DNA of 64,000 nt, from the NCBI RefSeq assembly GCF_050013435.1, contig NZ_JBEKFG010000005.1, forward strand, positions 12,609 to 76,608. Reading direction: 5' to 3'. Positions 1 through 64,000 of this stretch are shown here, in pieces. This stretch comes from Candidatus Binatus sp. (lineage in GTDB: Bacteria > Desulfobacterota > Binatia > Binatales > Binataceae). Numbering within the stretch: position 1 is the stretch's first letter; every line of letters begins with the position of its first letter. The notes below the pieces were generated by a model. It saw only the letters and a program-made list of their open reading frames with translations, did not search any database and had not been told where the DNA came from. The position numbers and the translations under genes are program-made.

Positions 1-88
1 CTCTCACGTCTGCCTCCTGCCGCTCCGGGCCGACGGCTCGCCGCTGCCCGACCTTCGCACGGTTGCGGCGTTCGCTCAGCGCTGAGGA

Positions 89-586
89 GTGTCGTCGATG
101 CGCCAACTGTTTTCCAGATTGCCGGTCCTGGTCCTCGCGATCGCGGTCGCTGGATGCGCGTCGCAAGGCGCGCAGCAGGCCGCGCAGGCCGAAGCCGCGG
201 CCGCCAAGGCTGATCAAGCCGCCGCGCATGCCGAACAGTCTGCGGCCCAGGCAACCGAGGCCGCAAACAAGGCGACCGAGGCGGCAGAACGCGCGACTAG
301 GGCGGTTGAAGACGCGACCCGCGAAATCAACCGCGTCGCCGATCATCTCGATCAAATGCGACGAGACCGCGCCGCCGCAAGTCACGGGCGCCGGGCCTCG
401 CACCTGACGAAGTCGGCCCGCAAGGCCGCGTCCCCGTCGGGCGCCTCAGCCTCTGCGTCTGCGTCTTCGGGCGGCGCCCCGGCCGCGCAGGCCTCCGCGT
501 CGCCCGCCGCGTCCGCGGCAGCATCCGCGACTTCCGACGGCGTCACGACCTCGGCCGTGGCCCCCGCGCCGCCGCCTGGGAAATAG
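89..586 (+). CDS. Ala-rich putative lipoprotein
   Basis: N-terminal signal peptide with lipobox (LAIAVAG-C). Long Ala/Gln/Glu helical region, then an Ala/Ser/Pro low-complexity tail. Overlapping ORFs in other frames look like GC-driven noise. Confidence 0.6.
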   Translation: MSSMRQLFSRLPVLVLAIAVAGCASQGAQQAAQAEAAAAKADQAAAHAEQSAAQATEAANKATEAAERATRAVEDATREINRVADHLDQMRRDRAAASHGRRASHLTKSARKAASPSGASASASASSGGAPAAQASASPAASAAASATSDGVTTSAVAPAPPPGK

Positions 587-605
587 CGCGCCTCGATCAA
601 GCGCA

Positions 606-1625
606 GTGGCTGAGCCAGTCAAATCGCAACCAGCCCGCACGCCGACCGAAGCCGACATTCGCGCCGAGAATCTCACTCCGCAAGTCCGCCGCCATACCTG
701 GATCAATATCGCGGGCCCGCTCGCCGCCATTTTTCTCGGAATTTTCGCGGCTGCGATGTACCTGCGGCCCATCGATGTCCTGCGATGGATTCAGATCTCG
801 CGGCTGGGATGGTCCGGGGTAGCCGAGAACGATCTTGCGCTGAAGGACGGGCTGATCACCTACCTGATCACCGGCGGCTACTCGGAACAGGAGCCGGTCG
901 TGATGATTCATGGGCTAGGTCCGAACGCCGCGCTGGTGTGGCGCGGGATCATGCCGCTGGTGGCGGACGCGCACTACAAAGTGATCGCGCCCAACCTGCC
1001 CGGCTTCGCCTCATCCGATCACAAGCAGGTCAAATATTCGATCGCGTACCAAGCCGAGGCGGTCGCGCAGATGATCGACGAGATGAAGCTCGATCACGTC
1101 AACCTGGTCGGCAACGATCTCGGCGCCGACGTCGCGCTCTACTACGCCGTCGAGCATCCCGACAAAGTCGAGCGGATGGTCCTGGTGTCGGGCGGTCTGG
1201 TGGGTGCGCGCGGCGCTGAAAAACTTCGCAAGGGGATGCTGCCGACGACGCCCGACGCGATCCGCGCGCAGGTCGAGGCGAGCTTCTTCGATTTGCCCCC
1301 GATGCCCGAATTCATTTACCAGCGCATGATGGGTGAACTCGGCAACGACCTTCAGGCCGAGACCGAAATGATCGATTCCGTGCCTCGCGACGAGGCGCAC
1401 ATCCGCTCCAAAATCGGCCAGGTCTTCAACACGCTCACGATCATAATCTGGGGCGCGAAAAATCCGTTCTTCTCGGCCGCCGAGGGCGAGGCGATGCACG
1501 CTGCGATGCCCGGTTCGGCCACGGTCGTCTTCAAGACCTCCGGCGCCTACCCGCAACTCGAGCATCCTGACGATTTCGCCGAGTCGCTGATCTTCGTAAT
1601 CAAGCAAGAAGAAGGCGGCCGCTAG
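606..1625 (+). CDS. alpha/beta-fold hydrolase, N-terminal membrane anchor
   Basis: 339 aa from a GTG start. One TM helix (INIAGPLAAIFLGIFAAAMYL), then HGLGPN oxyanion motif and a GNDLG nucleophile-elbow-like motif. Typical alpha/beta hydrolase layout. Confidence 0.8.
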   Translation: MAEPVKSQPARTPTEADIRAENLTPQVRRHTWINIAGPLAAIFLGIFAAAMYLRPIDVLRWIQISRLGWSGVAENDLALKDGLITYLITGGYSEQEPVVMIHGLGPNAALVWRGIMPLVADAHYKVIAPNLPGFASSDHKQVKYSIAYQAEAVAQMIDEMKLDHVNLVGNDLGADVALYYAVEHPDKVERMVLVSGGLVGARGAEKLRKGMLPTTPDAIRAQVEASFFDLPPMPEFIYQRMMGELGNDLQAETEMIDSVPRDEAHIRSKIGQVFNTLTIIIWGAKNPFFSAAEGEAMHAAMPGSATVVFKTSGAYPQLEHPDDFAESLIFVIKQEEGGR

Positions 1626-1787
1626 CAGTCCGCACGCGCGCTGCGGTCGGCACACTGGCGTCGGCCTCAGCCGGACAAAGCCAGTCATCTAGTTGTGGAC
1701 ATGGGCGGACAATTCCGATTGCCATTCCCGCGACAGGTAGTATTATGCCAAAAGCAAAACTGGCATCACTCCATCCGCTGACGTTCC

Positions 1788-2816
1788 ATGAAGCTCTCAA
1801 AGCCATTATCGGCGTTGATCCTGATAGCGTCGGCATTATTTCTAAGCGCCGGAAACAGCGTCGTCGGAAGTCCATTACCATCACCAGTTCCACCAAGGGC
1901 CGAAATAAATAAAGGCTTGCCCGAACAGAAAGCAGCACCAAGCCAGCGCGGCGAAACAGAGACTCCGGTGCGGCTGGCCCCAATCAATCCAACACCGGCT
2001 GGTGTAGTGAGCAGTTCCGCATCCGATCAGCAGGAGCAAAAATCCAAGCGCGAAAGACTCCTTCCGAGTCTCACCGACTGGATATTGGCAGGCGTCACTT
2101 CGGTCTATGCGGTAATCGCTTTCTTCACGCTGCTGGCGATCAATCGTCAGGCAAAGTTGGCTGAGACTGCCGCGATAGCGGCGCAGCAAAGCGCGGAAGC
2201 CGCGCAACAGCAAACAGGAACGCTGACTGCGACTCTCATAGCTACTCAACAAGCCGCCGACGCTGCCACGAAGAGCGCCGATACTGGAGAAAGGGCGCGC
2301 GTTGGCGCTGAGCGTCCACACATCATTGTGCAGGATTTCAAGATGGAAGGATTCAAGGAGAGAATCGAAGGCGAGAAAAAATCTCTCGCAGCACTTCCGG
2401 AACATCAACAGTTGACGATGCCGCGAACGCTGCGCCTTACGTTCAAGATAAAGAACTACGGCAAGAGCCCCGCTTTCCTGACGCAGTCGTTGATCCGGTT
2501 CGCGATGGTAGGTCAAATTCCGATTCCCTTCAATTATGGGCCATTGCCGCAACCCTCGCGTGGATGGATTCTTCCGCCCACCGAAGACCGCGCCAGTGAG
2601 CGGTTCCTCGAAGGCGGCCAATTGACCGAACAGAATCGAATGCTCGTCGTTGAAGGTAAGAGGCACTTGGTTGTATTCGGCTTTGTGAGATACGACGGTA
2701 TCTCTTCCAAGGAACATTTCTTCGGCTTCGCCTGCCGCTATGCTGTCGGCGTCGGGTCCGATCCGGGAGGTACGTTTTGGCCCATCGGCGACGAAAACTT
2801 TTGGAGATATTCTTAA
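1788..2816 (+). CDS. hypothetical secreted/membrane protein (no recognisable family)
   Basis: Signal peptide MKLSKPLSALILIASALFLSAG, an internal TM helix, an AAQQ-rich coiled segment and a C-terminal beta-rich domain. Lies in a visibly lower-GC stretch. The antisense ORF 1881..2882 is Arg/Ser/Leu junk. Confidence 0.55.
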   Translation: MKLSKPLSALILIASALFLSAGNSVVGSPLPSPVPPRAEINKGLPEQKAAPSQRGETETPVRLAPINPTPAGVVSSSASDQQEQKSKRERLLPSLTDWILAGVTSVYAVIAFFTLLAINRQAKLAETAAIAAQQSAEAAQQQTGTLTATLIATQQAADAATKSADTGERARVGAERPHIIVQDFKMEGFKERIEGEKKSLAALPEHQQLTMPRTLRLTFKIKNYGKSPAFLTQSLIRFAMVGQIPIPFNYGPLPQPSRGWILPPTEDRASERFLEGGQLTEQNRMLVVEGKRHLVVFGFVRYDGISSKEHFFGFACRYAVGVGSDPGGTFWPIGDENFWRYS

Positions 2817-2880
2817 ACCGCTAAAACACCGGCCTGTCACGTAAATCATGCCCACCAAAAGCGTGGGTGTTAAGCCCAAC

Positions 2881-2952
2881 ATAATCCCCTATGGGAATGG
2901 TTAGGGGTTAGGCTAGCTCAGATTGGGTTCCAGAACGAATCACACTGGTGAA
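2881..2952 (-). repeat. direct-repeat copy 1: orphan duplicate of the carboxylesterase 3-prime end plus downstream sequence
   Basis: Aligns to 3670..3756 at about 90% outside the heptamer tract. On the minus strand it reads IHQCDSFWNPI-stop, versus FHQCDSFWNLF-stop at the real gene end. Confidence 0.85.
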
Positions 2953-3012
2953 TGTCTCAGCTATCTGAGAACGTCGCCAGCGAACCCGTGCAGTTAGATT
3001 TGCCACTTTCAA

Positions 3013-3588
3013 CTATGGGAGATCCTCATCGACAAGTCGGCGATCCAAAGAGACGTGGATAATCTGGCTCACGACAGCGTCAGCCGGAATGTCCTTCACT
3101 GTGTCATTGATTCTGGTTCTAGGAATTACCGCACAGAAATCAAAGTCCCATCCCGTAACCGGCGCTGACGCATCACCAAATCGGCATTTTGCAGTCCACC
3201 CGTAACGCGATATTTCGGCATCGGGTTGAGGAAACCAACGCCTATCATTCGCCTTACCGGCCAGAATCAGCACTTGAACTAGGGCTGCCGATGGGTAGGC
3301 GAATCCCTTGACGATTTTGAATAGAGGCACCTTGCCGCCAGCGGGCGACTCAATGACGATCAACGGCTGGAACTCAGCGCTTCGCTGCCTTACTCCAAAC
3401 AGCACGGCCACAATCACAACGGCCAGAACTCCGAGCAAAAAGCCGAGCGCAGTATTTTGGAACGGGATGGCCTGAATTAGCCTGATCGCAATCACTGCGA
3501 CACCTGCGCGGATCCAATCGAACAGGCTCCACTTGAAGTACCATCTGTTAAACTCCGGCTCGTTAAGCCACGCACCGATTTTCGACAT
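3013..3588 (-). CDS. hypothetical membrane protein (cassette gene)
   Basis: 191 aa with two N-terminal TM helices and a soluble C-terminal domain. No motif I recognise. It is the only gene between the two repeat copies. Confidence 0.55.
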   Translation of the reverse strand: MSKIGAWLNEPEFNRWYFKWSLFDWIRAGVAVIAIRLIQAIPFQNTALGFLLGVLAVVIVAVLFGVRQRSAEFQPLIVIESPAGGKVPLFKIVKGFAYPSAALVQVLILAGKANDRRWFPQPDAEISRYGWTAKCRFGDASAPVTGWDFDFCAVIPRTRINDTVKDIPADAVVSQIIHVSLDRRLVDEDLP

Positions 3589-3669
3589 GCCGACCCCCTG
3601 ACGGTGAGATTACCTCTCCCGCCGCCAAGGAATAGCCTAGCGGTAGAGGCGCTATCCGTCCACTTCCGG

Positions 3670-3756
3670 ATAATCCACTATGGGAAGGGGTTAGGGGTTA
3701 GGGGTTAGGGGTTAGGCTGGCTCAGAAAAGGTTCCAGAACGAATCACACTGGTGAA
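3670..3756 (-). repeat. direct-repeat copy 2: authentic carboxylesterase 3-prime end plus downstream sequence
   Basis: Same sequence as 2881..2952 but with two extra GGGGTTA units. Confidence 0.85.
3687..3716 (+). repeat. (GGGGTTA)x4 tandem heptamer, canonical G-quadruplex motif
   Basis: Sequence is ggggtta ggggtta ggggtta ggggtta gg, i.e. four G4 runs with TTA loops. The paralogous copy at about 2899..2914 has only about two units. Confidence 0.9.
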
Positions 3757-5236
3757 AGGCGTTAAAACTGGACTCGACCATCGGCGCTGGCGGGACCAAC
3801 GATTGGAACTCATCGGCTGACTTGCTGTACTTCGGCCACGTCGGCTCGTTAGCCGAGTTTGGGTTGCCAGTCTTCGCGAACTGCGTCCAGTAGCTGATCA
3901 TCGCGTCGGAGAGTGCCTGCTGGTCGGTCGTAAATGGGAAAACGTCCCCTGTTACAAGCATTAGGTATTGAATTTCCGCGCCGTGAAAGGCGCCCAGCGG
4001 AAAGCTTACCCCTGTTACGGTGCCCGGAGGCGCGTTCTCGTCATTGAACTCGTAGGCATAGGTCTTCACGAATTTCGACAATAGCAGATCCGCATTGCGC
4101 GCTGGACAGCTGAAGACTCCGTCGGTACCCGAGGCAGCCAATGCCAGATCGCCGCTAGGGTAACTGGCATAGGGATAGTATTCCAATACGTACGGTTCCA
4201 ATTCCGTTGTCCACAGCGCAGTGACTGCATCCGCGTATTCACCGAAGGTCAGGATAGGATTCCCCGCTAAGTCGTACTCACCAGCTACGAAGTACCTATA
4301 TTCATCATGGCTGGAGCATCCGACACTTATCGCGACGGAACTGCCCGACGGCGCGAAGCCATCGGTTGTCTCTGCAGTCTCTATTGGCACGATAGCAGGA
4401 AAGTAGTCCTGGAAGTCTGTATACGATCCGCTCTCGGCGATCGCGCCGCGGAACAGATGTTTCGCGGTCGGAGACGCAAGATTGCAATATACGCTCTGCC
4501 CTCCGGCGGACTCACCGAACATCGTCGCTTTCTTCGGATCGCCGCCAAAGGCCTTGATGTTCTCCTGAACCCACTTGAGCGCCAATTGCTGATCCATCAA
4601 CCCATAGTTGCCACGTTCATGGCCTTCGGAATCGAGCGCGGCCTGGGCAAGGAATCCCAGCACTCCCAGCCGGTAGTTGATCGTGACAACGATCACTCCT
4701 CCCTGGTTCACGAGTGGAGTAGGGTCGTAAAGGTCGCCGCCGCCGGCCGTAAGTCCGCCGCCATGAATCCAAACCATCACCGGCAGGCCGCTTGGCTTCT
4801 TGCTTGCGGCGGTCGTCTCGTCGCCGGCTTGTTCTACCGCGTTGCCAGGTTCGGAACCGGACGGCGTGTAAACATTCAGGTACAGACAATCCTCGCTGCC
4901 AGTCGGTCCGGGCTGCGTGCACTCATTGCCGAATTGAGTCGCCTCGAAAGTTCCTCCCGCAAACTCCCCGAAAGCCTCTGGCGGCAGCCAGCGCAGAGGC
5001 CCCACGGGAGGTGTGGCGTACGGGATGCCGAGAAATTCGTCGACGCCATTAACCGTTGTGCCGAGCACCACTCCGCTTTGAGCGATAGCAAACGGCTCTG
5101 GGTATGACGCCGTCTTGGCCGATGCGGTCACTACCGGGCCCAGCGTAAATGCGCAGAAAGCGGCCAATCCGAGGGCAAGCTTGGAAATAACGCCACAGCC
5201 CTCGAGCCGCTGGTTCGCCGTCTCGCTGTTCGTCAT
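3722..5236 (-). CDS. type-B carboxylesterase/lipase, secreted
   Basis: Motifs GIPYATPPVGPLRW, EDCLYLNVY and the nucleophile elbow FGESAGG. Signal peptide after MTNSETANQ. The tracked ORF 3722..6112 is an artefactual upstream extension running antisense to the GST gene. Confidence 0.9.
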   Translation of the reverse strand: MTNSETANQRLEGCGVISKLALGLAAFCAFTLGPVVTASAKTASYPEPFAIAQSGVVLGTTVNGVDEFLGIPYATPPVGPLRWLPPEAFGEFAGGTFEATQFGNECTQPGPTGSEDCLYLNVYTPSGSEPGNAVEQAGDETTAASKKPSGLPVMVWIHGGGLTAGGGDLYDPTPLVNQGGVIVVTINYRLGVLGFLAQAALDSEGHERGNYGLMDQQLALKWVQENIKAFGGDPKKATMFGESAGGQSVYCNLASPTAKHLFRGAIAESGSYTDFQDYFPAIVPIETAETTDGFAPSGSSVAISVGCSSHDEYRYFVAGEYDLAGNPILTFGEYADAVTALWTTELEPYVLEYYPYASYPSGDLALAASGTDGVFSCPARNADLLLSKFVKTYAYEFNDENAPPGTVTGVSFPLGAFHGAEIQYLMLVTGDVFPFTTDQQALSDAMISYWTQFAKTGNPNSANEPTWPKYSKSADEFQSLVPPAPMVESSFNAFHQCDSFWNLF

Positions 5237-5407
5237 CCGTTCTGAATCCCCAATGGAACTTGCAACATATGCACAGACGGCCTCCTTACCGCAAGATCCT
5301 TTTTGGCCTCCACGGGTTCCAGCCGGGCCGGTAGGAGCGGCTTGCGCGCCGCGCAGTCGTCTGCGATAAGCGAGTTTGAACCTTCTGCAAGCGAGGAATC
5401 GACGACG

Positions 5408-6061
5408 ATGAAGCTCTACAACATGAATCTCTCGAACTTTGCCACCAAGTGCCGGCTCGTCATCTACGAAAAGGGACTCAACATCGAGATGGCGCCGATT
5501 CCCGGCGGCGATCTCCACTCCGCCGAATACGCGAAGATCAATCCGCTCGGTAAAACCCCGGCGCTCGACGTCGACGGCCTGCTCATCCCCGAGTCCGAGG
5601 TGATCAACGAGTACCTCGAGGACAAGTACCCGACTCCGCCGCTGCTTCCCAAGAGCCCCGAGGACCGCGCCAAAGTGCGAATCCTGACCCGATTCCACGA
5701 CCTCTACCTCGAGCCTCCCCTGCGTGCGCTGTTCGGCCAGATGGATCCGAAAACTCGCGACGAAAAACTCATCGCCGAAAAGGTGGCCGACTTCAAAAAC
5801 CGGCTCGACCAGCTCGAAAAGATGCTCGCGGGCGGCGGCTTCGCCTGCGGCGCCAACTTCACGCTCGCCGATTGTGCGCTGGTGCCCACGATGTTCTTCG
5901 TGACCACCCTGATGCCCGTGTTCGGGGTCATACCGCTCGACGGACATCCGAAGCTCGCGGCATGGTGGACCCACGTCCAGACCCGCCCGTCGGTAAAGAA
6001 GGGGCTGGCCGAGATGGGCGAAGCGCTGGCTGTGATGCAGCGCGGCGGCGGCATGCACTAG
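5408..6061 (+). CDS. glutathione S-transferase
   Basis: 217 aa from MKLYNMNLS. Thioredoxin-like N-domain (LGKTPALDVDGLLIPESEVINEYL) followed by a helical C-domain. Confidence 0.85.
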   Translation: MKLYNMNLSNFATKCRLVIYEKGLNIEMAPIPGGDLHSAEYAKINPLGKTPALDVDGLLIPESEVINEYLEDKYPTPPLLPKSPEDRAKVRILTRFHDLYLEPPLRALFGQMDPKTRDEKLIAEKVADFKNRLDQLEKMLAGGGFACGANFTLADCALVPTMFFVTTLMPVFGVIPLDGHPKLAAWWTHVQTRPSVKKGLAEMGEALAVMQRGGGMH

Positions 6062-6152
6062 GGATTCGTCCCGCGATTTTTTATCGGCCAAAAAAGCGGG
6101 GGTATCCGCCACGATGCTCCCGCGATCGTCACGGCACGAGGATGAACTGACT

Positions 6153-6914
6153 ATGGCTTATCTCGATCGCGACGGCGTGCGCATCTACTACGAACAGCGC
6201 GGCGCCGGGCCCGCCGTGTTGCTCTCGCACGGCTACAGCGCCAGCGCGCGCATGTGGGAGGGTCAGATGGATGCGCTGTCGGACCGCTACCACCTGATCG
6301 CCTGGGATATGCGCGGCCACGACCGCTCCGACTCGCCCGACGATCCGGCGCTCTATTCGCACGAGGCCACCATCGCGGATATGGGCGCAGTACTCGACGC
6401 TTGCGGCGCGAATCGCGCCGTGATCGCAGGCTTGTCGCTGGGCGGCTTCATGTCGCTGGCGTTTCATCTGGCCCATCCCGCGCGCACTTTGGCGCTGATG
6501 CTGTTCGACACCGGCCCGGGCTATCGGAAAGACGACGGGCGCGAGGGATGGAACCGGCTCGCCGAAAGCATGGCAGTCGCGTACGAGAAAAAAGGACTCG
6601 CTGCCGCCGGCGCCGGCGCCGAAGTGAGCGTTGCCCGCCATCGCAGCGCGCAAGGGCTTGCGCATGCGGCGCGCGGGATGCTGGCGCAGAAGGACGGCCG
6701 CGTGATCGAATCGCTGCCGGCGATCACGGTGCCGACGCTGGTGCTTGTCGGCGAAAACGACAAGCAGTTCCGGCCGTCGGCCGATTACATGTCAACAAAA
6801 GTTCCCGGCGCGGAAAAAGTGATCCTCGCGCACGCGGGTCACGCCGCCAATATCGATCAGCCCGCCGCGTTCAACGCCGCCGTGCGCGCATTCCTCGATC
6901 GCGTGACCGCATAG
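6153..6914 (+). CDS. alpha/beta-fold hydrolase
   Basis: Starts at MAYLDRDGVRIYYEQRG. HGYSAS oxyanion region, GLSLGG nucleophile elbow, C-terminal HAGHAANID. Confidence 0.85.
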   Translation: MAYLDRDGVRIYYEQRGAGPAVLLSHGYSASARMWEGQMDALSDRYHLIAWDMRGHDRSDSPDDPALYSHEATIADMGAVLDACGANRAVIAGLSLGGFMSLAFHLAHPARTLALMLFDTGPGYRKDDGREGWNRLAESMAVAYEKKGLAAAGAGAEVSVARHRSAQGLAHAARGMLAQKDGRVIESLPAITVPTLVLVGENDKQFRPSADYMSTKVPGAEKVILAHAGHAANIDQPAAFNAAVRAFLDRVTA

Positions 6915-7102
6915 CCGCAATCGTCAAGCGTCAGTTCGCTTCTTTGCCGGTGACTGGCTGGAGAACGGTGCCGCGAACCGGCATTATGTATGGGTTGCCG
7001 AGATCGGTTCCACGATCTGATTGGCGACAAGTTTGCAAACCTGATTGATCATCCAGGAGGCTGCTCCGAGATTCCTCGAGGACCCACGGGACCGATTCAA
7101 GA

Positions 7103-9550
7103 ATGGCTGTTCCTCCACTTTCCGAAATCAACCGCAACCTGTTCGACAAGCTTGTCGATCATCACATCCGGTTCTCGATGGCCAAGCGGCGCAGCGAGTT
7201 GTCGAAGCATGACTGGTATCGCGTGACGGCGCTGGTGGTTCGCGACATGCTGGTCGAAAAGATGCTGGCGACGCGTTTGCGTTTCGATCGCAACAATTCC
7301 AAGAAGCTCTATTATCTTTCGCTGGAATTTCTGATCGGACGCTCGCTGGAAAACAATCTCTACAACCTCGGCATCATCGACACCTGCCGCGATTTTCTGG
7401 CCGAGAACGGAATCGACCTGCGGATCCTGTTCGACGAGGAGCCCGACGCGGCGCTGGGCAACGGCGGCCTGGGCCGGCTGGCTGCATGTTTTCTCGATTC
7501 GTTGGCGACCCTCGATCTGCCCGGCTACGCGTATGGCATCAACTACGAGTACGGGCTGTTCCGCCAGGAGATTCGCGACGGTTACCAGGTCGAGCGGCCC
7601 GACGCATGGCAGCGCGAAACCTCGCCGTGGCTGGTGGCGCGCCCCGAGCAGTCATGCCGGATTCCGGTTTACGGGCGAATCGACCACCGCATCGATCGCA
7701 ACGGCGAATACAATCCGGCCTGGGTGGATCGGCGCGTGCTGGTCGGCGTGCCGTCCGATCTGCCGATCGCGGGATACGGCGGACGCACGGTGAACTTTGT
7801 CCGCCTGTATTCAGCCGGCGCGTCGGATGAATTCGATATGCAGATCTTCAACGCCGGCGATTACATGAAGGCCGTCGAGCAGAAGATGCTTTCGGAGACC
7901 ATCTCGAAAGTGCTGTACCCATCCGATTCGGTGGCTGCGGGCCGCGAGCTCAGGCTACTGCAGGAATATTTCTTCGTGGCCTGCGCGGTGCACGATATCG
8001 TAGGCGGATTCGTCGCTCGCGGTGAAGATTTCAGTACTTTTCCGTCGCAAGTGGCTATTCAGCTCAATGACACTCATCCCGCATTGACTATTGCGGAGTT
8101 GATGCGCGTTTTCATCGACGAGTACGATCAGGAATGGGCGATGGCGTGGGAGATTACGCGCGCCACGGTCGCATATACTAATCACACTCTTCTGCCTGAA
8201 GCGCTGGAACGATGGCCGGTGAGCCTGCTGGAACGAGTCGTGCCGCGCCATCTGCAAATCATTTACGAGATCAACCGGCGCTTTCTGGCGGACGTGGAGT
8301 CGGTCTCGCGCGACGATCCGGAACGCCTCAGGCGCTTATCGATCGTCCAGGACGGCTACGAAGTCCAGGTCCGCATGGCGCATCTGGCGATCGTCGGCAG
8401 CCATTCGGTGAACGGCGTGTCAAAGTTGCACACGGAACTTGTCAAGACGCGCCTGGTGCCCGATTTTTATCAACTCTGGCCCGAGCGGTTCAGCAACAAG
8501 ACCAACGGCGTCACGCAACGGCGATGGCTGTCGATGGCGAATCCGGGTCTGGCAAGCCTGCTCGACGCGACGATCGGTGAGGGATGGGCTATAGACCTCG
8601 GGCAGCTGAGCGCGGTCGAGAAATTCGCGGACGACGCCGAGTTCCAGCAGCGCTTCAGGGCGATCAAACGCGCCAACAAGGAGCGGTTGGCGAGAATCGT
8701 GAATCGGCTCGCCGAGGTGGACGTCGATCCCGCCGCGATGTTCGACATACAGGCCAAACGTATCCACGAATACAAGCGCCAGCTCCTGATGGCGCTGGGA
8801 ATCGTGCATCAGTACCTGCGGCTCGTCGATGACGGCGTCGAACCGCCGATGCCGCGCAGCTACCTGCTCGCGGGCAAGGCGGCGCCCGGCTATTGGGCGG
8901 CGAAAATGATCATCAAGTTGATCAACAACCTCGGTCAGGTGATCAACAACGACCCGAAAACACGGGAATTGATCAAGGTCGCCTTCCTGCCGGATTACCG
9001 GGTCTCGCTCGCGGAAAAAATCATTCCGGCTGCCGACGTTTCCGAACAGATTTCCACCGCCGGCCGCGAAGCATCCGGCACCGGCAACATGAAGTTCGCG
9101 ATGAATGGCGCGCTGACGGTGGGAACTCTCGATGGCGCGAATATCGAGATTCGCGAAGCCGTCGGTGCGGAAAATATATTCATTTTTGGCCTGACCTCCG
9201 ATCAGATTGAGGATCTCACGTTGAAGGGTGGATACCAGCCGCGCGCCTACTACGACGCTGACCCGCGACTCAAGCGGGTGCTCGACGAGTTGGCGTCCGA
9301 TCGCTTTTGTCCCGGCGAGCCGGGGCTGTTCAGATGGGTTCGCGACGCGCTGGTCAACCGCGATGACTATTTCCTGATGGCGGATTTCGGCTCGTATATT
9401 GATATCCAGTCAGAGGTATCGACTGAGTATCAACATCCGGAGATCTGGACGCGAAAGGCTATACTCAATCTCGCGCGGATTGGCGCGTTTTCGAGCGACC
9501 GTGCGGTTGCGGAATACGCTCGCGAGATATGGCATCTCGGCCAATCATGA
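7103..9550 (+). CDS. glgP: glycogen/maltodextrin phosphorylase
   Basis: 815 aa. Contains GNGGLGRLAACFLDS and the PLP-lysine region EASGTGNMKFAMNGA. Confidence 0.95.
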   Translation: MAVPPLSEINRNLFDKLVDHHIRFSMAKRRSELSKHDWYRVTALVVRDMLVEKMLATRLRFDRNNSKKLYYLSLEFLIGRSLENNLYNLGIIDTCRDFLAENGIDLRILFDEEPDAALGNGGLGRLAACFLDSLATLDLPGYAYGINYEYGLFRQEIRDGYQVERPDAWQRETSPWLVARPEQSCRIPVYGRIDHRIDRNGEYNPAWVDRRVLVGVPSDLPIAGYGGRTVNFVRLYSAGASDEFDMQIFNAGDYMKAVEQKMLSETISKVLYPSDSVAAGRELRLLQEYFFVACAVHDIVGGFVARGEDFSTFPSQVAIQLNDTHPALTIAELMRVFIDEYDQEWAMAWEITRATVAYTNHTLLPEALERWPVSLLERVVPRHLQIIYEINRRFLADVESVSRDDPERLRRLSIVQDGYEVQVRMAHLAIVGSHSVNGVSKLHTELVKTRLVPDFYQLWPERFSNKTNGVTQRRWLSMANPGLASLLDATIGEGWAIDLGQLSAVEKFADDAEFQQRFRAIKRANKERLARIVNRLAEVDVDPAAMFDIQAKRIHEYKRQLLMALGIVHQYLRLVDDGVEPPMPRSYLLAGKAAPGYWAAKMIIKLINNLGQVINNDPKTRELIKVAFLPDYRVSLAEKIIPAADVSEQISTAGREASGTGNMKFAMNGALTVGTLDGANIEIREAVGAENIFIFGLTSDQIEDLTLKGGYQPRAYYDADPRLKRVLDELASDRFCPGEPGLFRWVRDALVNRDDYFLMADFGSYIDIQSEVSTEYQHPEIWTRKAILNLARIGAFSSDRAVAEYAREIWHLGQS

Positions 9551-9590
9551 CTTGACCGGCGCCGAATCGAGCCGCGCGCGAAGCAACCGG

Positions 9591-10022
9591 TCAGGCGTCC
9601 GCAATCAGCCTCAAGCCCAGCATCGCCGCGGCGCCGCTGAGCGCATCGTCGAAGCAGGCGAAGCTGACCGACGATCGAATCGCCGCCTGGAGCAAATCGG
9701 CCGTTGCAAGGTGCAACGCGTCGTAGGCGCGCAAGCGATATTGTTCCGCCAGATCCCCCGCACGGCGGATCGTCGTGGCGTCGACCGGTAACCGATTGAG
9801 CCGGGTCCAGTCGCGCTCGAATTCGCGCTTGTGCCGCCGCAAGGCAGCGTCGTCGATGTCAGCCAGGCGATGCTTTCGCGCCAACGCCGACCTGGTCTCG
9901 ACATATGCGACGAGGCTTGTCGCAACCAGATCCGCCCGAGCCACCGCCTCCTTCACCTCGGTACTGCCCAGCTCTCGCGCGTAGAGCTTCACGAGAGCGG
10001 AGGTGTCCAGGTAGAGGATCAC
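9591..10022 (-). CDS. vapC: PIN-domain type II toxin
   Basis: 143 aa with the N-terminal MILYLDTSALVKL acidic PIN signature. Overlaps the upstream antitoxin gene by 4 nt. Confidence 0.85.
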   Translation of the reverse strand: MILYLDTSALVKLYARELGSTEVKEAVARADLVATSLVAYVETRSALARKHRLADIDDAALRRHKREFERDWTRLNRLPVDATTIRRAGDLAEQYRLRAYDALHLATADLLQAAIRSSVSFACFDDALSGAAAMLGLRLIADA

Positions 10023-10309
10023 CTCCGCTCCTGGAGCACCAACTCAGCAACCGCTTTCTGGCCTCGGCCGATAATGATTGGACGCGACGACCCACGAGGC
10101 TTGCCATCCCTGGCCGCGAGCATGCCCGGGATCCGCTTCAGACGCCGCTGGAGTTCCGAGGCGGCCGGCTCCGGGCTGGCCGCCGTAGCCAGCGCCAGCA
10201 ACCGCGCAATGGGCCGGCCACGCGAGGTAATTATCACATCCTCGCCGTTGTCGGCCTTCTGCAGGTACATAGATAGCCGCGCCTTGAACTCGCGCACTGA
10301 TGCTTTCAT
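10019..10309 (-). CDS. Phd/YefM-type antitoxin
   Basis: 96 aa. MKASVREFKARLSMYLQKADNGEDVIITSRGRPIARL is typical of Phd/YefM. Translationally coupled to the PIN toxin. Confidence 0.8.
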   Translation of the reverse strand: MKASVREFKARLSMYLQKADNGEDVIITSRGRPIARLLALATAASPEPAASELQRRLKRIPGMLAARDGKPRGSSRPIIIGRGQKAVAELVLQERR

Positions 10310-10311
10310 GA

Positions 10312-10335
10312 GACCACATTATAGACAATGTGGTC
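10312..10335 (-). promoter_or_regulatory. candidate vapBC promoter/operator
   Basis: 9-bp inverted repeat gaccacatt-N6-aatgtggtc. A perfect minus-strand TATAAT (10318..10323) overlaps the left arm and spacer of this repeat and lies only 8 nt from the ATG. Confidence 0.55.
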
Positions 10336-10369
10336 ACATCGCGCTATGGCGAAGGGCGATCTCCGGAGT

Positions 10370-10909
10370 TTACTTCCGGACCGGGCGCAGAATTTTTTGC
10401 AGCCATTCGCCGCCGATCGCGCCGGTCATCGACGACCTTGCGCCACCCGGCGCCACCGGCTCAGGGGTGGCGCGGTGGCCGGTAATCTCCACGATGTGAA
10501 TGCGGTAGAAGAACGCCGCCAGCGGGCGTTCTGTGTCGTGCAGTATCGTTTTCGCGTAACCAGGCTCCCACCAGATGGCGTTGCGTTCCAGCAGTTTTTT
10601 GCGGGCGTATTCGCGGGCGCCGCGCCATTCGGGGATATTTGGCAGTTCCTCGTAGCGGCCGAAGACGATCACGCTCACCCACTGCTGCGGACTTACCACC
10701 TCGTCTGCTTCGACGCAGACCTTGGGGTTGGCGCGCATCCACTCGATCTTTTGCCCGACGGTGGAGAAGCTGTATAGGTACTCATTGTCGTAGGCGAAAT
10801 AGACCGGCACAACGTATGGCTGAGTCTTTTGGGCGCACGCCAGTCTGCCGAGATGCGCACGGGCCAGCAGGTCCAGACTCTCCTGCCTGCTCAGTTCCTG
10901 GATCAGCAT
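10370..10909 (-). CDS. pyridoxamine 5-phosphate oxidase-family FMN-binding protein
   Basis: Start at MLIQELSRQESLDLL. Split-barrel pattern LGRLACAQKTQPYVVPVYFAYDNEYLYSFS. Confidence 0.7.
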   Translation of the reverse strand: MLIQELSRQESLDLLARAHLGRLACAQKTQPYVVPVYFAYDNEYLYSFSTVGQKIEWMRANPKVCVEADEVVSPQQWVSVIVFGRYEELPNIPEWRGAREYARKKLLERNAIWWEPGYAKTILHDTERPLAAFFYRIHIVEITGHRATPEPVAPGGARSSMTGAIGGEWLQKILRPVRK

Positions 10910-11210
10910 GACTATGACTCTCCGGCGCCATCCGCTATGAGGCGGCATTTATTTGCGCTGCTGGCGAATAAGAATACACATACAATTGGTTCACTACTCG
11001 TGCCACGGGAGATTGGTAACCTGCCGAACATTTTCATCAAAAATCGGGCGCGCACCGCGTTGCAGACCGTTTGCGTCAGCGTCGAGGCGCTGACGTGTAT
11101 CCGACCGCGCCAATTGACTGCCGCTGAGAAGCCAACTTATTTGGCAGGCGGATTGCAATAGTAAGAAAGTTCGAAAAGACGATCAGGTTGCATTGAAAGG
11201 GGCGATAAAA

Positions 11211-13712
11211 ATGCCAGCCGCGGCCGCCGACCCGCTCGGCGGCCTGAGTCACGACGAGGCGGCGCGGCGCCTGAAGCGGTACGGGCCTAACCGCCTGGTG
11301 CGCGCATCGCGCGGCGCCGCAATCCTGGCGTTTCTCAGAACCGCCGCGGACCCGATGGCATTAATGCTGGCCGCGGCCGGCGCGGTTTACTACGCGCTGG
11401 GCGAGCGGACCGACGCGTACGTCCTGTTCGCAGCGATCGTTCCGGTGCTTGCCGTCGATGTAATCCTCGAGGCGCGATCGCGCACCGCTCTCAAGAAGCT
11501 TGCGGGCGTCGTCGCGCCGCGGGCGCGAGTGGTTCGCAGCGGTGTCCAGACCGAGGCTGCGACCGCGGACCTTGTCCCCGGCGATCTGCTGGCGCTGAAA
11601 GAGGGCGACATCGTTCACGCCGATGCGGTTGTGCGTTCGAGTTCCAATCTCGCGCTCGACGAATCGCAGCTCACCGGCGAAGCGGAACCCGTTTCGAAGC
11701 GGCCGTGCGAAACACCCGGAGCCATGCCGGATGCCGCGGAGGACAGCCGCGTGTATGCGGGCTCGCGCGTGCTCGAGGGCCAGGGGTTTGCCGAGGTAAC
11801 GGCGACCGGGGAGCGCACCCGCTATGGCGACCTGGCGCGCCTGGTCGCGGAGGTCGGCCCGCGTCCTACCCCGCTTGAGCGCAAGACCGGGCGCATGGTG
11901 CGCTGGATGGTCGGCGTGGCGATTACCGTTTCGGCGCTGCTGTTTGTCGTGCGCATGCTCGGCGGCGCGCCGGCGGGCAAGGCGTTTCTGTATGCGGTCA
12001 GCCTCGCGATGTCCGCCGTTGGCGAAGAGTTCCTGCTGGTGCTGACGATGTTCCTGAGTATCGGAGCGTATCGCCTTAGCCAGCACGGAGTCCTGGTGCG
12101 CCGCCTGGCCAGCGTCGAGACGCTCGGCTCAACCACCGTCATCTGCCTCGACAAGACCGGCACTCTGACGGCCGGCGAGTTCGTGCTCGAGGAGCATCTG
12201 CCGCTGGGGCCGGAGATGCCGGAGGACGCGTTGCTCGAGGCGGCCGCGCTCGCCTGCGAGCCTCAAGCCGCCGACACGATGGAGAGAAAGATTCTCGCCC
12301 ATTGCACGGAGCACGGGATCAACGTCGATGCGCTTCACTCGCGATGGCATCTGGAGCACGACTACGCGTTCGACCCGGTCGGCAAACACATGTCGCACGT
12401 CTGGAGCAGCGGCGACGGCGCCGGGGGCGCACAGCGAATCGTGGCGAAGGGCGCGCTGGAAGGGATAATCGAGCATTGCGATCTGTCGCAGGCGGATTTC
12501 GCTCGCGCCGAGAGCGCCAATGCCGAGATGGCGGGGCGCGGAATGCGCGTGCTTGCCGTGGCCGGCCGCGATGCGCGGCCGGGCGGATTCAACGGCGTGC
12601 GCGGGTCGGACGAGCGCGGGCTTCGTCTGTTCGGGCTGCTCGGGTTTCGCGATCCGCTGAGAGCCGCGGTTCCCGACGCGGTCGCGCAATGCCAGCGCGC
12701 CGGGGTGGAACTCAAGCTGATTACCGGCGACCACGCGCTCACCGCGCACGCAATCGCCGACGCCGCCGGAATCGCGCACAGCGACGACGGCATCGTCACC
12801 GGCGCGCAACTCGACAGCGTTGACCAGCCGGCCTTCGAAGGGCTGGTTCGCCGCTGCAGCATCTTCGCGCGCATCCGCCCCGAACAAAAATATGCGATCG
12901 TCGAGGCGCTGAGGCGCGCGGGCGAAGTCGTCGCGATGACCGGCGACGGGATAAACGACGCGCCGGCGCTGCGCCGGGCGGACATTGGCGTGGCGATGGG
13001 CCGGCGCGGAACGGAGGTCGCACGCGCGGCTGCGGACATCGTGCTGCTCGAGGACGATTTCTCCGCGATGGTCGCAACGATTCGCGAAGGCCGGATTTTG
13101 CTCGACAACATTCAGCGCGCCTTCCTTTACCTGGTCGGCTTCAAGGTGATGCTGGTATCGCTCACGCTGTTGGCGCCGGTCTTCGGCCTGCCGCTGCTGC
13201 TATTGCCGGTGAATTTGGTGTGGCTCGAGATGATCGTACACCCGGTCTCCGCGCTCGCTTTCGAGGGCGAGCCCGCCGTCGATGACGTGATGCGGCGGCC
13301 GCCGCGTCCTCCCTCAGCGCCGATCGTCGAGCGACCCGCCGCTTACCGTGCGGCTTTATCCGGGGCGCTGCTGACGGTGATGGCGCTTGCGCTCTTCGCG
13401 CTTCGACTCCGCGACGGCGAGAACTACGCCCGCAGCGTCGCGATGGTCGTCGCCGTGGTGGGGAGCCTGTTTCTGGTCTGGGCGGAGTACGCAGGGACCC
13501 GTCGATGGTGGCGGGTTCGCGCGCCGGAGCAGCGGCGATTCTGGCTTGTGATCTTTGCCGTAGCCGCCAGTCTGCCGGCATTCATGCTGACGCCGCCGCT
13601 GGCTAAGCTGCTGATGATCCGCCCGATTGCTCCCGCCGATTGGGGGATCGCAATATTGGCGGCGGCGATCGCCGTCGGTTGGCGCGCGTTCGGCACCCGC
13701 AGCGTCAGATAG
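11211..13712 (+). CDS. cation-transporting P-type ATPase (P2/P3-like)
   Basis: Phosphorylation motif CLDKTGTLT, hinge MTGDGINDAPAL and a TGE-type actuator motif (LTGEAEP). About 10 TM helices. ATG at 11211 is preceded by aaagggg; a TTG at 11193 is also possible. Confidence 0.9.
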   Translation: MPAAAADPLGGLSHDEAARRLKRYGPNRLVRASRGAAILAFLRTAADPMALMLAAAGAVYYALGERTDAYVLFAAIVPVLAVDVILEARSRTALKKLAGVVAPRARVVRSGVQTEAATADLVPGDLLALKEGDIVHADAVVRSSSNLALDESQLTGEAEPVSKRPCETPGAMPDAAEDSRVYAGSRVLEGQGFAEVTATGERTRYGDLARLVAEVGPRPTPLERKTGRMVRWMVGVAITVSALLFVVRMLGGAPAGKAFLYAVSLAMSAVGEEFLLVLTMFLSIGAYRLSQHGVLVRRLASVETLGSTTVICLDKTGTLTAGEFVLEEHLPLGPEMPEDALLEAAALACEPQAADTMERKILAHCTEHGINVDALHSRWHLEHDYAFDPVGKHMSHVWSSGDGAGGAQRIVAKGALEGIIEHCDLSQADFARAESANAEMAGRGMRVLAVAGRDARPGGFNGVRGSDERGLRLFGLLGFRDPLRAAVPDAVAQCQRAGVELKLITGDHALTAHAIADAAGIAHSDDGIVTGAQLDSVDQPAFEGLVRRCSIFARIRPEQKYAIVEALRRAGEVVAMTGDGINDAPALRRADIGVAMGRRGTEVARAAADIVLLEDDFSAMVATIREGRILLDNIQRAFLYLVGFKVMLVSLTLLAPVFGLPLLLLPVNLVWLEMIVHPVSALAFEGEPAVDDVMRRPPRPPSAPIVERPAAYRAALSGALLTVMALALFALRLRDGENYARSVAMVVAVVGSLFLVWAEYAGTRRWWRVRAPEQRRFWLVIFAVAASLPAFMLTPPLAKLLMIRPIAPADWGIAILAAAIAVGWRAFGTRSVR
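13643..13708 (+). repeat. 66-bp direct repeat, copy 1 (last 22 codons of the ATPase)
   Basis: 64/66 identical to 16505..16570. Confidence 0.9.
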
Positions 13713-13902
13713 GTTTTGTCGATCACGTCTGTGACCGGGCATTGTCGCCATGCGCTAACCGAGACATCGCCGCATCATCCTTTCTAGCCGGTCGCATTCG
13801 ATCCTTTGCATTCAGGCGGAGTACAATTGCCCAATGCCATGCTCACTTGGGCCGCAACTGGCTGGCGATGCGCAACTCTGCCGAACCTGAAGAGCTTCTC
13901 GA

Positions 13903-15216
13903 ATGACGCGACGACCGCCGCGCGCCACAGTGTCCGAAGCGGACGATAGGCCAACTATCGTTACTCGCGACTCGGACCCGGACAGGCGGCCCTCCGCGCG
14001 GAGCTTGCGCGGACTCGACTGGCTCAACTTCCTGCTCGCCGACGTGCAAAGCGGTGTGGGGCCGTTCCTCGCGATCTACCTTGCCGGCTATGGCTGGAAC
14101 GAGCAGCGCGTGGGCCTTGCACTCACGATTGGAGGAATCGCCGGTATCGCATCGCAAACACCGGCCGGCGCTTTGGTGGACCGGCTCAAGTCCAAAAGAG
14201 CGCTGATTGCGGCGGGAGTGGCCGCCTTGGCTATCGGCGCTCTCTTCATTGCGTTCTTTCCGTCGTTCTGGCCGGTGGTGACAGCGCAAGTGCTTATCGG
14301 CGCAATGTCCAGTTTCTTCATGCCTGCCATCGCCGCAATCTCTCTTGGGATTGTGGGACATAGACTCTTCAATCTCCGCCAAGGACGAAACCAGGCATTC
14401 AATTCGGCCGGCAACGTGGTCGCCGCCCTAATGATGGGGCTGATCGGTTATTTCATTTCGAACCGCGGCGTCTTTTTCTTTGTCGCGGTTCTCGCAGTCC
14501 CGACGATCCTGTCGCTGTTGCTCATCCGCCCCGACGAGATCGACTACGAACTGGCCAGGGGAGCCAGGGACGGCGAGGATGATCGAAATCCGGCAAGTGT
14601 CCTGGAACTGATCGAGGATCACCCGCTGATGATCTTCCTGTGCTGCGCGGTCATGTTTCATTTCGCCAACGCAGCGATGCTTCCGCTGCTCGGCGAGATG
14701 CTGGCGAAAGGCAAGGGTCGCACTTCGATGATGTTCATGTCCGCCTGTGTCGTGACAACGCAGTTCACGATCACACTGCTCGCGGCACGGGCAGGCCGGA
14801 GTGCGGGCTCATGGGGCAGAAAGCCCCTGCTGCTCGTAGGATTCGGAGTGCTGCCGATCCGCGGCGTCCTTTACACCCTCACCCACAACCTCTACCTGCT
14901 GGTCGGCATCCAGGTGCTCGACGGCATCGGCGCCGGCATTTTCGGCGTCGTTTCCGTATTGGTGATCGCCGACCTGACGCGTGGCACCGGGCGGTTTAAT
15001 CTTACGCTCGGCGCGATCGCAACGGCCGTGGGAATCGGCGCGGCTCTAAGTCAAACGATCGCCGGATCTATTGTTCACCACTTCAGTGACCGAGCCGGGT
15101 TTCTGTTCCTGGCCTCCGTGGCGGCGGCGGCCTTTGCGATCCTGTGGCTCTTCATGCCCGAAACCCTTGACTGGAAAGCCGGCGCTCACGCGCCGACGTC
15201 GGTGGCGAAGCGTTGA
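13903..15216 (+). CDS. MFS transporter
   Basis: 437 aa, about 12 hydrophobic helices with a central loop. Charged N-terminal extension. Confidence 0.8.
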   Translation: MTRRPPRATVSEADDRPTIVTRDSDPDRRPSARSLRGLDWLNFLLADVQSGVGPFLAIYLAGYGWNEQRVGLALTIGGIAGIASQTPAGALVDRLKSKRALIAAGVAALAIGALFIAFFPSFWPVVTAQVLIGAMSSFFMPAIAAISLGIVGHRLFNLRQGRNQAFNSAGNVVAALMMGLIGYFISNRGVFFFVAVLAVPTILSLLLIRPDEIDYELARGARDGEDDRNPASVLELIEDHPLMIFLCCAVMFHFANAAMLPLLGEMLAKGKGRTSMMFMSACVVTTQFTITLLAARAGRSAGSWGRKPLLLVGFGVLPIRGVLYTLTHNLYLLVGIQVLDGIGAGIFGVVSVLVIADLTRGTGRFNLTLGAIATAVGIGAALSQTIAGSIVHHFSDRAGFLFLASVAAAAFAILWLFMPETLDWKAGAHAPTSVAKR

Positions 15217-16481
15217 CGATTGCCAATGACACTATCTGGGCAATCGCCGCGCTGAGCACCCTTGGTGTGATCGTCCGCCCTTGGAACCTGCCCGAGGCGA
15301 CCTGGGCTGTGACCGGCGCGGTCATGCTGATCGTGTTCGGTCTGCTGCCATGGAGCGACGCGCTGAAAGCGGTCGCCAAGGGGACCGATGTGTACCTGTT
15401 TCTGAGCGGCATGATGCTGCTGGCGGAGTTGGCGCGCAAAGAGGGTTTGTTTGACTTTCTGGCCGGGCGAGCCGCTCGCTTGGCGGGCGGCTCCGCGGCG
15501 AAGCTGTTCGCGCTGGTTTATGGCGTCGGCACAGTAGTTACAGTTTTTATGTCGAACGACGCTACTGCGGTCGTCCTCACGCCAGCCGTGTTCGCCGCGA
15601 CCAAGGCCGCCAAGGTGAAGGACCCGCTGCCCTACCTGTTGATCTGCGCGTTTATAGCAAACGCGGCAAGCTTCGTCCTGCCGATCTCAAATCCAGCCAA
15701 CCTGATCATCTTCCGCGACCACATGCCGCCGCTGCTGCAATGGCTCGGGCGATTCGCGTTGCCATCGATCCTGTCGATCGCGGTTACCTATGCTGTCCTG
15801 CGGTTCACGCAGAGCGATTCGCTGCGGCAGGAGGTAATGGCCGCTGAGGTCGATGTACCTGGCCTGTCCAGCGGCGGCCGCATGACCGCTTGTGGCATCG
15901 TGGGCACGGGAATCGTGCTGCTGCTTGTCTCCGGCTTCGGCGTTGACCTTGGACTGCCGACATTTGTGGCCGCAGTCGCGACTGCCGCCGTAGTGCTTTT
16001 TCTAAAGCGCCAGTCACCGTGGAGTGTGATGAAGGACGCTTCCTGGGAAATCTTGCCGCTGGTGGCCGGTCTGTTCGTGCTGGTAGAGGCGCTTGATCGC
16101 AGCGGCGTGCTCAAAGCGCTCATTCATATTCTGCAGATAGGAGCAGATCGCTCTGCGATGGTGACGACTTGGATAGCGGGCGTGACTCTGGCCCTGATTT
16201 GCAACCTGGTCAACAACCTGCCGGCCGGTCTGCTGGCAGGCTCGGTTGTGTCTGCTGCGCATGTACCGCGGCAGGTCGCCAGCGCAGTGCTCATCGGGGT
16301 GGACCTCGGACCGAATTTGTCAGTTACCGGATCGCTGGCAACCATCCTGTGGCTGTCCGCGCTGCGGCGGGAAAATCAGAATGTGAGCGCCTGGAGTTTT
16401 CTGAAACTCGGTGCGTTGGTGATGCCGCCGGCTTTGATTCTCGCGATTGCGGGACTGCTGGTCACCGGCTCCGTTCGCTAG
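15213..16481 (+). CDS. ArsB/NhaD-superfamily permease
   Basis: 422 aa polytopic protein resembling arsenical-pump/citrate-transporter family permeases. TTG start overlaps the MFS stop codon. Confidence 0.7.
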   Translation: MTIANDTIWAIAALSTLGVIVRPWNLPEATWAVTGAVMLIVFGLLPWSDALKAVAKGTDVYLFLSGMMLLAELARKEGLFDFLAGRAARLAGGSAAKLFALVYGVGTVVTVFMSNDATAVVLTPAVFAATKAAKVKDPLPYLLICAFIANAASFVLPISNPANLIIFRDHMPPLLQWLGRFALPSILSIAVTYAVLRFTQSDSLRQEVMAAEVDVPGLSSGGRMTACGIVGTGIVLLLVSGFGVDLGLPTFVAAVATAAVVLFLKRQSPWSVMKDASWEILPLVAGLFVLVEALDRSGVLKALIHILQIGADRSAMVTTWIAGVTLALICNLVNNLPAGLLAGSVVSAAHVPRQVASAVLIGVDLGPNLSVTGSLATILWLSALRRENQNVSAWSFLKLGALVMPPALILAIAGLLVTGSVR

Positions 16482-16504
16482 TCCGTCCAGCGCCGAAACC
16501 TTTC

Positions 16505-16570
16505 GGGGATCGCAATATTGGCGGCGGCGATCGCCGTCGGTTGGCGCGCGTTCGGCACGCGCGGCGTCAG
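16505..16570 (+). repeat. 66-bp direct repeat, copy 2 (orphan ATPase 3-prime end)
   Basis: Same frame reads GIAILAAAIAVGWRAFGTRGVS with no stop. Overlaps the stop codon of the convergent acyl-CoA dehydrogenase. Confidence 0.9.
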
Positions 16571-17799
16571 CCCTTCGGCAAGCCCAGCACGCGCTCACCG
16601 ATGATGTTGCGCTGGATTTCGCTGGTGCCGCCCGCGATCGTAAACTCCCGCGCGGCGAGTATCCGGCTGGCCCATTTGCCACCTTCGACGGCTCCACGCG
16701 ACCCGCTCTCCAGATTCGCGTAAGCACCGAGCATCTCGTCGGCGAACATCGCCATGCGCAGGCTGAGTTCCGTCGCGCACAGTTTCCCGATCGAACTCTC
16801 CGCGCCGGGCACTCGCCCCTTGAGCTGTGCGGTCATCGCGCGATAACGGCCGAGCCGGATACATCGCGCCTCCGCGGCAAATTGCGCGAGCTTCTGGCGG
16901 ATGTACGGGTTGCTCCACGCGGGCACGGCGTCAAAAGCCACGGTCTTCGCCAGCGCGATCAATTCGCCCATCGTGCGTTCCACCGGATGACGCACTCCGC
17001 CCGACGCCCGCTGAAACATCAGCGTTGCGATCGACACTTGCCACCCTTCGTTCAGCTTGCCGACCATGTTCTGCTTCGGCACTCGCACGCCGTCGTAAAA
17101 GACCTCGTTGAATCCCATCTCGCCGGTGATCTGCATGAGCGGCCGGATCGTGATTCCCGGACTGCGCAGATCAACCAGCAGATACGAAATTCCTCGATGC
17201 TTGGGCGCGGCCGGATCGGTGCGGACCAGCAGTACCTGGTAAGCCGCGCGATGCGCGTTGCTGGTCCATACCTTCTCGCCGGTGACCACGAACGAGTCGC
17301 CGTCGAGCACCGCGCGGGTCTGAAGTCCCGCCAGATCGGAACCTGCGTTAGGTTCCGAGTATCCCTGGCACCAGATTTCTTCGCCCGTGAGCATCGGCGC
17401 CAGGTAGCGTTTTTTTTGCTCCTCGGTGCCGAGCAGCATTATCGTCGGGCCGATCCGATCGACCGCGAAATTGTTCGCGCCGTACAGCGGCAGCCCGAGC
17501 CGCAAAGCCTCGTCCTGGTAAATCGATTGCTCGACCACCCCGGCTTCGCTCCCGCCCCAATTCTTCGGCCAGTGAAGCGCGAGATACCCGGCGTCGTGCA
17601 ACCGCCGATGGTACGTGAGGATCTTCTGCCAGAGTTCGTCGTCGCGGCTGTAGAGCAGGCTCTCGATTGTTACGCTTGGCGACTCGACCAGATCGCCAAA
17701 TAGTTCCGACGCCGTCGCCTCCATCCATGCGCGCAGCCGGCTGCGGAATTGCTCCTGCTCTGGTGTGTAGTCGAAGTCCACCGAACTAGACGTTTGCAA
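16567..17799 (-). CDS. acyl-CoA dehydrogenase
   Basis: 410 aa. C-terminal FTIAGGTSEIQRNIIGERVLGLPK signature plus a YSEPNAGSDLAG mid-domain motif. Confidence 0.9.
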   Translation of the reverse strand: MQTSSSVDFDYTPEQEQFRSRLRAWMEATASELFGDLVESPSVTIESLLYSRDDELWQKILTYHRRLHDAGYLALHWPKNWGGSEAGVVEQSIYQDEALRLGLPLYGANNFAVDRIGPTIMLLGTEEQKKRYLAPMLTGEEIWCQGYSEPNAGSDLAGLQTRAVLDGDSFVVTGEKVWTSNAHRAAYQVLLVRTDPAAPKHRGISYLLVDLRSPGITIRPLMQITGEMGFNEVFYDGVRVPKQNMVGKLNEGWQVSIATLMFQRASGGVRHPVERTMGELIALAKTVAFDAVPAWSNPYIRQKLAQFAAEARCIRLGRYRAMTAQLKGRVPGAESSIGKLCATELSLRMAMFADEMLGAYANLESGSRGAVEGGKWASRILAAREFTIAGGTSEIQRNIIGERVLGLPKG

Positions 17800-17825
17800 G
17801 CCGCCTGCCGGCAGCTGGTCCTGCG

Positions 17826-18335
17826 CTACGCGAACAACATTCTTCTGAGCGCCGGGAACAGGCGCATTTCCTCGCTATCGATCAAATCGTCGAGCTTCAC
17901 CGCCAGCACACATAGAGCTTTGCCGGCCACGGCCACAACTTTATCCGCATCTTTCTCGAACGACACTCCGTTAAGCTTGGCTATCAGCGAGCGCATTTCG
18001 AGGTGGCTCTGCTTGATTCGCTCGATCACCTCGGGAGCAAGGCCGCCGGCAAGTTCCGCCCACGGCAGCACTGTTTCATCTTCGCTCAACAGATGCTGAT
18101 TGAGTCGCGGCTTGAGAGTTTCCCAACAGCGCTGCGCCTGCGCACGCATCTCGCGATCCGACGGCTTGAAGCCCAAAATGGCGCCTGCCACTGCCGCGTC
18201 CAGCAGCCGCATCCCCAGCCGGTATTGTTCACGGTCCAGTTCTTCCGTGAGTTTTCTGATCTGGCCCGTGCCGGGGGCCTTTTCGGCCCCGATCGCTAAT
18301 GGCTTCTTGGCGGTAGTCATATTCATCGTCCTCAC
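17826..18335 (-). CDS. hemerythrin-like (HHE cation-binding) domain protein, tentative
   Basis: 169 aa all-helical protein with spaced His/Glu residues (NQHLLSEDE, KQSHLEM, EEMRLFP). Weak recognition only. Confidence 0.45.
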   Translation of the reverse strand: MRTMNMTTAKKPLAIGAEKAPGTGQIRKLTEELDREQYRLGMRLLDAAVAGAILGFKPSDREMRAQAQRCWETLKPRLNQHLLSEDETVLPWAELAGGLAPEVIERIKQSHLEMRSLIAKLNGVSFEKDADKVVAVAGKALCVLAVKLDDLIDSEEMRLFPALRRMLFA

Positions 18336-18698
18336 GATTGCAAACTGACTCTAGCAGGATGTTGAAAATTTGGGATCAGTCGTCGTTTTCGATTTCAAGC
18401 TTTTCAACACCCACCCCTGCCTGCCGTTGTATCCGTTGAACACACAGCCTGTTTCCCTTGGCGACACTACCGGATCAAATCGACGGATTTCACGATTTCG
18501 ATATCGAGACGAAACAGCGTCGACATTTCGTGCTTTCGACTGAAATAAGCAAAGATCTAGTTCCGCATAACCAAGCGCATAAGGCCGTCTCATCATTGAT
18601 CGCAGCGATACTTGCGGCCATCCGATCATTTATGCCAGAAGTTCCCGGAGATATTGGCCGATGGGCCGTGATGTTCAGCAGGGGACGGCTGATCTTCT

Positions 18699-18714
18699 GG
18701 GCACAAATGTTGCT
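18699..18714 (+). promoter_or_regulatory. sigma-54 (-24/-12) promoter candidate upstream of the porin-cytochrome cluster
   Basis: gGGCACaaatgTTGCt matches TGGCAC-N5-TTGCW in both conserved blocks with correct spacing. The GC dinucleotide lies 46 nt before the ATG at 18759. Confidence 0.65.
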
Positions 18715-18758
18715 CCGCGACGAATGCGCCGACTACTTGGGCGCCGATTGGAGGAATT

Positions 18759-20318
18759 ATGCCAGCCAGACGAATTTTCTCGATATTTCTCCTCGCATTT
18801 GGCCTCGTGGCGTTATCACGGGTGGGTCTGGCGCGCGCGGCCGACAGCGACGGCAGCGCCGCCGATCTCAAGGAAATCAAAAGCGAGATGCGTCAGTTGC
18901 GCGAGGAGCGCAAGCGTGACCGCGAAGTAATTCACTCGCTCGAGATCAAGGTTCAGCAACTCGAGACGAAGGATTCAAAGGTCGCGGCCACCACTGAGCA
19001 GTTGCACGCCACGGATCAGAAGCTCAAGGAGACGACCCTCGAGCTTCAGCAGACTAACGCCCAGGTGCAGACTTTGCAGACCAAGGTCGATGCGCCGATC
19101 GCGGCGTCGGAGTTTGGCGATGCGGTTAGTCGATACCTCGGAACCCACTCGTTCACCGTGGCCGGTGCCGCCGGCGGCAGCTTCATCTATGACCAGCAAA
19201 GCGGCGGCCTCGACGGCGTTTCTCATGTATCGCAGAATTCGTTCTTTTTCGATTGGGAGCCGATGTTTCTGTATCGCCCGACTGACTGGATCATGTTCGA
19301 GGGCGTGATCAGCACCGCGTTTGGAAGTACCGGGACGGGAGCCGATCTGTCGACCGCTGATTTTCAGATTTTTCTTAACGACTATATGACGGTCGTGGCC
19401 GGGCTTTTCGATCAGCCGTTCGGTGACTGGTACGAGAACCAGAGCCCGATGTGGGTGAACCGGTTTGTCACGGCGCCGCTGCCGTTTGGAGTTGAGCCCG
19501 TGGTTCCGCCGGGGGAGATTGGAGTCCAGCTTCGCGGCGGCATGCAATTCGGCGCGCTCGGTCAGGATTTCGACTACACCGTCTGGGGCGGAAACGGCCC
19601 CAATTTCAGCTCCAACGTCCTCGGCGCCGCGCTCTCGAGTCCAACCGCCGTCGCCAACAGCCAGACCAACGGCAAATCGATCGGCGCGCGTTTTCGCATC
19701 TATCCGCTCCCGGTAGATTCTCAAATGGGCCGCCTCGAGCTCGGAGCCTCCACCTACAACGGCAAGTGGGCAAATGGAAATTGGTACAATTCATGGGGCG
19801 TCGATTTCAACTACTTCATCGGCAACTTGCAGGCCCGCGGAGAATGGATGGAATCGTACCGTCAGATGCCCGACGGTATGGGCTCTGACAATCGCCAGGG
19901 ATGGTACGTGCAAGCCGGTTACGTCCTGAACGATCTCAACGTCCCGTGCTTCCCCGACAAGCTCAACGGCTATCTCCATCGATTTGAGCCGCTGGTGCGC
20001 TATTCGGGAGTCAACCAGCGCGCCGTTGCAAGCGACGACATCGAGGCCGCTACCGGCGTCGGCCAGGGCGGCTTCCAGACCGGTCTGGTTCCCGATTTCG
20101 GCATCAACGGGTCGCCGGCCACCTACGCGCCACACGCTCGCGAAGTCGCGTTGGCTCTCGACTATTGGATCGCACCATCGATCGTTTGGCAGAACGAATT
20201 CGACCTCGAGTTGCCGCAAAATGGAGGAGCATTCGTCTCACCCAGCGGCGCGGTGACACCCGCGGGTCCAATTCCCAACGATCGCGCCTTCCTCAGCCAA
20301 TTCACGATCGGATTCTGA
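18759..20318 (+). CDS. outer-membrane beta-barrel porin with N-terminal coiled coil (porin O/P-like)
   Basis: Signal peptide, about 90-aa heptad coiled coil, aromatic-rich alternating beta-strand pattern, C-terminal ...FTIGF. Confidence 0.65.
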   Translation: MPARRIFSIFLLAFGLVALSRVGLARAADSDGSAADLKEIKSEMRQLREERKRDREVIHSLEIKVQQLETKDSKVAATTEQLHATDQKLKETTLELQQTNAQVQTLQTKVDAPIAASEFGDAVSRYLGTHSFTVAGAAGGSFIYDQQSGGLDGVSHVSQNSFFFDWEPMFLYRPTDWIMFEGVISTAFGSTGTGADLSTADFQIFLNDYMTVVAGLFDQPFGDWYENQSPMWVNRFVTAPLPFGVEPVVPPGEIGVQLRGGMQFGALGQDFDYTVWGGNGPNFSSNVLGAALSSPTAVANSQTNGKSIGARFRIYPLPVDSQMGRLELGASTYNGKWANGNWYNSWGVDFNYFIGNLQARGEWMESYRQMPDGMGSDNRQGWYVQAGYVLNDLNVPCFPDKLNGYLHRFEPLVRYSGVNQRAVASDDIEAATGVGQGGFQTGLVPDFGINGSPATYAPHAREVALALDYWIAPSIVWQNEFDLELPQNGGAFVSPSGAVTPAGPIPNDRAFLSQFTIGF

Positions 20319-20326
20319 GCGGAGTC

Positions 20327-20614
20327 ATGGCCATGAGAAAAATATTCGCGGCAATCGTACTTGCGACTCTAACGATCGGATTTGTCGGCGCTCCCGCTTC
20401 GGCTCAGGAGAATCTTTCCCCGGCCGAGCACAGACGCCTGTTTCGGGAGGGCGCCCAACTCTGGCCGGTTTACTGCAACACCTGCCATAATGCGCGACCG
20501 GGATCCGAGAAGGCGCCCTATGAGTGGGACCTGATCATCATGCATATGCGCACGCTGGGAAATTTACCGGCCGGCGACACCAGGGCGCTGGTGGAATACC
20601 TCAAGGCCCGTTGA
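20327..20614 (+). CDS. monoheme cytochrome c
   Basis: 95 aa with signal peptide and a single CNTCH motif. GGAG lies 5 nt upstream of the ATG. Confidence 0.8.
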   Translation: MAMRKIFAAIVLATLTIGFVGAPASAQENLSPAEHRRLFREGAQLWPVYCNTCHNARPGSEKAPYEWDLIIMHMRTLGNLPAGDTRALVEYLKAR

Positions 20615-20653
20615 ATCGCCCTCGGCGGCGCGAACATTGAACCGGAGGACAAC

Positions 20654-21010
20654 GTGAACCGACTTATCTCGACCATTGGTGTGTGCGCGATCATCGCATG
20701 CGCGTTTGTGCCTGCGCGCGCGGCCGACATGGCTGCCGCCAAGCAGAGCTACAATACGTTTTGTATGAAGTGCCACGGCACCGATGGCCAAGGCGACGGT
20801 GCTGCCGCGGCTACCCTTGCCACCAAGCCTCGCAATTTCACTGATTGCGCGACGATGGGCAAGATTACCGACGAGACCCTGTTCAACGCGATCAAGAACG
20901 GCGGCGCCTCGGTTGGTCTCAGCAAAGATATGCAGGCGTGGAGCACCGGTTTCGGGGACGACGAGATCCACGACCTCGTCGCTTACGTCAGGGCCTTCTG
21001 CAAGAAGTAA
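20654..21010 (+). CDS. class I monoheme cytochrome c
   Basis: 118 aa from a GTG start after GGAGG. Signal peptide, CMKCH heme site, distal Met region (SKDMQAW). Confidence 0.85.
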   Translation: MNRLISTIGVCAIIACAFVPARAADMAAAKQSYNTFCMKCHGTDGQGDGAAAATLATKPRNFTDCATMGKITDETLFNAIKNGGASVGLSKDMQAWSTGFGDDEIHDLVAYVRAFCKK

Positions 21011-21021
21011 GCGCGACCTCG

Positions 21022-22941
21022 ATGCCCGATGGAAATTTGATTGACGCGATCCCGCGCGACTTGTGGTGGTTTCGCAAGAACGTGCCGTGCCTTGAAGCGT
21101 GCCCGGTCAAAACCGACGCCGGCCGCTACGTTCAACTGGTCGCCGAAGGACGCCTGGCCGAAGCATATCGCGTTGCGCGATCGCCCAATCCGATCGCGTC
21201 CATATGCGGCCGCGCTTGCGGCGCGCCATGCGAGGACGCGTGCCGCCGCGGCAAGATCGACGCGCCCGTGACGATTCGCGCGCTCAAGCGCTTTCTCACC
21301 GAGCAATTCGGCCCCGAAGCACTCTCGGCCCGCGGCATCCGTGACATGATCGCCGGACCATCCGGCGGCGGCAGCGTCACTCCCGGTCATCTCGATATTC
21401 TCGGCGCACGGCCCGACGCCGGCGCGCCCAGGCGCAAAGTCGCAGTCGTCGGCGCGGGTCCGGCCGGGCTCGCATGCGCACACGATCTGGCCGTGATGGG
21501 CTACAGCGTCACGGTTTTCGAGGCGATGCCGCATCCGGGCGGGATGCTTCGCTACGGGATTCCCGCCTACCGTCTTCCGCGCGACGTGATCGACTGCCAG
21601 GTCGGCGAGATCGAAGCGCTGGGTGTCGAGTTTCGCTACTCGACGCCGCTTCGACCCGGCTTCGGAGTTCAAGAACTCAAAGAGCAGGGCTATGAAGCTA
21701 TCTTTCTCGCCGTTGGAGCGTCGCGCGGCCGCGCGGTGCCGATCGAGGGGGTCGATACCGACGGCGTGATCAAGGCGATCGACTACCTGCTCAATATCCA
21801 TCGCGGCTTCCGCGTTCCGCTCGGCGGCAAGGTGGTCGTTATAGGCGGCGGCCTGGTCGCCATCGATGCGGCCCGAACCGCGGTTCGCACCCTCCTGCCC
21901 GGACTCGTCATGTCGCAGGAGGAAGAACAGAGCGTCGCGGCCGGCACGATGCGCGTCGCACTCGATGCGGCGCGCGAGGCGGCGCGGCGCGGTGCGCTCG
22001 AAGTTACGGTCGCCAGTCTTGAGTCCGAGCCCGAGATGCCGGCGATGAAATCCGCGCAGGGCCGCGAGGAACTCGATATCGCGCGCGACGAGGGCGTCAC
22101 TTTTCTCCCCGGTTGGGGCCCCAAGCGAATCGTCAGCCGCGACGGCCATGCGGTCGGAATCGAATTAGTCAAATGCGTCAGGGTATTCGATGAAGCGGGC
22201 CGCTTCCGGCCGCAATTTGACGAAAACGATCGCCGCGTCGTTGACGCCGACGGCGTGATCCTCGCCATCGGGCAGGCGCCGGACCTGTCGTTTATCAAGC
22301 CGCAAGATGGTGTCACCATCACGCCCGCCGGAACTGTCAAGATCGACCCGGTCACTCTCGAAACCGGCATCGCCGGCGTATTCGCAGGCGGCGATGCGGC
22401 CTTTCCACCTTCCCTGCTGATCACCTGTGCACAGCACGGCAAGGTCGCCGCGCGCGGCATCGACGCCTATCTCCGCGGGATACCGCTCGGCCAGCCGCGC
22501 ATGCACGTCACCATCGAGGAGCTGCCGACCGACAGCTACACGATGGTTGAACGTTACGAGCAGAAGCCTCGCGAGGTTCCGCTGGTCCCGCTCTCGCGCC
22601 GCACCGGAATCACCGAAGTCGAGTCCGTGTTAAGTCCGGGCGACGCGCACGAGCAGGCCGAGCGATGCCTCTACTGCCATATCCATCCGATCTACAACGG
22701 CTCGGCATGCATTCTGTGCAATCGATGCGTGGACATTTGCCCGGAGCATTGCCTGCATTTCGCCCCCGCCGGCGAGATCGCCGATCAGGAGCGGGTTGCC
22801 GGCGTGATGACGGAGGCGCCGACGCGCAGTGCTTTTCTCTACGACGAGACCAAATGCATCCGTTGCGGCCTGTGCGCGATCAGGTGCCCGACCTCGGCGA
22901 TTACCATGGAACGCTTTCAGTTCGAAGAGACGGCCGTCTGA
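21022..22941 (+). CDS. GltD/SudA-like FAD- and NAD(P)H-binding oxidoreductase fused to a 2x[4Fe-4S] ferredoxin domain
   Basis: N-terminal Cys cluster (CLEACP...[13 protein letters not shown]). Dinucleotide fold [15 protein letters not shown] and a second Rossmann [15 protein letters not shown]-terminal [12 protein letters not shown] and [12 protein letters not shown]. Confidence 0.85.
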
Positions 22942-23402
22942 TGGACAGCGATCGGCGAAGAATTCTGCGCTTCATCGGCAAAGGCTCGGTGTTGGCCGCC
23001 TTCCTTGGCCAGATCGGCGCTGCCGGCAGGGCATTCTATCCCAACGTGCTCTACGAGCCGCCCAGCCGCTTCAAACTCAAGCGCCCCAACGATTACCCCG
23101 ACGGCTACACCTTTGTCGAAGCGCACCGCCTGTTTGTGATTCGTCAAAAGGAGGCGTTCCACGTCATCTCCGCCATCTGCACGCATCTGGGATGCACAGT
23201 GCAGTGGAAAGATACCGAGTTCGATTGTCCGTGCCATGGCAGCCGCTTTAATCCCGACGGCACGGTGATTTCGGGCCCTGCGCCACGTCCTCTCGATTGG
23301 TTTGCGACGACCGTTTCGCCCGACGGGTTCCTCGAAGTTGACAGCGCCACCGACGTTGCGCGCGACTTCAGGCTGCTCGTCGGCGGAAAAGGCAAGGCTT
23401 GA
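22941..23402 (+). CDS. Rieske [2Fe-2S] subunit with Tat signal
   Basis: RRRILRF twin-arginine motif. CTHLGC ... CPCHGS cluster-binding boxes. ATGA start/stop overlap with the upstream gene. Confidence 0.9.
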
Positions 23403-23405
23403 TCC

Positions 23406-24707
23406 GTGGGCGATAAGATCAAGGCGCTCTGGCGCAAGACTTTGTGGGCGTGGTCGCCTGACAGCGAGCGCGAATCGTCGGAATCAATCGTCAAGAACTT
23501 CTGGCTCCACTGGTTCCCGGCCAAAGTCGCGCGCGCCAGCATGGATTGGAACTACTCCTTCTGGCTCGGCACCGCGTCGGCATCGCTGCTGATGATCCTG
23601 ACCGTCACCGGCGTGATGCTGATGTTCTATTACGTGCCGTCCACCGAGCGCGCCTACGGAAGTATCAAGGATCTGGAATACGCCGTCAGCTTCGGCCGCC
23701 TGCTCAGAAATCAGCATCGATGGGCGGCGGAGGGGATGGTTGCGGTTGTTTATATCCACATGGCGCGAGTGTTCTTCACCGGCGCGTACCGCGGCACCCG
23801 CGCGATCAACTGGGTGGTCGGGGTAATTCTTTTCCTCGCGACATTGCTTCTGTCCTTCACCGGTTACCTGCTGCCGTGGGACCAGCTCGCATTCTGGGCG
23901 ATCACCGTGGGCACCAGCATCGCGAAGCAAGCGCCGGTGGTCGGACCTACTATCCAATTCATTCTGCTTGGCGGCAATGAGATCGGACAGCAGACCTTGC
24001 TGCGTTTTTACGTGCTGCACGTTTTCTTCCTGCCGGTCTTCGCGTTGGTGCTGTTCGCTTATCACATGTGGCGCGTGCGCAAGGACGGCGGTCTCGCGGC
24101 GATCGAGCGCGTCCGCCATGAGCGCGCGATGGCGCCGAAGGCGACTCCCAAGACCAAAAGTTACTCGCTGTTCGGGATTACGCCGGGCACCTCCGTGCAG
24201 GTGATGAGTTCGACCGGTCTCGAAGAGTCCGATCAGGTTTTCTCGTCGCCGAATATGTCGCGGCGAATCGCGCTGGTCTTCCTGGTCGTGTTCAACATCA
24301 CGCTGCTGGCCGCGTTGATGTTCAATGCGCCGCTGGAGGGTCTCGCCAATCCATCGGTGACGCCCAATCCGGCGAAAGCGCCGTGGTATTTCGTCTGGCT
24401 GCAGGAGTTGGTCGCTTCAACAACTGTTCGCATGGGCGGGTTTACCGTCAGCGGCGCGTTGCTGGGCGGAATACTGCTGCCCGGATTTCTGCTCGCCGTG
24501 CTCACGCTATGGCCGTTCATCGATCGTTCGTCACTTCGGACCGAGGGGCGATGGCTCGCCCCCGAGCGCAGGCGGCAGAACGTAACCTTCGCGCTGGCGA
24601 CGCTCGCGATCATCGTGCTGATCGTGGTCGGGGTTTACTTGCGCGGTCCCTACTGGCGGATCTACTGGCCCGGACAGCCGCGCCCCGAGATGCCGCGGCT
24701 TTACTGA
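23406..24707 (+). CDS. cytochrome b (fused b6 plus subunit IV-like)
   Basis: 433 aa. Contains RNQHRWAAEGMVAVVYIHMARVFFTGAY and LLPWDQLAFWA; conserved heme-ligand His pairs. GTG start. Confidence 0.9.
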   Translation: MGDKIKALWRKTLWAWSPDSERESSESIVKNFWLHWFPAKVARASMDWNYSFWLGTASASLLMILTVTGVMLMFYYVPSTERAYGSIKDLEYAVSFGRLLRNQHRWAAEGMVAVVYIHMARVFFTGAYRGTRAINWVVGVILFLATLLLSFTGYLLPWDQLAFWAITVGTSIAKQAPVVGPTIQFILLGGNEIGQQTLLRFYVLHVFFLPVFALVLFAYHMWRVRKDGGLAAIERVRHERAMAPKATPKTKSYSLFGITPGTSVQVMSSTGLEESDQVFSSPNMSRRIALVFLVVFNITLLAALMFNAPLEGLANPSVTPNPAKAPWYFVWLQELVASTTVRMGGFTVSGALLGGILLPGFLLAVLTLWPFIDRSSLRTEGRWLAPERRRQNVTFALATLAIIVLIVVGVYLRGPYWRIYWPGQPRPEMPRLY

Positions 24708-24708
24708 A

Positions 24709-25668
24709 ATGGCTGAAATCGGCAACAAGAACGAATCGTTCGAGGCCAAGGACTTCGGCTGGATGGTCGCGATGTCGGTCCTGTTCTTCGGGCTGGTCGT
24801 GGTTGGCTTCTGGTTTGAGTTCAGCACCGATTGGGGAGCTTATCAGCGTGAGTTTCCTCAACTGCTGAGCCACTACGGTAAAGTCGAAGACGCGCGCGAC
24901 TTCCGCGAGGGCATCAAACAGATCTGGATACCCAAGATTGGCGTCACCGATCGCTGCATCACGTGCCATCTCGGCTACGAATGGTCTTCGGTTCTTCCGG
25001 CCACGATCGCCGAGCCGCTGAAGCCGCACACGATGAACGATTGGCTCGCGAAGCATGAATTCGAGCGCTTCGGATGCACGCCATGCCACGGCGGCGACGG
25101 ATCGGCAACAACTCTCGCGGGATCTCATCAAGGGGGAAAGGGATGGGAAGATCCAATGCTCTCGCGCGCGCTGGCAGAGCGAAACGGGCTCACGATGAAC
25201 GAGATGATGCAGATGCGATGCAACTTTTGCCATCGCCGTGATGCCGCGACGCCGGGGATGGACGAGATCAATCTCGCCAAACGGCTCATCGTCAAGAAAA
25301 AGTGCCTGATCTGCCATACCGTCGAAGGGCGCGGCGGCAACACCGGACCCGAGCTGACCTACGAGGGCGACAAAAACCCCGAGTTGCTGAGCTTCGCGCA
25401 CGTCAACGGCGAACGCACGATGTTCAATTGGAACGTGCAGCATCTGACGCAGGCGAGCGTGGTTACGCCGAACACGCAGATGCCCGATTTCAACATGAAG
25501 CCCGAGGAATCGAGAGCGCTGACGCTGCTTCTGCTCAGCTGGCGGCGGCTGCCGTATCCCCCGGAATACATCCCGGATCCGGAATTGGCCGCAGCGGCGA
25601 TGCAACCGTCGCCGTCGCCTGCCTCAAGCGCGACTCCGGCTCCGGCCGCGACGCCTATCGCGCGTTGA
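24709..25668 (+). CDS. membrane-anchored tetraheme cytochrome c
   Basis: N-terminal TM helix. Four CXXCH motifs (CITCH, CTPCH, CNFCH, CLICH). Pro/Ala/Ser tail. Confidence 0.85.
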   Translation: MAEIGNKNESFEAKDFGWMVAMSVLFFGLVVVGFWFEFSTDWGAYQREFPQLLSHYGKVEDARDFREGIKQIWIPKIGVTDRCITCHLGYEWSSVLPATIAEPLKPHTMNDWLAKHEFERFGCTPCHGGDGSATTLAGSHQGGKGWEDPMLSRALAERNGLTMNEMMQMRCNFCHRRDAATPGMDEINLAKRLIVKKKCLICHTVEGRGGNTGPELTYEGDKNPELLSFAHVNGERTMFNWNVQHLTQASVVTPNTQMPDFNMKPEESRALTLLLLSWRRLPYPPEYIPDPELAAAAMQPSPSPASSATPAPAATPIAR

Positions 25669-25700
25669 GTATTCCGAGTTAAATATCGTTTGGTGAATCG

Positions 25701-26126
25701 ATGAAGCTGAAATTGTTGGCGTCAATCTTTGCGCTAGGCGCCGCGCTGTCCGTCGCGCAGCCCGCGCTGTCTGCGGGCAATGACGTGAGCGACGGGCACC
25801 GTTATTTCCTTCGCTACTGTGCGTCATGCCATGGTCTGGACGGTCTCGGAGACGGTCCGGTGGCGAAGAGCCTGTCCACGCCGCCGACAAGTCTGCGCAA
25901 GCTCGGCGACAAATATGGCGTGCCGCTGCCGGCGCATCGCATAGCCGAACTGATAGACGGTCGAGATACACCCAGGGCGCATGGGACTCACGAGATGCCG
26001 GTATGGGGAGAGCGCCTTTACGAGCTTGGCCAGGGTGAAAGGGGCGAATACGGGATCGGTGAAGTGATCGGCAAAATTATTGCCTACCTCAACATGATTC
26101 AGGATCGCCGAACTGCGATGCGATAA
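25701..26126 (+). CDS. monoheme cytochrome c
   Basis: Signal peptide, CASCH motif, HEMPVW distal Met region. Confidence 0.85.
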   Translation: MKLKLLASIFALGAALSVAQPALSAGNDVSDGHRYFLRYCASCHGLDGLGDGPVAKSLSTPPTSLRKLGDKYGVPLPAHRIAELIDGRDTPRAHGTHEMPVWGERLYELGQGERGEYGIGEVIGKIIAYLNMIQDRRTAMR

Positions 26127-26132
26127 CGCTGC
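26087..26132 (+). repeat. 46-bp direct repeat, copy 1 (last 12 codons plus stop of cytochrome c)
   Basis: 42/46 identical to 27321..27366. Confidence 0.85.
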
Positions 26133-26339
26133 AATGATGCGGGCGCGGCCCGCCAGCCCCGGTGCTGTCTTAATTCGGGACTGAGTGGTTGAATTTGAAT
26201 CCGCGAGTGTCTTAATTCGGCGCAATGCAACTAGGGTAAATTACCCTATTTAATTTTGCTTGAGCGGTGCAGGTTTCGAACCTTCTGATCTTGGCATCGC
26301 TTGCAATTTGACGCCGTCCAACTCTCCGACTGCCATCAT

Positions 26340-26750
26340 TTAGGGTGTCGGCAGGAACGCCGCCGGCGAGACGTGAAACCGCGCGGCAAGTTTTTTGATC
26401 TGATGCACATTGAGTTCGCGCTTTCCGCGCAGCACTTCCGATACTACGCCTTGGCTGCCGATCTCGGGCAGATCAGACTGCGTCAGGTCGTGCTCCTCCA
26501 TCAGATACTTGAGCACTTCGAGCCCGGAGGCGTCGGCTAAAGCATGATGCTCCACGTCGTATGCCTCGATCAGCACGCTCAGCGTTTCGATGAAGCGGTA
26601 ACGTGGGTCCCGCGGGTTGTCGCCAATCTCGTCAACCAGTTTGTTGAGCTGATTGACGGCCGTGTCGTATTCGCGGGCGCTGTGAATCGCGAGGAGCGGA
26701 GCGAATGCGGCCGGGTTCTTTAGGGTTCGAGTGGTAGTCCGACTTTTCAT
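26340..26750 (-). CDS. higA: HigA-type HTH (XRE) antitoxin
   Basis: 136 aa. C-terminal HTH LTQSDLPEIGSQGVVSEVLRGKRELNVHQIKKLAARFHVSPAAF. 4-nt overlap with higB. Confidence 0.85.
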   Translation of the reverse strand: MKSRTTTRTLKNPAAFAPLLAIHSAREYDTAVNQLNKLVDEIGDNPRDPRYRFIETLSVLIEAYDVEHHALADASGLEVLKYLMEEHDLTQSDLPEIGSQGVVSEVLRGKRELNVHQIKKLAARFHVSPAAFLPTP

Positions 26751-27046
26751 TTTTTCCAGCCACCTCTGTCGTATTCTGCATGGGTCAAGATGTAGCGGAT
26801 GAACAGCATTTGCCTGTTGAAGTGAATCGCTGCGATCAGCCTGTACTTGTTACCAGCAATATTGAAAACGTAGAAATCGCCCTTGCCGGTCGGCACGTAG
26901 TCCACCGATCCGAAGGTTCGCTTCAGCTCGGCCAGATTTGAATACGTTCCACTTTTTACCAGCTTGCACCATACTCGCAGCGGCGCGTCAGCATCGGGGT
27001 ATTGTTGCGCGAAGTCCCTGAGCGCCTTCTCCGAGACAACCCGCAT
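26747..27046 (-). CDS. higB: HigB-type mRNA interferase toxin
   Basis: 99 aa, toxin-first arrangement. Contains FNIAGNKYRLIAAIHFNRQMLFIRYILTHAEYD. Confidence 0.85.
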   Translation of the reverse strand: MRVVSEKALRDFAQQYPDADAPLRVWCKLVKSGTYSNLAELKRTFGSVDYVPTGKGDFYVFNIAGNKYRLIAAIHFNRQMLFIRYILTHAEYDRGGWKK

Positions 27047-27052
27047 GTCGAG

Positions 27053-27081
27053 AATATATCTCAGGATGAGATAGATGTCAA
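27053..27081 (-). promoter_or_regulatory. sigma-70 promoter candidate for higBA (near-leaderless)
   Basis: Minus strand reads TTGACA-17 nt-TATATT, and the -10 box ends 6 nt before the higB ATG. Confidence 0.6.
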
Positions 27082-27320
27082 CTCAAATTGCGATGAATTT
27101 TATTACTTCTTCGCCTTGCGCTTTTTGGCTCTCACCGCGGCGTGGCGGATATTCATGGACAGTGAGTTAGCAGGCGGTCGCGGGACCGGCAAACGGCGGT
27201 GGCGCAGAGGCGGCCGGGCGCGAGCGGAAATGCGGCCGCATCGCGAGATCGTTCCGACGAGTGTTGAGCGCAGCGGGAAAGAACTCGTGCGCCTGACCCG
27301 GGATTTTCGGGTACTCATTT

Positions 27321-27366
27321 CCTCAACATGATTCAGGATCGCCGAATGGCGGCGCGATAACGCTGC
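27321..27366 (+). repeat. 46-bp direct repeat, copy 2 (orphan cytochrome c 3-prime end)
   Basis: Retains the frame and stop (LNMIQDRRMAAR-stop versus LNMIQDRRTAMR-stop). Confidence 0.85.
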
Positions 27367-27378
27367 GCGCGGGCGGGC

Positions 27379-29049
27379 TCAGCGGGCGCCTGAGTTGCCA
27401 GGTTCGCAGGGCGTACGATGCAGCAGGGGTTCGAGCGCATCGTCGATTTCCGTGACAAGGCATTCGCGCGGCCGGGTGGTATCGATGCGCAGGTGGTTGC
27501 GCGCCGCAATCTCGCCAAGCGGCTCGAACTCGGCGCGCTGGCGCTGGTACACCTCCGGCGTAGCGTCTGAGACTTCACCGTGTATCGACGCGCGCCGCTC
27601 CAGCCGGCGTATCGCTTCGTCCTCACTGACGACGCATTCAACGAAAAGCACCGGCACGCCGTGGCGCGCCGCTATCGCCAGGGAGCGCTGCCTTTTGGCG
27701 GACGCCTTGAACGTCGCGTCGAGAATCGCTCCGCGGCCCTCGCTCAGGAGGCTCTCCGCTTCGTCGAGCATCGCGTCGTAGGTGATTGTCGTAAACCTGT
27801 CGGAATATATATCGGCTCCGTAATCCGCGCGGACGTGCTCGTGTGCGGAGACAGCTGCCAGGCGCTTGCGGACGCGGTCCGAGTTGATGATCTCGAAGCC
27901 CTTGCGATGCCGGAGCATGCGGGCGACGGTCGATTTGCCGGTGCCCGAAAGCCCGCACACTACGATCAGAGCCGGCGATGCGCCACGGGCATAGCGCCAC
28001 GCGAGCTCGAAGTAACTCCGCGCGAGTTGCCCAGCGCGCTCGTTATCCGCCGCGCCAACCTCGCGCTCGAGGCTTCTCAGGCTCTCGACCTTGCCGCGCA
28101 CGCATGCGCGATAGCACTTGTAGAACGGAACGAACAGCGCAAGCTCTTCGTCGCCGGTGATCTCCGCGTAGTCCTCGACCAACTCTTCGGCGAACCCAGG
28201 CGCGCCGAGCCGCTCGAGGTCCATCGCCAGGAATGCGATCTCCGAAGCGACGTCGCCGTAGCGCAACTGCTCGCTGAACTCGACGCAATCGATCACATCG
28301 ATTTCGTTTTCGTTGCCCACAAGGCAGATATGCTCGGCGCGCAAATCGCCGTGGCCTTCGCGCACCCGGCCCTCGCGCGCCCGCTCATTCAATGGCCGCC
28401 AATGAGCCGTGATAAAGGCGCGGCAGAAGGCGTCGATCGCGGTGAATTGGTCTTGGCGAAGCGTGCGACCGATAAAATCCCGGCTCTGCGCGATGTCCCC
28501 GATCACGCCGCGCCAGATTGCCGCGGCTGAACCGTAGGCCCATCCACGATTCGACGGCGCGCTCGCATGAAACTGCGCCATACGCGCCGCAATAGCGCGA
28601 ATCGTGCGGCTATCCACCTGGCCCGCGGCGAGCAGCCGATCGAGCATGCGGTCTTCGGGCAGCCGGCGCATCTTGACCGCGTACTCGACGGCTTCGGGAT
28701 GCTCGACGCGAACCTCGGGTCCGAGCACGAAGCAGTCCGCACGCTTAAGAATCGCGAACACGCCGAGGTACACACTTGGCGAAAGACGCGCGTTGAGGCG
28801 CACCTCCTCGATGCAATAGTGGAACCGGCGCGCGAGCCTGGAACAATCCAGGAATGCAAAATGAACCGGCTTCTTGACCTTGAAAACCGTTTCTCCGGCG
28901 ACAAAGACGTAAGATATGTGCGTCTGCTTGAGTTCGACGCGAGCGGGCGAGTCCGGGTAGAACTCCGGCCGCATCATTGCCTCGACCAGCGCCGCGACAC
29001 CGCCCGCGCGATCTCCGCCAGGCCTCGGCGTCCCGCATGGTTCCATCAT
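27379..29049 (-). CDS. bifunctional phosphotransferase (APH-like kinase fold) plus P-loop kinase (AAA_33-like) protein
   Basis: Start at MMEPCG. N-terminal kinase-like region (HGDLRAEHI catalytic loop). C-terminal Walker A CGLSGTGKST. Confidence 0.75.
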   Translation of the reverse strand: MMEPCGTPRPGGDRAGGVAALVEAMMRPEFYPDSPARVELKQTHISYVFVAGETVFKVKKPVHFAFLDCSRLARRFHYCIEEVRLNARLSPSVYLGVFAILKRADCFVLGPEVRVEHPEAVEYAVKMRRLPEDRMLDRLLAAGQVDSRTIRAIAARMAQFHASAPSNRGWAYGSAAAIWRGVIGDIAQSRDFIGRTLRQDQFTAIDAFCRAFITAHWRPLNERAREGRVREGHGDLRAEHICLVGNENEIDVIDCVEFSEQLRYGDVASEIAFLAMDLERLGAPGFAEELVEDYAEITGDEELALFVPFYKCYRACVRGKVESLRSLEREVGAADNERAGQLARSYFELAWRYARGASPALIVVCGLSGTGKSTVARMLRHRKGFEIINSDRVRKRLAAVSAHEHVRADYGADIYSDRFTTITYDAMLDEAESLLSEGRGAILDATFKASAKRQRSLAIAARHGVPVLFVECVVSEDEAIRRLERRASIHGEVSDATPEVYQRQRAEFEPLGEIAARNHLRIDTTRPRECLVTEIDDALEPLLHRTPCEPGNSGAR

Positions 29050-29090
29050 TTCACCCGGGTCCGCGCATCGCTCCCGCCTGCCCGCCGTGC

Positions 29091-29897
29091 TCAGACTCGC
29101 GCGGTCAGCGCCTCTAGCACGTCGCCCGTGGTTATCACGCCGGCGAGCTTGCCGTCTTCCAGCACTGGCAGCCCTCCGATCTTCCGGTCGCGCAGCAAGC
29201 GCGCAGCCTCTCGAATATCGGTCGATGGCGTGACAGTTATCAGCGTTTCGCTCATCGCCTTGCACGCCTCGGTTTGATCCAAAAGGCCGGTGTGCTGGCG
29301 GATGTCGCGGTCGGTCACAATTCCGACCGGGACGCCTTCATTGAGGATCGGCACGCATCGAAAGCCTCCCGCGTGCATCTTGGTTGCGATGGAGGCAAGC
29401 TTCTCGTGCGGAGTCGCGGTGATCGGATTTTTCGTCATCCAGGTGCCGACCAGGTCGCTTTGCGCGGGCGTGCAGCGCACGGTCACCACCGGGCACATGG
29501 ATTCGCGCAAGACGACCTCGGCGATGCTGCCAAGGAAAAAGCGCTTGAAGCCACGGCGCCCGTGCGTGGCCATTACGATTACGTCGGCGCTGGTTTTCTT
29601 TTCGGCGTTTAAGATGGCACCGGCCGGCTCGCCGGTATGGGTCAGAACTTCGTACTTGAGTCCGTCCAGTCGCTTGTGTGCGATCTCGAGCAGCTTGGCG
29701 CGGGCAGTCTCTTCCTGCCCCTTGTAGAGGTCGACATAGATCGGCATCCCCGTCGGCGCGAGGATCATCGGAACCACGTGCAAGACAAACACGGTGCCGT
29801 CGCTCTCGCGGGCGAAATCCGCGGCAGTATCGAGCGCCTGCATCGAGTTATCGTCGAAGTCCACCGGGCAAAGAATTCTGCGGAATGGGTATGCCAT
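29091..29897 (-). CDS. universal stress protein domain fused to a CBS pair
   Basis: Start at MAYPFRRILCPVDF. USP motif VMATHGRRGFKRFFLGSIAEVV, then two CBS repeats (GIVTDRDI, GVITTGDV). Confidence 0.85.
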   Translation of the reverse strand: MAYPFRRILCPVDFDDNSMQALDTAADFARESDGTVFVLHVVPMILAPTGMPIYVDLYKGQEETARAKLLEIAHKRLDGLKYEVLTHTGEPAGAILNAEKKTSADVIVMATHGRRGFKRFFLGSIAEVVLRESMCPVVTVRCTPAQSDLVGTWMTKNPITATPHEKLASIATKMHAGGFRCVPILNEGVPVGIVTDRDIRQHTGLLDQTEACKAMSETLITVTPSTDIREAARLLRDRKIGGLPVLEDGKLAGVITTGDVLEALTARV

Positions 29898-29945
29898 GAA
29901 AATATGCTCCTTCGAGGTCAGGCGCGGCGCGATACTCAGTGGACT

Positions 29946-29961
29946 AGCGAATGCCGTGCCA
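29946..29961 (-). promoter_or_regulatory. sigma-54 promoter candidate for the USP-CBS / kinase operon
   Basis: Minus strand reads TGGCACggcatTCGCt. The GC dinucleotide is about 50 nt upstream of the ATG at 29897. Confidence 0.6.
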
Positions 29962-30164
29962 TCCCCGGTTTTGGATTTTCGCGGCTCGCAATGACGATTC
30001 GATCGCGCACCGCGATGACCTGCATCCGATCGCAGCACTCAGACACTTCCATGCTAAAGCATTCTTCAGCGAGCTTATAGCCGTCAAGAGATGCTCTCGC
30101 CACTCCGTAACCTTTATCGGTTCCGAGCGTCTTGCTGTTCACGACGGTATCTTACGGTCAATTT

Positions 30165-30461
30165 ATGAAACTCATCGCTTCAATATCGTTTGCCGCGGCC
30201 CTGTTAATGCTAGCGCCCGCCCTGTCGGCGCAGGCTCAGCCGAATTCAGTAGTAATCCCGTCCGCTAACGGCGCAAGCCAGAGCGCTCCGTCCGGTGGCG
30301 AGACGAATAAACCGGCAGTGGCCGAGACCGGGAAGCCGGCGGCTCACAAGGCCGCTCATCCCAAGAAGAAAAAGACCTCTTTCATGCATAAGATGCGTGA
30401 CAAGGCAGAGCAGCAAGTTCAAAAGCTGCTCGGCTCGAAACAACAACCAAAACCGCAATAG
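30165..30461 (+). CDS. small secreted Lys-rich protein, unknown function
   Basis: Signal peptide MKLIASISFAAALLMLAPALSAQA followed by a low-complexity basic mature part. Confidence 0.45.
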   Translation: MKLIASISFAAALLMLAPALSAQAQPNSVVIPSANGASQSAPSGGETNKPAVAETGKPAAHKAAHPKKKKTSFMHKMRDKAEQQVQKLLGSKQQPKPQ

Positions 30462-30668
30462 CTCCTGATCGTCCCTCAAGAGCCGCGTTGCTCTCGCAGA
30501 TACTCAGCCTGCGGAAGCGCAGCATCGATCGCGAAGATGTATCGCTTCGCGTCATTTCGCAAACGTCGATGCGGCTGATGGGCAGGATGAGACGGGGAGC
30601 GTTTACTGTCCAGCTCACAAAAGCCCGCACCTTCATTGCAGACCATAGCATCGACGCCTAGCCGCCGA

Positions 30669-30684
30669 TGGCAAGCGAATTGCA
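30669..30684 (+). promoter_or_regulatory. sigma-54 promoter candidate for the CBS-pair gene
   Basis: TGGCAAgcgaaTTGCA, with a single mismatch to TGGCAC-N5-TTGCA. 33 nt before the ATG at 30716, which has a GGAGG RBS. Confidence 0.6.
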
Positions 30685-30715
30685 CGCTCATCAACTGACT
30701 CTTCGGAGGACAAGG

Positions 30716-31108
30716 ATGCAGATTGTCAACTTGATGACCCCGGACCCCATCGTAATCAATCCTGATGACACATTGGCGAACGCCAAGGCCGTCATGGACG
30801 ACGGCCGGTTCAGGCGATTGCCGGTGGTGGAGGGCGGGCGGCTGGTCGGGATCCTCACCGAGCGCGATATACGCGAGCACATGGGCTACCTGGGATCGAC
30901 GCGGGTGAATGCGGCGATGCGCACCGAGCTCATCACCGTCGCGCCGCATAGTACGGTGGAAGACGCGGCCCGGCTGATGCTGAAGCACAAGATCGGTGGA
31001 CTGCCGATCGTCGCCGACGGCAAGCTGGTCGGCATCGTCACCACGAGCGATTTGCTGAGGGCGTTCCTGCTGGTGGTTGCGGGAACCAGCAAGATCATGA
31101 ACGGCTAA
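30716..31108 (+). CDS. CBS-pair domain protein
   Basis: 130 aa. Two CBS repeats (GILTERDI, GIVTTSDL). Confidence 0.85.
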   Translation: MQIVNLMTPDPIVINPDDTLANAKAVMDDGRFRRLPVVEGGRLVGILTERDIREHMGYLGSTRVNAAMRTELITVAPHSTVEDAARLMLKHKIGGLPIVADGKLVGIVTTSDLLRAFLLVVAGTSKIMNG

Positions 31109-31146
31109 GGGCACGCAAGGAGCAGCGAATCGCAAAGAGGCATCGA

Positions 31147-31674
31147 ATGAAGCAGACCACCGGTAACACTCCCCGCAAGGGACTCACCCGCAGCCTCGAC
31201 CGCCGCGGCACGCGCTCCGACATGAGCCCGCCTGTCGCGCAGAAGCAGCGCCCACCCAAAGATCCCTCGGTTTGCGACGTCTGTGGGAGCATTTATACGG
31301 CCAAAACCTGGCGGCGCAATCGGACGCTCCCCGCCAAACTGATCAACGCGGCGGCATGGACTATCTGCCCGGGGTGCAAGCAGGCGAAAAGCGGCGAATA
31401 CTTCGGGCGGGTGCTGGTGCGCGGCTCGAACGCAAGCTCAAACCTGGAGGCGATCCGCGCGCGGATCGCCAACGTCGAACGGCGCGCCGAATTCACTCAA
31501 CCCGAGCGGCGGATTGTCTCCAGCAAATGGAATGGCGCGACGCTCGAGGTCCTGACCACGTCGCAAAAGCTGGCGCATCGTATCGCCCGCGAACTGCAGA
31601 AAGCTTTCGGCGGACGCGCGCGTTACAACTGGTCTGACCAGGACGGCGCCCTTACGGCCGTCTGGGAAGCGTAA
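31147..31674 (+). CDS. zinc-ribbon protein of unknown function
   Basis: 175 aa. CDVCG ... CPGCK four-Cys pattern, basic N-terminus. A weaker -24/-12-like site lies at 31109..31124. Confidence 0.55.
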   Translation: MKQTTGNTPRKGLTRSLDRRGTRSDMSPPVAQKQRPPKDPSVCDVCGSIYTAKTWRRNRTLPAKLINAAAWTICPGCKQAKSGEYFGRVLVRGSNASSNLEAIRARIANVERRAEFTQPERRIVSSKWNGATLEVLTTSQKLAHRIARELQKAFGGRARYNWSDQDGALTAVWEA

Positions 31675-31695
31675 ACGCGTGCGTCGCGCGCCTGA

Positions 31696-33198
31696 TCACT
31701 CGATTCCGTACTTCACGATCTTGGCGTAGAGCTTCTTGCGGGAGATCTTCAGCAGCTTGGCAGCCTGCACCTTGTTGCCTTCAGTCGCATCGAGCGCGCG
31801 GCGGATAAGGGCGTGCTCGGCATCGGCGAAACTGCCGACCGGATTTACCCTGGCGACGGGTTCGCGTTCGGCGGCGTGCGAACCGGCGATCGATGCCGGC
31901 AGGTCCTGCAATCGGATCACGGGCGAGCGGCTGAACGTGAATGCGCTCTCGATCGCGTTGGCAAGTTCGCGCACGTTGCCCGGCCACGAATACCGTCGCA
32001 TGGCCTCGATCGCTTCGTCCTCTGCCCCCGTGACCGGAACTCCCCGCATCTGCCGTGCGTTGAAGAGCTCGATGAAATGTTCGACCAGCAGCGCCACATC
32101 CTCAAGCCGCGCCCGCAGCGGCGGTATATGAATGACGCCCGCCTGCAGACGGTAGTAGAGGTCGTCTCGAAGGCGGCCGGCCTTCACCTCCTCCTGGGGA
32201 TCGCGGTTGGTCGAGGCGATCAGGCGCACGTCCACTGCAATCTCTCTGGTCGAGCCTACCGGACGCACCGAGCGCTCCTGAATCGCGCGCAGCAGCTTGC
32301 TCTGCGTGTCGGCGCTCATCTCCGTGACCTCGTCCAGGAACAGAGTTCCGCCGTCAGCCGCGCGGAACAGCCCCAGGTACTCGGCGTTCGCTCCGCTGAA
32401 CGCGCCGCGCTTGTATCCAAATAGCTCGCTTTCGATCAGGTCCTTGGGTACCGCCGCGCAGTTGAGCGCGACGAACGGCGCCCCCGGCTGCGGGCCGCAT
32501 TCATGAATGGCGTGCGCTACCAGCTCCTTGCCCGTGCCGCTCTCGCCGACGATTAGGATCGTGCCGCGCGTGACGCCGGCCGCCTCCACCCGGTCGTACA
32601 GCTGGCGCATCGCCGCACTGGCGCCGACCATCCCGTGGAACCGGCTGCGAGAATGATTTGGAAGCGTCGCGGCTTCGCGCTCGAGCGCCATTATTCGCGC
32701 TCCGGAGACGGCGGTCTTCGAGCGGAAGTAGGTATCGGCGAGCACGACGATCCGGATGTGACTTAGCTTGTCGAACGCCTGGTAGGTCCGCCCCGTTAAT
32801 GGCGGGAAGGTAGGAAACGCGGTGGCCGCGCTCTCCTCGAAAAGGTGGATCGAGACGATCAATTCCTGGAATGGCACCCCGCGTTCGGCGAGCTGTTCCC
32901 CGATTCGTGCGACGTTGGCGGCGAAGCCGTCCATGTCTTTGCCGAGTAAATCCTTCAGCGTGGCATCGAGTTCGCTGCCGTAAATCTCCATGAATTCCGT
33001 CTTCGTCAGCGCGCGGCTGTCGGCAAAGTGCAGCACGTAGAGCTGATACCAGTGGTCCAGCACGCGGTTGCGATGCTTCTGGACGGACTCCAGGACCGGA
33101 CGCAGCTCGTCGAGTTCCGTGTCCCACAGCAGGTGAAAATAGCGCGGCCCGCCGCTGGGCAGAGCAGCAGGAGCCGGTGCGTTGGTGTTTGTCTTCAT
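31696..33198 (-). CDS. sigma-54-dependent transcriptional activator (bacterial enhancer-binding protein)
   Basis: AAA+ core with GESGTGKE Walker A, GAFSGA (GAFTGA-loop variant) and ESELFGY. C-terminal Fis-type HTH ([20 protein letters not shown]). About 190-aa N-terminal sensor domain I cannot recognise. Confidence 0.9.
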
Positions 33199-33342
33199 TC
33201 GTCAGGTTTCCGGGTCAAATGGCTCGAAAGGCGTCAATCCGATTAAAAACTGCACTCAGCGGGGACAATTCTTTTTTAACATATGTTGCCTCAAAAACCA
33301 AAATCGTCGGATTTCAGCGGCGTTTTGCCCGGGCAGTCGCGT

Positions 33343-33358
33343 TGGCATGTTTCAAGCA
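33343..33358 (+). promoter_or_regulatory. sigma-54 promoter candidate, divergent from the activator gene
   Basis: TGGCATgtttcAAGCA has correct GG/GC spacing but a weaker -12 box. Confidence 0.45.
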
Positions 33359-33394
33359 AGAGCAGAGATGTCAGGTTGCCAGCGTGACAAATCA

Positions 33395-33886
33395 ATGCTC
33401 CAGCAGCACAAACGACTGAAGCTCGCATCGAGCTCCTCGGAGGGCAAAGTGAGCCGCAAGTCTGGACCCCGGCTTGCGCTTGCCTCACAGGCGGACCCGG
33501 CAGGAACCACGGGCGGAAAGCGCGGGGCGATAGCAGTTTTCTCGCGCGACGAATCGGTCGTGCAGATAATCGCCGAGGGCGTGAGCGATGCCTGGGTCAT
33601 TGCGAAATTTGCCGATCCGCATGACGGGCACGCGTTCCTGCTCAAGCCGGACGTCAAGATGGTGGTAATCGACGACGAAGCTCTCGAGGAATCGACCCGC
33701 GCCTGGCTGCTTGACCAAGTGCGCAAACACGCCCTCCATGCACTCGTTGCCTACATCGCCGCGAATCACAGTCCCGAGACCGAACGGCAAGCGCGTGCAT
33801 ATAGCGTCCAGTACTACACCTCGAAGCCGATGGATCGAGAACGCACGCTCAGGGTTTTGCATTCGTTCGAGCACGCGGTTCATTAG
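33395..33886 (+). CDS. hypothetical protein
   Basis: The in-frame Met (MLQQHKRL) downstream of the candidate promoter was chosen as start; the tracked ORF starts earlier at 33182. No family recognised. Confidence 0.4.
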   Translation: MLQQHKRLKLASSSSEGKVSRKSGPRLALASQADPAGTTGGKRGAIAVFSRDESVVQIIAEGVSDAWVIAKFADPHDGHAFLLKPDVKMVVIDDEALEESTRAWLLDQVRKHALHALVAYIAANHSPETERQARAYSVQYYTSKPMDRERTLRVLHSFEHAVH

Positions 33887-33954
33887 GCCGCCAAATAAGC
33901 GCCGGCCTGGCGCTGCGCGCGACGGCGCTAATGGATAAGCACTCGCGGCTCGCG

Positions 33955-34419
33955 TCACTTCTGCTGGATGCTCTCGACGAATCGCGCCATCGCTTCGATT
34001 CTTCTCTTCACCTCGGCATCGCTTTCGGGCGTGAACTCCTGGCCCGGCTTCTGAAGGGTTGTCCCCCAAAAGGGCATCTGGAGCCGCGCGTGCGACGGTA
34101 TATTCTTGCGGCCGTCGATTGAGTCCACGACCTCATCGAAGGGAAATTTCCCGCCATTTTTCCTTGCCATCTGAGTGAGGTCGTTCGGCGGCGGGTTCAT
34201 CGGAATGCTCAAGCGGGAGGGGCCGTCGCCCTTACCGGTAAGCCCATGGCACTCGGCGCAGTAATTTTGGTAATCCCGGATTCCGGACTGCGCGGCGGCG
34301 GTCCGGGCGCTAGTCGCGAGCACCAGCGTCAGCAACAGGAACCCGGCCGACGCCTGCGCCAATGCCGTGAGTACTCTGCCTGGGAGCGCAATCGCGATGC
34401 GATTATATCGGCCCGTCAT
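33955..34419 (-). CDS. monoheme cytochrome c
   Basis: Signal/anchor helix, CAECH motif, distal Met region (LQMPFW). Confidence 0.8.
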   Translation of the reverse strand: MTGRYNRIAIALPGRVLTALAQASAGFLLLTLVLATSARTAAAQSGIRDYQNYCAECHGLTGKGDGPSRLSIPMNPPPNDLTQMARKNGGKFPFDEVVDSIDGRKNIPSHARLQMPFWGTTLQKPGQEFTPESDAEVKRRIEAMARFVESIQQK

Positions 34420-34902
34420 GGTGCGGGGTCCTTTCTGTGGTCATTTGAAATCGCCATTACACGCAGCTCATTAGGCGCGCTTTGCGTCTATTCAGCAACC
34501 TTACGACGCCACGCGAGAGACGCCCACGAATCATGACGCCAACGGCACCACCAGGTGACGCGATCGGCGGCATGATTCCTCGATCTATGCTTGCCCGCCG
34601 ACCCCAAAAGCCCGGAAACATCTTGTTTATGAGCGGAAGAAATGTGGCCCAAGCTGGATTTTAACTGCCGACCCTCATTCAGTTTTGATCGGGGAAATCG
34701 TCTGCGAATCTGGCGAGGTATTCGGACCAAAATAAAAGCAGCAGTGCTGGAGAGAATCTTCTTGTCGAGAATTCGCCTCGCATTTTCACCCTAACGGTCG
34801 GACGGCTGATTCGGCTTAGCGATCTGTCGAACCAGACTCCTCCAGGCGATTGTCGAAGGCCGACCGCCGCGGTTCAGATCCTCTTTTTGGTAGCGACAAA
34901 CG

Positions 34903-35652
34903 TCAGGATCGCAGGCTAGCCTGAATTTTTACCGAGTCGATGATGAAACGGCGGTGTTCGCGCGTCACCACGCCTTCAGCAACGAGACTCTTGAGGCACT
35001 CGCTCACTTTCGGCCGCGAGGACTCCACCAGGTCCGCTATGTCCTGACCGCTTAGACCCAGATCTATGATCATCGCGTGGTCGTCTCGCTGACCGAACTT
35101 GCGGCCGAGGTCGAGCAAGGCGAGCATGATTTTCTCTCGAACGGTTTGACTGAGAAAGTTTGAATGGCGCTCCAGAAGCGTCCACCATCGGCCGACCGTC
35201 AAATTGAGCGCCTCGTTAAACTCGCGGAATGGAATGCCAACGATGCCCTCCACGAGCGCGGTTGGGCTTATTAAACCGATTTGACAATCCGTGAACGTCT
35301 CGCAGGTGAGTTTATGATGGATATCGGGCAATAATGACGGAATCTCGATCACGTCGCCGGGTCCCAGCACCTCGAGCAGATTGCGTTCCCCTTTTCGATT
35401 GAGGCAGATAAGCCGGGCGATTCCCGAGAGCACGATGTACACGGCTTCATCTGATTCCCCCTCCTTATAGACGATCGAGTGTCTGGAAAACTGCCGAATC
35501 CTCATCCTGGCACGCAAGGCTTCCAATTTGCGTAAGGAAAGACCCGCCAGCCCTTTCAATTTCCCTAAATCTTGAGCGCTGACTGCGCGAGGTTGAGGAG
35601 GCCTGGCCCCCCTTTGCCTGATGTATCTGCCGCGTGACGAGCGTGGTGCCAT
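34903..35652 (-). CDS. Crp/Fnr-family transcriptional regulator
   Basis: Start at MAPRSS. cNMP-binding-like barrel (VYIVLSGIARLICL) and C-terminal HTH (SGQDIADLVESSRPKVSECLKSL). Confidence 0.8.
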   Translation of the reverse strand: MAPRSSRGRYIRQRGARPPQPRAVSAQDLGKLKGLAGLSLRKLEALRARMRIRQFSRHSIVYKEGESDEAVYIVLSGIARLICLNRKGERNLLEVLGPGDVIEIPSLLPDIHHKLTCETFTDCQIGLISPTALVEGIVGIPFREFNEALNLTVGRWWTLLERHSNFLSQTVREKIMLALLDLGRKFGQRDDHAMIIDLGLSGQDIADLVESSRPKVSECLKSLVAEGVVTREHRRFIIDSVKIQASLRS

Positions 35653-35865
35653 GGGTGGAAAAATTGAAGCGATCTCGGTGTCCCTTAAGTCTAACTTGCG
35701 TCCGTCGAATCGCAGCCGTCGAGCGCAGTCGCCGGATGTAACGACAATCGGTGCGAGAAAACAACGGAGGAGTCGTTCCTTTTGTAACAGAATCGGCCTT
35801 GAACGTAACTTTATTTGGCCTAGAACATGCTCCAAATTCAGGCTTATCCGTTGTAAGCGCCAACG

Positions 35866-36642
35866 GTGTATACGCCCGATCTGGGCGGTGCGATTTTGAA
35901 TGAGAAAAGAGCTTCCCGCGAAACAGACCTCGACAGACTAAGCCGGCTCAAGGTTTTGTCGTGGCTTTCTCCGTCTGAGCTCAAACTTTTGGCAAGTGCG
36001 CTGTCGCTTTCCGACTACAAACGACACGCGTTAATTCTGCGCGACGTTGCGCAGGCGCAAAGTGCCCACATTCTGTTGGCAGGAATTGCGCGCATCACCT
36101 GCCGCAACGCGCGCGACGAGCGTGTCACGGTGGCGATGCTGGCGCCGGGACCGATTCCGGAATTCCCAGCGCTGCCGCTCAGTCAGTCTGGTTTTCAATG
36201 CGAGGCTTACAACGATTGCCGCGTTGGAACTGTGAGCTGGGCTGACTTCGGCGGCATTACCCCAAATGCTCCCGAGTCCGCCTTCAAGCAATTTCACAGC
36301 AACGATTTGAAGCAGTGGTACCGCCTCCTGCTGCGCAGCTCGAGTTTCCTGAACCTTGGCCTGCACGAACGAATCGCCGTTGCGCTGTTGGAGCTGTGCT
36401 CGGACTTTGGAGTCGAGGAATCGCGCGGCACGCTGCTGCGCGTATCTTTCAGCCATAAGGACATCGCCAACCTGGTCGGCGCCTCGCGGCCCAGAGTGAC
36501 CGAGCATCTGGCGCGATTGGAGCGCGAAAAGTTCGTCATTCGCCAGGGACGACAGATGGTCGTGCAGGTCGCCAAGCTTCTCGATTCCATGAATGCTCAG
36601 GCCGGGCCGCATGTTTTGCGGGTCGATCCGCGACGTGAATAA
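35866..36642 (+). CDS. Crp/Fnr-family transcriptional regulator
   Basis: Barrel region (AHILLAGIARITCRN) and HTH (SHKDIANLVGASRPRVTEHLARL). Start codon uncertain (GTG at 35866 or a downstream TTG). A weaker -24/-12-like site lies at 35816..35831. Confidence 0.75.
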   Translation: MYTPDLGGAILNEKRASRETDLDRLSRLKVLSWLSPSELKLLASALSLSDYKRHALILRDVAQAQSAHILLAGIARITCRNARDERVTVAMLAPGPIPEFPALPLSQSGFQCEAYNDCRVGTVSWADFGGITPNAPESAFKQFHSNDLKQWYRLLLRSSSFLNLGLHERIAVALLELCSDFGVEESRGTLLRVSFSHKDIANLVGASRPRVTEHLARLEREKFVIRQGRQMVVQVAKLLDSMNAQAGPHVLRVDPRRE

Positions 36643-36671
36643 GGCGAGCGGTTCGGCGCGAGGTCAGTCTT

Positions 36672-36868
36672 AGGATGGACCTAGCAAAATCGCGAGCGGA
36701 TAGGTTTTGCGGGGTTCTTGCGATTTGCGCCGTCGGAGGCGTTCTCCGGGTCCGCGCACGATCTGGAATCGCGCGCACACGCGCGCTTTTCGCGCGATTC
36801 TCCGACACGTCCGAAAATCCAGAGATTGAATGGTGGAGCAGAGTGGATTTGAACTGGCGACCCCCACT
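36672..36868 (-). repeat. decayed copy of tRNA 3-prime part plus about 160-bp tRNA-downstream element
   Basis: 36834..36868 matches the acceptor/T-arm end of tRNA-Ala, but its T-stem no longer pairs. 36672..36833 aligns at roughly 75-80% to 42120..42286, including an identical 27-mer gaatcgcgcgcacacgcgcgcttttcg. Confidence 0.75.
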
Positions 36869-37153
36869 TCGCCTTCTCATCGCAAAATTGTCCGCGGAGT
36901 TGGCGACTAATTTGCAAAAGATTAAAACAGCGCTGCTGGAGAGAGCATTATCGCCACGCGTTCGCCTTGAATGTTTCTCTCCCAAGGTCGCAGCCAGGGC
37001 GTGATTTTTGGCCATCTTCCTCAGCATCTTTTCTATACGCGGCTATGATCTCGTCTTACGTAGTGGCCACCCGCCGTTCCTCCGCCATTGGATTGCTTAG
37101 CCTCTGGCGCCGCGCTATTTCTGTGGACAACAGACTGATTATGAACTGACGGT

Positions 37154-38833
37154 TTGATTGCAGAGTCGAGAGTAAGCTGCGCTTGCGACGACCGCAGGCT
37201 CCAACCGCGCAGGCGGGGAAATCCAATTAAACGCCAACAAAAAATAGGACGGATTGGCGTTATCGTATCCTTGAGTTTGGCCGCTTGCGCTTTGCTCATA
37301 GTGTCGACGAGCGCGCCACGTGCACAACTGGCGTCTTCCCCTTGGCCTGTGTTTCGGCACGATTCCGCGCACACCGGCCAAAGCCAGGTCGATACCAGCA
37401 CTAACAACGGCGTCCAGACATGGTTGTTTGTCTACCCGGGAGGCACTTTTTTTGCGCCGCTATCGTCGCCCACACTTGGCGCAGATGGAACGATCTATTC
37501 AACTCCCGGAGACGACAACCTCTACGCATTTAATCCGGACGGGACGCTGAAGTGGACTTTTGTAACCCCCTGGCCAATGGACTCTTCACCCGTGGTCGGA
37601 GCCGATGGAACCATCTACGCTCCTTCACAGGGCGATATTCGAGACGGTTATCTGTACGCCGTTAACCCCGATGGGACGCTGAAGTGGACTTTCCAAACCA
37701 GCTTTTCATGCGAGTCTTCTCCTGCCATCGGTTCCGATGGGACAATCTACATTTACTGCGATGACGGCAAGCTGTATGCGATCAACCCCGATGGCACGAC
37801 GAAGTGGGTGCTGGCGGAAGGATTTGATGGAACCAATGAGATGTCCTCTCCGGCGATCGGTGCCGACGGAACGATTTACTTCGGTTCCGCTAACTACAAC
37901 CTCTACGCGGTAAACCCAGACGGCACGTTGAAATGGGCGTTTCAGACGCCTGGCGACGTGGAGTCCTCTCCGGCAGTAGGGCCAGATGGTACCATCTATG
38001 TCGGTTCCGAATACACCAATGGCTATCCACATAGTATCGCCTACCTGTTCGCCATCAATCCGGACGGTTCCTTGAAGTGGCGGTTCCAGTCACCGAATTA
38101 CTGGGTGCTGTCCTCGCCGGCAATTGGGACCGATGGCACAATCTATTTTGGAGACGGACTCAGCTTGTGGGCGTTACACCCCGACGGCAGTCTCCGGTGG
38201 CAAGTCATTCCCGACGATACTGGGGGCTTCAACCAAGCGGTAATCTCCTCGCCCGCGATCGGAGCCGATGGCGCTGTTTATGTCGGGACCAACGACGGAA
38301 AGATCTATGCGGTAAATCCCGATGGGTCGGTTAAGTGGAAGTTCCCCGTCGGCCTTTCGCTTGTTGAGGGAGCGCCGGCGATCGGCGCTGACGGAACGGT
38401 CTACATCAACGTGTGTCCTTTTGGCCCAAATCGTCTTTACGCAATAGGCCACGGCGTTCCGCCAACGCCCACACCAACGCCCACGCCGGTGCCGGTCAAA
38501 CTCGAGATCAGACCGAAGTCGCTAAATTTCGGCACCGTGGAGGTCGGGAAGCATAAGGGACCCAAACATGTCATCGTGCGCAATCCCAAAGGGGGCAAGA
38601 AGACGCCCGGTATTACGGTGACGATTTTAGGGCTCAGTGGAGGGGGCAGTCCGTTCAGCGTGACGAATGGCTGCAGTGTATCGGACCTGTCCCCAGGCGA
38701 TGGGTGCTCCTTCGAAGTTACGTTCGCGCCGACCGCCGCCGTATCGTCTACTGCCACCCTGATGATCATCGACAATGCGGAGCAGCAGTCGGTGGACCTG
38801 TCGGGAAAGGGGCAAGCGCCGAAGAACAGATAG
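37154..38833 (+). CDS. secreted PQQ-like/BamB-like beta-propeller repeat protein with PT linker and C-terminal Ig-like domain
   Basis: About nine repeats of DGTIY...L(Y/F)A(V/I)NPDGTLKW. PTPTPTPTP linker, then a roughly 110-aa beta-sandwich-like tail. Signal peptide present; true start may lie downstream of 37154. Confidence 0.8.
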   Translation: MIAESRVSCACDDRRLQPRRRGNPIKRQQKIGRIGVIVSLSLAACALLIVSTSAPRAQLASSPWPVFRHDSAHTGQSQVDTSTNNGVQTWLFVYPGGTFFAPLSSPTLGADGTIYSTPGDDNLYAFNPDGTLKWTFVTPWPMDSSPVVGADGTIYAPSQGDIRDGYLYAVNPDGTLKWTFQTSFSCESSPAIGSDGTIYIYCDDGKLYAINPDGTTKWVLAEGFDGTNEMSSPAIGADGTIYFGSANYNLYAVNPDGTLKWAFQTPGDVESSPAVGPDGTIYVGSEYTNGYPHSIAYLFAINPDGSLKWRFQSPNYWVLSSPAIGTDGTIYFGDGLSLWALHPDGSLRWQVIPDDTGGFNQAVISSPAIGADGAVYVGTNDGKIYAVNPDGSVKWKFPVGLSLVEGAPAIGADGTVYINVCPFGPNRLYAIGHGVPPTPTPTPTPVPVKLEIRPKSLNFGTVEVGKHKGPKHVIVRNPKGGKKTPGITVTILGLSGGGSPFSVTNGCSVSDLSPGDGCSFEVTFAPTAAVSSTATLMIIDNAEQQSVDLSGKGQAPKNR

Positions 38834-39266
38834 GCACGGATCGAGTCTCCACGATCGGGCTACTTTAGCGGGCTTCACTCTCTTGAAATTTCCGTCCGCA
38901 ATGCTGAGCGGAAGCTTGAGCAACCTGACGCTGCCGGTCACTGTGATCGCGGGACAAGGGTATCCAGGCCTCTTGAGCCAGAGGCGACGGCTACGGTCAG
39001 ATCACGTTTCCAGCCCCAAATGGCGGGCGTGGAGCATTCGGCATTGCCCTGGTTATCAAATGAGTGCTCAACTGAACTTCGGAATCTTTCTTTGGAGGGC
39101 GGAAGCCGCACAGAGATAGCTGGTCGAGGCCTCGCCAATCTAAAGCGCACGAAGGGCCGACCGTGATCCAAGGCTAAGGCCCCATCGAGAGCGATGATTG
39201 GCTCAAGTACATTTCGGTCTTATCGGCTCGCCTCAAGCACTTCGTCGCGCGCGTATCAAACGGCCC

Positions 39267-42017
39267 CTATTTCGACTTGCCCGTGATTTTCACCTTGATC
39301 GCTTTCTTATGCGTGGGATCATCGCTCGTGATCGAGATCTGATCGGTCCTCGATCCTTCCTTCATCGGCGTGTACACGATTATCACCTGGTGGTTCAAAC
39401 CCGGCCCGATCAGGATCCCGCTTCCTCCCTCAACCTCTGTGAATGGTGGGGCGTGTTTCGGTGCGGTTACCTTGGCCGTCAGTGGGCCAGTCCCGGTGTT
39501 GCCAATAGTGATAATCGCGGACGCCGTAGCCGCTGGCGACGCGTTGAGTTTGACCTTCTTCGGGTTCACCGAGATGCGCCCGCCACCAGGCGTCGCAGTC
39601 GCCGTCGGCGTTGGGGTCTCAGTTGCAGTCATTGTTGCCGACGGAGTCGCAGTTGGCGTCGCAGTTGGCGTCGGCGTGCCGCTAGTTGAGGTTGCCGTCG
39701 GCGTGCCGCTACTTGAGGCAAATGCCATCACGAGATTGGTGGCATTGACGGTCCCGATGCCGGTATCGAAGTCCCATCCGGCGTTCGCTGCAAATGCATC
39801 CTGGAACGATGAGTTCGAGGTGGACAGCACGCCGACTCCGACTTCGTAGGTAGGTAATCCGCCAGCGAAGCAGTCTGGGTCGCCTACAAAGCATGGTTGG
39901 TCGTTATCGCCTTGGGTTATGTCGTAGAAGATGCACGAACTTGAAACTTCGTTGCCCAGGCTCGACTCGCAACTGGCGTTGCCACTCGAGCCATACTCAG
40001 CGCGCGCGAGCGAATAGTAGGTGGTATTCGGGTTGCCTTGATCGCCGCCAGCCTTCTGATTGGCCAGAGCCTGGATGCCGGCCATTATCGGCGAAGCAAA
40101 CGACGTCCCGCCCGCGCAGGGCCACGTGTCGGTGTCGCCCGCGCATGAATTCAGGTCTGCAGGGTTGGAATTGCAAAACACGTAGCAGTGTCCCCACAAT
40201 CCGTCGGCGGCGAACAAGGCGACGTCGGGAAGATCGCGGACGCCGTCGCTCGGATTGCCAAAAACCGATTGGTAACCAGGCTTGGTCCATCCTGTACAAC
40301 TCCCACTTACCACGCCGGTCGTGGACGGCGCTCCGCTCGCACAGGAGCTTGGGCCACCGCCGCCGCCTACGACTTCCAGTGAAAACTCGGGTTGGGGACA
40401 AATGCCGCTCCCCAGCCCATCACAACACCCATAGGGCTCCTGGTTAGCCGTGCAGATACCGGGTCCCAACAAAGCAAGTTCGCACAAGCCGCTTGGGCCA
40501 TAGGTTGAAACCGTGCCAATAAAGCCAGACAAGAGGTCGCTCGCGCAGGAATCGTTCCACGGGATTTCCGGCAAATAGGACGTCGCCGAGCCGCCGTTGG
40601 TGCCGTTCGACGCATTCCAGTAAGTGGAGCTTGTGCTGGTTAAAAAGTCAGCGAAATCGGTGCCACCCACCGCCACGTCATTCGGGCTGGACGCAAATCC
40701 GCTGACGCTGATTCCGTACTCCCCCGCCCAGGGAGGAGGCTGCCTATCTAAGTCATTGGCATCAGCGCCGGAATCGCCCGCGGCAACGAAAATTGAGGTG
40801 CCTCCCGCAACTCCCGTCTGATACAGCGAGTCGATGGCGGCGTTGGAGGCTGCGCCGTTAACTACCTCCGATTCAGCGTAGCTGACGCTCACAACATCCG
40901 GCTTGGGGCTAAGCGCGCCGTTGAGAATGTTCTGAAGTGCGACAAAAACTCCCGAAGCCAACGTCGTCCCAAAAGGGCCGGTAGAGACGTCCGCGCACGA
41001 GCCCACGACAATGGTCGCGTTGGGCGCCGAAGCGCTGGCCCATTCCGCATCGATGATCGCCTCGACATCAACGTCTGGGACGGCGCCCGGATCGCTACAA
41101 TTGTCCGGGCCGCTGGGTGGTTGCGGCTGGAACTCGCGGAAGCTCCCGTTCGGGAAGGAGCTGCTAAGACCAAACGCATTGCGAAAGGTGTTCCAATCCT
41201 CAGCATTAAAGACGTCGCTGTCTTCGACCACCACGATCGTCTCGCCCTGTCCGGTGATGCCGCCGGAAAAGAGCGGATTCAAGTTGTAGATGGTTGCCAG
41301 GTCCGCGGGTACGACCTCTTCGCACGGAGCGCCTAACGGACCGCAAGCGCCGCCCGGTGAGAAGTCGGTTTTCGTCTTCGTATGCATCGGATGCGGCCTG
41401 AAGTCATTCAGCGAGACGATGCCGACCACTGCCGGCGCCAGCGCGGCCGGAATCCGCGGATCGCTCATGTTGGCGATATGTTGCCTACCATCCACGTCAA
41501 GGCGATGAATCGAGGTGTGGAAAGCCTTGCGCACCTCGCCCGCCGTACCCAAGAAGTCGATCACGATGCCATTGGGATAAACGAGATTGACGGTGAAGCC
41601 ATGCGATCGCAGCCAACCCGTAATCGTCGCCATATCTTCAGGCGCCAAACCGTAACGCTGTCCGATTTTCTGCGGGGTCAACCAGTGGTGATAGTTTGGT
41701 GACTTGGAGTCGCTCTGCTGTTCCATGTACTGCCGAAGGGCCTGCTCCGCTTGCGGAGAGCGTCGCAACTCCAGGAACATGTGGTCCATCCGAAAGGTGT
41801 CAGCGACCGGCCCGCGATCGTAGCGCGCATTCGCTTCTGGACGCGCATTACCCGTGAGCGTGACCAGCTTGGTGTCGCTGACCGGTTCAGTAATCAAAGC
41901 TCGGGGTTGTGATTGCGCGCCGACAACCTGCCAGTAGCCCGCCATCGCAGCGAGGAGAATCCCGCATCCCAACACCACGCGCATACGATAGGTTGAACGA
42001 ACTCTGGATGATTTCAT
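39267..42017 (-). CDS. secreted S53 (sedolisin/kumamolisin-like) peptidase with PT linker and C-terminal Ig-like domain
   Basis: Start at MKSSRVRS with a signal peptide. Pro-kumamolisin activation-domain-like N-terminus. Catalytic Ser context GGTSFASPIMAG. TPTATPTATPS linker and a tail resembling that of the 37154 gene. Confidence 0.8.
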   Translation of the reverse strand: MKSSRVRSTYRMRVVLGCGILLAAMAGYWQVVGAQSQPRALITEPVSDTKLVTLTGNARPEANARYDRGPVADTFRMDHMFLELRRSPQAEQALRQYMEQQSDSKSPNYHHWLTPQKIGQRYGLAPEDMATITGWLRSHGFTVNLVYPNGIVIDFLGTAGEVRKAFHTSIHRLDVDGRQHIANMSDPRIPAALAPAVVGIVSLNDFRPHPMHTKTKTDFSPGGACGPLGAPCEEVVPADLATIYNLNPLFSGGITGQGETIVVVEDSDVFNAEDWNTFRNAFGLSSSFPNGSFREFQPQPPSGPDNCSDPGAVPDVDVEAIIDAEWASASAPNATIVVGSCADVSTGPFGTTLASGVFVALQNILNGALSPKPDVVSVSYAESEVVNGAASNAAIDSLYQTGVAGGTSIFVAAGDSGADANDLDRQPPPWAGEYGISVSGFASSPNDVAVGGTDFADFLTSTSSTYWNASNGTNGGSATSYLPEIPWNDSCASDLLSGFIGTVSTYGPSGLCELALLGPGICTANQEPYGCCDGLGSGICPQPEFSLEVVGGGGGPSSCASGAPSTTGVVSGSCTGWTKPGYQSVFGNPSDGVRDLPDVALFAADGLWGHCYVFCNSNPADLNSCAGDTDTWPCAGGTSFASPIMAGIQALANQKAGGDQGNPNTTYYSLARAEYGSSGNASCESSLGNEVSSSCIFYDITQGDNDQPCFVGDPDCFAGGLPTYEVGVGVLSTSNSSFQDAFAANAGWDFDTGIGTVNATNLVMAFASSSGTPTATSTSGTPTPTATPTATPSATMTATETPTPTATATPGGGRISVNPKKVKLNASPAATASAIITIGNTGTGPLTAKVTAPKHAPPFTEVEGGSGILIGPGLNHQVIIVYTPMKEGSRTDQISITSDDPTHKKAIKVKITGKSK

Positions 42018-42119
42018 CTCGTTCCCCCCGGCCGCGGAGTCCCGCATCTCCACGTCCAACGTCCCCCGCGGGCGTTTAGGCTATGAAATGCATGCCCGGA
42101 ATAATAGCGAATCTAAAGC

Positions 42120-42286
42120 GAGGATCCGCGGACCCAGCCAAATCGCGCCCGGATAGGTTTTGCCCGATTCTGCCGATTTGCGCCGACCAAGGCGCTCTCT
42201 GGGTCCGCGCGTGATCGCGAATCGCGCGCACACGCGCGCTTTTCGATCGATTCTCTGGCATCTCCAGAAATCTGGAGACTGAAATG
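42120..42286 (-). repeat. tRNA-downstream element, copy adjacent to intact tRNA-Ala
   Basis: Homologous to 36672..36833. Contains hairpin tctccag-aaat-ctggaga (42261..42278) and an alternating pyrimidine-purine tract cgcgcgcacacgcgcgc. Confidence 0.75.
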
Positions 42287-42359
42287 TGGAGCAGAAGGGA
42301 TTTGAACCCTCGACCCCTACGTTGCGAACGTAGTGCTCTCCCAGCTGAGCTACTGCCCC
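42287..42359 (-). tRNA. tRNA-Ala (anticodon CGC)
   Basis: GGGGCAGTAGCTCAGCTGGGAGAGCACTACGTTCGCAACGTAGGGGTCGAGGGTTCAAATCCCTTCTGCTCCA folds as a cloverleaf. G3:U70 identity pair, anticodon loop TTCGCAA, CCA not encoded. Confidence 0.9.
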
Positions 42360-42381
42360 ATCCAAGATCGAGACGCAATTA

Positions 42382-43248
42382 CTATTGTGAGATAACTGAC
42401 TTCAAGTAAGCTCGCAACCTCTCGGCCAGATCGGCGCGTTTCAATCCGAAGCCGATTTGCGCCGAGATGAACCCCACGCGATCGCCCAGGTCATAGCGGA
42501 CGCCCTCGAACTGGTAGCCGTAAATCTTGCGGCGCCCCGTCAGCGCCATCAGCGCGTCGGTCAACTGAATTTCGCCGCCAGCGCCCGGCTTGCCCGCGGC
42601 CAGCAGTTCGAAGATATCGGGCGTCAGCACGTAGCGGCCCATGATTGCGAATTCGCTCGGCGCTTTTTCGGGCGCCGGTTTCTCGACCATCCCACGCAGT
42701 TCGTAAGTCCGCTCGCCGACGGCTTTCAGATCGACGATGCCGTACTTCGAGAGCTCGCTGCGTGCGACCTTGAGCAGCGCGACCACCGGCGCGTCACGGG
42801 TCTCGGCCACATCGAGGAGCTGGCGCAGGCACGGCCGCGGGCAATCGAAAATGTCGTCGGGGAGCATCACGGCAAACGGTTCGTCGCCGACCGCCTCGCG
42901 CGCTTGCAGCACCGCATGGCCCAGCCCGAGCGGACGCTGCTGTTCGGCGATCGTAATCCTGGCCGGACGGTTGCTGCGCCGGACCAGTTCGAGGATGTCG
43001 CGTTTGTCGCGGGCTTCGAGATAGCGCTCGAGTTCCGCGTTGGGCTCGAAGTGATCGGCGACGGTGGTCTTGCCGGGGCTGATGACGAGAATGACTTCCG
43101 TGATGCCGGAGGCGACCGCCTCCTCGACGACGACCTGGATCGCCGGCGTATCGACCACCGGCAAAAGTTCCTTGGCGATCACCTTCGACGACGGAAGCAT
43201 CCGCGTGCCCATTCCGGCCGCAAGGATAACCGCCTTTTTTACTTTCAT
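42382..43248 (-). CDS. galU: UTP-glucose-1-phosphate uridylyltransferase
   Basis: KAVILAAGMGTRMLPSSKVIAKELLPV N-terminal signature; 288 aa. Confidence 0.9.
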   Translation of the reverse strand: MKVKKAVILAAGMGTRMLPSSKVIAKELLPVVDTPAIQVVVEEAVASGITEVILVISPGKTTVADHFEPNAELERYLEARDKRDILELVRRSNRPARITIAEQQRPLGLGHAVLQAREAVGDEPFAVMLPDDIFDCPRPCLRQLLDVAETRDAPVVALLKVARSELSKYGIVDLKAVGERTYELRGMVEKPAPEKAPSEFAIMGRYVLTPDIFELLAAGKPGAGGEIQLTDALMALTGRRKIYGYQFEGVRYDLGDRVGFISAQIGFGLKRADLAERLRAYLKSVISQ

Positions 43249-43279
43249 AGCAGTGGGATTTTCCGGGTTGGAGGCGTGC

Positions 43280-43657
43280 TCAGATCTTCTGCTCGCGCTC
43301 TTCCTGTGCGGATTTGCATGCGATGCAACGCGTGGTGACGGGGCGCGCCTTGAGCCGCTCGAACCCTATTTCGCCGCCGCATTCCTCGCATCGCCCGTAC
43401 GAACCGTCTTCGAGTCGCGCGAACGCCTCGCTGATTTTGCTGAGCAACTTGCGCTCGCGATCGCGCATCCGCAGCAGGAAATTGCGATCCGATTCGAGCG
43501 CGGCCCGATCGGTCGGGTCTGCGCAGGCCTCTTCCGACTCATTGTTCATGGCGCCGACCGCGCGCTCCGATTCCTGGAGAATGTCGCGTTTGCGGCCTTC
43601 GAGCAATTTTCTGAAGAGCTTGAGGTCTCTTTGCCTCACGGTTGAATTGTCCGTCAC
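43280..43657 (-). CDS. dksA: DksA/TraR-family C4 zinc-finger protein
   Basis: Coiled-coil region with acidic tip, and CEECGGEIGFERLKARPVTTRCIACK. Confidence 0.85.
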   Translation of the reverse strand: MTDNSTVRQRDLKLFRKLLEGRKRDILQESERAVGAMNNESEEACADPTDRAALESDRNFLLRMRDRERKLLSKISEAFARLEDGSYGRCEECGGEIGFERLKARPVTTRCIACKSAQEEREQKI

Positions 43658-43709
43658 GAGCCGAGTTTTTGATTCTATCGACGCCCTGCTACCATGTAAA
43701 GGTTGCGGG

Positions 43710-44903
43710 ATGAAAACGGCTTATCTCGACGCGTTCTCCGGTCTCAGCGGCGACATGATTGTCGGCGCAATCCTCGATTGCGGCGCGGATTTTGACCAGT
43801 TCGAGCGCGCGATCAAGTCGGTGCCGATCGCAGGTTATCGGCTCTCGACCCGGCGGATAATCTCAAGCGGCATCTCGGCGCTCAAGTTCGATGTCGCCGT
43901 GACGGAGCCGCAGCCGCAGCGTCATTTCGGCGAGATTCGCGCGCTGATCGAGGCATCTACCCTCGCCGCGACCGTCAGGCATCGCGCGATCTCGATCTTC
44001 GAAGTGCTTGCCCAGGCCGAGGCGAAGATTCACAACATCACACCCGACCGCGTTCATTTTCACGAAGTCGGCGCGGTTGATTCGATCATCGACATTGTCG
44101 CCGCGGCATGGGGACTCGAGCATCTCGGCGTCGGCGACGTGATCGTGTCGGTGCTCCCGATGGGCGGCGGATTCGCGCGCACGCAGCACGGAGTCATTCC
44201 CGTGCCGGCGCCGGCGACGATGGAGCTGCTGTCGGGATTCCCGGTGAAAATCGGCGATGGTGCGCGCGAGATGGTCACGCCGACCGGCGCGGCGGTGGTC
44301 CGCGCGCTGGCGCGTCCGGCGGCAATCCCGCTTGGGTTCGAAGTCGAGAAAATCGGCTACGGCGCGGGCGCGCGCGAGCTGGAAGATCGGCCCAATGTGT
44401 TGCGCCTGATGCTAGGGCGCGAGCGGGCCGCGTTCGACAGCGACGAGATGATCGAGATCTCCGCAAATATCGACGATCTCAGCCCGCAGATTTACGACCA
44501 TGTGATGAGTCGCCTGTTCGCCGCAGGCGCGCGCGACGTGACGATTACGCCCACGATGATGAAGAAGAGCCGCCCGGCGGTAACCCTGGGCGTGATCGCC
44601 GAGGCCGCGCGCCGAGACGCGATCGCGGAGATTATCTTTGCGGAGACCTCGACGATCGGACTGCGGTTCCACGGCGTCGAGCGGCTGAAATTACATCGCG
44701 AGATTCACGAGGTCGAGACGCGATGGGGCAAGGTTCGCGTCAAGACATCGGGCGCGCATGGCCGCGAGCCGACTACGATTTCGCCGGAGTACGATGACTG
44801 CCGGCGAATCGCCGCGGAGCACAAGGTAGCGCTGCGCGTCGTGATCGAGGAAGCGCGGGACGCCGCACGAGCACGCGGACCGGCGCATCGCGGCGAAAAA
44901 TGA
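43710..44903 (+). CDS. larC: LarC-family nickel insertion protein (DUF111)
   Basis: Start at MKTAYLDAFSGLSGDMIVGAILD. HFHEVGAVDSIIDIV motif. The tracked ORF start at 43314 is an antisense extension over dksA. Confidence 0.8.
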   Translation: MKTAYLDAFSGLSGDMIVGAILDCGADFDQFERAIKSVPIAGYRLSTRRIISSGISALKFDVAVTEPQPQRHFGEIRALIEASTLAATVRHRAISIFEVLAQAEAKIHNITPDRVHFHEVGAVDSIIDIVAAAWGLEHLGVGDVIVSVLPMGGGFARTQHGVIPVPAPATMELLSGFPVKIGDGAREMVTPTGAAVVRALARPAAIPLGFEVEKIGYGAGARELEDRPNVLRLMLGRERAAFDSDEMIEISANIDDLSPQIYDHVMSRLFAAGARDVTITPTMMKKSRPAVTLGVIAEAARRDAIAEIIFAETSTIGLRFHGVERLKLHREIHEVETRWGKVRVKTSGAHGREPTTISPEYDDCRRIAAEHKVALRVVIEEARDAARARGPAHRGEK

Positions 44904-45553
44904 GCTCCGAACGCCTGCATATCAACGAAATCTTTTACAGCATCCAGGGCGAATCCACGCACGCGGGCCGTCCATGCGTGTTCGTGCGGCTAACCGGATG
45001 CAACCTGCGATGCAAATGGTGCGACACCGAGTACGCATTCTACGAAGGCCGCCAGATGCCGATTGCCGAGGTCGCCGAAATAATTCGCGGCTATCGCTGC
45101 GACCTGGTCGAGGTGACCGGCGGCGAACCGCTGCTGCAGGAGGGCGTATATCCGCTGGCGGATGCGATGCTCGAATCCGGCCGGACCGTGATGATCGAGA
45201 CGTCGGGGGCGGTGGACGTCAGCCGGCTCGACCCACGCGTCATCAAGATCATGGACCTCAAATGTCCGGGCAGCGGGGAATGCGACCGAAATCTTTGGAG
45301 CAACCTCGACCATCTGACCCGGCGCGACGAGATCAAATTCGTAATCGCCGATCGTGCGGATTACGAATGGGCCAGGGACGCAATCGCCGCCCGCGACCTT
45401 GCCCGGCGCGTGGGCGCGCTATTGTTGAGTCCGGTGTCCGGACAACTGGCGCCCGCCGCGCTCGCGGCGTGGATACTCGAGGATCGATTGCCCGCGCGGC
45501 TGCAATTGCAGATGCATAAGCAGATCTGGCCGGGCATTTCCCGCGGCGTGTGA
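44900..45553 (+). CDS. queE: 7-carboxy-7-deazaguanine synthase (radical SAM)
   Basis: EIFYSIQGEST and the cluster motif CNLRCKWCDT. ATGA overlap with larC. Confidence 0.85.
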   Translation: MSSERLHINEIFYSIQGESTHAGRPCVFVRLTGCNLRCKWCDTEYAFYEGRQMPIAEVAEIIRGYRCDLVEVTGGEPLLQEGVYPLADAMLESGRTVMIETSGAVDVSRLDPRVIKIMDLKCPGSGECDRNLWSNLDHLTRRDEIKFVIADRADYEWARDAIAARDLARRVGALLLSPVSGQLAPAALAAWILEDRLPARLQLQMHKQIWPGISRGV

Positions 45554-45609
45554 TTGCGGCAGGGGCCGCGCGCGACAACGGAGCGCGGCCTTAACACTGG
45601 GTGCAGGGG

Positions 45610-46617
45610 TCACCCCTGCCGCGCCGGCGACGCGGAATGCTGCCGGACGGGATCGCCCGACAGCAACTGCTGCGATTTTCGCAGCGCCGCCTCGGTCTCG
45701 CGCAGCAGATCGGCGAACACTTCCGCCGTCGGCTTGATCTCGTGAATCAGTCCCGCGCCCTGCCCGGTCGGCATGAATGTGCGATTGGGATCGAAGCCGT
45801 CGCCGCGCAGCCCGCTGAAGTTCATGACTCCGTTGCGCTGCGACGTCATCGCCTGCATGGGGAACGGCTGAATCTTCGAAGGATCCTTTTCCCACTCGAG
45901 CGCATATTCGGTGCGGATGACGCGGCAGGTCTTGCCGGTGTACGCGCGCGTGCGCATGGTGGAATCCTCGTGCGCCTTTACGATCGCCTCGCGGTAGCCG
46001 GCCGCCGCCTGCGCCTCGGGCGTTGCGATAAAGCGCGTTCCGATCACGACGCCCTGCGCGCCGAGGGTGAGCGCGGCGGCGATCTGTCGTCCGTCGGCGA
46101 TTCCTCCGGCGGCCAGCACCGGCAGCCTCACCGCGTCGATCATCTGCGGCACCAGCGAGAGCATCCCGATCTCGCCGGTATGTCCTCCCGCCTCGGTGCC
46201 TTGCGCGACGACCACGTCGGCGCCGGCGTCCTGCGACTTGACGCCGTGATGCACCTTGCCGCACATCACGACGATCTTCATCCCGTTGTCGTGCATCACC
46301 TTGACGAATTCCTGCGGTACCGAGAGTCCGGCGACGAAGATCTTGATTTTTTCCTCGACCATCACCGGTACGTGCGGGCGCATCATGTCGGGAATCGGCG
46401 CGAGCAGATCGACGGCGAACGGCTTGTCGGTCAGCTCGCGAATCTTGCGGATTTCCGCGCGCAGTTCGTCGGGGCTGAGCGACGCGGCGCCAAGAACGCC
46501 GAGACCGCCGGCGTTGGAAACCGCGGCAACCAGCTTGTGCATCGCGACCCCGCCCATCCCGGCGAGCAGAATCGGATACTTGATTCCAAAGTAATCGCAA
46601 ATCGGCGTGTGCAGCAT
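45610..46617 (-). CDS. nitronate monooxygenase / FabK-like FMN oxidoreductase
   Basis: Start at MLHTPICDYFGIKYPILLAGMGGV. QGTEAGGH motif. The upstream part of the tracked ORF is an extension. Confidence 0.85.
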   Translation of the reverse strand: MLHTPICDYFGIKYPILLAGMGGVAMHKLVAAVSNAGGLGVLGAASLSPDELRAEIRKIRELTDKPFAVDLLAPIPDMMRPHVPVMVEEKIKIFVAGLSVPQEFVKVMHDNGMKIVVMCGKVHHGVKSQDAGADVVVAQGTEAGGHTGEIGMLSLVPQMIDAVRLPVLAAGGIADGRQIAAALTLGAQGVVIGTRFIATPEAQAAAGYREAIVKAHEDSTMRTRAYTGKTCRVIRTEYALEWEKDPSKIQPFPMQAMTSQRNGVMNFSGLRGDGFDPNRTFMPTGQGAGLIHEIKPTAEVFADLLRETEAALRKSQQLLSGDPVRQHSASPARQG

Positions 46618-46729
46618 CGAAGCGTTCTCCAATAGTGAGCCGTCTATGCGACTGGCCCCTGATGACATCTTTAGTCTGGCTGGTGCGGCGCGATCAAGCG
46701 CTATGGCCGCGCAGGTTGGCGTGATGCAT

Positions 46730-47380
46730 TCATCGTGGCCGGCGCTCCCGAATCCTGAGAGCACGAGCGGTTGCCTTTGGGGAAAAGTAAGCGGCCAGTA
46801 TCGCTTGCGCAGCTTTGGAGAACTCGGCGACGTCGGTTCGCTCATCCCATGCCTGCTGAAGGATCAGCCCATAGAACATCGCAATCAGAACCCGTGCTGC
46901 GGCCTCGGGATTCAGCGTTCGTGGCAACTGTCCGCTGCTCTGAGCTTTTGCGATTGCATTGGACAGCAGCTTCAGCGGCTGGTTGTTCCCGCGCCGGATC
47001 AGGGTGAGAACCTTCGGGTTGCACAGCGCCTCGGCCCACAGATGGATCTCGAGCCGCCGCTCCTTGCGAACCCTGGATGAGGCAAGCAATTCGGCGGATA
47101 AGCTTCTGAACAACTCGCGCACCGACGCGGCCCACTCGTCTCGATTCAGCGCCGCTTCGATGATCCGCTTCTCGCGTTCATGGCGCTGGTCGGCGAGCGT
47201 CTCGATGATTTGGTCTTTGCTCTGAAAGTAGCTGTATATTGCGCCAGCGCTCAGGCCCGCCTCCCGGATGATGTCTTCCATCGTCGTGCGCTGAAAACCG
47301 TCGTGCGCGAAGCACTCGATCGCCGCGTCGAGAATCTGCCGCCGGCGATTTTCTCGATGAGCTTCACTTACCTTCGGCAA
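46730..47380 (-). CDS. TetR-family transcriptional regulator
   Basis: N-terminal HTH TTMEDIIREAGLSAGAIYSYFQSKDQI. Confidence 0.85.
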   Translation of the reverse strand: MPKVSEAHRENRRRQILDAAIECFAHDGFQRTTMEDIIREAGLSAGAIYSYFQSKDQIIETLADQRHEREKRIIEAALNRDEWAASVRELFRSLSAELLASSRVRKERRLEIHLWAEALCNPKVLTLIRRGNNQPLKLLSNAIAKAQSSGQLPRTLNPEAAARVLIAMFYGLILQQAWDERTDVAEFSKAAQAILAAYFSPKATARALRIRERRPR

Positions 47381-48276
47381 CTGGTTCCCTCCCGTTTGCG
47401 AACCTCCGCGATTGCGACATGGTAAAATTCATAGCCCTTCATTTCGTCCTTGCTTGCGCCCATGCAGAGCGCTCCGTACTCGATCGCTCCGAGATCCTGC
47501 TTCAGCTCAAGGCCGCGCGCGCGCAAGTACGACGCAAGCTCCGTGGGATAGAAGCCGAACGTCCATGGCTCTCCCGCGCGCTGCAAATGCCGAAGCACGT
47601 TGGGACTCACCGAGAAGGCGCCGGAGCCATCGAGCAGCCCGCGATGCGTGTATGTGAACACGATCTGGCTGCCAGGCGCATTGCTGCCGACGAACCGTAG
47701 CGTGGCATCCACGGCTGGTTCGTCGAGATAGTTGGTAACGCCCTCCCAGATGAAAAAGGCCTTGCGTTCCCGATCGAACCCCGCTGAGGCTAGAACCTCG
47801 GCAAGCGTCTGTTTCATGAAATCCGTCTCGACGAACGCGACGTGTGGCGGAAATGGGCAAAGGCGCTGCATAAGCGCTCGGCGCTTCATCGCCTGCGTTT
47901 CGCGGCGATCCACCTCGAAAACCCTGGCGTCCTCGATCCCTTCGATGCGGTAGGCGCGAGAGTCGTAGCCGGCGCCAAGGATTACCACCTGCCTTATCTC
48001 CGCCATCAGCGCCTGCCTAAGCGTGCGATCGATCAAGCAGGTTCGCGCTACGGCCGATGCTCTCCCTCCGGGCCAGCGCCGATCGATCCAGGCGATGAGT
48101 CGGTTTCGCGCCGCGGCGGACTTTTGCGCGATCCGGGCTGCAAGGCGCATCGATGGACTCAGGAACATCGCGGCGAATTCATCCGCGAAGAGCCTTTCCT
48201 TTGGTGGGCGGGCGGATTCGAGCGCTCGAAAAATGGCCATCGATTGGGCGGTGCGGCTTGCCTGATTCTCTTTCAT
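47368..48276 (-). CDS. class I SAM-dependent methyltransferase (LCMT/TIGR00027-like)
   Basis: ASRTAQSMAIFRA N-terminus and VVILGAGYDSRAYR SAM motif. 13-nt overlap with the TetR gene. Confidence 0.8.
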   Translation of the reverse strand: MKENQASRTAQSMAIFRALESARPPKERLFADEFAAMFLSPSMRLAARIAQKSAAARNRLIAWIDRRWPGGRASAVARTCLIDRTLRQALMAEIRQVVILGAGYDSRAYRIEGIEDARVFEVDRRETQAMKRRALMQRLCPFPPHVAFVETDFMKQTLAEVLASAGFDRERKAFFIWEGVTNYLDEPAVDATLRFVGSNAPGSQIVFTYTHRGLLDGSGAFSVSPNVLRHLQRAGEPWTFGFYPTELASYLRARGLELKQDLGAIEYGALCMGASKDEMKGYEFYHVAIAEVRKREGTSCRR

Positions 48277-48523
48277 CGCGGCTCTATAAAAAACGAAGAT
48301 TCATTCTTTATTATCAGAGCAGCAAGCGGCCGTCAATCACGACAACGGCAGCACGGCGGTCCAGGTTCAATTCATCGGTTCGGGCGGCGGGTTCGGCAGT
48401 GGCGGGCGCTTTCAGACCTGCATTCTGATTCGAGGCATCGGCGCGAACATGGCGAGGGCGGATCCCCCTAAATTGACGAACTGGCCCCGCAGGTTGGCGT
48501 GATGCATAATCGCGTTCGCGTGC

Positions 48524-48615
48524 GGAGAGGTGGCCGAGCCCGGTTTAAGGCGCACGCCTGGAACGCGTGTAGACTCGAAAGGGTCTCGGGGGTTCGAATC
48601 CCCCCCTCTCCGCCA
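48524..48615 (+). tRNA. tRNA-Ser (anticodon GGA)
   Basis: GGAGAGGTGGCCGAGCCCGGTTTAAGGCGCACGCCTGGAACGCGTGTAGACTCGAAAGGGTCTCGGGGGTTCGAATCCCCCCTCTCCGCCA. Long variable arm, CCA encoded. Confidence 0.9.
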
Positions 48616-48652
48616 ATCAGTCTGACATGTTTCCCTACATTTTGGAGAAGCG

Positions 48653-50326
48653 ATGAAATCGGCGCGTGGGGCGCGATTCACGCGCGGCAGTGGACCCGGA
48701 GAATGCAAACGACCGCGTCTGACGGCAAAAATCGCTCAAAATTCTCTGTTCGCGATTTTGGCATGTCCATCGGCGAACCGGCCGACATTTTGCGGGGAAG
48801 CGTCCTCGGGAAGAACGCCTGACGCAAGCAACTACGCCCGCGTGAGTCTATCGGATTTCCAGAGCTTGCTGCTGCGCGCTCCAGAGCGGGGGCAGTTCGA
48901 TTCTTTGGGTCATCGCGATGGCGCTGAGGTCCGCAGGCTGGCGGCCTTCGACGATCGCCTCGAGGATCCTGGGCGCCAGAAACGCCAGCCGCATCACGCG
49001 GCGCAGGGGAGCGCGACACTCTCGTATGCGTACGACAGCGCGGGCCGGCTGTCGAGCATGACGCTGCCCAATGGCGTTGTGGTGGCGTATAGTTACGATG
49101 CCGGCTCGCGCATAGCGGCGATCGCATACAGCAACGGGAGCGGATCGTTGGGGAATTTGAGCTACAGCTACGATGCGGACGGGCGGACGGTTGGCAAGGG
49201 CGGGAGCCTCGCGTCGATCGTGATGCCGCAGCCAGTCAGCGGCAATACATTCAACGCCGCCAATGAGATGCAGAACTTCGGCGGACAGCCGCTAGCCTAC
49301 GACACGGACGGGAACCTGCTCGGCGACGGGACCAACAGCTATACTTGGGATGCCCGAAATCAGCTGGCGTCGCTCGCTGGCCCCACGTCGGCCAGCTTCG
49401 CTTATGACGCATTCGGTCGGCGGGTGGGCCAGACGATCACTGGCGCATTGACCGGGTATCTGTACGATCTCGCCAATGCAGGCATGCCGCTGCAGGAATT
49501 TTCCAGCACCGGCGCTCCGCTCTTGTCGGGGCTTGGTGCAAGCCGTGTTGATCTAAGCGGCACGATGACTTTTCTTTCCGACGCGCAGAACAACACGATC
49601 GCGCTAACCGACAACACCGGCGCGATCCAGACTCAGTACAGCTGTGGCCCCTTCGGCGCGGTGTCGATAACGGGCGCCGCCAGCACAAATCCGTACCAAT
49701 TCGGAGATATGCAAAACGATGGCACGGGACTGTATTATGCATCGGGAGGGTATTACAGCGCCACCTTTGGACTTGGCATCGGCGGCTCTGCACTCGCCAC
49801 AGGCGCGAGTCAAAACGCATCCAGCTCCGGGAACGGTTCGTGTGACAAATGTCGGGCTCAGTTAAAATACCACCCTGTAGACTATCCCCTCATTAGCGAT
49901 ATCGCCAACCACGCGTTTTGGGATGTACACATGGCAGATGATGGGAGTCCTGGGACCATTTATAGTGGTCAATCTTCAAAATATATGGATGGCACTTACC
50001 ACCTTAATGACTGGGGTTACCTGGCACGGTACGAATGGGCGGATAACAGCCCGGCGCCACCCCATGTAAGTGACAATAAGGACGACGACACCTCGTACGA
50101 TTCCTTTTTTAGCTCAGACCTCTGTCAAGCCTGCCACTTGCTGGATTATGCTGCCTCGTTTTGGCCGCAGGGGCAGATTACCTATTGGCCAGCATGGGGA
50201 CCAAACAGCAATACTTTGGCAAACCATCTTGGCCTATGCGGGGGATTTCCGGACGGACCTCCTCCCCTCACCACAGGTAAAGGCGGGTGGGATAATCCGG
50301 TGGCTCAACAGGTGCCCTGCTTATAG
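48653..50326 (+). CDS. 5-prime-truncated (orphan) RHS/YD-repeat protein fragment with unrecognised C-terminal tip
   Basis: YD repeats begin abruptly at about 48996 (QGSATLSYAYDSAGRL..., YSYDADGRT, YTWDARNQL, FAYDAFGRR). Core-end-like GLYYASGGYYSATFG, then about 170 aa of lower-GC novel sequence. The first roughly 115 codons are not RHS-like. Confidence 0.7.
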   Translation: MKSARGARFTRGSGPGECKRPRLTAKIAQNSLFAILACPSANRPTFCGEASSGRTPDASNYARVSLSDFQSLLLRAPERGQFDSLGHRDGAEVRRLAAFDDRLEDPGRQKRQPHHAAQGSATLSYAYDSAGRLSSMTLPNGVVVAYSYDAGSRIAAIAYSNGSGSLGNLSYSYDADGRTVGKGGSLASIVMPQPVSGNTFNAANEMQNFGGQPLAYDTDGNLLGDGTNSYTWDARNQLASLAGPTSASFAYDAFGRRVGQTITGALTGYLYDLANAGMPLQEFSSTGAPLLSGLGASRVDLSGTMTFLSDAQNNTIALTDNTGAIQTQYSCGPFGAVSITGAASTNPYQFGDMQNDGTGLYYASGGYYSATFGLGIGGSALATGASQNASSSGNGSCDKCRAQLKYHPVDYPLISDIANHAFWDVHMADDGSPGTIYSGQSSKYMDGTYHLNDWGYLARYEWADNSPAPPHVSDNKDDDTSYDSFFSSDLCQACHLLDYAASFWPQGQITYWPAWGPNSNTLANHLGLCGGFPDGPPPLTTGKGGWDNPVAQQVPCL

Positions 50327-50343
50327 TCTCGGGTTTTTCAGCG

Positions 50344-51240
50344 TTGACTATGCGACTCTGGCAATCATCGCACTTGCTGTTGCAGCGAATTCGGTGCCCG
50401 CTGGCTATAGCTGTAGGACTGGCGATTGGCGGGACAGTGCTCGGGGTGGGGTGTCGTGGCTCGGGGCAGTCCCCGCCGCAGCAGGGCGGGCGCGCCCAAC
50501 GTCGTCCGGGCGCTGCCTTCCGGGACTGTGACGAATGCCCGGAGATGGTAGTGGTCCCTGCCGGGAGCTTCATGATGGGTTCGCCGCCGTCGGAGTTTGG
50601 ACGAGTCTATAACGAAAGTCCCCAGCACCGGGTAACGATCGATTACGATTTCGCGATCGGTAAATTTCCCGTCACGCGTGCTGAATATGCAAGGTTCGCG
50701 GCTGAAAGTGGCTATAATGCTGATTACCACTGGAAAGAGCCGGGCTATTTGCAGAACGGCAATTACCCCGCGGGATACGTTAGTTGGGATGACGTGAAGG
50801 CATACGTGCGATGGCTGAGTGATAAGTCCGGAAGTAAATACCGTTTGCCATCAGAAGCAGAGTACGAGTACGCGGAGCGGGCGGGGACGACGACAGCCAA
50901 CTGGTGGCGCGATGGCGCTGACGCGTTATGTTCATATGTCGAATGCAGCGACGACGGCATAGGGCCAGTTGGGAGTCATCCAGCAAATGCTTTTGGATTA
51001 TGCGACATGGCAGGAGGTGTGCATGAATGGACCGAAGACTGCTGGCACCGCAACCATGATGGCGCGCCAACCGATGGAACGGCTCGGACGACTTGGTGGT
51101 TTGGGCGGTGTGATGATCATGCCACTCGCGGAGGAGGGGGAGGTGGGCCAGCGTGGCTTCACCGGTCCGCCATCCGCCAGGGATACTTTTCCGACGACCG
51201 TGCCAACATTTCCGGTTTTCGCGTGGCCAGAACACTGTGA
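50344..51240 (+). CDS. FGE-sulfatase (SUMF1/formylglycine-generating-enzyme-like) domain lipoprotein
   Basis: Possible lipobox LGVGC. MVVVPAGSFMMGS, YRLPSEAEYEYAERAG, FGLCDMAGGVHEWTEDCW and C-terminal GFRVAR. Confidence 0.85.
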   Translation: MTMRLWQSSHLLLQRIRCPLAIAVGLAIGGTVLGVGCRGSGQSPPQQGGRAQRRPGAAFRDCDECPEMVVVPAGSFMMGSPPSEFGRVYNESPQHRVTIDYDFAIGKFPVTRAEYARFAAESGYNADYHWKEPGYLQNGNYPAGYVSWDDVKAYVRWLSDKSGSKYRLPSEAEYEYAERAGTTTANWWRDGADALCSYVECSDDGIGPVGSHPANAFGLCDMAGGVHEWTEDCWHRNHDGAPTDGTARTTWWFGRCDDHATRGGGGGGPAWLHRSAIRQGYFSDDRANISGFRVARTL

Positions 51241-51271
51241 GTTCTTTCATTATGAATTCTTTACTTCGTGA

Positions 51272-51919
51272 TTGTCACCGGACGACCTGTACTTACTAGA
51301 AATTAAATCCGGCCTAAAAGGGAAGAAGTTTGCGGGGTTCGGCTATAACGGAAGCGGCTACGAAAGCACGATCAGCTACCAGTATGACAATAGTGACAGG
51401 CTGACCCAGGTAGTTGATTCGATAGCCGGGACGATTACGCGGACTTACGATAACTTCGACAACTTGATTGACGAACAGACGCCGCAGGGGGAAGTCACTT
51501 ACAGCTATGACGCCGACCATCGGCTCCAAACCCGTACGGTGGTGGGTGAGACTCCTGTCAACTATTCGTGGGACGCCGCCGGCAATCCGCTGTGCGCGGT
51601 GCAGGGGAGCGCGACACTCTCGTATGCGTACGACAGCGCGGGCCGGCTGTCGAGCATGACACTGCCCAATGGTGTTGTTGAGACATTTGGTTACGACAGC
51701 GACTCGCGCATCGCGGCGATCACATACAGTAATGGGACCGGGCCGTTGGGCAACCTGACCTACAGCTACGATGCGGATGGGCGGACGGTTGGCAGGGCAG
51801 GAAGAATTTGCGTGGGACGGGCCAGCAACCGACCAAGCGCTGAAGTTGATCGATCATGCGTTCGAAGCGACGTATCGGCAAGAAGCAACGAAAGTAATCT
51901 GAAAAAAGAACGAGGCTAG
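51272..51919 (+). pseudogene. internal RHS/YD-repeat fragment
   Basis: YD repeats (YQYDNSDRL, YSYDADHRL, YSWDAAGNP, LSYAYDSAGRL, YSYDADGRT) with no N-terminus. Loses RHS character after about 51800. Confidence 0.65.
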
Positions 51920-52196
51920 CGCACGAGACACCAGCCCGGCGCCGACTCGAAGGGGGGGCAAACCCCGGGGTTCTGCCACCGATGAAGGCGTTCAGCTTAA
52001 GGACGCTGGATCTGAGAGCTTCGTGGCTTGGGAACTAACAGGACGGCGGACAGCTATCTTCCGACTGCGTGCCGAATCGTGTTCAGCATATAGATCAGAT
52101 CGCGAGGCGAATGAATTTCCCCAAGACCTATCGCCGCAACGGAAATATGGGGAAGCACTTCGACGCGGACGCCTTACATGTGGATACCGGTACTGG

Positions 52197-53861
52197 CTAC
52201 GATTGTTCCGGCACGGTGTCGATCCGCACCAGATTCGGTGCTTGTCCATCGGTTTGGGGCACAAATCCGGAACTCTTGAACTGAATTGCCTGACAGTTTT
52301 CAGCTTCCAGAATCTCGGCGACTTGCCGCGCATAGCGGATGAAGTGGTGCCCGGAAAGTGCAAGTTCGAATCCAAGCCGCCGCTTGCGCGGGTTCAATCC
52401 CCAGCGCTTCATGAGCCGTCCCAAAAATTGCCAGTAAGCTCGGCGATAGCCGGACAGCACACCCTGCCTCCAAACCGATTTGAACATCACCCTCAACAGG
52501 TACAGCACGGAATGCGCGGTAGATTGCTGTTCCGGTTGAACCTGCCAGCGTTCCAGGGAATCGAACACACGTTGGTAGAAGCGACGCGGCTCGTACAACG
52601 TAAGCATCATCCGCTTGGTGCCGCCGAGCAGTTCGGATAGGGGTAGCACGGTGCGGAAGTTCGGGGGGCTAAAGTTGGTGGGTTCGGGGCTGGCTTGAAC
52701 GAGTCGTCCCTCATTTTTCATGCGTTCATATAACGGAGTGGTAGGCGGTGCCTGTAGGACCCCGGCCATCGCCCAAGGGATAGCGGCCCGCTCTATAAAC
52801 TCAATCTGCCGGTCAAAAATATCCGGTGGGTCGTGATCAAAACCGACGATGAAGCCGCCCATCACCCAAAGCCCGCGCTGTTGAATAAGGCGTATGCAAT
52901 CCAATGGGTCGCGACGGAGATTCTGAAATTTTTTCGTTTCCTTTAGCGACTCCACCGACGGTGTTTCGATCCCGATGAACACACGGCAGAAATTTGCTCT
53001 GACCATCGCGTCCAATAGTTCCGAGCGCGAAGCAAGATCCAGCGAAGCTTCGGTGAAGAACGCGAACGGATAGCGGTTGCGGCGCTGCCACCGTTCCAAC
53101 TCGATAGCGAGCTGCAAAGCCGCCTTGTGATTTCCGATAAAATTGTCGTCGACGACGAATACTTCTTTGCGCCAGCCGAGCTGCAGCAGCGCGTCGAGTT
53201 CCGCAATCAATTGCTCCGGGGACTTCGTCCGCGGACGGCGTCCGTACAGCGTGATGATGTCGCAAAACTCACAGGTGAACGGGCAGCCTCGCGAAAATTG
53301 CACCGACATGGAACTGTATTTCTTTAGTGCCAACAGATCGAAACGCGGCACCGGGGTGCGACTGACATCAGGCTTCTCCGTTACACGGTACAGCCTGCGG
53401 GCTCGGCCGGCTTCGAGGTCCGTGGCAATCTCCTGGAAGATTTCGTCCGGCTCACCCACGACCACATGGTCGGCTAGTGACAGCAATACCTCGGGTTCGC
53501 TGCTGGCATAAGGGCCTCCGATCATGGTTCGTCGACCCAGCTTGGAAGCGCGTTCGAGTATTTGACGCACCTCTTCGCGCTGGACCGCCATCGCACTGAC
53601 CATCACAAGGTCGGCCCAGAGGAGGTCCTCATCGCGCAACTCTTCAAATGCGAGGTCAACTAGACGGATTTCCCATTGTTTGGGACAAAGCGCCGCCACT
53701 GTGATGAGCCCGAGCGGAGGAATGAGAGAGCGCTCCGGGACGATTTCCGTCACCTCTCCAAGGCTCCAAAAGGAGGCGGGAAAGCGCGGCCAGACCATTA
53801 GAACCTTGATCGCAGGTCCGAGTGGCGGGAAAACCCTCACGTCTTCGAGATCTCGGTCCAT
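52197..53861 (-). CDS. B12-binding-domain radical SAM protein
   Basis: Start at MDRDLEDV. N-terminal Rossmann-like B12-binding region, cluster motif FSRGCPFTCEFCDI, long C-terminal extension. Confidence 0.85.
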   Translation of the reverse strand: MDRDLEDVRVFPPLGPAIKVLMVWPRFPASFWSLGEVTEIVPERSLIPPLGLITVAALCPKQWEIRLVDLAFEELRDEDLLWADLVMVSAMAVQREEVRQILERASKLGRRTMIGGPYASSEPEVLLSLADHVVVGEPDEIFQEIATDLEAGRARRLYRVTEKPDVSRTPVPRFDLLALKKYSSMSVQFSRGCPFTCEFCDIITLYGRRPRTKSPEQLIAELDALLQLGWRKEVFVVDDNFIGNHKAALQLAIELERWQRRNRYPFAFFTEASLDLASRSELLDAMVRANFCRVFIGIETPSVESLKETKKFQNLRRDPLDCIRLIQQRGLWVMGGFIVGFDHDPPDIFDRQIEFIERAAIPWAMAGVLQAPPTTPLYERMKNEGRLVQASPEPTNFSPPNFRTVLPLSELLGGTKRMMLTLYEPRRFYQRVFDSLERWQVQPEQQSTAHSVLYLLRVMFKSVWRQGVLSGYRRAYWQFLGRLMKRWGLNPRKRRLGFELALSGHHFIRYARQVAEILEAENCQAIQFKSSGFVPQTDGQAPNLVRIDTVPEQS

Positions 53862-54071
53862 AGAGTTATCCTTGTTAGGATCCGGTATCACAAGATGCGT
53901 ACCGGATTTGCGAACTCGACTCTGTCTTTGCGCAAGAGCATACGGCAGCCACCCTCTGGTGTGTCAAGCTCGGAGGAAGCTGGGTTGATAGATGCGAACC
54001 AGGACAGCGGTTCAAACGCGCCAAAAGCAGCTCCATCAAATCGATCGGACCATTGCAGTGTGGCGGACAAC

Positions 54072-54180
54072 CCTGTCCTTACCAAAAATTCCATCTGGAC
54101 AGGAATTCGAGCGGCTGCGAGAATTGTTATCGAATTGATGCGCTTAAGTGAGACGGGATGCGATCTGAACCACAAGCGGC
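54072..54180 (+). repeat. about 110-bp inverted repeat, left copy
   Basis: Reverse complement of 59101..59211 aligns at roughly 85-90% by eye. Core: ggctgcgagaat..tatcgaattgatgcgcttaa..gagacggg.tgc.atctgaaccacaagcggc. Confidence 0.8.
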
Positions 54181-54280
54181 CGACCCCTCATCAAGATCGA
54201 AAAACACTCCGATACCGAGTCTTCAGGCGACGGCGTACCGGCCGCCGCGCAACCATTGGTGAGCAGGAATCCGGGACGAA

Positions 54281-55303
54281 TCAGGCGGCGACGCGTTCGT
54301 AGCAATGATGCAGGCCACCGACCTGCGGGATGGCGACGGCTCTTCCGATTCTGGGCGGATGGATTGGGCGGGGGTCCGGACAATCCTTGTCGAGCGAAAG
54401 ATGCGTGCGGGTGCGTTGGTAATAGTCGACGTACGAGGAGAGGACTCGACGCAGATGGCGCTCATTGAAGATCACAATGTGATCGAGACATTCGCGCCGG
54501 ATCGAACCGATCACCCGCTCGACGTACGCGTTCTGCCAGGGTGAGCGCGGCGCCGTGATGACTTCCGTGATGCCCATCGCTTCGACCCGGCCGCGGAAGT
54601 CCGAGCCATACGATGCGTCACGGTCGCGCAGCAGATACCGCGGAGCGGCATCCCATGGGAAGGCTTCGGTCACTTGGCGCGAGAGCCACGCTGCGGTCGG
54701 ATGCTTGGTGACAGCGGTGTGCACGATATTCCTGCGATCGTGGGCCAGAATGATCATCACATAAAGCAGCCGAAACGATGCGGACGCCACAACGAACATA
54801 TCGATCGCAGCGATACCTTGGGCCTGATTGCGCAGGAAAGTCCGCCAGTTCTGAGAAGGCGTTCCCCGCCTTCGCACCATGTACTTCGCGACGGTCGCTT
54901 GGCTGACCTCGACGCCGAGCTTGAGCAGCTCACCATGGATCCGAGGCGCACCCCAGAGCGGATTGGCGCTGCTCATCTGCCGAATCAGATCACGAATCTC
55001 GCACTCTACTGACGGCCGCCCGGGTCTCGAACGCCAACGCCAAAACAGGCGAAATCCCTGACGGTGCCATTGGATCACTGTTGCTGGCTTGACCAACACC
55101 ATCATTTCCAGACAGCGCGGCCACAGTCGGTAGAGCCCGACCCAGGGCAAGCGGTCGAAAGCAAATAGACGCAGCCGACCCGGCCGCTGGCAGCGAAGAA
55201 CGTGCAGTTGATGACGGAGGGCGAGGTTCTCTAGTTCCACAAACGCCCGACTGCGGCATCGGCATACACGCCGAGAAACGATCGATCGGACCAGCTTAAG
55301 CAT
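54281..55303 (-). mobile_element. DDE transposase/integrase (rve core domain), IS481/IS3-like
   Basis: Start at MLKLVRS. HTH GAPRIHGELLKLGVEVSQATVAKYM. Catalytic core ending PRSPWQNAYVERVIGSIRRECLD. The IS termini were not identified. Confidence 0.85.
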
Positions 55304-55536
55304 GCCGGCGATATTGCATCGGTGAATCCAAAAACTCCAGACTTTCCGGCGCGTTCGGAGTTTTTGGTAGCCACAGCCGGTCAAGAAGGTCGGACTTTTA
55401 GACGCTTCCCCTGTTTTCAGTTGGCAGGGATAGCCACCGGCCACGGGCATCGCGTTGCGGTGCTTCCACTCCTAGGCGGGTTGCAGCATCAATACGTCCG
55501 GCTTTAGGTTTTGACTCAAGGCGCAAGGGTTGACAG

Positions 55537-56562
55537 CTATTGCGGATCGCCGAGCTGCAGCAACTGCTTGCCGAAGTTTGCTCCTGTGAACAGGCGGATT
55601 ATTGTTTTGGGTGCGTTCTCCAAGCCTCGTTGCAGGTCGATTTGGTTTTTCAGTTTTCTTTCTGCGTGCCATTTCGACATTTCGGTTATCGCTTCGGGAA
55701 AGCGCTTGGCGAATTGGGACACCAGGAAGCCCTCCATCCGCGCGCCTCGCGTGATCAGATTGAGGTAATTGCGCGGCCCGGTGGGCGGTTTGGTGCCGAA
55801 GTCGTTGTACTGCGAAATCGCTCCGCACAGCACGACCCGCGCGCCGTTGGCAATCCGCGCGAGCGCGCGATCGAGGATCTCGCCGCCTACGTTGTCGAAG
55901 TACACGTCGATGCCCTTTGGGCAATACTTAGTCAGAGCCGCACTTACCTTCTCATTCTTATAGTCAATCGCGGCGTCGAAGCCCGCCTCCTTCAATAGCC
56001 AGTCGCACTTTTCGGGTCCGCCCGCTATACCAACTACGCGGCATCCCTCGATTTTGGCTATCATCCCGGCCAGCGAACCGGTTGCGCCCGCGGCGCCCGA
56101 GACTACGAACGTTTCTCCGGCTTTTGCCGCACCGACCGCGAGCGTGCCGAAGTAGGCCGTCAGGCCCGTGGTTCCGAGCAGCGAGAGCGCCAGGATCGGG
56201 TCGGCGCCGCGCGGCAGCTTGCGCAATCCCATCAAGCCTTCGCCGCTGGTGACCGTGTAGTCCTCCCATCCGAAGAGTCCCTGCACGAGGTCGCCCTTGG
56301 CAAATCCGGGACGTTTGGAATCCAGGACCTGTCCTACGGTGCCTGCCTTCATCGTCTGGCCGAGCGGAAGCGCCGGAATGTAGGTGTCCATCGACATCCA
56401 GCCGCGCTGCGTGGGATCGAATGAGAAGGCGAGGTTGCGGACGAGGACCTGGCCGTCTTCCAGCGCGGGGACGACGGTTTCATTCCAGCGGAAATCGTTT
56501 TCCTTGATCATCCCGTGTGGCCGCGCCACCAGCAGCCATTGCCGATTCTTCAGTTCTGCCAT
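55537..56562 (-). CDS. NADP-dependent medium-chain oxidoreductase (PTGR/YncB-like)
   Basis: 341 aa. Cofactor motif VSGAAGATGSLAGMIAKIEGCRVVGIAGG. Confidence 0.85.
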   Translation of the reverse strand: MAELKNRQWLLVARPHGMIKENDFRWNETVVPALEDGQVLVRNLAFSFDPTQRGWMSMDTYIPALPLGQTMKAGTVGQVLDSKRPGFAKGDLVQGLFGWEDYTVTSGEGLMGLRKLPRGADPILALSLLGTTGLTAYFGTLAVGAAKAGETFVVSGAAGATGSLAGMIAKIEGCRVVGIAGGPEKCDWLLKEAGFDAAIDYKNEKVSAALTKYCPKGIDVYFDNVGGEILDRALARIANGARVVLCGAISQYNDFGTKPPTGPRNYLNLITRGARMEGFLVSQFAKRFPEAITEMSKWHAERKLKNQIDLQRGLENAPKTIIRLFTGANFGKQLLQLGDPQ

Positions 56563-56797
56563 CTGAATTCCTTTAATCCGATAGTATTTTCACGGTTCGC
56601 AGTCCTCCGGATTTATCCGATAAGTACGGCTCAGACAAGGAACGTGACTGCGGTGAAACCCGCCGTGGGTTTCACGCTTCGCCGGGCAGGAAAATCGCGT
56701 TTGTGAAGTGGCTGGCGCCTGTGCGACGCTGAGGCTGGATTTCAAAACGGAATTCCCGGACCAATCTTACTACCTCGCTCAGAAGGACAAAGGGACA

Positions 56798-57775
56798 ATG
56801 AAGACGCGCATTACAGAACTCTTCGGTATCAAGCATCCGATCATCCAAGGGGGCATGCATTTTGTTGGGCTTGCAGAACTGGCGGCAGCCGTCTCGAATG
56901 CGGGCGGGCTTGGAATCATCACAGGCCTGACCCAGCGAACGCCTGCCGATTTGGCACGCGAAATTGCCCGCTGTCGCAAGATGACCGACAAGCCATTCGG
57001 CGTGAACCTGACATTCCTGCCCGTCATTAGTAACCCGGATTATCCGGGTTATGTGAAGGCCATCATCGATGGCGGCGTGAGAATCGTTGAGACCGCAGGC
57101 AATAATCCGCAGAAGTGGCTACCCGCGCTCAAGGAAGCCGGCGTCAAGGTCATCCACAAATGCACTTCTGTTCGCCACTCGCTGAAGGCGCAGGCGATTG
57201 GGTGCGATGCGGTGAGCGTCGATGGCTTTGAATGCGGCGGGCACCCCGGCGAAGACGACATCCCAAATATGATCCTGGTGCCGCGCGTCGCAGAGGAATT
57301 GAAGATCCCCTTGGTTGCTTCTGGCGGTATGGCAGATGCCCGATCCTTGGTGGCCTCTCTGGCATTGGGCGCTGATGGAATGAACATGGGCACCCGCTTC
57401 ATTGCCACCAAGGAGGCCCCGGTTCACGAAAACGTCAAAAAGGCCATCCTCGCGGCTTCGGAACTCGATACCCGCCTGATCATGCGCCCGTTGCGAAATA
57501 CGGAGCGGGTACTGGCAAATAAGGCGGTCGATCACATTCTTGAGAAAGAACGGTCGTTGGGTGCCAACCTGAAATTCGAAGATATCATCACGGAGGTTGG
57601 CGGCGTTTATCCCCGCATCATGACCGAAGGTGATATGGATGCGGGCGCCTGGTCCTGCGGCATGGTTGCCGGCCTGATTCACGACATACCGTCATGCCAA
57701 GAACTGATCGACCGCATTATGGCCGAGGCTAAGACGATCATTCGCCAGAGGCTGGAGGGATTTTTGGAGGCTTGA
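56798..57775 (+). CDS. nitronate monooxygenase (second paralog)
   Basis: Start at MKTRITELFGIKHPIIQGGM. DGFECGGHPG motif. AAGGA lies upstream of the ATG. Confidence 0.85.
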   Translation: MKTRITELFGIKHPIIQGGMHFVGLAELAAAVSNAGGLGIITGLTQRTPADLAREIARCRKMTDKPFGVNLTFLPVISNPDYPGYVKAIIDGGVRIVETAGNNPQKWLPALKEAGVKVIHKCTSVRHSLKAQAIGCDAVSVDGFECGGHPGEDDIPNMILVPRVAEELKIPLVASGGMADARSLVASLALGADGMNMGTRFIATKEAPVHENVKKAILAASELDTRLIMRPLRNTERVLANKAVDHILEKERSLGANLKFEDIITEVGGVYPRIMTEGDMDAGAWSCGMVAGLIHDIPSCQELIDRIMAEAKTIIRQRLEGFLEA

Positions 57776-58020
57776 GGCCCTGTCACACAGATCTAATTTT
57801 CGGCGTTGACAGCGGTCGGCAGATGAGCATGGCGATTTGATGGCGCAGGGCGATTGCCTCCAACAGCAGCGCAGTTCAGGTTCGGGGTTCGCTGCGCACG
57901 AGCGGCAGCGCTGCGCTTGTCGGCGTCGCCATAAAGGAGGCTGGCTATGCGTTCGAAACCACCAATGAATCCGTGCCGATTCAGTTTTGAGAAGCCACAA
58001 GTATCATCGTGTCGCGCATA

Positions 58021-58773
58021 TCAATCGATGCGCATGATACCGCGACGTAGTGTTGCTGATCCGTAGGTCTCCTGCGTCAGTGGCGCTCCCAATTCGGCGA
58101 GCACCGCTCGATGCTGCTTTAACGGTGTGCGTAACAATCGATCCTCGATTGGTTTGAGCTTCCCAAAGCTCTCGTGTCTTAGTGCGCGTTCAACAAACGC
58201 GGCCGTTAGAGGCCATCGCACAGCATCGACTCGAAATCGTGTAAATTCTGCGTTCCGAAAGAAGCACGCGATACTGATGTCCGCGATGGAAAGCTTGCCA
58301 AAAATGAAACCCTCAGTCGGAACTTGTTCCTCAAGATAATCGAGGATTTGGGGCATATCTTCGCGGAGAGTCTTTTCGACCGCTGCCTTGTCGGTCGGTT
58401 CACCCCATACGTTCGGTTTGATTGCGACCTGGTTGAATAACCGCCATATGAAGACCTCGCCCATCCGCGAGTCGGCATATTCTTCGAGCCAGCGGGCGCG
58501 AGCTCGCTCAACGATGTTAGTCGGGTATAGCTCAGGCTCCGGATAACGGTCTTCCAGGTACTGGCAGATAACAGAAGAGTCGGCAAGCGTGGTTTGGTCA
58601 TCGATGAAAACTGGAATCCGGCGCAGTGGACTTATACGGGAGAAGCTATCATTGCCGGAGAAAGGTATAATCGGGTCGATCTTATAGGAAATACCTTTCA
58701 GGTCGAGAACCACCAACACCTTGCGAACATAGGGTGACAGATAGCCGCCAATGATCTGTACTGGATGCGACAT
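58021..58773 (-). CDS. glutathione S-transferase family protein
   Basis: 250 aa. N-terminal thioredoxin-like fold (ISPLRRIPVFIDDQTTLADSSVICQYLEDRYP). Confidence 0.8.
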   Translation of the reverse strand: MSHPVQIIGGYLSPYVRKVLVVLDLKGISYKIDPIIPFSGNDSFSRISPLRRIPVFIDDQTTLADSSVICQYLEDRYPEPELYPTNIVERARARWLEEYADSRMGEVFIWRLFNQVAIKPNVWGEPTDKAAVEKTLREDMPQILDYLEEQVPTEGFIFGKLSIADISIACFFRNAEFTRFRVDAVRWPLTAAFVERALRHESFGKLKPIEDRLLRTPLKQHRAVLAELGAPLTQETYGSATLRRGIMRID

Positions 58774-59100
58774 GGTTCCTCCTTATTATTCAACTTGCTT
58801 ATTTCCGGAGGGGAGGCGAATCAGATATAGCCTCGCGCTTTAGGTGCCGCTTACTTCTTCATCATCGCAGGAAGGGTAGCCTGCTGTCTAGCGAGCATCT
58901 CACTGGTTGAAGAACGCACTTGCACGTTTGTCCATCACAGCGCTAAGTTCTGCCGGCCCTACAATTGCACCTGTTGTGGCTACCAACTGGCCTGCCCCCC
59001 GATGCCCATCAGGTGAGAAGTAGGGTCGTTTGATGTATGACCTGCCCCGCAAAAGCTAGTACGACCAGGAGTTGAGAAATCGACCCGGTGTGGTTGGTGA

Positions 59101-59211
59101 GCCGCTTGTGGTTCAGATAGCAGCCCGTCTCGTTTAAGCGCATCAATTCGATAGCGATTCTCGCAGCCGACTCAAATTCCGGTTCAGATGGGAATTTGTG
59201 GCAGGGACAGG
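59101..59211 (-). repeat. about 110-bp inverted repeat, right copy
   Basis: See 54072..54180. Confidence 0.8.
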
Positions 59212-59444
59212 CATAAACACGCCTTGGCTGAATTGAAATAAGAGCCAAGGGTCTCATGCCCAGAAAATAATGCGCAGCAAGCCCGCCCCGATTCGGCGTA
59301 TTTCCTCGTTCGGCCTGCAGCCGATCAAGGTTCCTTCACATTATGGTTTCCTGCTGATTAGCAAAGCTCTCCCCGCAAGAGCGGGGACTAAGATGAGCAA
59401 CATCATTCACGCGCGATCTCTCCCGCGCGCGAACTGTGATTCCG

Positions 59445-59753
59445 TCACGTCAGTTCAATCGATAAGAGCCGGACGTATTGCTGCCCCTGATGCATATCGC
59501 GCTCTACAACCCCGCCCTGTGGAGTTTTGCGCGGAAAGGAAATTTTCACCACGTTCAGGTTATCGACCGCGAAGTATTTTACCAGCGCCGGATCGACGCC
59601 GTATGCCTCCGCGATGCGAGGTGGCGAGATCGCTTCGCTCGCATGGTACTTCCGAAAGCTCTCGTGGTCCTTGAAAAAGAGGTCGATCGTCACCCAAAAG
59701 GGTCCGGCGTTCTTTGACCGGATATAACGGCACGCGTCGCGCAGGTTCGGCAT
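59445..59753 (-). CDS. DUF4387-like small protein (AtuA partner)
   Basis: Start at MPNLRDACRYIRSKNAGPFWVTIDLFF. Sits immediately downstream of the AtuA-family gene, the usual pairing. Confidence 0.7.
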   Translation of the reverse strand: MPNLRDACRYIRSKNAGPFWVTIDLFFKDHESFRKYHASEAISPPRIAEAYGVDPALVKYFAVDNLNVVKISFPRKTPQGGVVERDMHQGQQYVRLLSIELT

Positions 59754-59755
59754 CG

Positions 59756-61141
59756 CTAGGCCTTCGCGTCGAATCGCTTGACCCACTCAATTCGGACCAA
59801 TTCGAGTGGATCATTCACGGCGACAACGTGGTTGAGCTTGAACTCGTAGACGCGTCCGCGTTCGATTTCGGCCGGCGAAAACGGAAACCCGTAGCTCGGA
59901 AGTTCAGTTCCGGCCTCGAGCGGGAAATGAAAGAAATAAGGATTGCAGGTCTTCGCGATCCTGGTGGCCATTTCCTGGGAGGGCGCCGTCGCGACAAACA
60001 GCACACCAACTTCGCGAGGCGGGGTGGCGTCCGATGGCACCGGCAGACCCGATACCGCGTTCCATCCATAGAGCCTCAGCGAAATGTCATAATCCACGCC
60101 TTCACCGATCGAGCGCGACACGCGGCCATGAAGCGCGGCCAGCATGCGATCGTGAAACCGGTCCAGGTTGGCGAGAACGGAAGGGTCCTGGATCCCAATC
60201 AACATGATCGTCTGAAAAGGCCCGCCCGCCGCGCCTTCGAGCTTCATCGTGTACGGTCGCGTCTCCCACCGCGAACCGACGACACGGACCGAACGTTCGT
60301 CAAGCCGATGGTATCGTGCCGCAGTCACGTCCAGGATGCCTCCGGGCTCGATCAGCCGGAACGGATCGCTGTTCTCATAGAGCATGTGCGCCGACACGCT
60401 GTAGGTATCGCAGCGGATCCCCGTCGAAAGCGGTTCCACCACGAAACTGTCCTCGCCGATTCGAAGGAAAACGCCGGAGCCTCGAGCAGGGTCGGTCGTG
60501 CATAGCGCACCGCATTCCGCGATTTTTGCCGCATGCCATGCGGCGCCGGCGCCGCTACCGCGCATCAGAGGAAGCGCCGCGATCACCGCGGTGTCCGTAG
60601 TTCGTCCGCCAAGCACGATATCGGCGCCGGCGTCGAGCGCCGCCATATACGGTTCGGCTCCCATTGCACCGACGATGTGATCGCACGAATCGATCAGCGC
60701 GTCGGTCATCGGATTCGGCGGAAGTAACGCCTGAATCTTGCCCTGGGCGTTCTTTTCCTTCAGCACGCGCTTGTCCTGTTCCGAATAGAGCAGGGCGATA
60801 CGCGGGTGCAGCTTCAGCTCCTCGGCAAGTTCGACGACGATATCCCGTGTCCAGTTCACGCCCGCATCGCCGCCTGCTTGTCCGCACGATCCGATCGTCA
60901 GCGGTATTCGCGCGCGGGCCTGCGCTTCCATCAGAATTTGCAGATCGCGTTTTACTGCCGCGCAACTGTTCTTGGACATTCCCATGGCAAGATAAGCGGC
61001 GCCGCTGTCGGTCGATCCCGCGTCGACGGCGATCGCATGTGCACCCCACGCGATCCCGTTGGCCACCTCCTCGGCACGAATGCCACCCCCAAGCTGCCCA
61101 ACGGGAACAAGAACATTCACTGTCTGCTTCGTGGGGTTCAT
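59756..61141 (-). CDS. AtuA-family (DUF1446, acyclic terpene utilisation-like) protein
   Basis: 461 aa. N-terminal VLVPVGQLGGGI...AIAVDAGSTDSGAAYL. Confidence 0.75.
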   Translation of the reverse strand: MNPTKQTVNVLVPVGQLGGGIRAEEVANGIAWGAHAIAVDAGSTDSGAAYLAMGMSKNSCAAVKRDLQILMEAQARARIPLTIGSCGQAGGDAGVNWTRDIVVELAEELKLHPRIALLYSEQDKRVLKEKNAQGKIQALLPPNPMTDALIDSCDHIVGAMGAEPYMAALDAGADIVLGGRTTDTAVIAALPLMRGSGAGAAWHAAKIAECGALCTTDPARGSGVFLRIGEDSFVVEPLSTGIRCDTYSVSAHMLYENSDPFRLIEPGGILDVTAARYHRLDERSVRVVGSRWETRPYTMKLEGAAGGPFQTIMLIGIQDPSVLANLDRFHDRMLAALHGRVSRSIGEGVDYDISLRLYGWNAVSGLPVPSDATPPREVGVLFVATAPSQEMATRIAKTCNPYFFHFPLEAGTELPSYGFPFSPAEIERGRVYEFKLNHVVAVNDPLELVRIEWVKRFDAKA

Positions 61142-61568
61142 GTCATAGCTTCGCGGGGGCTATGCCGCTATGCCGACGTCGGCCAGATATCGCCGAGCTG
61201 CCGATTTCAGGGAAGGTCTCGGACTTTGGCAGATGATGCGTTCCAAGCAGGTATTGCTTGTTCCTCGTCGCCGGCGATTTGCGTCGTAAGCCGTATCGCT
61301 TCCCCAGCGCCTGCCATACGCGATCACACGACTTCCGCATCGGCACGAGCGATGGGGCCGGGAAGCTGCACGATCCCTAGACGCTCGAATTCATCCCGCT
61401 GCTCAGTGGTAAGCGTGGCGACTCCGCACGAGCGGAAATCCAGATTCTGAAACACCATAGTCAGTGAGACAAGGAGCTTGCAACCGCCAACGGCCGGTAC
61501 TGGTCCGGTCTGGCCGGTTCGACCCGATGTCAACGCCCGACCGCGACCAGATGTACCACCGTCGCGTG

Positions 61569-61624
61569 CCTGTGTGTGGCGAATTGCTGATTCTTGGGGA
61601 AATCAGCAATTCGCCACACACAGG
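61569..61624. repeat. 56-nt palindromic element (24-bp perfect stem, 8-nt loop)
   Basis: cctgtgtgtggcgaattgctgatt-cttgggga-aatcagcaattcgccacacacagg. Confidence 0.95.
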
Positions 61625-61693
61625 TCGAACTCGCGCCAATCTGATCGCGCGGCGGCATTGGCAGCGAGCAACGGCGGCGCTAGTTTGCTGACT

Positions 61694-62491
61694 ATGCCAA
61701 AGCAGTGGGTACGCGATATTGAGATCTATTATGAAGTGCACGGCAGCGGGCCGCAGACGCTGGTGATGGTCCGCGGCCTCGGCTCGAATCTGTGCGCGTG
61801 GTACGAGCAGACCCCGGTGCTCGCGCGTCATTTTCGCACCGTGGTTTTCGACAATCGCGGAGCGGGACGCACCGACAAGCCTGACGCGCCGTACTCGATG
61901 CGGCAGATGGCGGCGGACACGGTCGGGCTGATGGACGCGCTCGCGATTGATCGTGCGGCGCTGCTGGGAATCTCGATGGGCGGAATGATCACGCAGGAGT
62001 TCGCGCTGAACTATCCGGAGCGGCTGAGCGCGCTGATCCTCGGCTGTACGAATTTCGGCGGACCCACTGTGGTGCAGGCCGAGCCCGAAATTATCTCGGC
62101 GGTGATGGCCGGGGCTAACCCGACTCCCGAACAGCGGCGGCTGCAACTCCGCGCGTCGTTCTCGGACGCATCGATCGAAGGCAGACCCGAGTTCCTCGCC
62201 CGGGACGAAGAAATGCGCGCGCTCTATCCGATTCCGCCATTCGCATTCATGCGCCAAATGCAGGCGATCACCGGACACGACACCGGAGCGCGACTCGGCG
62301 CCATCAAGACTCCCACCATGGTGATGGCGGGGCGCGATGACCTGCTGGTGCCGCCGGTAAATGCGAAAATGCTGGCGGAGAAAATTCCCGGAGCAATTCT
62401 CAAGGAGCTGCCGGGCGGACATCTGTTTTTCACCGAGTTTCCGGAGCTGTTCAATCCGCTGGTGATCGAATTTGTGCGATCGCATCCCTGA
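61694..62491 (+). CDS. alpha/beta-fold hydrolase
   Basis: Start at MPKQWVRDIEIYYEVHGSG. GISMGG nucleophile elbow, C-terminal GGHLFF. Confidence 0.85.
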   Translation: MPKQWVRDIEIYYEVHGSGPQTLVMVRGLGSNLCAWYEQTPVLARHFRTVVFDNRGAGRTDKPDAPYSMRQMAADTVGLMDALAIDRAALLGISMGGMITQEFALNYPERLSALILGCTNFGGPTVVQAEPEIISAVMAGANPTPEQRRLQLRASFSDASIEGRPEFLARDEEMRALYPIPPFAFMRQMQAITGHDTGARLGAIKTPTMVMAGRDDLLVPPVNAKMLAEKIPGAILKELPGGHLFFTEFPELFNPLVIEFVRSHP

Positions 62492-62557
62492 CGCGAGGGC
62501 AGATCGTGATGACGATGCGAGAACGAATCTTAATTTATGATTGAACCGCGCCTCCAG

Positions 62558-62612
62558 CCTGTGTGTGGCGAATTACTGATTTCCCCAGAATCAACAATTC
62601 GCCACACACAGG
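62558..62612. repeat. 55-nt palindromic element, inverted copy of 61569..61624
   Basis: cctgtgtgtggcgaattactgatt-tccccag-aatcaacaattcgccacacacagg. The loop is the reverse complement of the first copy's loop minus 1 nt. Two stem mismatches. Confidence 0.95.
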
Positions 62613-62728
62613 CGATCGCGGTTGCGGTTGCGACGTCTGGAATCGACAGCGGTGCGGCGTTTGCGGCCGTGATCGGACTCCTCATCGAAGTACCTGTCAT
62701 GATCGGACTGGTCGATGTTTCGCGCTGA
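62613..62728 (+). pseudogene. acr3: C-terminal remnant of an ACR3-type arsenite efflux permease
   Basis: [36 protein letters not shown] matches the conserved last TM segment of Acr3. Homology starts exactly at the hairpin edge. Confidence 0.7.
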
Positions 62729-62820
62729 GCGCGACGCAGATATTTTCCTACATCGCAGGCCGCAATCGAGGCGGAAGGTAGTCGCAGCGTGAAGAGTGCA
62801 TAACGCCCGCCGGTAGGTTG

Positions 62821-62838
62821 GATGCTCATATGAGCATC
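62821..62838. promoter_or_regulatory. 18-bp perfect palindrome, candidate ArsR operator
   Basis: gatgctcatatgagcatc lies about 60 nt upstream of the likely arsR start. Confidence 0.5.
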
Positions 62839-62899
62839 CGTGGGATCACGGAGCAGGCGCTTGCGTCGTTTATATTTCGATGATACTAGAATTATCGTA

Positions 62900-63271
62900 G
62901 TGAAAGAATTTGTGTCACAACTGAGTGCGCTTGGACAATCCGGCCGGCTGGAGATCTTCCGCCTGCTGGTGCGCGCCGGCCCGGATGGAGCCTGCGTCGA
63001 TGAGATCAGGCGCCGGGTCAAGATGCCGGGCTCGACCCTGTCTCATCACCTCGACGCGTTGACCCGAAGTGGGCTGCTGACGGCGCGTCGCGCGGGGCGA
63101 TTCATCTACTACGCAGTCAATTGGCCGAAAGCCGCGAAGTTGATCCAGTTCATGACCGAGGACTGTTGCGCCGGCCTCCCCAAGCGGCTGGGCGCATCGC
63201 CGGATCGTACGCAATCCGCTAATCGCCCCTGCCGTAAAATAACGGGCAGGTGTGGAGGCCACGATGAGTAA
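62900..63271 (+). CDS. arsR: ArsR/SmtB-family metalloregulator
   Basis: Winged HTH (LGQSGRLEIFRLLV...VDEIRRRVKMPGSTLSHHLDALTRSGLL) and a C-terminal Cys pair (EDCCAG). Start uncertain: GTG at 62900 or 62840. Confidence 0.8.
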   Translation: MKEFVSQLSALGQSGRLEIFRLLVRAGPDGACVDEIRRRVKMPGSTLSHHLDALTRSGLLTARRAGRFIYYAVNWPKAAKLIQFMTEDCCAGLPKRLGASPDRTQSANRPCRKITGRCGGHDE

Positions 63272-64000
63272 CGAATCGATAAGGGAAAAAGTCAGGGAGG
63301 AGTACGCGGAAGTGGCGCGGCGAGCCGCTAACCAGGGCGGCTCATGCTGCGGCGCGGCGGTGCCTGCGGCGAACCCAATCGTGCCCCGGCCGTCTGATCT
63401 TTAAGGCGAGGGCGAGATTGCGTCGCTTCCCGCCGAGGCGGTTGCGGCGTGGGCGGGATGCGGAAATCCAACCGCACTCGCCGAGCTGAAGCCCGGCGAA
63501 ACCGTGCTCGACCTTGGCTCCGGCGGCGGGATCGACGTGCTCCTTTCCGCGCGAAGAGTGGGGCCAACGGGCAAGGTGTACGGGCTCGACATGACCGACG
63601 AGATGCTCGCGGTCGCGCGCGATAGCCAGCGCAAAGCGGGCGTCCAGAACGTCGAATTCCTCAAAGGCGAGATCGAGCATATCCCGCTGCCCGATAATTC
63701 GGTGGACGTGATCATCTCGAACTGTGTGATCAATCTTTCGGCCGACAAGGATCGCGCGCTGCGCGAAGCGTTCCGGGTGCTGAAACCGGGCGGCCGTTTC
63801 GCCGTTTCGGACATCGTGGTGCGCGGCGAGATGCCTGCCGAGATTCGCCGCCGCATCGAGTTGTGGGCCGGATGCATCGCGGGTGCGCTGGAGGAATCGG
63901 AATACCAAACGAAGCTCGCTCAGGCGGGATTCGAGCAGATCGAAATTGAACCGACGCGGATCTACACGGCGGCTGATGCGCCGGCATTTCTTGCGGATAA
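63264..64000 (+). pseudogene. arsM: arsenite S-adenosylmethyltransferase interrupted by an in-frame TAA; runs off the window
   Basis: N-terminal VREEYAEVA...GGSCCG. TAA at 63402..63404. The same frame continues ...[61 protein letters not shown]...[11 protein letters not shown]...[13 protein letters not shown]. Confidence 0.8.

Follow-up and report, generated by a model that had tools for sequence, protein, structure and literature searches.

How could the 3' end of a carboxylesterase gene come to stand twice, in direct orientation, on the two sides of a cassette that holds one gene and no recombinase? The question was raised by an earlier note on a 64,000-nucleotide stretch of a Candidatus Binatus genome (hereafter the window), which took the repeat, copies 2881-2952 and 3670-3756, for an insertion scar. 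The pairwise alignment that it proposed establishes that the repeat is real: a core of 54 nt (2899-2952 and 3703-3756) is 93% identical, and a left part of 27 nt is 81% identical. As described there, the orphan copy reads IHQCDSFWNPI-stop, i.e. it keeps the esterase stop and 10 codons (33 nt of the gene), and exactly one ORF, of 191 aa on the minus strand (3013-3588), lies between the copies. The repeat is unique in the 3.57-Mb genome, where we found no third full copy; the 27-nt core pattern occurs 2 times, with 0 occurrences expected from 100 shuffles, and the tract of GGGGTTA heptamers recurs at just one further place. With only two full copies, a genome-wide repeat of the REP/MITE kind was rejected. 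The same holds for an integron gene cassette, whose recurring attC-type site is missing—the only two copies both derive from the native terminator or gene end—and for an RNA gene or tRNA-type att site: scans for Rfam families (2700-3900) and for tRNA genes (1-10000) came back empty.

The genome is a metagenome bin in 150 contigs, which might favour an assembly artefact. However, the locus is identical, letter for letter across the repeats, in at least 10 independently assembled metagenome contigs (JGI, ENA), obtained from different samples and by different pipelines, so that the structure is no artefact of assembly. The species is present in peat and bog samples, among them the JGI and ENA samples behind L045-L054. 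The remnant of a second esterase paralogue, an alternative that had been held out beforehand, fares no better: the orphan copy comprises only the 33 nt mentioned, and our survey of 46 other genomes of the genus revealed no relative with a second esterase at this site. Artefact and paralogue alike have practically no chance of being right.

The relatives provide on the other hand an empty site. The esterase orthologues of G002, G013 and G007 have a full-length amino acid identity of 74-76%, which rises to 82-85% within aligned blocks (about 90% at the nucleotide level), and in these three genomes the esterase gene is convergent with a hydrolase gene, the repeat segment being single-copy. The scar reading is thus borne out. 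The same convergent pair, with 13-109 nt between the genes, occurs in 11 of the 46 other Candidatus Binatus species, and the hydrolase gene at 606-1625 is the ancestral convergent neighbour of the esterase. The empty site therefore exists as anticipated, but its second partner is this hydrolase gene and not the gene starting at 1788, which is itself inserted: since hydrolase adjoins esterase in 11 species, all 2.1 kb between them (1626-3721) came in, beyond the one gene of the cassette. The G+C content of the insert is 0.54, that of the genome 0.62. At the empty site a terminator hairpin lies between the two genes, in G002 CCCCUUCCCA-UCG-UGGGAAGGGG (-24 kcal/mol, z -2.25); in the window no good hairpin is found 3' of the esterase stop (z +1.15). 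The native terminator is split by the insertion.

Features of the hydrolase–esterase interval in the window
Feature	Position	Strand	Remarks
alpha/beta-hydrolase gene	606..1625	+	PF00561, E=1.7e-28
IS-2, IS1595-type cargo element remnant	1640..2889	+	leader, passenger gene, right inverted repeat; transposase and left end missing
IS-2 passenger gene, 342 aa	1788-2816		no family match
IS-2 right inverted repeat	2867-2889		GTGTTAAGCCCAACATAATCCCC
Copy A (orphan)	2890..2952	+	8-mer TATGGGAA, two heptamers, esterase stop and last 10 codons
Junction microhomology	2943..2952	+	CACTGGTGAA
IS-1 hairpin	2943-2982		overlaps the junction
IS-1, IS1595-type cargo element remnant	2953..3678	-	hairpin, passenger gene, leader, right inverted repeat; transposase and left end missing
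IS-1 passenger gene, 191 aa	3013-3588	-	two predicted membrane helices, no family match
IS-1 5' leader	3589-3622		conserved
IS-1 right inverted repeat	3658-3678		GTCCACTTCCGGATAATCCAC on + strand; matches the repeats of intact elements
Copy B (functional)	3679..3756	+	8-mer TATGGGAA, four heptamers (about 3687-3716), esterase stop (3722-3724) and last codons
Carboxylesterase gene, 504 aa	3722..5236	-	PF00135, E=6.6e-96

What was inserted is made of two pieces of transposon, IS-1 and IS-2. The hairpin of IS-1 (-18 to -27 kcal/mol) recurs in Binataceae at 14 other loci, each time right behind the stop codon of an IS1595 transposase (PF12762 and PF12760), and the ORF on its opposite side differs from locus to locus. 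This passenger slot, running from the right repeat to the hairpin, is variable and holds ORFs of 106-447 aa in L068-L080 and C46; at our locus it is filled by the 191-aa gene. Besides, the 191-aa gene and the hairpin occur together at other sites (L062, L101 and L067), the DNA homology over window positions 2942-3622 reaching 88% for L062 and 96% for L101, and also inside another IS1595 subtype (L102); at these other sites the cassette lacks the long repeat. A scan of JGI metagenome contigs for an intact element bearing the 191-aa passenger gave 0 matches. The cassette described as lacking a recombinase encodes none, but it is a remnant of an IS1595-family cargo transposon, whose intact relatives carry a DDE transposase.

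For IS-2, the leader and inverted repeat are conserved in the homologous loci L105, L108 and L107; in relatives the leader sits after the transposase stop, in L105 and L108 after ATAGCAGGATGCTGA, which encodes ...IAGC-stop. None of the 46 other genomes of the genus has IS-2 at the hydrolase–esterase site. Its 342-aa gene is intact, with an identical translation in other samples; the shorter calls of 157 and 299 aa were rejected as mutated forms, being due only to the gene caller's choice of start. We do not claim homology of the 342-aa protein with the passenger of the C28 element, the similarity being weak and limited to one stretch of 37 residues (pairwise E=7e-4). Neither passenger protein could be assigned to a family in Pfam, PADLOC, PHROGs or NCBIfam.

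The intact relatives are bounded by inverted repeats GGGGATTATCCGG..GTTGAC. A left transposon end reads GGGGATTAT... The intact relatives resemble the transporter IS (tIS) of the IS1595 family that Siguier, Gagnevin and Chandler reportedly described in 2009: they have a transposase with a DDE_Tnp_IS1595 domain and a zinc ribbon, end in inverted repeats, are flanked by a duplication of 8 bp and carry passenger genes that vary. In contrast, the elements of the window have neither transposase—no PF12762/PF12760 ORF was detected in 1626-3721—nor left end, only a right-end repeat being found in each, and a repeat of 63/78 nt flanks IS-1 in place of 8 bp. IS-1 and IS-2 are thus remnants rather than complete IS1595 members and, lacking transposase and left end, are immobile by themselves.

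Where does the native repeat begin and end? The right inverted repeats stop exactly at 2889 and 3678, each adjoining TATGGGAA; the "ATAATCC" common to both copies is therefore transposon tip. The leftmost 9 nt first ascribed to each copy (ATAATCCCC and ATAATCCAC) are the tips of two different transposon inverted repeats, homologous to each other but not native DNA. The duplication stands, its extent does not: the native duplication proper covers 2890-2952 (63 nt) and 3679-3756 (78 nt). The native copies A and B differ by 5 mismatches in 63 positions, by the number of heptamers (two and four) and by the terminal Phe codon, conserved in all relatives and gone from copy A. Both right tips thus adjoin the same 8-mer, and the left-side partner of the 8-bp duplication is gone.

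The other boundary is of a different nature. The junction between orphan copy and cassette (2952/2953) falls within CACTGG(T/C)GAA, common to the esterase end and the transposon hairpin at 9 of 10 positions: CACTGGTGAA|AGGC stands in the esterase, CACTGGCGAA|TGTC in the intact transposon and CACTGGTGAA|TGTC in the window (alignments of L062, L067, L101, C46 and 14 intact or partial elements). The left junction of IS-1 is therefore inside the element, at the microhomology, and not at an element terminus. The 9/10 correspondence is a near-match; with the usual C in the donor, the strict crossover microhomology shrinks to GAA (3 nt). The 9/10-nt microhomology at one junction points to illegitimate recombination rather than to an unknown enzyme cutting with a long stagger.

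One boundary at a transposon tip and the other at a microhomology indicate that the 63/78-nt repeat is not a normal target-site duplication, and not an att site of a recombinase either. A true duplication of the target, by an enzyme (this transposase or another) cutting its strands 60-80 nt apart with fill-in of the interval, might be suggested by the variable long duplications (39-193 nt) that flank many inserts in this genome, all six repeat pairs tested being insertions; besides, some IS4-family elements (IS1634, IS1549) make long variable duplications. Against this, the duplications of seven intact relatives are of 8 bp (five perfect, two at 7/8 positions), in line with the former remark that the repeat is far longer than a transposon target-site duplication; the left end and the transposase are absent and, as seen above, the left junction is internal. 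We consider such a long stagger very unlikely. A site-specific integration of a small circular cassette, with the repeat as attL/attR and an integrase encoded elsewhere, would follow the prophages that supply a spare gene end (e14, phage 21 at icd) or transposase-less cis-mobilisable elements; the repeats indeed include a gene 3' end, the gene is kept intact and the insert has no recombinase. This model has to face the uniqueness of the segment in the genome, other repeat pairs unrelated in sequence and length, a cassette without such a repeat at its other sites, and boundaries lying at an exact transposon tip and at a microhomology in a transposon hairpin; moreover no integrase was found in the insert. 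It appears extremely improbable.

We rather favour, and hold to be probable, that the locus combines one joint made by transposase with one made at a microhomology; this estimate concerns the anatomy and the two-joint reading, and no single route. In the order of events that we infer, two IS1595-family cargo transposons would have inserted in the loop of the terminator hairpin that the hydrolase gene shares with the convergent esterase gene, a transposase joining the right end of each to the same native 8-mer. Both elements would then have lost their transposase genes and left ends. In place of its missing left part, IS-1 would have received the native DNA beyond its right end a second time—8-mer, heptamers and the final 33 nt of the esterase gene—fused to the transposon hairpin within the 9/10 microhomology. 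The long repeat would thus be a by-product of two joints that lie about 63 nt from each other in the target, one made by transposase, the other illegitimate and mediated by microhomology.

Three routes may lead there: (a) a broken element would undergo one-ended strand transfer, its other end being joined by microhomology end-joining and fill-in; (b) the gap left by excision would be repaired aberrantly, with priming from the wrong copy of the 8-bp duplication and resolution at the microhomology; (c) sisters would exchange unequally at the microhomology, and the intact copy would later be lost. Their product is identical, so that they cannot be told apart here. A Ku gene was searched for and not found, which makes classical end-joining unlikely. 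Two metagenome scans for intermediate alleles (IS-2 alone, or full IS-1 at the site) gave 0 matches, and in exact-protein look-ups every match had the same arrangement. The use of the same 8-mer by two elements is a coincidence that demands a strong target preference; a preference for AT-rich 8-mers and hairpin or REP loops is only suggested among the intact relatives.

Another explanation is the recombination of two alleles, one of an IS-2 lineage and one of an IS-1 lineage, both inserted at the 8-mer. Imported IS-1 DNA would have been anchored by esterase homology and joined at its other end at CACTGG(T/C)GAA, trapping the recipient's terminator and esterase tail. Such a homology-facilitated illegitimate recombination in natural transformation has reportedly been described by de Vries and Wackernagel in 2002. 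It would produce the observed structure in a single event, account for the microhomology at the junction and explain the 5/63 mismatches and the two heptamers against four as allele divergence. However, drift of the orphan copy, which has lost the conserved Phe codon, explains these differences equally; neither parental allele was found by exact-protein look-ups or metagenome scan, and the scheme requires that each of two lineages received, independently, an insertion at one and the same nucleotide. As in homology-facilitated illegitimate recombination, foreign DNA lies beside a conserved gene with one short-microhomology junction, but this process usually deletes recipient DNA, whereas here DNA is duplicated and the other junction is of transposase type. 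We regard the two-allele scheme as rather unlikely.

The locus also shows how cargo transposons can leave a passenger gene stable, immobile and probably transcribed by the host, both neighbouring genes being spared. With the native terminator split, transcription of the esterase gene probably reads through now into the 191-aa gene, to stop at the transposon hairpin.

Several known systems produce comparable repeats. IS1634 and IS1549 are intact members of the IS4 family that possess both ends and a transposase of their own; as here, direct repeats measuring tens to hundreds of bp flank them, but here the family is different and its standard duplication is 8 bp. Prophages e14 and phage 21 at icd integrate in the 3' ends of protein genes, and likewise displace an orphan gene 3' end to the far side while the gene stays whole; they need an integrase and a fixed att core, and the locus has neither. 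The closest frame is the "insertion with long target duplication", i.e. inserted genes bounded by long, variable direct duplications of 46-423 bp, unique in the genome, with a single-copy target in a related genome; it was reported, without a mechanism, for restriction-modification genes "with no other mobile elements" (Nobusato et al. 2000, Gene 259:99; Furuta, Abe & Kobayashi 2010, PMC2853133).

Our locus is a local example of this known but unexplained class. The insert is absent from G002, G013 and G007, which hold a single copy of the target, and the duplication exceeds 30 bp and is unique in the genome. Five further pairs tested in the genome are also insertions (six of six in total), with long variable duplications of 46-174 nt; as in the published class, some repeats overlap the 3' end of a flanking gene and the insert has no recombinase. 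It differs in that the insert contains transposon ends and a hairpin, so that another mobile element is involved, in that the cargo is not restriction-modification, and in that the repeat boundaries are a transposon tip and a microhomology. No end motif common to all the repeat-flanked inserts was found, and other long-duplication insertions of the genome, e.g. higBA at 26133-27320, have no transposon ends, so that the proposed mechanism may not be general.

If the mechanism holds in Candidatus Binatus, a passenger would be delivered without transposase, the fill-in duplicating the interval and leaving both convergent flanking genes whole. If general, it would explain a class of bacterial insertions unexplained for 25 years: catalogues of recombinase-free inserts with long variable duplications go back to 2000 and offer no mechanism, and one case is given here at base resolution. 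That such insertions are a main route of gene gain in Candidatus Binatus, with the IS1595 cargo elements revealing the mechanism, is an extension that we think unlikely. With at least six verified cases in the genome and 46 other species in the genus, the mechanism is testable by comparative genomics. A like signature is already seen at L108, where ~20 nt of the flank outside the right end occur a second time, joined to the final transposase codons.

The same order, esterase, copy B, gene, copy A, 342-aa gene, hydrolase, was found on 10 contigs from different JGI and ENA samples, copy B being the functional repeat copy at the 3' end of the esterase gene and copy A the orphan copy by the 342-aa gene (1788-2816); across these contigs the repeats are identical to the letter. 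Look-ups with the exact esterase or the exact 342-aa protein gave no other arrangement. The repeat structure is genuine and, in this species, fixed. In the public collection, 66 blocks contain the exact 191-aa protein encoded between the copies. Sequence shuffles predicted 0 chance matches of this kind, and no third full copy was found in the genome holding the window (3.57 Mb, 150 contigs, 62% G+C; the window is C5:12609-76608).

Repeat search and alignment agree with the earlier note in the placing of both copies and of a single gene between them; the copies are 93% identical in a 54-nt core (2899-2952 / 3703-3756) and 81% identical in a 27-nt left part (2881-2907 / 3670-3696). Pairwise alignment counts two GGGGTTA heptamers in copy A versus four in copy B. 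Copy A is a drifted copy, with Ile at the terminal Phe codon of the esterase, which copy B and all relatives keep.

Features of the duplicated locus and of the other long duplications (C13, C33 and C8 are contigs of the same genome)
Feature	Position	Strand	Description
IS-2 right end, GTGTTAAGCCCAACATAATCCCC	2867-2889		ends exactly before TATGGGAA of copy A
Native duplicated DNA, copy A	2890-2952		63 nt
Gene between the copies	3013-3588	-	191 aa, without family match
IS-1 right inverted repeat	3658-3678		ends exactly before TATGGGAA of copy B; by match to intact elements
Native duplicated DNA, copy B	3679-3756		78 nt; excess over copy A is two heptamers
Carboxylesterase	3722-5236	-	504 aa, PF00135
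P-type ATPase gene end repeat	13640-13708 / 16502-16570		69 nt; insert of two transporter genes (MFS-type, ArsB/NhaD-like)
Cytochrome c gene end repeat	26087-26132 / 27321-27366		46 nt; insert higBA
C13 duplication	C13:51644-53201		174 nt; insert higBA-like
C33 duplication	C33:12710-13863		57 nt; insert of one 290-aa gene
C8 duplication	C8:5054-7046		86-105 nt; insert is an amidohydrolase; insertion common to G002

In the genomes of the three closest species (G002, G013 and G007; ~90% DNA identity, syntenic over window 1-34.7 kb) the esterase has an alpha/beta-hydrolase gene (606-1625) as its immediate convergent neighbour, and the spacer of ~60-70 nt contains the repeated segment once. Among 47 species of the genus, the hydrolase and esterase genes lie 13-109 nt apart in 11, other small inserts occupy the same spot in 5, and neither of the window's two extra genes is at this site in any other species. 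Since the relatives have hydrolase and esterase adjacent, without either extra gene, the whole 2.1 kb (1626-3721) is an insert; its G+C is 0.54, below that of the genome. The earlier note was right in reading an insertion scar, as relatives hold the single-copy empty site. The search that it proposed for this site found it with the hydrolase as neighbour, and not with the 342-aa gene (its '1788 gene'), which is itself part of the insert.

The native spacer folds as a 10-bp hairpin, CCCCUUCCCA-UCG-UGGGAAGGGG (-24 kcal/mol, z -2.25), which judged by its position is a bidirectional terminator, and the heptamers come after it. The (GGGGTTA)n tract (3687-3716 and 2899-2912) is native to this spacer in the genus, with two units in G002; the expansion to four units occurs only in the functional copy and is invariant across the 10 metagenome samples. 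One other short tract of this kind lies in the same genome, behind a hairpin (C55:25108-25142).

Two decayed IS1595 cargo elements, instead of the one-gene cassette of the earlier note, sit in the terminator hairpin; the duplication (63/78 nt) has a transposon tip at one boundary and microhomology at the other. The first element, IS-1, carries the 191-aa gene. Relatives of this gene and of its flanking DNA were found elsewhere, as had been proposed; they are few (one distant match in 165 family genomes) and lie at unrelated loci, the DNA homology spanning window 2942-3622, where the gene is accompanied by a leader of 30 nt and by 71 nt on its 3' side. This 3' part forms a hairpin, CGCTGGCG-ACGT-TCTCAG-ATAG-CTGAGA-CATT-C(A/G)CCAGTG, which occurs once more in the genome (contig C46, behind an unrelated ORF) and at 14 loci in other Binataceae genomes. 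At most of these 14 loci a convergent gene for a protein of 310-330 aa, with the domains PF12762 (DDE_Tnp_IS1595) and PF12760, has its stop codon directly before the hairpin; on the hairpin's other side a different ORF, of 106-447 aa, always ends 12-40 nt off. Seven complete units of ~2 kb each could be delimited: right inverted repeat (GGGGATTATCCGG..GTTGAC), passenger gene, hairpin, opposite-strand transposase, left inverted repeat. All seven are flanked by 8-bp duplications, five perfect (TATGCAAA, TTGAGTTA, TTCTTCTA, CTAAAAAT, ACTTTAGT) and two matching at 7/8 positions. These units are cargo-carrying IS1595 elements, an already known type of IS1595, reportedly described as 'transporter IS' by Siguier et al. 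2009. The transposase and the left inverted repeat of IS-1 are absent from the window; the cassette indeed carries no recombinase, but it is a decayed element whose intact relatives carry a transposase.

One chromosomal site, between a VWA-domain gene and an iPGM gene, is occupied in two close Binatus genomes (C46:13615-14700 and L101:5660-6700) by different passengers, a 332-aa membrane ORF in one and, in the other, a gene 96% identical to the 191-aa gene of the window. The hairpin and the truncated transposase end that come next are the same in both. This suggests that cargo may have been exchanged there between conserved element parts. Besides, several IS1595 elements (at L068, L069, L073 and L101 in other genomes, and on C46 and C28 of this one) lie in an AT-rich 8-mer (CTAAAAAT / ACTTTAGT) that belongs to a repeated palindrome (..CCTGAACTAAAAATGTTTCACGTGAAAC..); this palindromic element, frequent between Binataceae genes, is likely a preferred IS1595 target.

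The 342-aa gene is the passenger of the second element, IS-2, related to IS-1. Homologues of the gene at L105, L108 and L107, which are unrelated loci, are followed at equal distance by its downstream sequence GTGTTAAGCCCAACATAATCCCC; conservation extends to the leader upstream (~1640-1787), which at L105 and L108 comes after the last transposase codons (...IAGC-stop). IS-2 has also lost its transposase and left end. A 55-aa ORF (1745-1912, plus strand; MPKAKLASLHPLTFHEALKAIIGVDPDSVG...) overlaps, in a different frame, the beginning of the 342-aa gene. About 30 codons at the 5' end of this ORF are kept in L105 and L108, the L105 homologue beginning with this sequence, so that the true start or frame of the passenger gene is uncertain. 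Gene callers split this gene differently: 157, 299 or 342 aa plus 55 aa.

As both right inverted repeats end exactly before TATGGGAA, the left edge common to the two copies, ATAATCC(C/A)C, consists of homologous transposon tip. At the other side, the orphan copy abuts the IS-1 hairpin at 2952/2953. Around this joint (slash) the esterase reads ...ATCACACTGGTGAA/AGGCG, the intact elements ...GAACACTGGCGAA/TGTCTCAG and the window ...ATCACACTGGTGAA/TGTCTCAG, which places the joint within a 10-nt stretch with nine matches, strictly within GAA if the donor had the usual C. The duplication has a transposase-type end, at an 8-mer of the family's normal target size, as one boundary and microhomology inside the element as the opposite one. 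A genuine target duplication made by a long stagger is disfavoured, since intact relatives have 8-bp duplications and the left end is missing; so is an att site, the segment being unique in the genome and its two boundaries being a transposon tip and a microhomology. The same signature is seen at L108, where a repeat of ~20 nt of flank from beyond the right tip (AACTAGGNCATCCCCAA) joins the last transposase codons at AGC.

The locus presents an insertion into the loop of the native terminator, two right ends, the loss of both transposases and a microhomology joint, in a family whose standard is 8 bp. How the copy of the right-hand flank replaced the left part of the element we can only infer, and three routes would yield exactly the observed product. 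A broken element could undergo one-ended strand transfer, its broken end being joined at the microhomology ~63 nt away and the stagger filled in. Alternatively a complete copy would be excised and the gap repaired from the sister chromosome, a free end priming from the wrong copy of the 8-bp duplication, copying into the esterase tail and annealing at the microhomology. Thirdly, unequal sister exchange at the microhomology might create a tandem duplication, the intact copy then being lost. No Ku gene was found, which makes classical end-joining unlikely. A rival fourth route would recombine two alleles with one element each (homology-facilitated illegitimate recombination). Exact-protein look-ups and metagenome contig scans gave no parental allele and no intermediate one.

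Only the esterase-side arm of the native hairpin is kept, in both copies, and folding gives no good hairpin 3' of the esterase stop in the window now (z +1.15); the hairpin of the transposon, 3' of the 191-aa gene, is a strong one (-26.6 kcal/mol, z -1.98). As the 191-aa gene lies on the esterase strand, 133 nt downstream, read-through co-transcription from the esterase is likely.

Genome-wide self-comparison gives 23 unique direct-repeat pairs, of 39-209 nt and 0.4-4.5 kb apart, with one copy overlapping a gene 3' end in at least 13. The C13, C33 and C8 pairs, tested against four relatives, are insertions with a single-copy empty site (3/3), and the P-type ATPase and cytochrome c sites have one copy, without insert, in G002 and G013. 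[quoted passage not shown] 2000, of which Furuta et al. 2010 (PMC2853133) gave a survey; the repeats described there measure 46-423 bp, in some cases overlap the 3' end of a gene, and arise by a mechanism not known. IS1595 is linked to some of the Binatus cases: the window locus, the C28 pair, the C33 insert with its candidate IR-like sequence, and a second, adjacent insert in C13 (375 nt, non-coding, ~51-nt duplication) that matches DNA beside IS1595 transposases in C23 and C33. The link may be partial, as in cases such as the higBA insert (26133-27320) no transposon ends were seen. The window locus is a well-resolved case of two already known kinds, transporter IS and insertion with long target duplication; its main value is as a lead to the mechanism of the latter.

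At the P-type ATPase site G007 has the insert and both copies, without window 13702-13869, and the right end of the transporter insert (GCTAGTCCGTCCAG...) is similar to 3645-3660, the inner part of the IS1595 right repeat. At the cytochrome c site G007 has a different insert of 1.17 kb, coding for a membrane protein that by composition resembles a ligand-gated channel. In the vapBC region, G002 has an unrelated 670 nt in place of the segment 9564-10357; of the large indels in the 35-kb syntenic stretch, this one alone has no obvious long repeat at its flanks. On C28, a complete IS1595-type element (19792-22250; 27-bp inverted repeats, transposase, divergent passenger gene, tRNA-like sequence at ~20126-20210) is enclosed in a segment of 4.5 kb, on both sides of which stands a gene-3'-end repeat of 193 nt with 99.5% identity (17725-17917 / 22435-22627).

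Follow-up and report, generated by a model that had tools for sequence, protein, structure and literature searches.

How does foreign DNA come to lie between two copies of the 3′ end of a gene when no recombinase accompanies it? Four loci raise this question in the window, i.e., the whole 64,000-nucleotide stretch of the soil bacterium Candidatus Binatus sp. that was analysed. A sequence-only reading had placed repeat-flanked cassettes at these four loci, and alignment recovered every repeat pair (blastn E values from 5e-11 to 1e-44), each at a tail-to-tail junction, an arrangement that had been claimed for the three protein-gene loci and that also holds at the tRNA-Ala locus. The repeat lengths of 46 and about 200 bp given in that reading were retained, whereas 72/86 became 72/87 nt and 66 became 69 nt; the esterase, ATPase and cytochrome c described there as cargo are instead the targets with duplicated 3′ ends. 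Independent contigs of the same species from JGI and ENA peat metagenomes match the structures and repeats at every base, and these are therefore not assembly artefacts.

The proposed comparison of empty and occupied sites was productive for loci 1–3, for which empty sites are present in sister Binataceae species. There the segment is single, and two copies of it surround the window insert, which bears out the claim that the repeats are duplicated 3′ ends of the target genes with their flanks. The polarity of insertion and the duplication of the target were thus directly visible, and by sequence comparison loci 1–3 are true insertions.

Locus 1 is arranged as follows.

606..1625, plus strand: alpha/beta-hydrolase gene (NCBIfam and Pfam matches), the far edge of the insertion zone
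1630..2880: second cassette (cargo 2), with overlapping ORFs at 1881..2882 (minus) and 1788..2816 (plus)
2881..2952: distal (displaced) repeat, 72 nt, with the terminal 33 nt of an esterase allele that ends in FWNPI-stop, two CTAACCC units and TTCCCATAGGGGATTAT
2953..3669, minus strand: cargo 1, with a 191-aa predicted membrane protein (3013..3588, minus)
3670..3756: gene-proximal repeat, 87 nt, with the functional esterase 3′ end (FWNLF-stop) and four CTAACCC units
3722..5236, minus strand: carboxylesterase gene, the target (Pfam COesterase, 3.8e-95; 504 aa in same-species contigs)

In relatives, the hydrolase gene is the convergent neighbour of the esterase gene, 40–110 nt from its stop codon (L097–L102, L105 and L106). 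The repeat core is 54 nt at 93% identity (blastn E = 2e-15), and the difference in length between the copies consists of two extra CTAACCC heptamers. The gene-proximal allele matches that of L095, which also shares the first 50–70 nt of cargo 1, and the allele of the displaced copy resembles those of L096 and L097. Cargo 2 is missing from the empty sites, has a G+C content of 0.54–0.57 versus 0.60–0.64 elsewhere, and had no family match in Pfam, PHROG or NCBIfam. The repeat terminates exactly at GGATTAT, the point where cargo 1 and cargo 2 diverge, and this edge would be the expected end of homology between a cargo-1 donor and a cargo-2 recipient.

Locus 2 is a junction of overlapping genes in relatives.

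11211..13712, plus strand: P-type cation ATPase gene, the target, with the new last codons GTRSVR-stop in place of VSPSASPARAHR-stop
13640..13708: gene-proximal repeat, 69 nt
13709..16501, plus strand: cargo, an MFS gene (13903..15216) and an ArsB/CitMHS-like gene (15213..16481) (Pfam)
16502..16570: displaced repeat, an ATPase remnant without function that runs directly into the native stop codon of the acyl-CoA dehydrogenase gene
16567..17781, minus strand: acyl-CoA dehydrogenase gene, the convergent neighbour, which overlaps the ATPase 3′ end by ~37 nt in relatives

Both copies (69 nt, 96% identity, E = 1e-24) align to one 69-nt segment of L001 (5583-5651), and the cargo is missing in L001–L004 and L057, where the ATPase and dehydrogenase genes abut and overlap. 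The copies differ by 3 nt, mostly changes in the non-functional copy, and no raised divergence was seen upstream of the repeat; such an allele pattern may reflect import and in-situ duplication alike. Short fillers at the two junctions, of 7 and 15 nt, resemble the products of end-joining. The two-gene module also occurs in unrelated contexts (L091 and L094), and in L094 it is again repeat-flanked, by a 57-nt repeat of a neighbouring gene.

Locus 3 carries a toxin–antitoxin pair.

25701..26126, plus strand: small cytochrome c gene, the target, with the tail RRTAMR-stop, a non-resident allele
26087..26149: gene-proximal repeat (46-nt core, 26087-26132)
26150..27320, minus strand: cargo, HigB (26747..27046) and HigA (26340..26750) (Pfam), with unrelated DNA (~175 nt) to either side
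27321..27383: displaced repeat (46-nt core, 27321-27366), with the resident allele RRMAAR-stop, contiguous with the kinase stop codon
27379..28977, minus strand: AAA_33 kinase-like gene, the convergent neighbour

The 46-nt repeat (91% identity, E = 5e-11) can be extended to 63 nt at 81%, and both copies align to a single 46-nt segment of L002 (15241-15286). At the empty sites (L002, L005, L008, L012 and L023), the cytochrome c and kinase genes are 8–46 nt apart. The gene-proximal RRTAMR-stop is encoded by exactly the nucleotides of the distant L008, and the displaced RRMAAR-stop is the ending seen in the closest relatives. A T specific to the window occurs in both copies; a Campbell donor would need to share it by chance. 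L175 has, in a different setting, a HigBA pair that is 96.5% identical to the core (26326-27148) and that adjoins another toxin–antitoxin pair with a 52-nt flanking repeat.

Locus 4 is the tRNA-Ala island.

35866..36642, plus strand: Crp-family regulator gene, the convergent neighbour
36677..36872, minus strand: copy B, the 3′ part of a pseudo-tRNA-Ala (T arm to CCA) and ~160 nt of flank
36873..37037, minus strand: conserved arm adjoining copy B, ~90% identical to L089 despite different cargo
37038..42129: cargo, a beta-propeller gene (37349..38833, plus) and a kumamolisin-like peptidase gene (39267..41984, minus)
42130..42325, minus strand: copy A, the last 40 nt of the functional tRNA-Ala and ~156 nt of downstream flank
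42286..42359, minus strand: tRNA-Ala (anticodon CGC)

The repeat here is 191–196 nt at 80–81% identity (E = 1e-44), no Rfam family was found for the conserved arm, and arrays of two or three units with differing cargo occur at tRNA-Ala in three species. The repeat pair reported earlier is real, but its assignment to the same process as the other three is not clearly borne out in view of the multi-copy array, its presence in three species and the conserved arm. The locus looks like an older tRNA-island array, and it is not clearly a product of the process at loci 1–3. A fifth pair has the same formal layout.

48984-49206 and 51582-51804: repeat pair of the Rhs locus

The cargo is of ordinary types: a membrane protein, MFS and ArsB-like transporters, a HigBA toxin–antitoxin pair, and a beta-propeller with a peptidase. 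In agreement with the sequence-only reading, no integrase, transposase or attC came to light when the main cargo ORFs in the window were searched against Pfam, PHROGs and NCBIfam; nor was an integrase or transposase detected with these databases in 10 ORFs tested from the cargo of relatives (L001, L003, L004, L011 and L054). The sole recombinase of the window is an IS-type DDE transposase (54281..55450). The four repeats have no motif in common, the longest shared k-mer being 7–9 nt, and the cargo termini share no sequence across loci.

The extent of the repeats, like the cargo, varies between species even at one junction. At the ATPase/dehydrogenase junction, the repeat comprises 69 nt upstream of the dehydrogenase stop codon in the window, and in L054 it takes in ~26 nt from the gene overlap; at the cytochrome c/kinase junction, it measures 46–63 nt in the window and 58–60 nt in L003, and in L011 it covers 109 nt at the 3′ end of the kinase gene. 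The same junctions also show a repeat-less insertion that deleted 22–25 nt (L001 and L054). A further insertion in the window served for comparison.

9642..10322, minus strand: VapBC (PIN toxin and antitoxin) insertion without a flanking repeat

This insertion is missing in L001 and L057, has a 2-nt junction overlap, and takes the VapC C-terminus from native DNA. Together, the repeat-flanked, repeat-less and deletion outcomes form the spectrum expected of imprecise joining. Four or five repeat-flanked structures were found in the 64-kb window, compared with about one every 80 kb across 1.34 Mb of related loci. The association of repeats with cassette boundaries, as first described, is thus real in the window, but across the family only 3–5 of the 44 expanded junctions (~10%) kept boundary repeats, and the repeat-flanked pattern is not dominant there.

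We consider it about an even chance that the insertions are scars of a recombinase-free, homology-assisted acquisition of relatives' DNA by host recombination, Campbell-type or equivalent. The lack of a common repeat motif, the heterogeneous outcomes at one junction and the non-resident alleles favour host recombination; most likely the general machinery imports DNA from relatives, and a new mobile system is disfavoured. By allele comparison, the gene-proximal copies at loci 1 and 3 are non-resident, and on this ground the homologous-patch model first proposed is the best fit, as a mechanism that we infer. A donor fragment from a related Binataceae genome would carry foreign cargo together with 46–200 nt of a conserved gene 3′ end and its flank. 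After entering the cell, it would recombine with the resident copy of that stretch through the host general recombination machinery, either as a circularised fragment in a single crossover or by one homologous crossover and one illegitimate join. The product would read gene, donor-type 3′ end, cargo, resident-type 3′-end fragment and downstream neighbour, so that the repeat would be the homology patch and not the target-site duplication of an enzyme. Tail-to-tail junctions would tolerate such events, and insertions would persist there because no promoter is broken and the duplication preserves both of the close or overlapping 3′ ends. The circular or linear form of the intermediate, the entry route of the DNA and the enzymes are likewise matters that we infer. 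The model would require a donor in which the cargo already abuts the same gene, and such an arrangement was found for locus 1 only (L095). Homology patches of 46–70 nt are close to the lower limit for RecA-type recombination. No circular intermediate, donor genome or presence/absence polymorphism was seen, all same-species contigs having identical cassettes and repeats.

A doubtful alternative is that the loci are decayed or trans-mobilised site-specific integrative elements (CIME-like), in which attP mimics the target 3′ end, integration restores the gene and leaves an att repeat behind, and the integrase was deleted or is encoded elsewhere in the genome. Elements that target 3′ ends include phages e14 and 21 at icd, tRNA-linked genomic islands, and the CIMEs at fda in Streptococcus thermophilus. 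The loci resemble these: an intact gene or tRNA, cargo and a displaced 3′-end fragment make up the classic attL/attR picture, the copies diverge by a few per cent, and arrays arise by tandem accretion. The tRNA-Ala repeat begins at the T arm in multi-unit arrays with different cargo in three species, the 165-nt AT-rich arm adjoining the pseudo-tRNA is ~90% conserved between species, and three different locus-1 cargos begin within a few nt of one point. The earlier argument that long 3′-end duplications go beyond att-type integration is overstated, since e14 and 21 duplicate ~165 bp of icd. However, the Binatus cargo has no integrase, the only recombinase of the window being of IS type, and there is no fixed core or att common to the loci. 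The repeats shift in position and length at one junction, the same sites show repeat-less and deletion outcomes, and the tRNA-Ala repeat runs ~160–200 nt past the tRNA into the flank, which is not the product of a core-limited crossover.

Equally doubtful is insertion in situ, either by repair of a staggered or resected double-strand break that was filled in while stray DNA was captured by end-joining, or by replicative template switching, in which a fork stalled, copied from a distant template and rejoined upstream of where it had left. Both routes predict a flanking target duplication of arbitrary length, identical at birth. Repeat lengths of 26 to 200 nt agree with this explanation, as do the short fillers at both locus-2 junctions, the locus-2 copies with their few changes mainly in the non-functional one, the scraps of earlier contexts on each side of the HigBA core, and near-identical cargo (96.5% for HigBA, 93.5% for MFS and ArsB) in peat Binatus contigs that may be of the same genome. 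In contrast, a further gene conversion would have to be assumed to account for the non-resident alleles in the gene-proximal copies of loci 1 and 3, and a random staggered break would not be expected to place the locus-1 repeat edge at the boundary between cargo 1 and cargo 2. We also know of no bacterial pathway shown to give 50–200-nt duplications around captured DNA, which counts against this explanation.

A dedicated trans-acting system that inserts cassettes at convergent gene ends and makes long target duplications, the other mechanism raised in the sequence-only reading, is highly improbable. The density of structures in the window, their invariable position at tail-to-tail junctions and the MFS–ArsB cargo flanked by repeats in two unrelated contexts would suit it. 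However, the repeats and cargo ends have no common sequence or structure, and hairpins at the empty sites were mostly no better than shuffled controls (z of -0.5 to -1.5, with -2.9 in one of six, L005). The variable repeats, the repeat-less and deletion insertions at the same junctions and the low share of repeats in the family also argue against it, and in the population sampled the cassettes are at fixation and show no hint of being active. Finally, chance similarity or independent tandem gene duplication followed by decay, which the earlier reading had itself raised, is scarcely credible: identity is only moderate (80%) at loci 3 and 4, but the E values are low, the cargo is unrelated to the flanking genes, and the single-copy empty sites effectively refute it.

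Recombination of relatives' DNA by host functions has partial parallels elsewhere. The minimal mobile elements of Neisseria (Saunders & Snyder 2002) reportedly move as cassettes by double crossover in flanking genes, with no direct repeats. Like these elements and core-gene hot spots, the Binatus junctions hold differing whole-gene cassettes at one conserved place without mobility genes; unlike them, the Binatus insertions leave direct repeats. Toxin-tip displacement in Rhs/CdiA ("orphan" modules) likewise brings in a short 3′ core with new cargo and pushes the old 3′ end downstream; it is restricted to polymorphic-toxin genes and relies on conserved core repeats. The window has its own case of Rhs toxin-tip displacement at 48.6–51.9 kb. 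Homology-facilitated illegitimate recombination is said to delete recipient DNA, not to duplicate it, in the events described. As far as PMC2884548 presents this process in natural transformation (de Vries & Wackernagel 2002; Prudhomme et al. 2002; Meier & Wackernagel 2003), it resembles the Binatus loci in that a one-sided homologous anchor and an illegitimate joint bring in foreign DNA without mobile-element functions, and its imprecise outcomes are matched by the deletion variant of L001 and L054.

The E. coli H47 island is integrase-free, has long imperfect flanking repeats and is moved by host functions; experiments demonstrated that it excises and integrates independently of RecA (Azpiroz et al. 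2011, PMC3191183; Azpiroz & Lavina 2017, PMC5426353). The Binatus loci are likewise small islands with ordinary cargo and long imperfect direct repeats, without a recombinase; empty sites occur in other strains for H47 and in sister species for Binatus loci 1–3, and recombination at several places within the H47 repeats is a further likeness. Unlike H47, one island at one site with demonstrated movement, they comprise several unrelated cargos and sites known from their sequences, and their repeats duplicate a local gene's 3′ end. In another comparison, direct repeats flanked 10–18% of small strain-variable segments, and 66–94% of those repeats were < 30 bp (Touzain et al. 2010, PMC2884548); the share is similar here (~10%), and the repeats are longer (46–200 bp).

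For the family, the 3–5 of 44 expanded junctions that keep repeats indicate that the repeat-flanking process is either rare or quickly erased. In principle, a cassette between repeats could be excised as a loop and inserted again at the corresponding site of a relative; the turnover of cargo at the same junctions would then be accounted for.

The sequence comes from a Candidatus Binatus genome (Binataceae, phylum Binatota) from peat. Dozens of Binataceae metagenome-assembled genomes encode orthologs of its 698-aa oxidoreductase (20845..22941) with 86-96% identity, and exact matches to window proteins were found on many JGI and ENA peat-metagenome contigs. The G+C content of the window is approximately 0.60-0.64, with dips to 0.54-0.59 over 2-4 kb and 34-41 kb. 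All four repeat pairs described in the sequence-only reading were recovered by coordinates and blastn. The E-values ranged from 5e-11 to 1e-44 over the four loci, and the repeats and structures were identical in independent assemblies, so the repeats are neither chance matches nor artefacts. That reading had named an esterase, an ATPase, and a cytochrome c cassette; these genes proved to be the targets, i.e., the genes whose 3' ends are duplicated, and the cargo between the copies consists of other genes. All four insertions lie at tail-to-tail junctions. The features are as follows.

Repeats, targets, and cargo of the four loci, and other features referred to in the text
Locus 1 repeats: 2881-2952 (72 nt) and 3670-3756 (87 nt), the length difference being two extra CTAACCC heptamers; target carboxylesterase; cargo a 191-aa membrane protein
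VapBC: PIN 9591..10022, antitoxin 10019..10309, minus strand
Locus 2 repeats: 13640-13708 and 16502-16570, 69 nt with three mismatches; target P-type ATPase; cargo MFS and ArsB/CitMHS-like transporters
Locus 3 repeats: 26087-26149 and 27321-27383, 46 nt at 91% or 63 nt at 81%; target small cytochrome c; cargo HigB/HigA
Locus 4 repeats: 36677-36872 (copy B) and 42130-42325 (copy A), about 195 nt at 80%, overlapping the 3' 40 nt of tRNA-Ala; target tRNA-Ala; cargo a beta-propeller protein and a kumamolisin-like peptidase
tRNA-Ala: 42286-42359, minus strand, intact, at one end of locus 4

A comparison of occupied with empty sites, as the sequence-only reading had suggested, revealed empty sites in relatives for loci 1, 2, and 3 (handles beginning with L denote loci from related Binataceae or metagenome contigs). 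At empty locus-1 sites, a convergent hydrolase gene orthologous to window 606..1625 is found 40-110 nt from the stop of the esterase (L097-L102, L105, L106). At empty locus-2 sites, the ATPase and acyl-CoA dehydrogenase (ACAD) genes are adjacent, with 3' ends overlapping by about 37 nt (L001-L004, L057), and at empty locus-3 sites the gap between cytochrome c and an AAA_33 kinase is 8-46 nt (L002, L005, L008, L012, L023). In whole-region alignments, a single 69-nt piece (L001 5583-5651) aligned with both locus-2 copies, and a single 46-nt piece (L002 15241-15286) with both locus-3 copies; at all three loci, the repeat is a segment that is single-copy at the empty site. The native ATPase tail in relatives, ..VSPSASPARAHR*, lies inside the ACAD 3' end (L001 5583-5690; right-hand window copy 16502-16610), and the insertion in the window exchanged it for ..SVR*. 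No presence/absence polymorphism was seen within the species in the 16-23 contigs read per locus, and all events were fixed in the population sampled by these same-species contigs.

The alleles carried by the two copies gave information on the direction of the events at two loci. At locus 3, the gene-proximal copy, which forms the working 3' end of the target, ends in ..RRTAMR*, with nucleotides exactly as in L008 and other distant relatives. Beyond the cargo, the displaced copy ends in ..RRMAAR*, the form of L002 and L003, which belong to the closest clade of the window, whose members all end in ..RRMAxR*; four substitutions within eight nucleotides agree with an existing foreign allele. Locus 1 comprises two cassettes (2953-3669 and 1630-2880) with a repeat between them. 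Its gene-proximal copy (..FWNLF*, GCCAGCC) is of the type of the close relative L095, which also has the first 50-70 nt of cargo 1, and its displaced copy has another allele (..FWNPI*, GCTAGCC). The pattern of a donor-type gene-proximal and a resident-type displaced copy was seen at locus 3, and as an L095-type versus another allele at locus 1; loci 2 and 4 were uninformative. At locus 2, the three differences are mostly unique to the non-functional copy, and whole-region alignment showed no raised divergence upstream of the repeat. The locus-1 repeat ends at GGATTAT, the exact point where cargo 1 and cargo 2 diverge, and, judging from the sequences, this edge would be where the homology between a cargo-1 donor and a cargo-2 recipient ended. 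A recombination tract in the esterase up to locus 1 was rejected, since identity to L095 and L096 was uniform (96-97%) with no breakpoint. A heptamer microsatellite, CTAACCC/GGGTTAG, follows the esterase stop directly (2899-2912 and 3682-3709). The gene-proximal copy has four of its units, the displaced copy has two, of which one is degenerate, and L095 and L096 have two; it was found at only one further site among 195 retrieved loci.

Insertions at the same junctions had diverse outcomes. Between the ATPase and ACAD, the window has a 2.8-kb insert with the 69-nt repeat upstream of the ACAD stop, and L054 has a 0.4-kb insert with an approximately 26-nt repeat of the overlap region. Between cytochrome c and the kinase, the window carries HigBA with the 46-63-nt repeat. 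The 2.9-kb insert of L003 is accompanied by a 58-60-nt repeat that extends from the end of the cytochrome gene to the stop of the kinase gene, and the 5.8-kb insert of L011 by a 109-nt repeat derived from the kinase 3' end. Repeats are absent from the insertion of a channel gene in L001 and L054, which went along with a deletion of 22-25 nt, and from the 0.6-kb insert in L004. The VapBC pair (9642-10322) is likewise an insertion, absent from L001 and L057, that has no repeat at its flanks, and the last ∼17 VapC codons come from native DNA; the pair also occurs elsewhere, on metagenome contig L099. At the two junctions compared, repeat extent differed among independent events, indicating no fixed crossover site. 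That insertions led to duplications, to deletions, or to neither, and over variable extents, speaks for imprecise recombination and against an enzyme that has a defined site or stagger.

We searched the main cargo ORFs of the window and 10 cargo ORFs from five relatives, including a Na/H exchanger plus Usp, a phosphoketolase, and a pentameric ligand-gated channel, against Pfam, PHROGs, and NCBIfam, and detected no integrase, transposase, or resolvase in any of them. The only recombinase in the 64-kb window is an IS-type DDE transposase (54281..55450). A shared att core or motif was rejected because nothing longer than 7-9 nt is common to the four repeats, and neither shared cargo termini nor terminal inverted repeats were found. 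Terminator hairpins were present at empty sites, but five of the six folded sequences were no more stable than their shuffles (z -0.5 to -1.5), the exception being L005 (z = -2.9). The (CG)n hairpins in the repeats were uninformative, occurring window-wide about once per 1.4 kb.

Based on these sequences, we infer that homology-assisted integration of DNA from a related genome is the best fit. DNA of a related genome would bring the cargo attached to a short 3'-terminal stretch of a conserved gene, host homologous recombination would integrate it inside this homologous stretch, and one illegitimate joint would be made, either at circle formation or at integration. The sequence-only reading had offered this model of a homologous patch from a related genome as a parsimonious one, and it accounts for the duplication, the donor-type gene-proximal copy, the edge of the locus-1 repeat, the variable extents, and the absence of mobility genes and motifs. 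The position of the insertions at tight convergent junctions would be due to selection for intact 3' ends.

Two other explanations retain appreciable weight. The first is that the insertions are decayed or trans-mobilised site-specific elements, which is most plausible at tRNA-Ala. There, copy B starts at the T arm and the intact tRNA-Ala is regenerated at the other end, which is the layout of a direct repeat of the tRNA 3' part. In addition, a 165-nt AT-rich arm next to the pseudo-tRNA-Ala (36873-37037) is ∼90% identical between the window and L089 (14405-14545), whereas its neighbouring flanks are only ∼80% identical between the two species and the cargo differs. This arm includes an inverted repeat, had no match in Rfam, Pfam, or IMG/VR, and could, from its sequence, be an att arm or a small RNA. 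Against this explanation, the locus-4 island contains no integrase, its ORFs being the beta-propeller protein, the peptidase, and small ORFs without a match, and the repeat is not limited to a core, with identity continuing ∼160-200 nt into the flank beyond the tRNA, both in the window and in L088 and L089. No empty tRNA-Ala site was found; all three other species examined had islands there. In L088 and L089, the same repeat unit (200-240 nt) flanks other cargo, with three copies in L088, and L090 has no such repeat at tRNA-Ala, only a partial 5' copy of the tRNA (10904-11214). This tRNA-Ala 3'-end-plus-flank repeat forms two- and three-unit arrays in other Binataceae species, with cargo such as cupin and sulfatase genes (L088 10934-16197). 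A search of the repeats and the conserved arm for known RNA families gave only the two tRNAs above threshold, the sub-threshold matches being noise. The second explanation is in-situ break repair or template switching.

We consider it unlikely that a host-encoded, sequence-independent pathway, in Binataceae or in this species, inserts promoter-to-terminator modules at convergent gene ends with 50-200-nt target duplications; if true, this would be a recombinase-free "cassette" system whose cassettes also loop out and hop between relatives. No positive evidence speaks for a dedicated new insertion system. The remaining candidates were rejected: a transposon or insertion sequence, because the cargo lacks a transposase, its termini are neither shared nor inverted, and the duplications are 46-196 nt; an integron cassette array or CALIN, because the window has no integrase and the boundary repeats, being copies of the local target, are not attC sites; a phage or plasmid origin of the cargo, because IMG/VR has no exact arm match and plasmid matches reach just 65-74% identity; and tandem gene duplication with decay, because the cargo and the flanking genes belong to unrelated families. 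The sequence-only reading had likewise seen no integrase, transposase, or attC site in the cassettes, and the tandem duplication that it named as an alternative finds no paralogy between cargo and flanks. The pattern is real and is most likely an ordinary recombination scar, although an unusually legible one, rather than a new mobile system.

The cargo modules move. The MFS and ArsB genes occur in another context at 93.5% nucleotide identity (L091) and in a third at 88% (L094), where they are again flanked by a repeat, here a 57-nt copy of a segment from an adjacent convergent gene. A pair with 96.5% identity to the HigBA core lies in an unrelated context (L175), next to a further toxin-antitoxin pair whose flanking 52-nt repeat is derived from the 3' end of a small ORF. 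The closest copies were all in other contexts, and no donor-type genome, with HigBA beside cytochrome c or MFS and ArsB beside the ATPase, was found.

We also analyzed the frequency of such repeats. Across 1.40 Mb made up of Binataceae loci and the window, there were about 22 distinct direct-repeat pairs (≥ 40 nt, 0.3-8 kb apart) compared with 13 inverted pairs, and the window has five or six of them; this enrichment is possibly due to recent events. Strong boundary repeats were present at three of the 44 expanded junctions in a conserved gene block (two in the window and one in L003), and further junctions were an offset pair in L011 and one more marginal case, giving a share of roughly 10%. 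This is similar to the 10-18% of small variable segments with direct repeats in other bacteria, where the repeats are mostly under 30 bp (PMC2884548). The four pairs proposed by the sequence-only reading are present in the window, but across the family repeat-flanked insertion is therefore a minority mode, or the repeats decay fast.

Other repeat structures were observed in the window. tRNA-Ser(gga) (48524-48615) is followed directly by a pair of RHS-repeat ORFs (48653..50326 and 51272..51919) that have in common a 209-223-nt direct repeat (48984-49206 and 51582-51804, 84-87%); between them is an FGE-sulfatase-like gene (50344..51240). This locus (48524-51919), absent from the sequence-only reading, has formally the same layout as the four loci and resembles an Rhs tip displacement that includes an orphan module. 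An rve_3 DDE transposase (54281..55450, minus strand) lies, together with an alcohol dehydrogenase, a nitronate monooxygenase, and a GST, between inverted repeats of 74-111 nt (87-89%; 54072-54185 and 59096-59211); the region 54072-59211 may be a composite transposon or one that carries cargo. An alpha/beta-hydrolase gene (61478..62491) is flanked by nested repeats of 34-57 nt, some inverted and some direct (85-95%; 61568-61635 and 62547-62613).

The closest described case is the H47 island of Escherichia coli, which is integrase-free, has long imperfect flanking repeats, and is moved by host functions (PMC3191183, PMC5426353); long imperfect direct repeats, the lack of an internal recombinase, and empty sites in relatives are common to both. 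Integrative elements targeting gene 3' ends and CIMEs, homology-facilitated illegitimate recombination, the minimal mobile elements of Neisseria, and Rhs tip displacement are related to the pattern in the window, yet differ from it. Comparable integrase-free islets with flanking repeats, and insertions mediated by an anchor, have been described before, so current concepts would not change. If our reading is right, direct repeats of 40-250 nt of a gene's 3' end would be a practical marker with which recent gene gain by recombination can be dated and counted in metagenome-assembled genomes. The window would then be a clean natural record of the gain of single genes and two-gene modules without mobile-element machinery in an uncultivated soil and peat phylum, Binatota, with acquisition through short homology patches at gene ends and scars in which donor alleles can still be told from resident ones.

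Follow-up and report, generated by a model that had tools for sequence, protein, structure and literature searches.

Insertion of DNA with a long duplication of the target leaves an uncommon scar that has been described for units of restriction-modification (R-M) genes (Nobusato et al., 2000, Gene 259:99; Furuta, Abe & Kobayashi, 2010, PMC2853133). The 2010 survey recognised such events by repeats that match one empty-site sequence, a duplication of more than 30 bp, an insert of less than 20 kb without a mobility gene and a repeat that is not multi-copy, and favoured a double-strand break made by the cargo as the cause (PMC2853133). Such duplication has mostly been linked to DNA-cutting or addiction modules, which has suggested that the cargo is responsible. 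Direct repeats of a gene 3' end also bracket foreign DNA in the genomic islands and integrative elements found at 3' ends, usually of tRNA genes, and there too the target keeps a working 3' end. In template switching of the MMBIR/FoSTeS type, and in homology-facilitated illegitimate recombination, insertions arise with little or no junction homology, and a template switch whose return lands upstream leaves the insert between duplicated stretches of variable length.

Here we describe a window (the whole stretch of DNA that was analysed, 64,000 nucleotides) from a Candidatus Binatus metagenome-assembled genome (G000; 150 contigs, 3.57 Mb, 94%-complete). It contains a further case of long-target-duplication insertion, in which the cargo is non-selfish and the landing site recurrent. 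Set against the events in PMC2853133, the cassette has an empty site, a duplication longer than 30 bp, a size below 20 kb (2862 nt), no mobility gene and a repeat that is not multi-copy; R-M cargo, which is a criterion of that survey and not of the mechanism, is absent, the cargo being two transporters. As in the R-M insertions, the repeat spans the stop region of a gene, so that the target genes stay usable in both, and repeat length varies between events; at this very junction, the cargo in a related genome (G019) is itself an R-M unit. The window differs in that its cargo consists of two ordinary transporters and not of a DNA-cutting or addiction module, its target is a 38-nt tail-to-tail gene overlap, and at least four independent events have occurred at the same junction. 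Since plain transporters form the cargo, a cargo-made double-strand break cannot be the cause here, and the presence of the same scar around them makes the host's own replication or repair a more likely cause.

The integrative elements of 3' ends (attL/attR) restore the gene that they enter with a copy of their own, whereas the ATPase end in the window is not a copy and 12 codons were lost. Unlike these elements, the cassette has no integrase, its boundaries vary and its copy at another locus has no repeats. As for MMBIR/FoSTeS-type events, neither a donor flank nor an anchor tract can be seen beside the junctions.

Structure of the locus

The features of the locus, in positions of the window, are as follows.

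11193..13712, + strand: P-type (type II/III-like) cation ATPase, 839 aa (Pfam E1-E2_ATPase, Cation_ATPase_C, Hydrolase; NCBIfam TIGR01494 above cut-off)
13643..13708, + strand: repeat copy 1 (functional), encoding the end of the last transmembrane helix, GIAILAAAIAVGWRAFGTRSV
13709..13902, + strand: left cassette end, a non-coding spacer with the present ATPase stop TAG (13710-13712), recognised by homology to the cassette elsewhere
13903..15216, + strand: MFS transporter gene, 437 aa, cargo gene 1 (Pfam MFS_1, 8.6e-39)
15213..16481, + strand: ion-transporter-superfamily permease of CitMHS/ArsB type, 422 aa, cargo gene 2 (Pfam CitMHS 4e-42, ArsB 8e-32)
16482..16504, + strand: right cassette end; 16482-~16489 homologous to other cassette copies, 16490-16504 = GCGCCGAAACCTTTC
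16505..16570, + strand: repeat copy 2 (orphan ATPase tail), non-coding here, its final 4 nt including the ACAD stop
16571..16604, + strand: leftover ancestral ATPase 3' end, with the rest of the 12-codon tail and TGA 16602-16604, antisense within the ACAD 3' end
16567..17799, - strand: acyl-CoA dehydrogenase (ACAD), 410 aa, intact (Pfam Acyl-CoA_dh_N/M/1)

An earlier, sequence-only reading had proposed that a 66-bp direct repeat of the ATPase 3' end brackets two transporter genes and nothing else, and both parts of this description held. Sequence reading and a repeat search showed 64 of 66 bases to be identical between 13643-13708 and 16505-16570, and the pair could be widened to 13640-13708 and 16502-16570 with 66 of 69 positions matching. 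The start-to-start distance of 2862 nt is a multiple of 3. A search of the whole 3.57-Mb assembly found exactly two copies of the 66-nt repeat, the sole further match being 31 nt at 87%; because only these two copies exist in the assembly, a chance origin of the pair is excluded. A role of the repeat as an intrinsic terminator for ACAD was rejected, since no terminator-like site was found within it and it gave no folding signal (z -1.07, -0.25, +0.94).

Open reading frames and Pfam searches placed only the MFS gene and the CitMHS/ArsB-type permease gene between the copies, the permease start overlapping the MFS stop by 4 nt. The MFS gene reached no equivalog in NCBIfam. The permease did not reach the cut-offs for an ArsB arsenite efflux pump (NF011980, 170 bits against 457; TIGR00935, 133 against 415), and its scores support assignment to the superfamily only (CitMHS/ArsB/DASS fold). 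From about 13708, the left end of the cassette is homologous to its left end at other loci in three relatives (G042, G041 and G045), while the 15 nt at the right end (16490-16504, GCGCCGAAACCTTTC) are of uncertain origin and identical in another genome, G007. Pfam searches of every ORF between 9.8 and 20.3 kb found no integrase, recombinase or transposase gene in or beside the insert, and the repeat search found no terminal or bracketing inverted repeats around it; of the three marks of a transposon or insertion sequence (transposase, terminal inverted repeats and a short target duplication of fixed length), none was present. Compositional foreignness of the cassette was rejected, its GC content being 0.59-0.63 where the genome averages 0.62. 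An ancestral ATPase-MFS-permease operon in other genera was likewise rejected as the donor: permease homologues (58-80% aa identity, three other genomes of the family) had no MFS or ATPase neighbour.

The functional ATPase ends in ...GTRSVR, encoded up to the AGA TAG at 13707-13712, with R and TAG in place of the last 12 ancestral codons; its orthologues in empty-site relatives have 851 aa compared to 839 aa in the window. The TAG at 13710-13712 lies in DNA homologous to the left end of the cassette at other loci, and therefore the insert gave the stop, as the sequence-only reading had suspected, and removed 12 ATPase codons. That reading had also supposed an ancestral tail-to-tail overlap of the ATPase and ACAD genes, and in empty-site relatives the two genes do overlap by 38 nt (in G042, L065:6413 is the end of the ATPase ORF, with the start of the ACAD ORF at 6376). 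It erred, however, in letting the orphan ATPase frame run into ACAD without a stop. The frame of the orphan copy reads ...GTRGVSPSASPARAHR and then a stop, running on for 12 more codons to the ancestral TGA at 16602-16604, 36 nt into ACAD; the frame of 16571..16604 is the one used by the intact ATPase of empty-site genomes. The final bases of the orphan copy contain the ACAD stop codon (16567-16569, TCA on the + strand), and the ACAD protein is 98.8% identical in amino acids to that of G042.

Empty sites, other cargo and other cassette loci

Six congeneric genomes (G002, G013, G041, G050, G056 and the closest, G042) have an empty site, where ATPase and ACAD lie directly tail to tail with one repeat copy and the transporters are absent. 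A predicted empty-site query aligned over its full length (1-426) in G042, G002, G041, G013 and G056, and was split in G007. Since the left flank and copy 1, joined to the DNA after copy 2, give the empty site of the relatives, the MFS and CitMHS/ArsB-like cassette is an insertion. No relative carried the transporters without repeats at the orthologous locus, and on this point, which the sequence-only reading had set as a test of itself, the outcome was in its favour.

The order ATPase-copy-MFS-permease-copy-ACAD was also found in the independent assembly G007 (L025). There, bases 13701-13870 at the left junction are deleted (170 nt, between GCGCA microhomologies), and G000 has its right junction in common with G007, down to the 15 nt whose origin is uncertain, indicating that the occupied allele has one origin. 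A recent transfer between G000 and G007 was rejected, as their cassettes share only 94% identity and similarity between their flanks is not raised.

Other cargo occupies the same junction in other species. An R-M cassette (m5C methylase, an unknown ORF and Vsr) in G019 has its own duplication of about 78 nt, a 1.9-kb insert in G014 one of about 45 nt, and a 0.39-kb insert in G057 one of about 24 nt. The candidate nuclease ORF of the R-M unit had no Pfam hit, and its relatives are only 'hypothetical'. Duplication lengths at this one junction are thus 24, 45, 66-69 and 78 nt, and their positions differ too; these cargos entered independently. The left edges of the orphan copies in the G000/G007 and G019 events are at most 7 nt apart, at ATTGGGGGATCGC, and two other events start exactly at the ACAD stop. 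These shared break positions (<=7 nt; ACAD stop) are more regular than random illegitimate joining predicts. A connection of the palindromes GCGATCGC and CGATCG, which lie at the edge of the duplication, with the specificity of the G019 R-M unit was rejected, and GATC and GCGATCGC are unremarkable there because they occur genome-wide at 8.3 and 0.28 per kb, respectively. At four other sites in the genome, the duplicated sequences have nothing in common. The reading of the junction as a landing site rests on at least four unrelated cargos with duplications of 24-78 nt, and on two pairs of events that share a break within 0-7 nt.

The transporter cassette itself is found, 93-94% identical, at two further loci in relatives, and is present once per genome at one of the three alternative loci. 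At locus 2, it occurs in G042 and G056, at a site that is cassette-free in G000 (C2:64951-65046), where it replaced about 95 nt of the target and left no duplication. The duplication thus belongs to the event and not to the cassette. The third context is in G041 and G045. At all three loci, cassette homology starts from one and the same (G)ATA, a hint of a defined unit, and no significant motif was common to the flanks of the three loci. A remnant of the ATPase tail in the cassette at other loci, which would have served as a homology anchor or pointed to the direction of movement, was rejected: the best match (14 of 15 nt, in G042) was equalled in 7 of 300 shuffles, and matches in the remaining cassette copies were not significant.

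Origin of the insertion

We consider it likely that the cassette was joined into the ATPase/ACAD overlap by an illegitimate event, as an insertion with long target duplication. In the ancestral state, the two genes converged with a tail-to-tail overlap of 38 nt. We infer the molecular course of the insertion as follows. A 2.8-kb segment holding only the MFS and CitMHS/ArsB-type genes would then have joined into the junction in a manner neither site-specific nor dependent on a recombinase, its left end after ATPase codon 838 and its right end 66-69 nt further upstream in the target, leaving this stretch on both sides. As the sequences show, the ATPase has kept its last membrane helix and lost its 12 C-terminal codons, with a stop taken from the insert; ACAD was left whole, and the old ATPase end is preserved in the orphan copy and the next 34 nt. 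The case thereby shows an insertion resolving a tail-to-tail overlap, with one gene re-terminated and the old end kept as a fossil.

The duplication may have come from replicative template switching, with copying out to the donor and back upstream, or from fill-in of offset breaks followed by joining. Microhomologies at the junctions are at most 1-3 nt and ambiguous. Ku-dependent end joining was rejected, no Ku (PF02735) having been found in the 94%-complete genome. The 66-nt repeats may have stayed similar since then through gene conversion: 2 nt differ between the copies of one genome but about 7 nt between those of G000 and of G007, so that gene conversion or re-formation is needed, which is an added assumption. 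The repeats would also permit precise loss, or exchange of occupied and empty alleles by homologous recombination, which would explain the empty sister species of each occupied genome.

It is a real possibility, though somewhat short of an even chance, that the occupied allele (copy 1-cassette-copy 2) came to G000 ready-made and non-vertically from a relative, the scar having been made once in some lineage. The route could have been recombination between homologous flanks, or an excised circle with one repeat that integrated in the Campbell manner, and this account competes only on how G000 acquired the allele, not on the first origin of the scar. Flank trees pair G000 with G042 and G007 with G013 at 100% support, although the site is empty in G042 and G013. 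Compared with all other copies, the cassette has a dS of 0.12-0.19, which is above the flank dS to G042 (about 0.10) and below that to G007 (0.19-0.29), and the locus-2 allele is likewise common to the non-sisters G042 and G056. However, the G000 flanks are G042-like (94-99%) as far as both junctions and contain no donor-type tract, and both repeat copies bear variants of the resident lineage, which would not result from Campbell crossover with a copy of foreign origin. The same pattern is explained by three precise losses via the 66-nt repeats.

Movement of the cassette as a non-autonomous site-specific element, driven in trans by a recombinase at an att-like core in the ATPase tail with the repeats as attL and attR, is improbable and already largely refuted. 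Such an element would accord with the start of orphan copies at most 7 nt apart at ATTGGGGGATCGC for two unrelated cargos (the G000 transporters and the G019 R-M unit), and with the same (G)ATA start at three loci, but no recombinase gene lies in or next to the insert and the repeat boundaries are not constant, with duplications of 24, 45, 66-69 and 78 nt at one junction. Moreover, the locus-2 cassette has substituted its target without duplication, the flanks of the three loci share no significant motif, and the duplications at four other genome sites share nothing, GATC being simply common. That the structure is an assembly artefact, a false join or a loop through the 66-nt repeat, is hardly credible even for a 150-contig metagenome-assembled genome. 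Between the two copies there are 2 mismatches, none of the four ORFs is interrupted, the assembly has the cassette only once, and the gene and repeat order is the same in G007. In addition, the soil metagenome contig Ga0181521_10020177 (L083) covers 14431-20031 of the window at 96% identity, spanning the cassette-orphan-ACAD junction. The suspicion of an assembly duplication, raised in the sequence-only reading, was thus answered by repeats that recur in one independent assembly and an orphan copy that recurs in a metagenome contig.

For insertion with long target duplication in Candidatus Binatus at large, we tentatively suggest that it may be a general, host-driven way of gaining ordinary genes at gene ends, that the ATPase/ACAD overlap may be a recurrent landing site with preferred breaks, and that the repeats could make cassettes reversible and exchangeable as interspecies alleles. 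The genus is a source of many occupied and empty alleles for study at the population level, and the genome of the window itself holds three further insertion cases with empty sites in relatives.

The repeat-bracketed transporter pair

Sequence reading and a repeat search both found that positions 13643-13708 (copy 1) and 16505-16570 (copy 2, the orphan copy) are identical at 64/66 nucleotides, or 66/69 when extended by three bases, with an in-phase spacing of 2862 nt. No further copy exists in the whole assembly (G000), a 150-contig, 3.57-Mb MAG of Candidatus Binatus, class Binatia, an uncultured soil lineage. The sequence-only reading held that the repeat brackets a two-transporter segment; alignment confirmed this, the only genes between the copies being those for an MFS protein and a permease. 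No terminator or fold signal was found in the repeat. The region is arranged as follows.

Gene arrangement around the two repeat copies
11193-13712: P-type ATPase, 839 aa; copy 1 is its end
194 nt: spacer between copy 1 and the MFS gene
13903-15216: MFS gene, between the copies
15213-16481: ion-transporter-superfamily permease gene, CitMHS/ArsB type, between the copies
23 nt: non-coding DNA between the permease gene and copy 2
16567-17799, minus strand: acyl-CoA dehydrogenase (ACAD), convergent; its stop codon abuts copy 2

Copy 1 codes for the terminal part of the ATPase's last membrane helix, followed by AGA TAG. The ATPase frame of the orphan copy had been described as running without a stop into the ACAD gene. 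This was inexact, as the frame continues for 12 codons and ends with TGA at 16602-16604; with this one correction, the observation is confirmed and its first interpretation supported.

Empty and occupied alleles in related genomes

The ATPase and the junction DNA served as queries against the 47 genomes of the genus, and the matching loci were retrieved. Six genomes (G002, G013, G041, G042, G056 and G050) had an empty site, with no transporters and a single copy of the repeat, and shared with the window the gene order PNPOx-like gene, ATPase, ACAD, hemerythrin and porin-like gene. In the closest relative, G042 (amino acid identity to G000 of 97.5% for the ATPase and 98.8% for ACAD), the 851-aa ATPase ORF ends at position 6413 of the locus (L065) and the ACAD ORF starts at 6376, giving a tail-to-tail overlap of 38 nt; the sequence-only reading had held that the ancestral genes probably overlapped in this way. 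A query joining the left flank, copy 1 and the DNA following copy 2 aligned end to end in five of the six genomes. This match and the empty relatives show that the transporters were inserted into the ancestral overlap, and the comparison establishes the boundaries of the insertion to within a few bases, along with its consequences for both genes. The present ATPase TAG derives from the inserted DNA, as the sequence-only reading had held. The old ATPase end survives as a fossil, consisting of the orphan copy and the next 34 nt.

The cassette occupies the same place in G007, where both repeat copies are present and the right junction is identical to that of G000, including 15 nt (GCGCCGAAACCTTTC) of uncertain origin. 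At the left junction of G007, the equivalent of 13701-13870 (170 nt) is absent between two GCGCA microhomologies (L025, G007:C29, 3930-3975), which we read as a later deletion. With this segment missing, the ATPase frame (846 aa) extends until it overlaps the start of the MFS gene in an ATGA, which probably provides translational coupling. The C-terminus of the G007 ATPase (…NSGKPEELLE) is of a third type. A soil metagenome contig (L083) matched window positions 14431-20031 at 96%, including the cassette-orphan-ACAD junction. Since G007 and L083 are independent assemblies with the same structure, an assembly artefact is very unlikely.

The right junction common to G000 and G007 indicates that the scar was made once. 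Trees of both flanks paired G000 with G042 and G007 with G013, with full support, and these sisters of the occupied genomes are both empty. Cassette copies are approximately equidistant from each other (identity 93-94%, dS 0.12-0.19); the flank dS is ∼0.10 from G000 to G042 and 0.19-0.29 to others, and the G000 flanks stay G042-like as far as both junctions. Formation of the scar was followed either by several precise losses via the repeats or by interspecies exchange of occupied and empty alleles through homologous recombination. Within each of G000 and G007, the two repeat copies differ by 2 nt, and between the genomes by ∼7 nt, with lineage-specific variants present in both copies; gene conversion would keep the copies alike under losses and allele exchange alike.

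Seven genomes of the genus contain the permease gene, each in a single copy. At a second locus, in G042 and G056, the cassette (93-94% identical) replaces the target DNA, with no duplication around it; G000 (C2:64951-65046), G007 and G013 carry instead ∼95 nt including a multi-copy REP-like element. This intergenic element lies at many other places in the genome, some cores reaching ∼75 copies. A third context is seen in G041 and G045. Homology among cassette copies starts at a common (G)ATA at ∼13708 and ends at ∼16489 or possibly 16504. The cassette contains neither an integrase or transposase nor terminal inverted repeats, and its GC content resembles that of the genome. It is a wanderer without a mobility gene.

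Recurrent insertion at the junction and possible mechanisms

Unrelated DNA lies at the ATPase/ACAD junction in other species (G019, G014 and G057), each time with its own duplication. The 2.75-kb unit of G019 (L031, G019:C260, 166-3121), resembling a restriction-modification (R-M) system, encodes an m5C methylase, a 298-aa ORF with only hypothetical relatives, and a Vsr endonuclease. Its repeat copies (∼78 nt, ∼8 mismatches) begin no more than 7 nt from the orphan edge in the window, and since its copy 1 extends 7 nt beyond that of the window, the event is independent. The sequences show that the other events at the junction were independent, as they show the single origin of the allele and the later deletion in G007. 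Of the G019 ACAD at the junction, only the last ∼65 nt remain, the rest being deleted.

The inserts of G014 (1.9 kb, duplication ∼45 nt) and G057 (0.39 kb, duplication ∼24 nt) have right copies beginning exactly at the ACAD stop codon, a pile-up that may reflect selection to keep ACAD intact. Beside the G014 insert, an NN run and a short stretch of locally duplicated ACAD 3' end (L034, G014:C119, ∼3950-3995) are probably a scaffolding scar of that assembly. In G017 and G001, a P450 gene replaces ACAD, and a 38-nt ACAD remnant is kept as the ATPase tail. Break positions are common to independent insertions (window 13640-13645 / 16502-16507 and the equivalents in G019, G014 and G057): the ACAD stop in G014 and G057, and the orphan edge, ≤7 nt apart in G000/G007 and G019, with the shared edge at ATTGGGGGATCGC. 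The junction has the appearance of a recurrent landing site.

For Furuta et al. (PMC2853133), an insertion with long target duplication measures <20 kb, lacks any other mobile element and has flanking repeats of >30 bp, both of which align to the empty site. They noted that the repeats often cover a start or stop codon, sparing the target gene, and proposed that some R-M property, such as DNA breakage, drives insertion. All the structural features are present in the window insertion, but its cargo consists of transporters, which argues that the scar is produced by the host's replication or repair rather than by the cargo. The insertion adds a clear and well-documented case to a known insertion mode, unusual in its non-selfish cargo and recurrent site.

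Two routes fit the duplication. It could have arisen by template switching during replication, with a return switch 66-69 nt upstream, or two offset breaks could have been filled in and then joined. Microhomology at the insertion junctions is at most 1-3 nt. Ku was not found in the G000 genome, which speaks against classical end joining.

Similar scars elsewhere in the genome

We scanned the G000 genome for isolated low-copy direct repeats and compared the joined empty-site queries with relatives. Three more scars had empty sites in relatives.

Further scars in G000
Window 26087-27366 (C5:38695-39974): higBA (higB-higA; Pfam HigB_toxin, HTH_3), between 46-nt copies (42/46) of the end of a cytochrome c gene
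C130:3015-3643 (copies 3015-3102, 3556-3643): single CopG-family antitoxin gene, 88-nt duplication (97%) of a gene 3' end
C8:5054-7036 (copies 5054-5145, 6945-7036): amidohydrolase gene, 587 aa, between 92-nt copies (96%) of the end of a thiolase-like gene with its stop codon

For higBA, the predicted empty site gave a full-length alignment in G013 and G002; the site is occupied in G042 and G007, and holds a larger insert in G056 and a different insert in G041. The CopG site is empty in G042, G056, G041, G007 and G013, and the amidohydrolase site in G042, G013 and G007; both are occupied, with the duplication, in G002. No motif was common to the duplicated sequences of the G000 cases.

Two other repeats were observed in the window. 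A ∼54-nt direct repeat at 2881-3756 (C5:15507-16364), with copies 804 nt apart, surrounds one small gene at an esterase gene end; only the repeat and right flank aligned in relatives, and no clean empty site was found. An 84-nt direct repeat (96%) lies at 48997-49080 and 51595-51678 (C5:61605-61688, spacing 2598), and another short segment falls on its diagonal.
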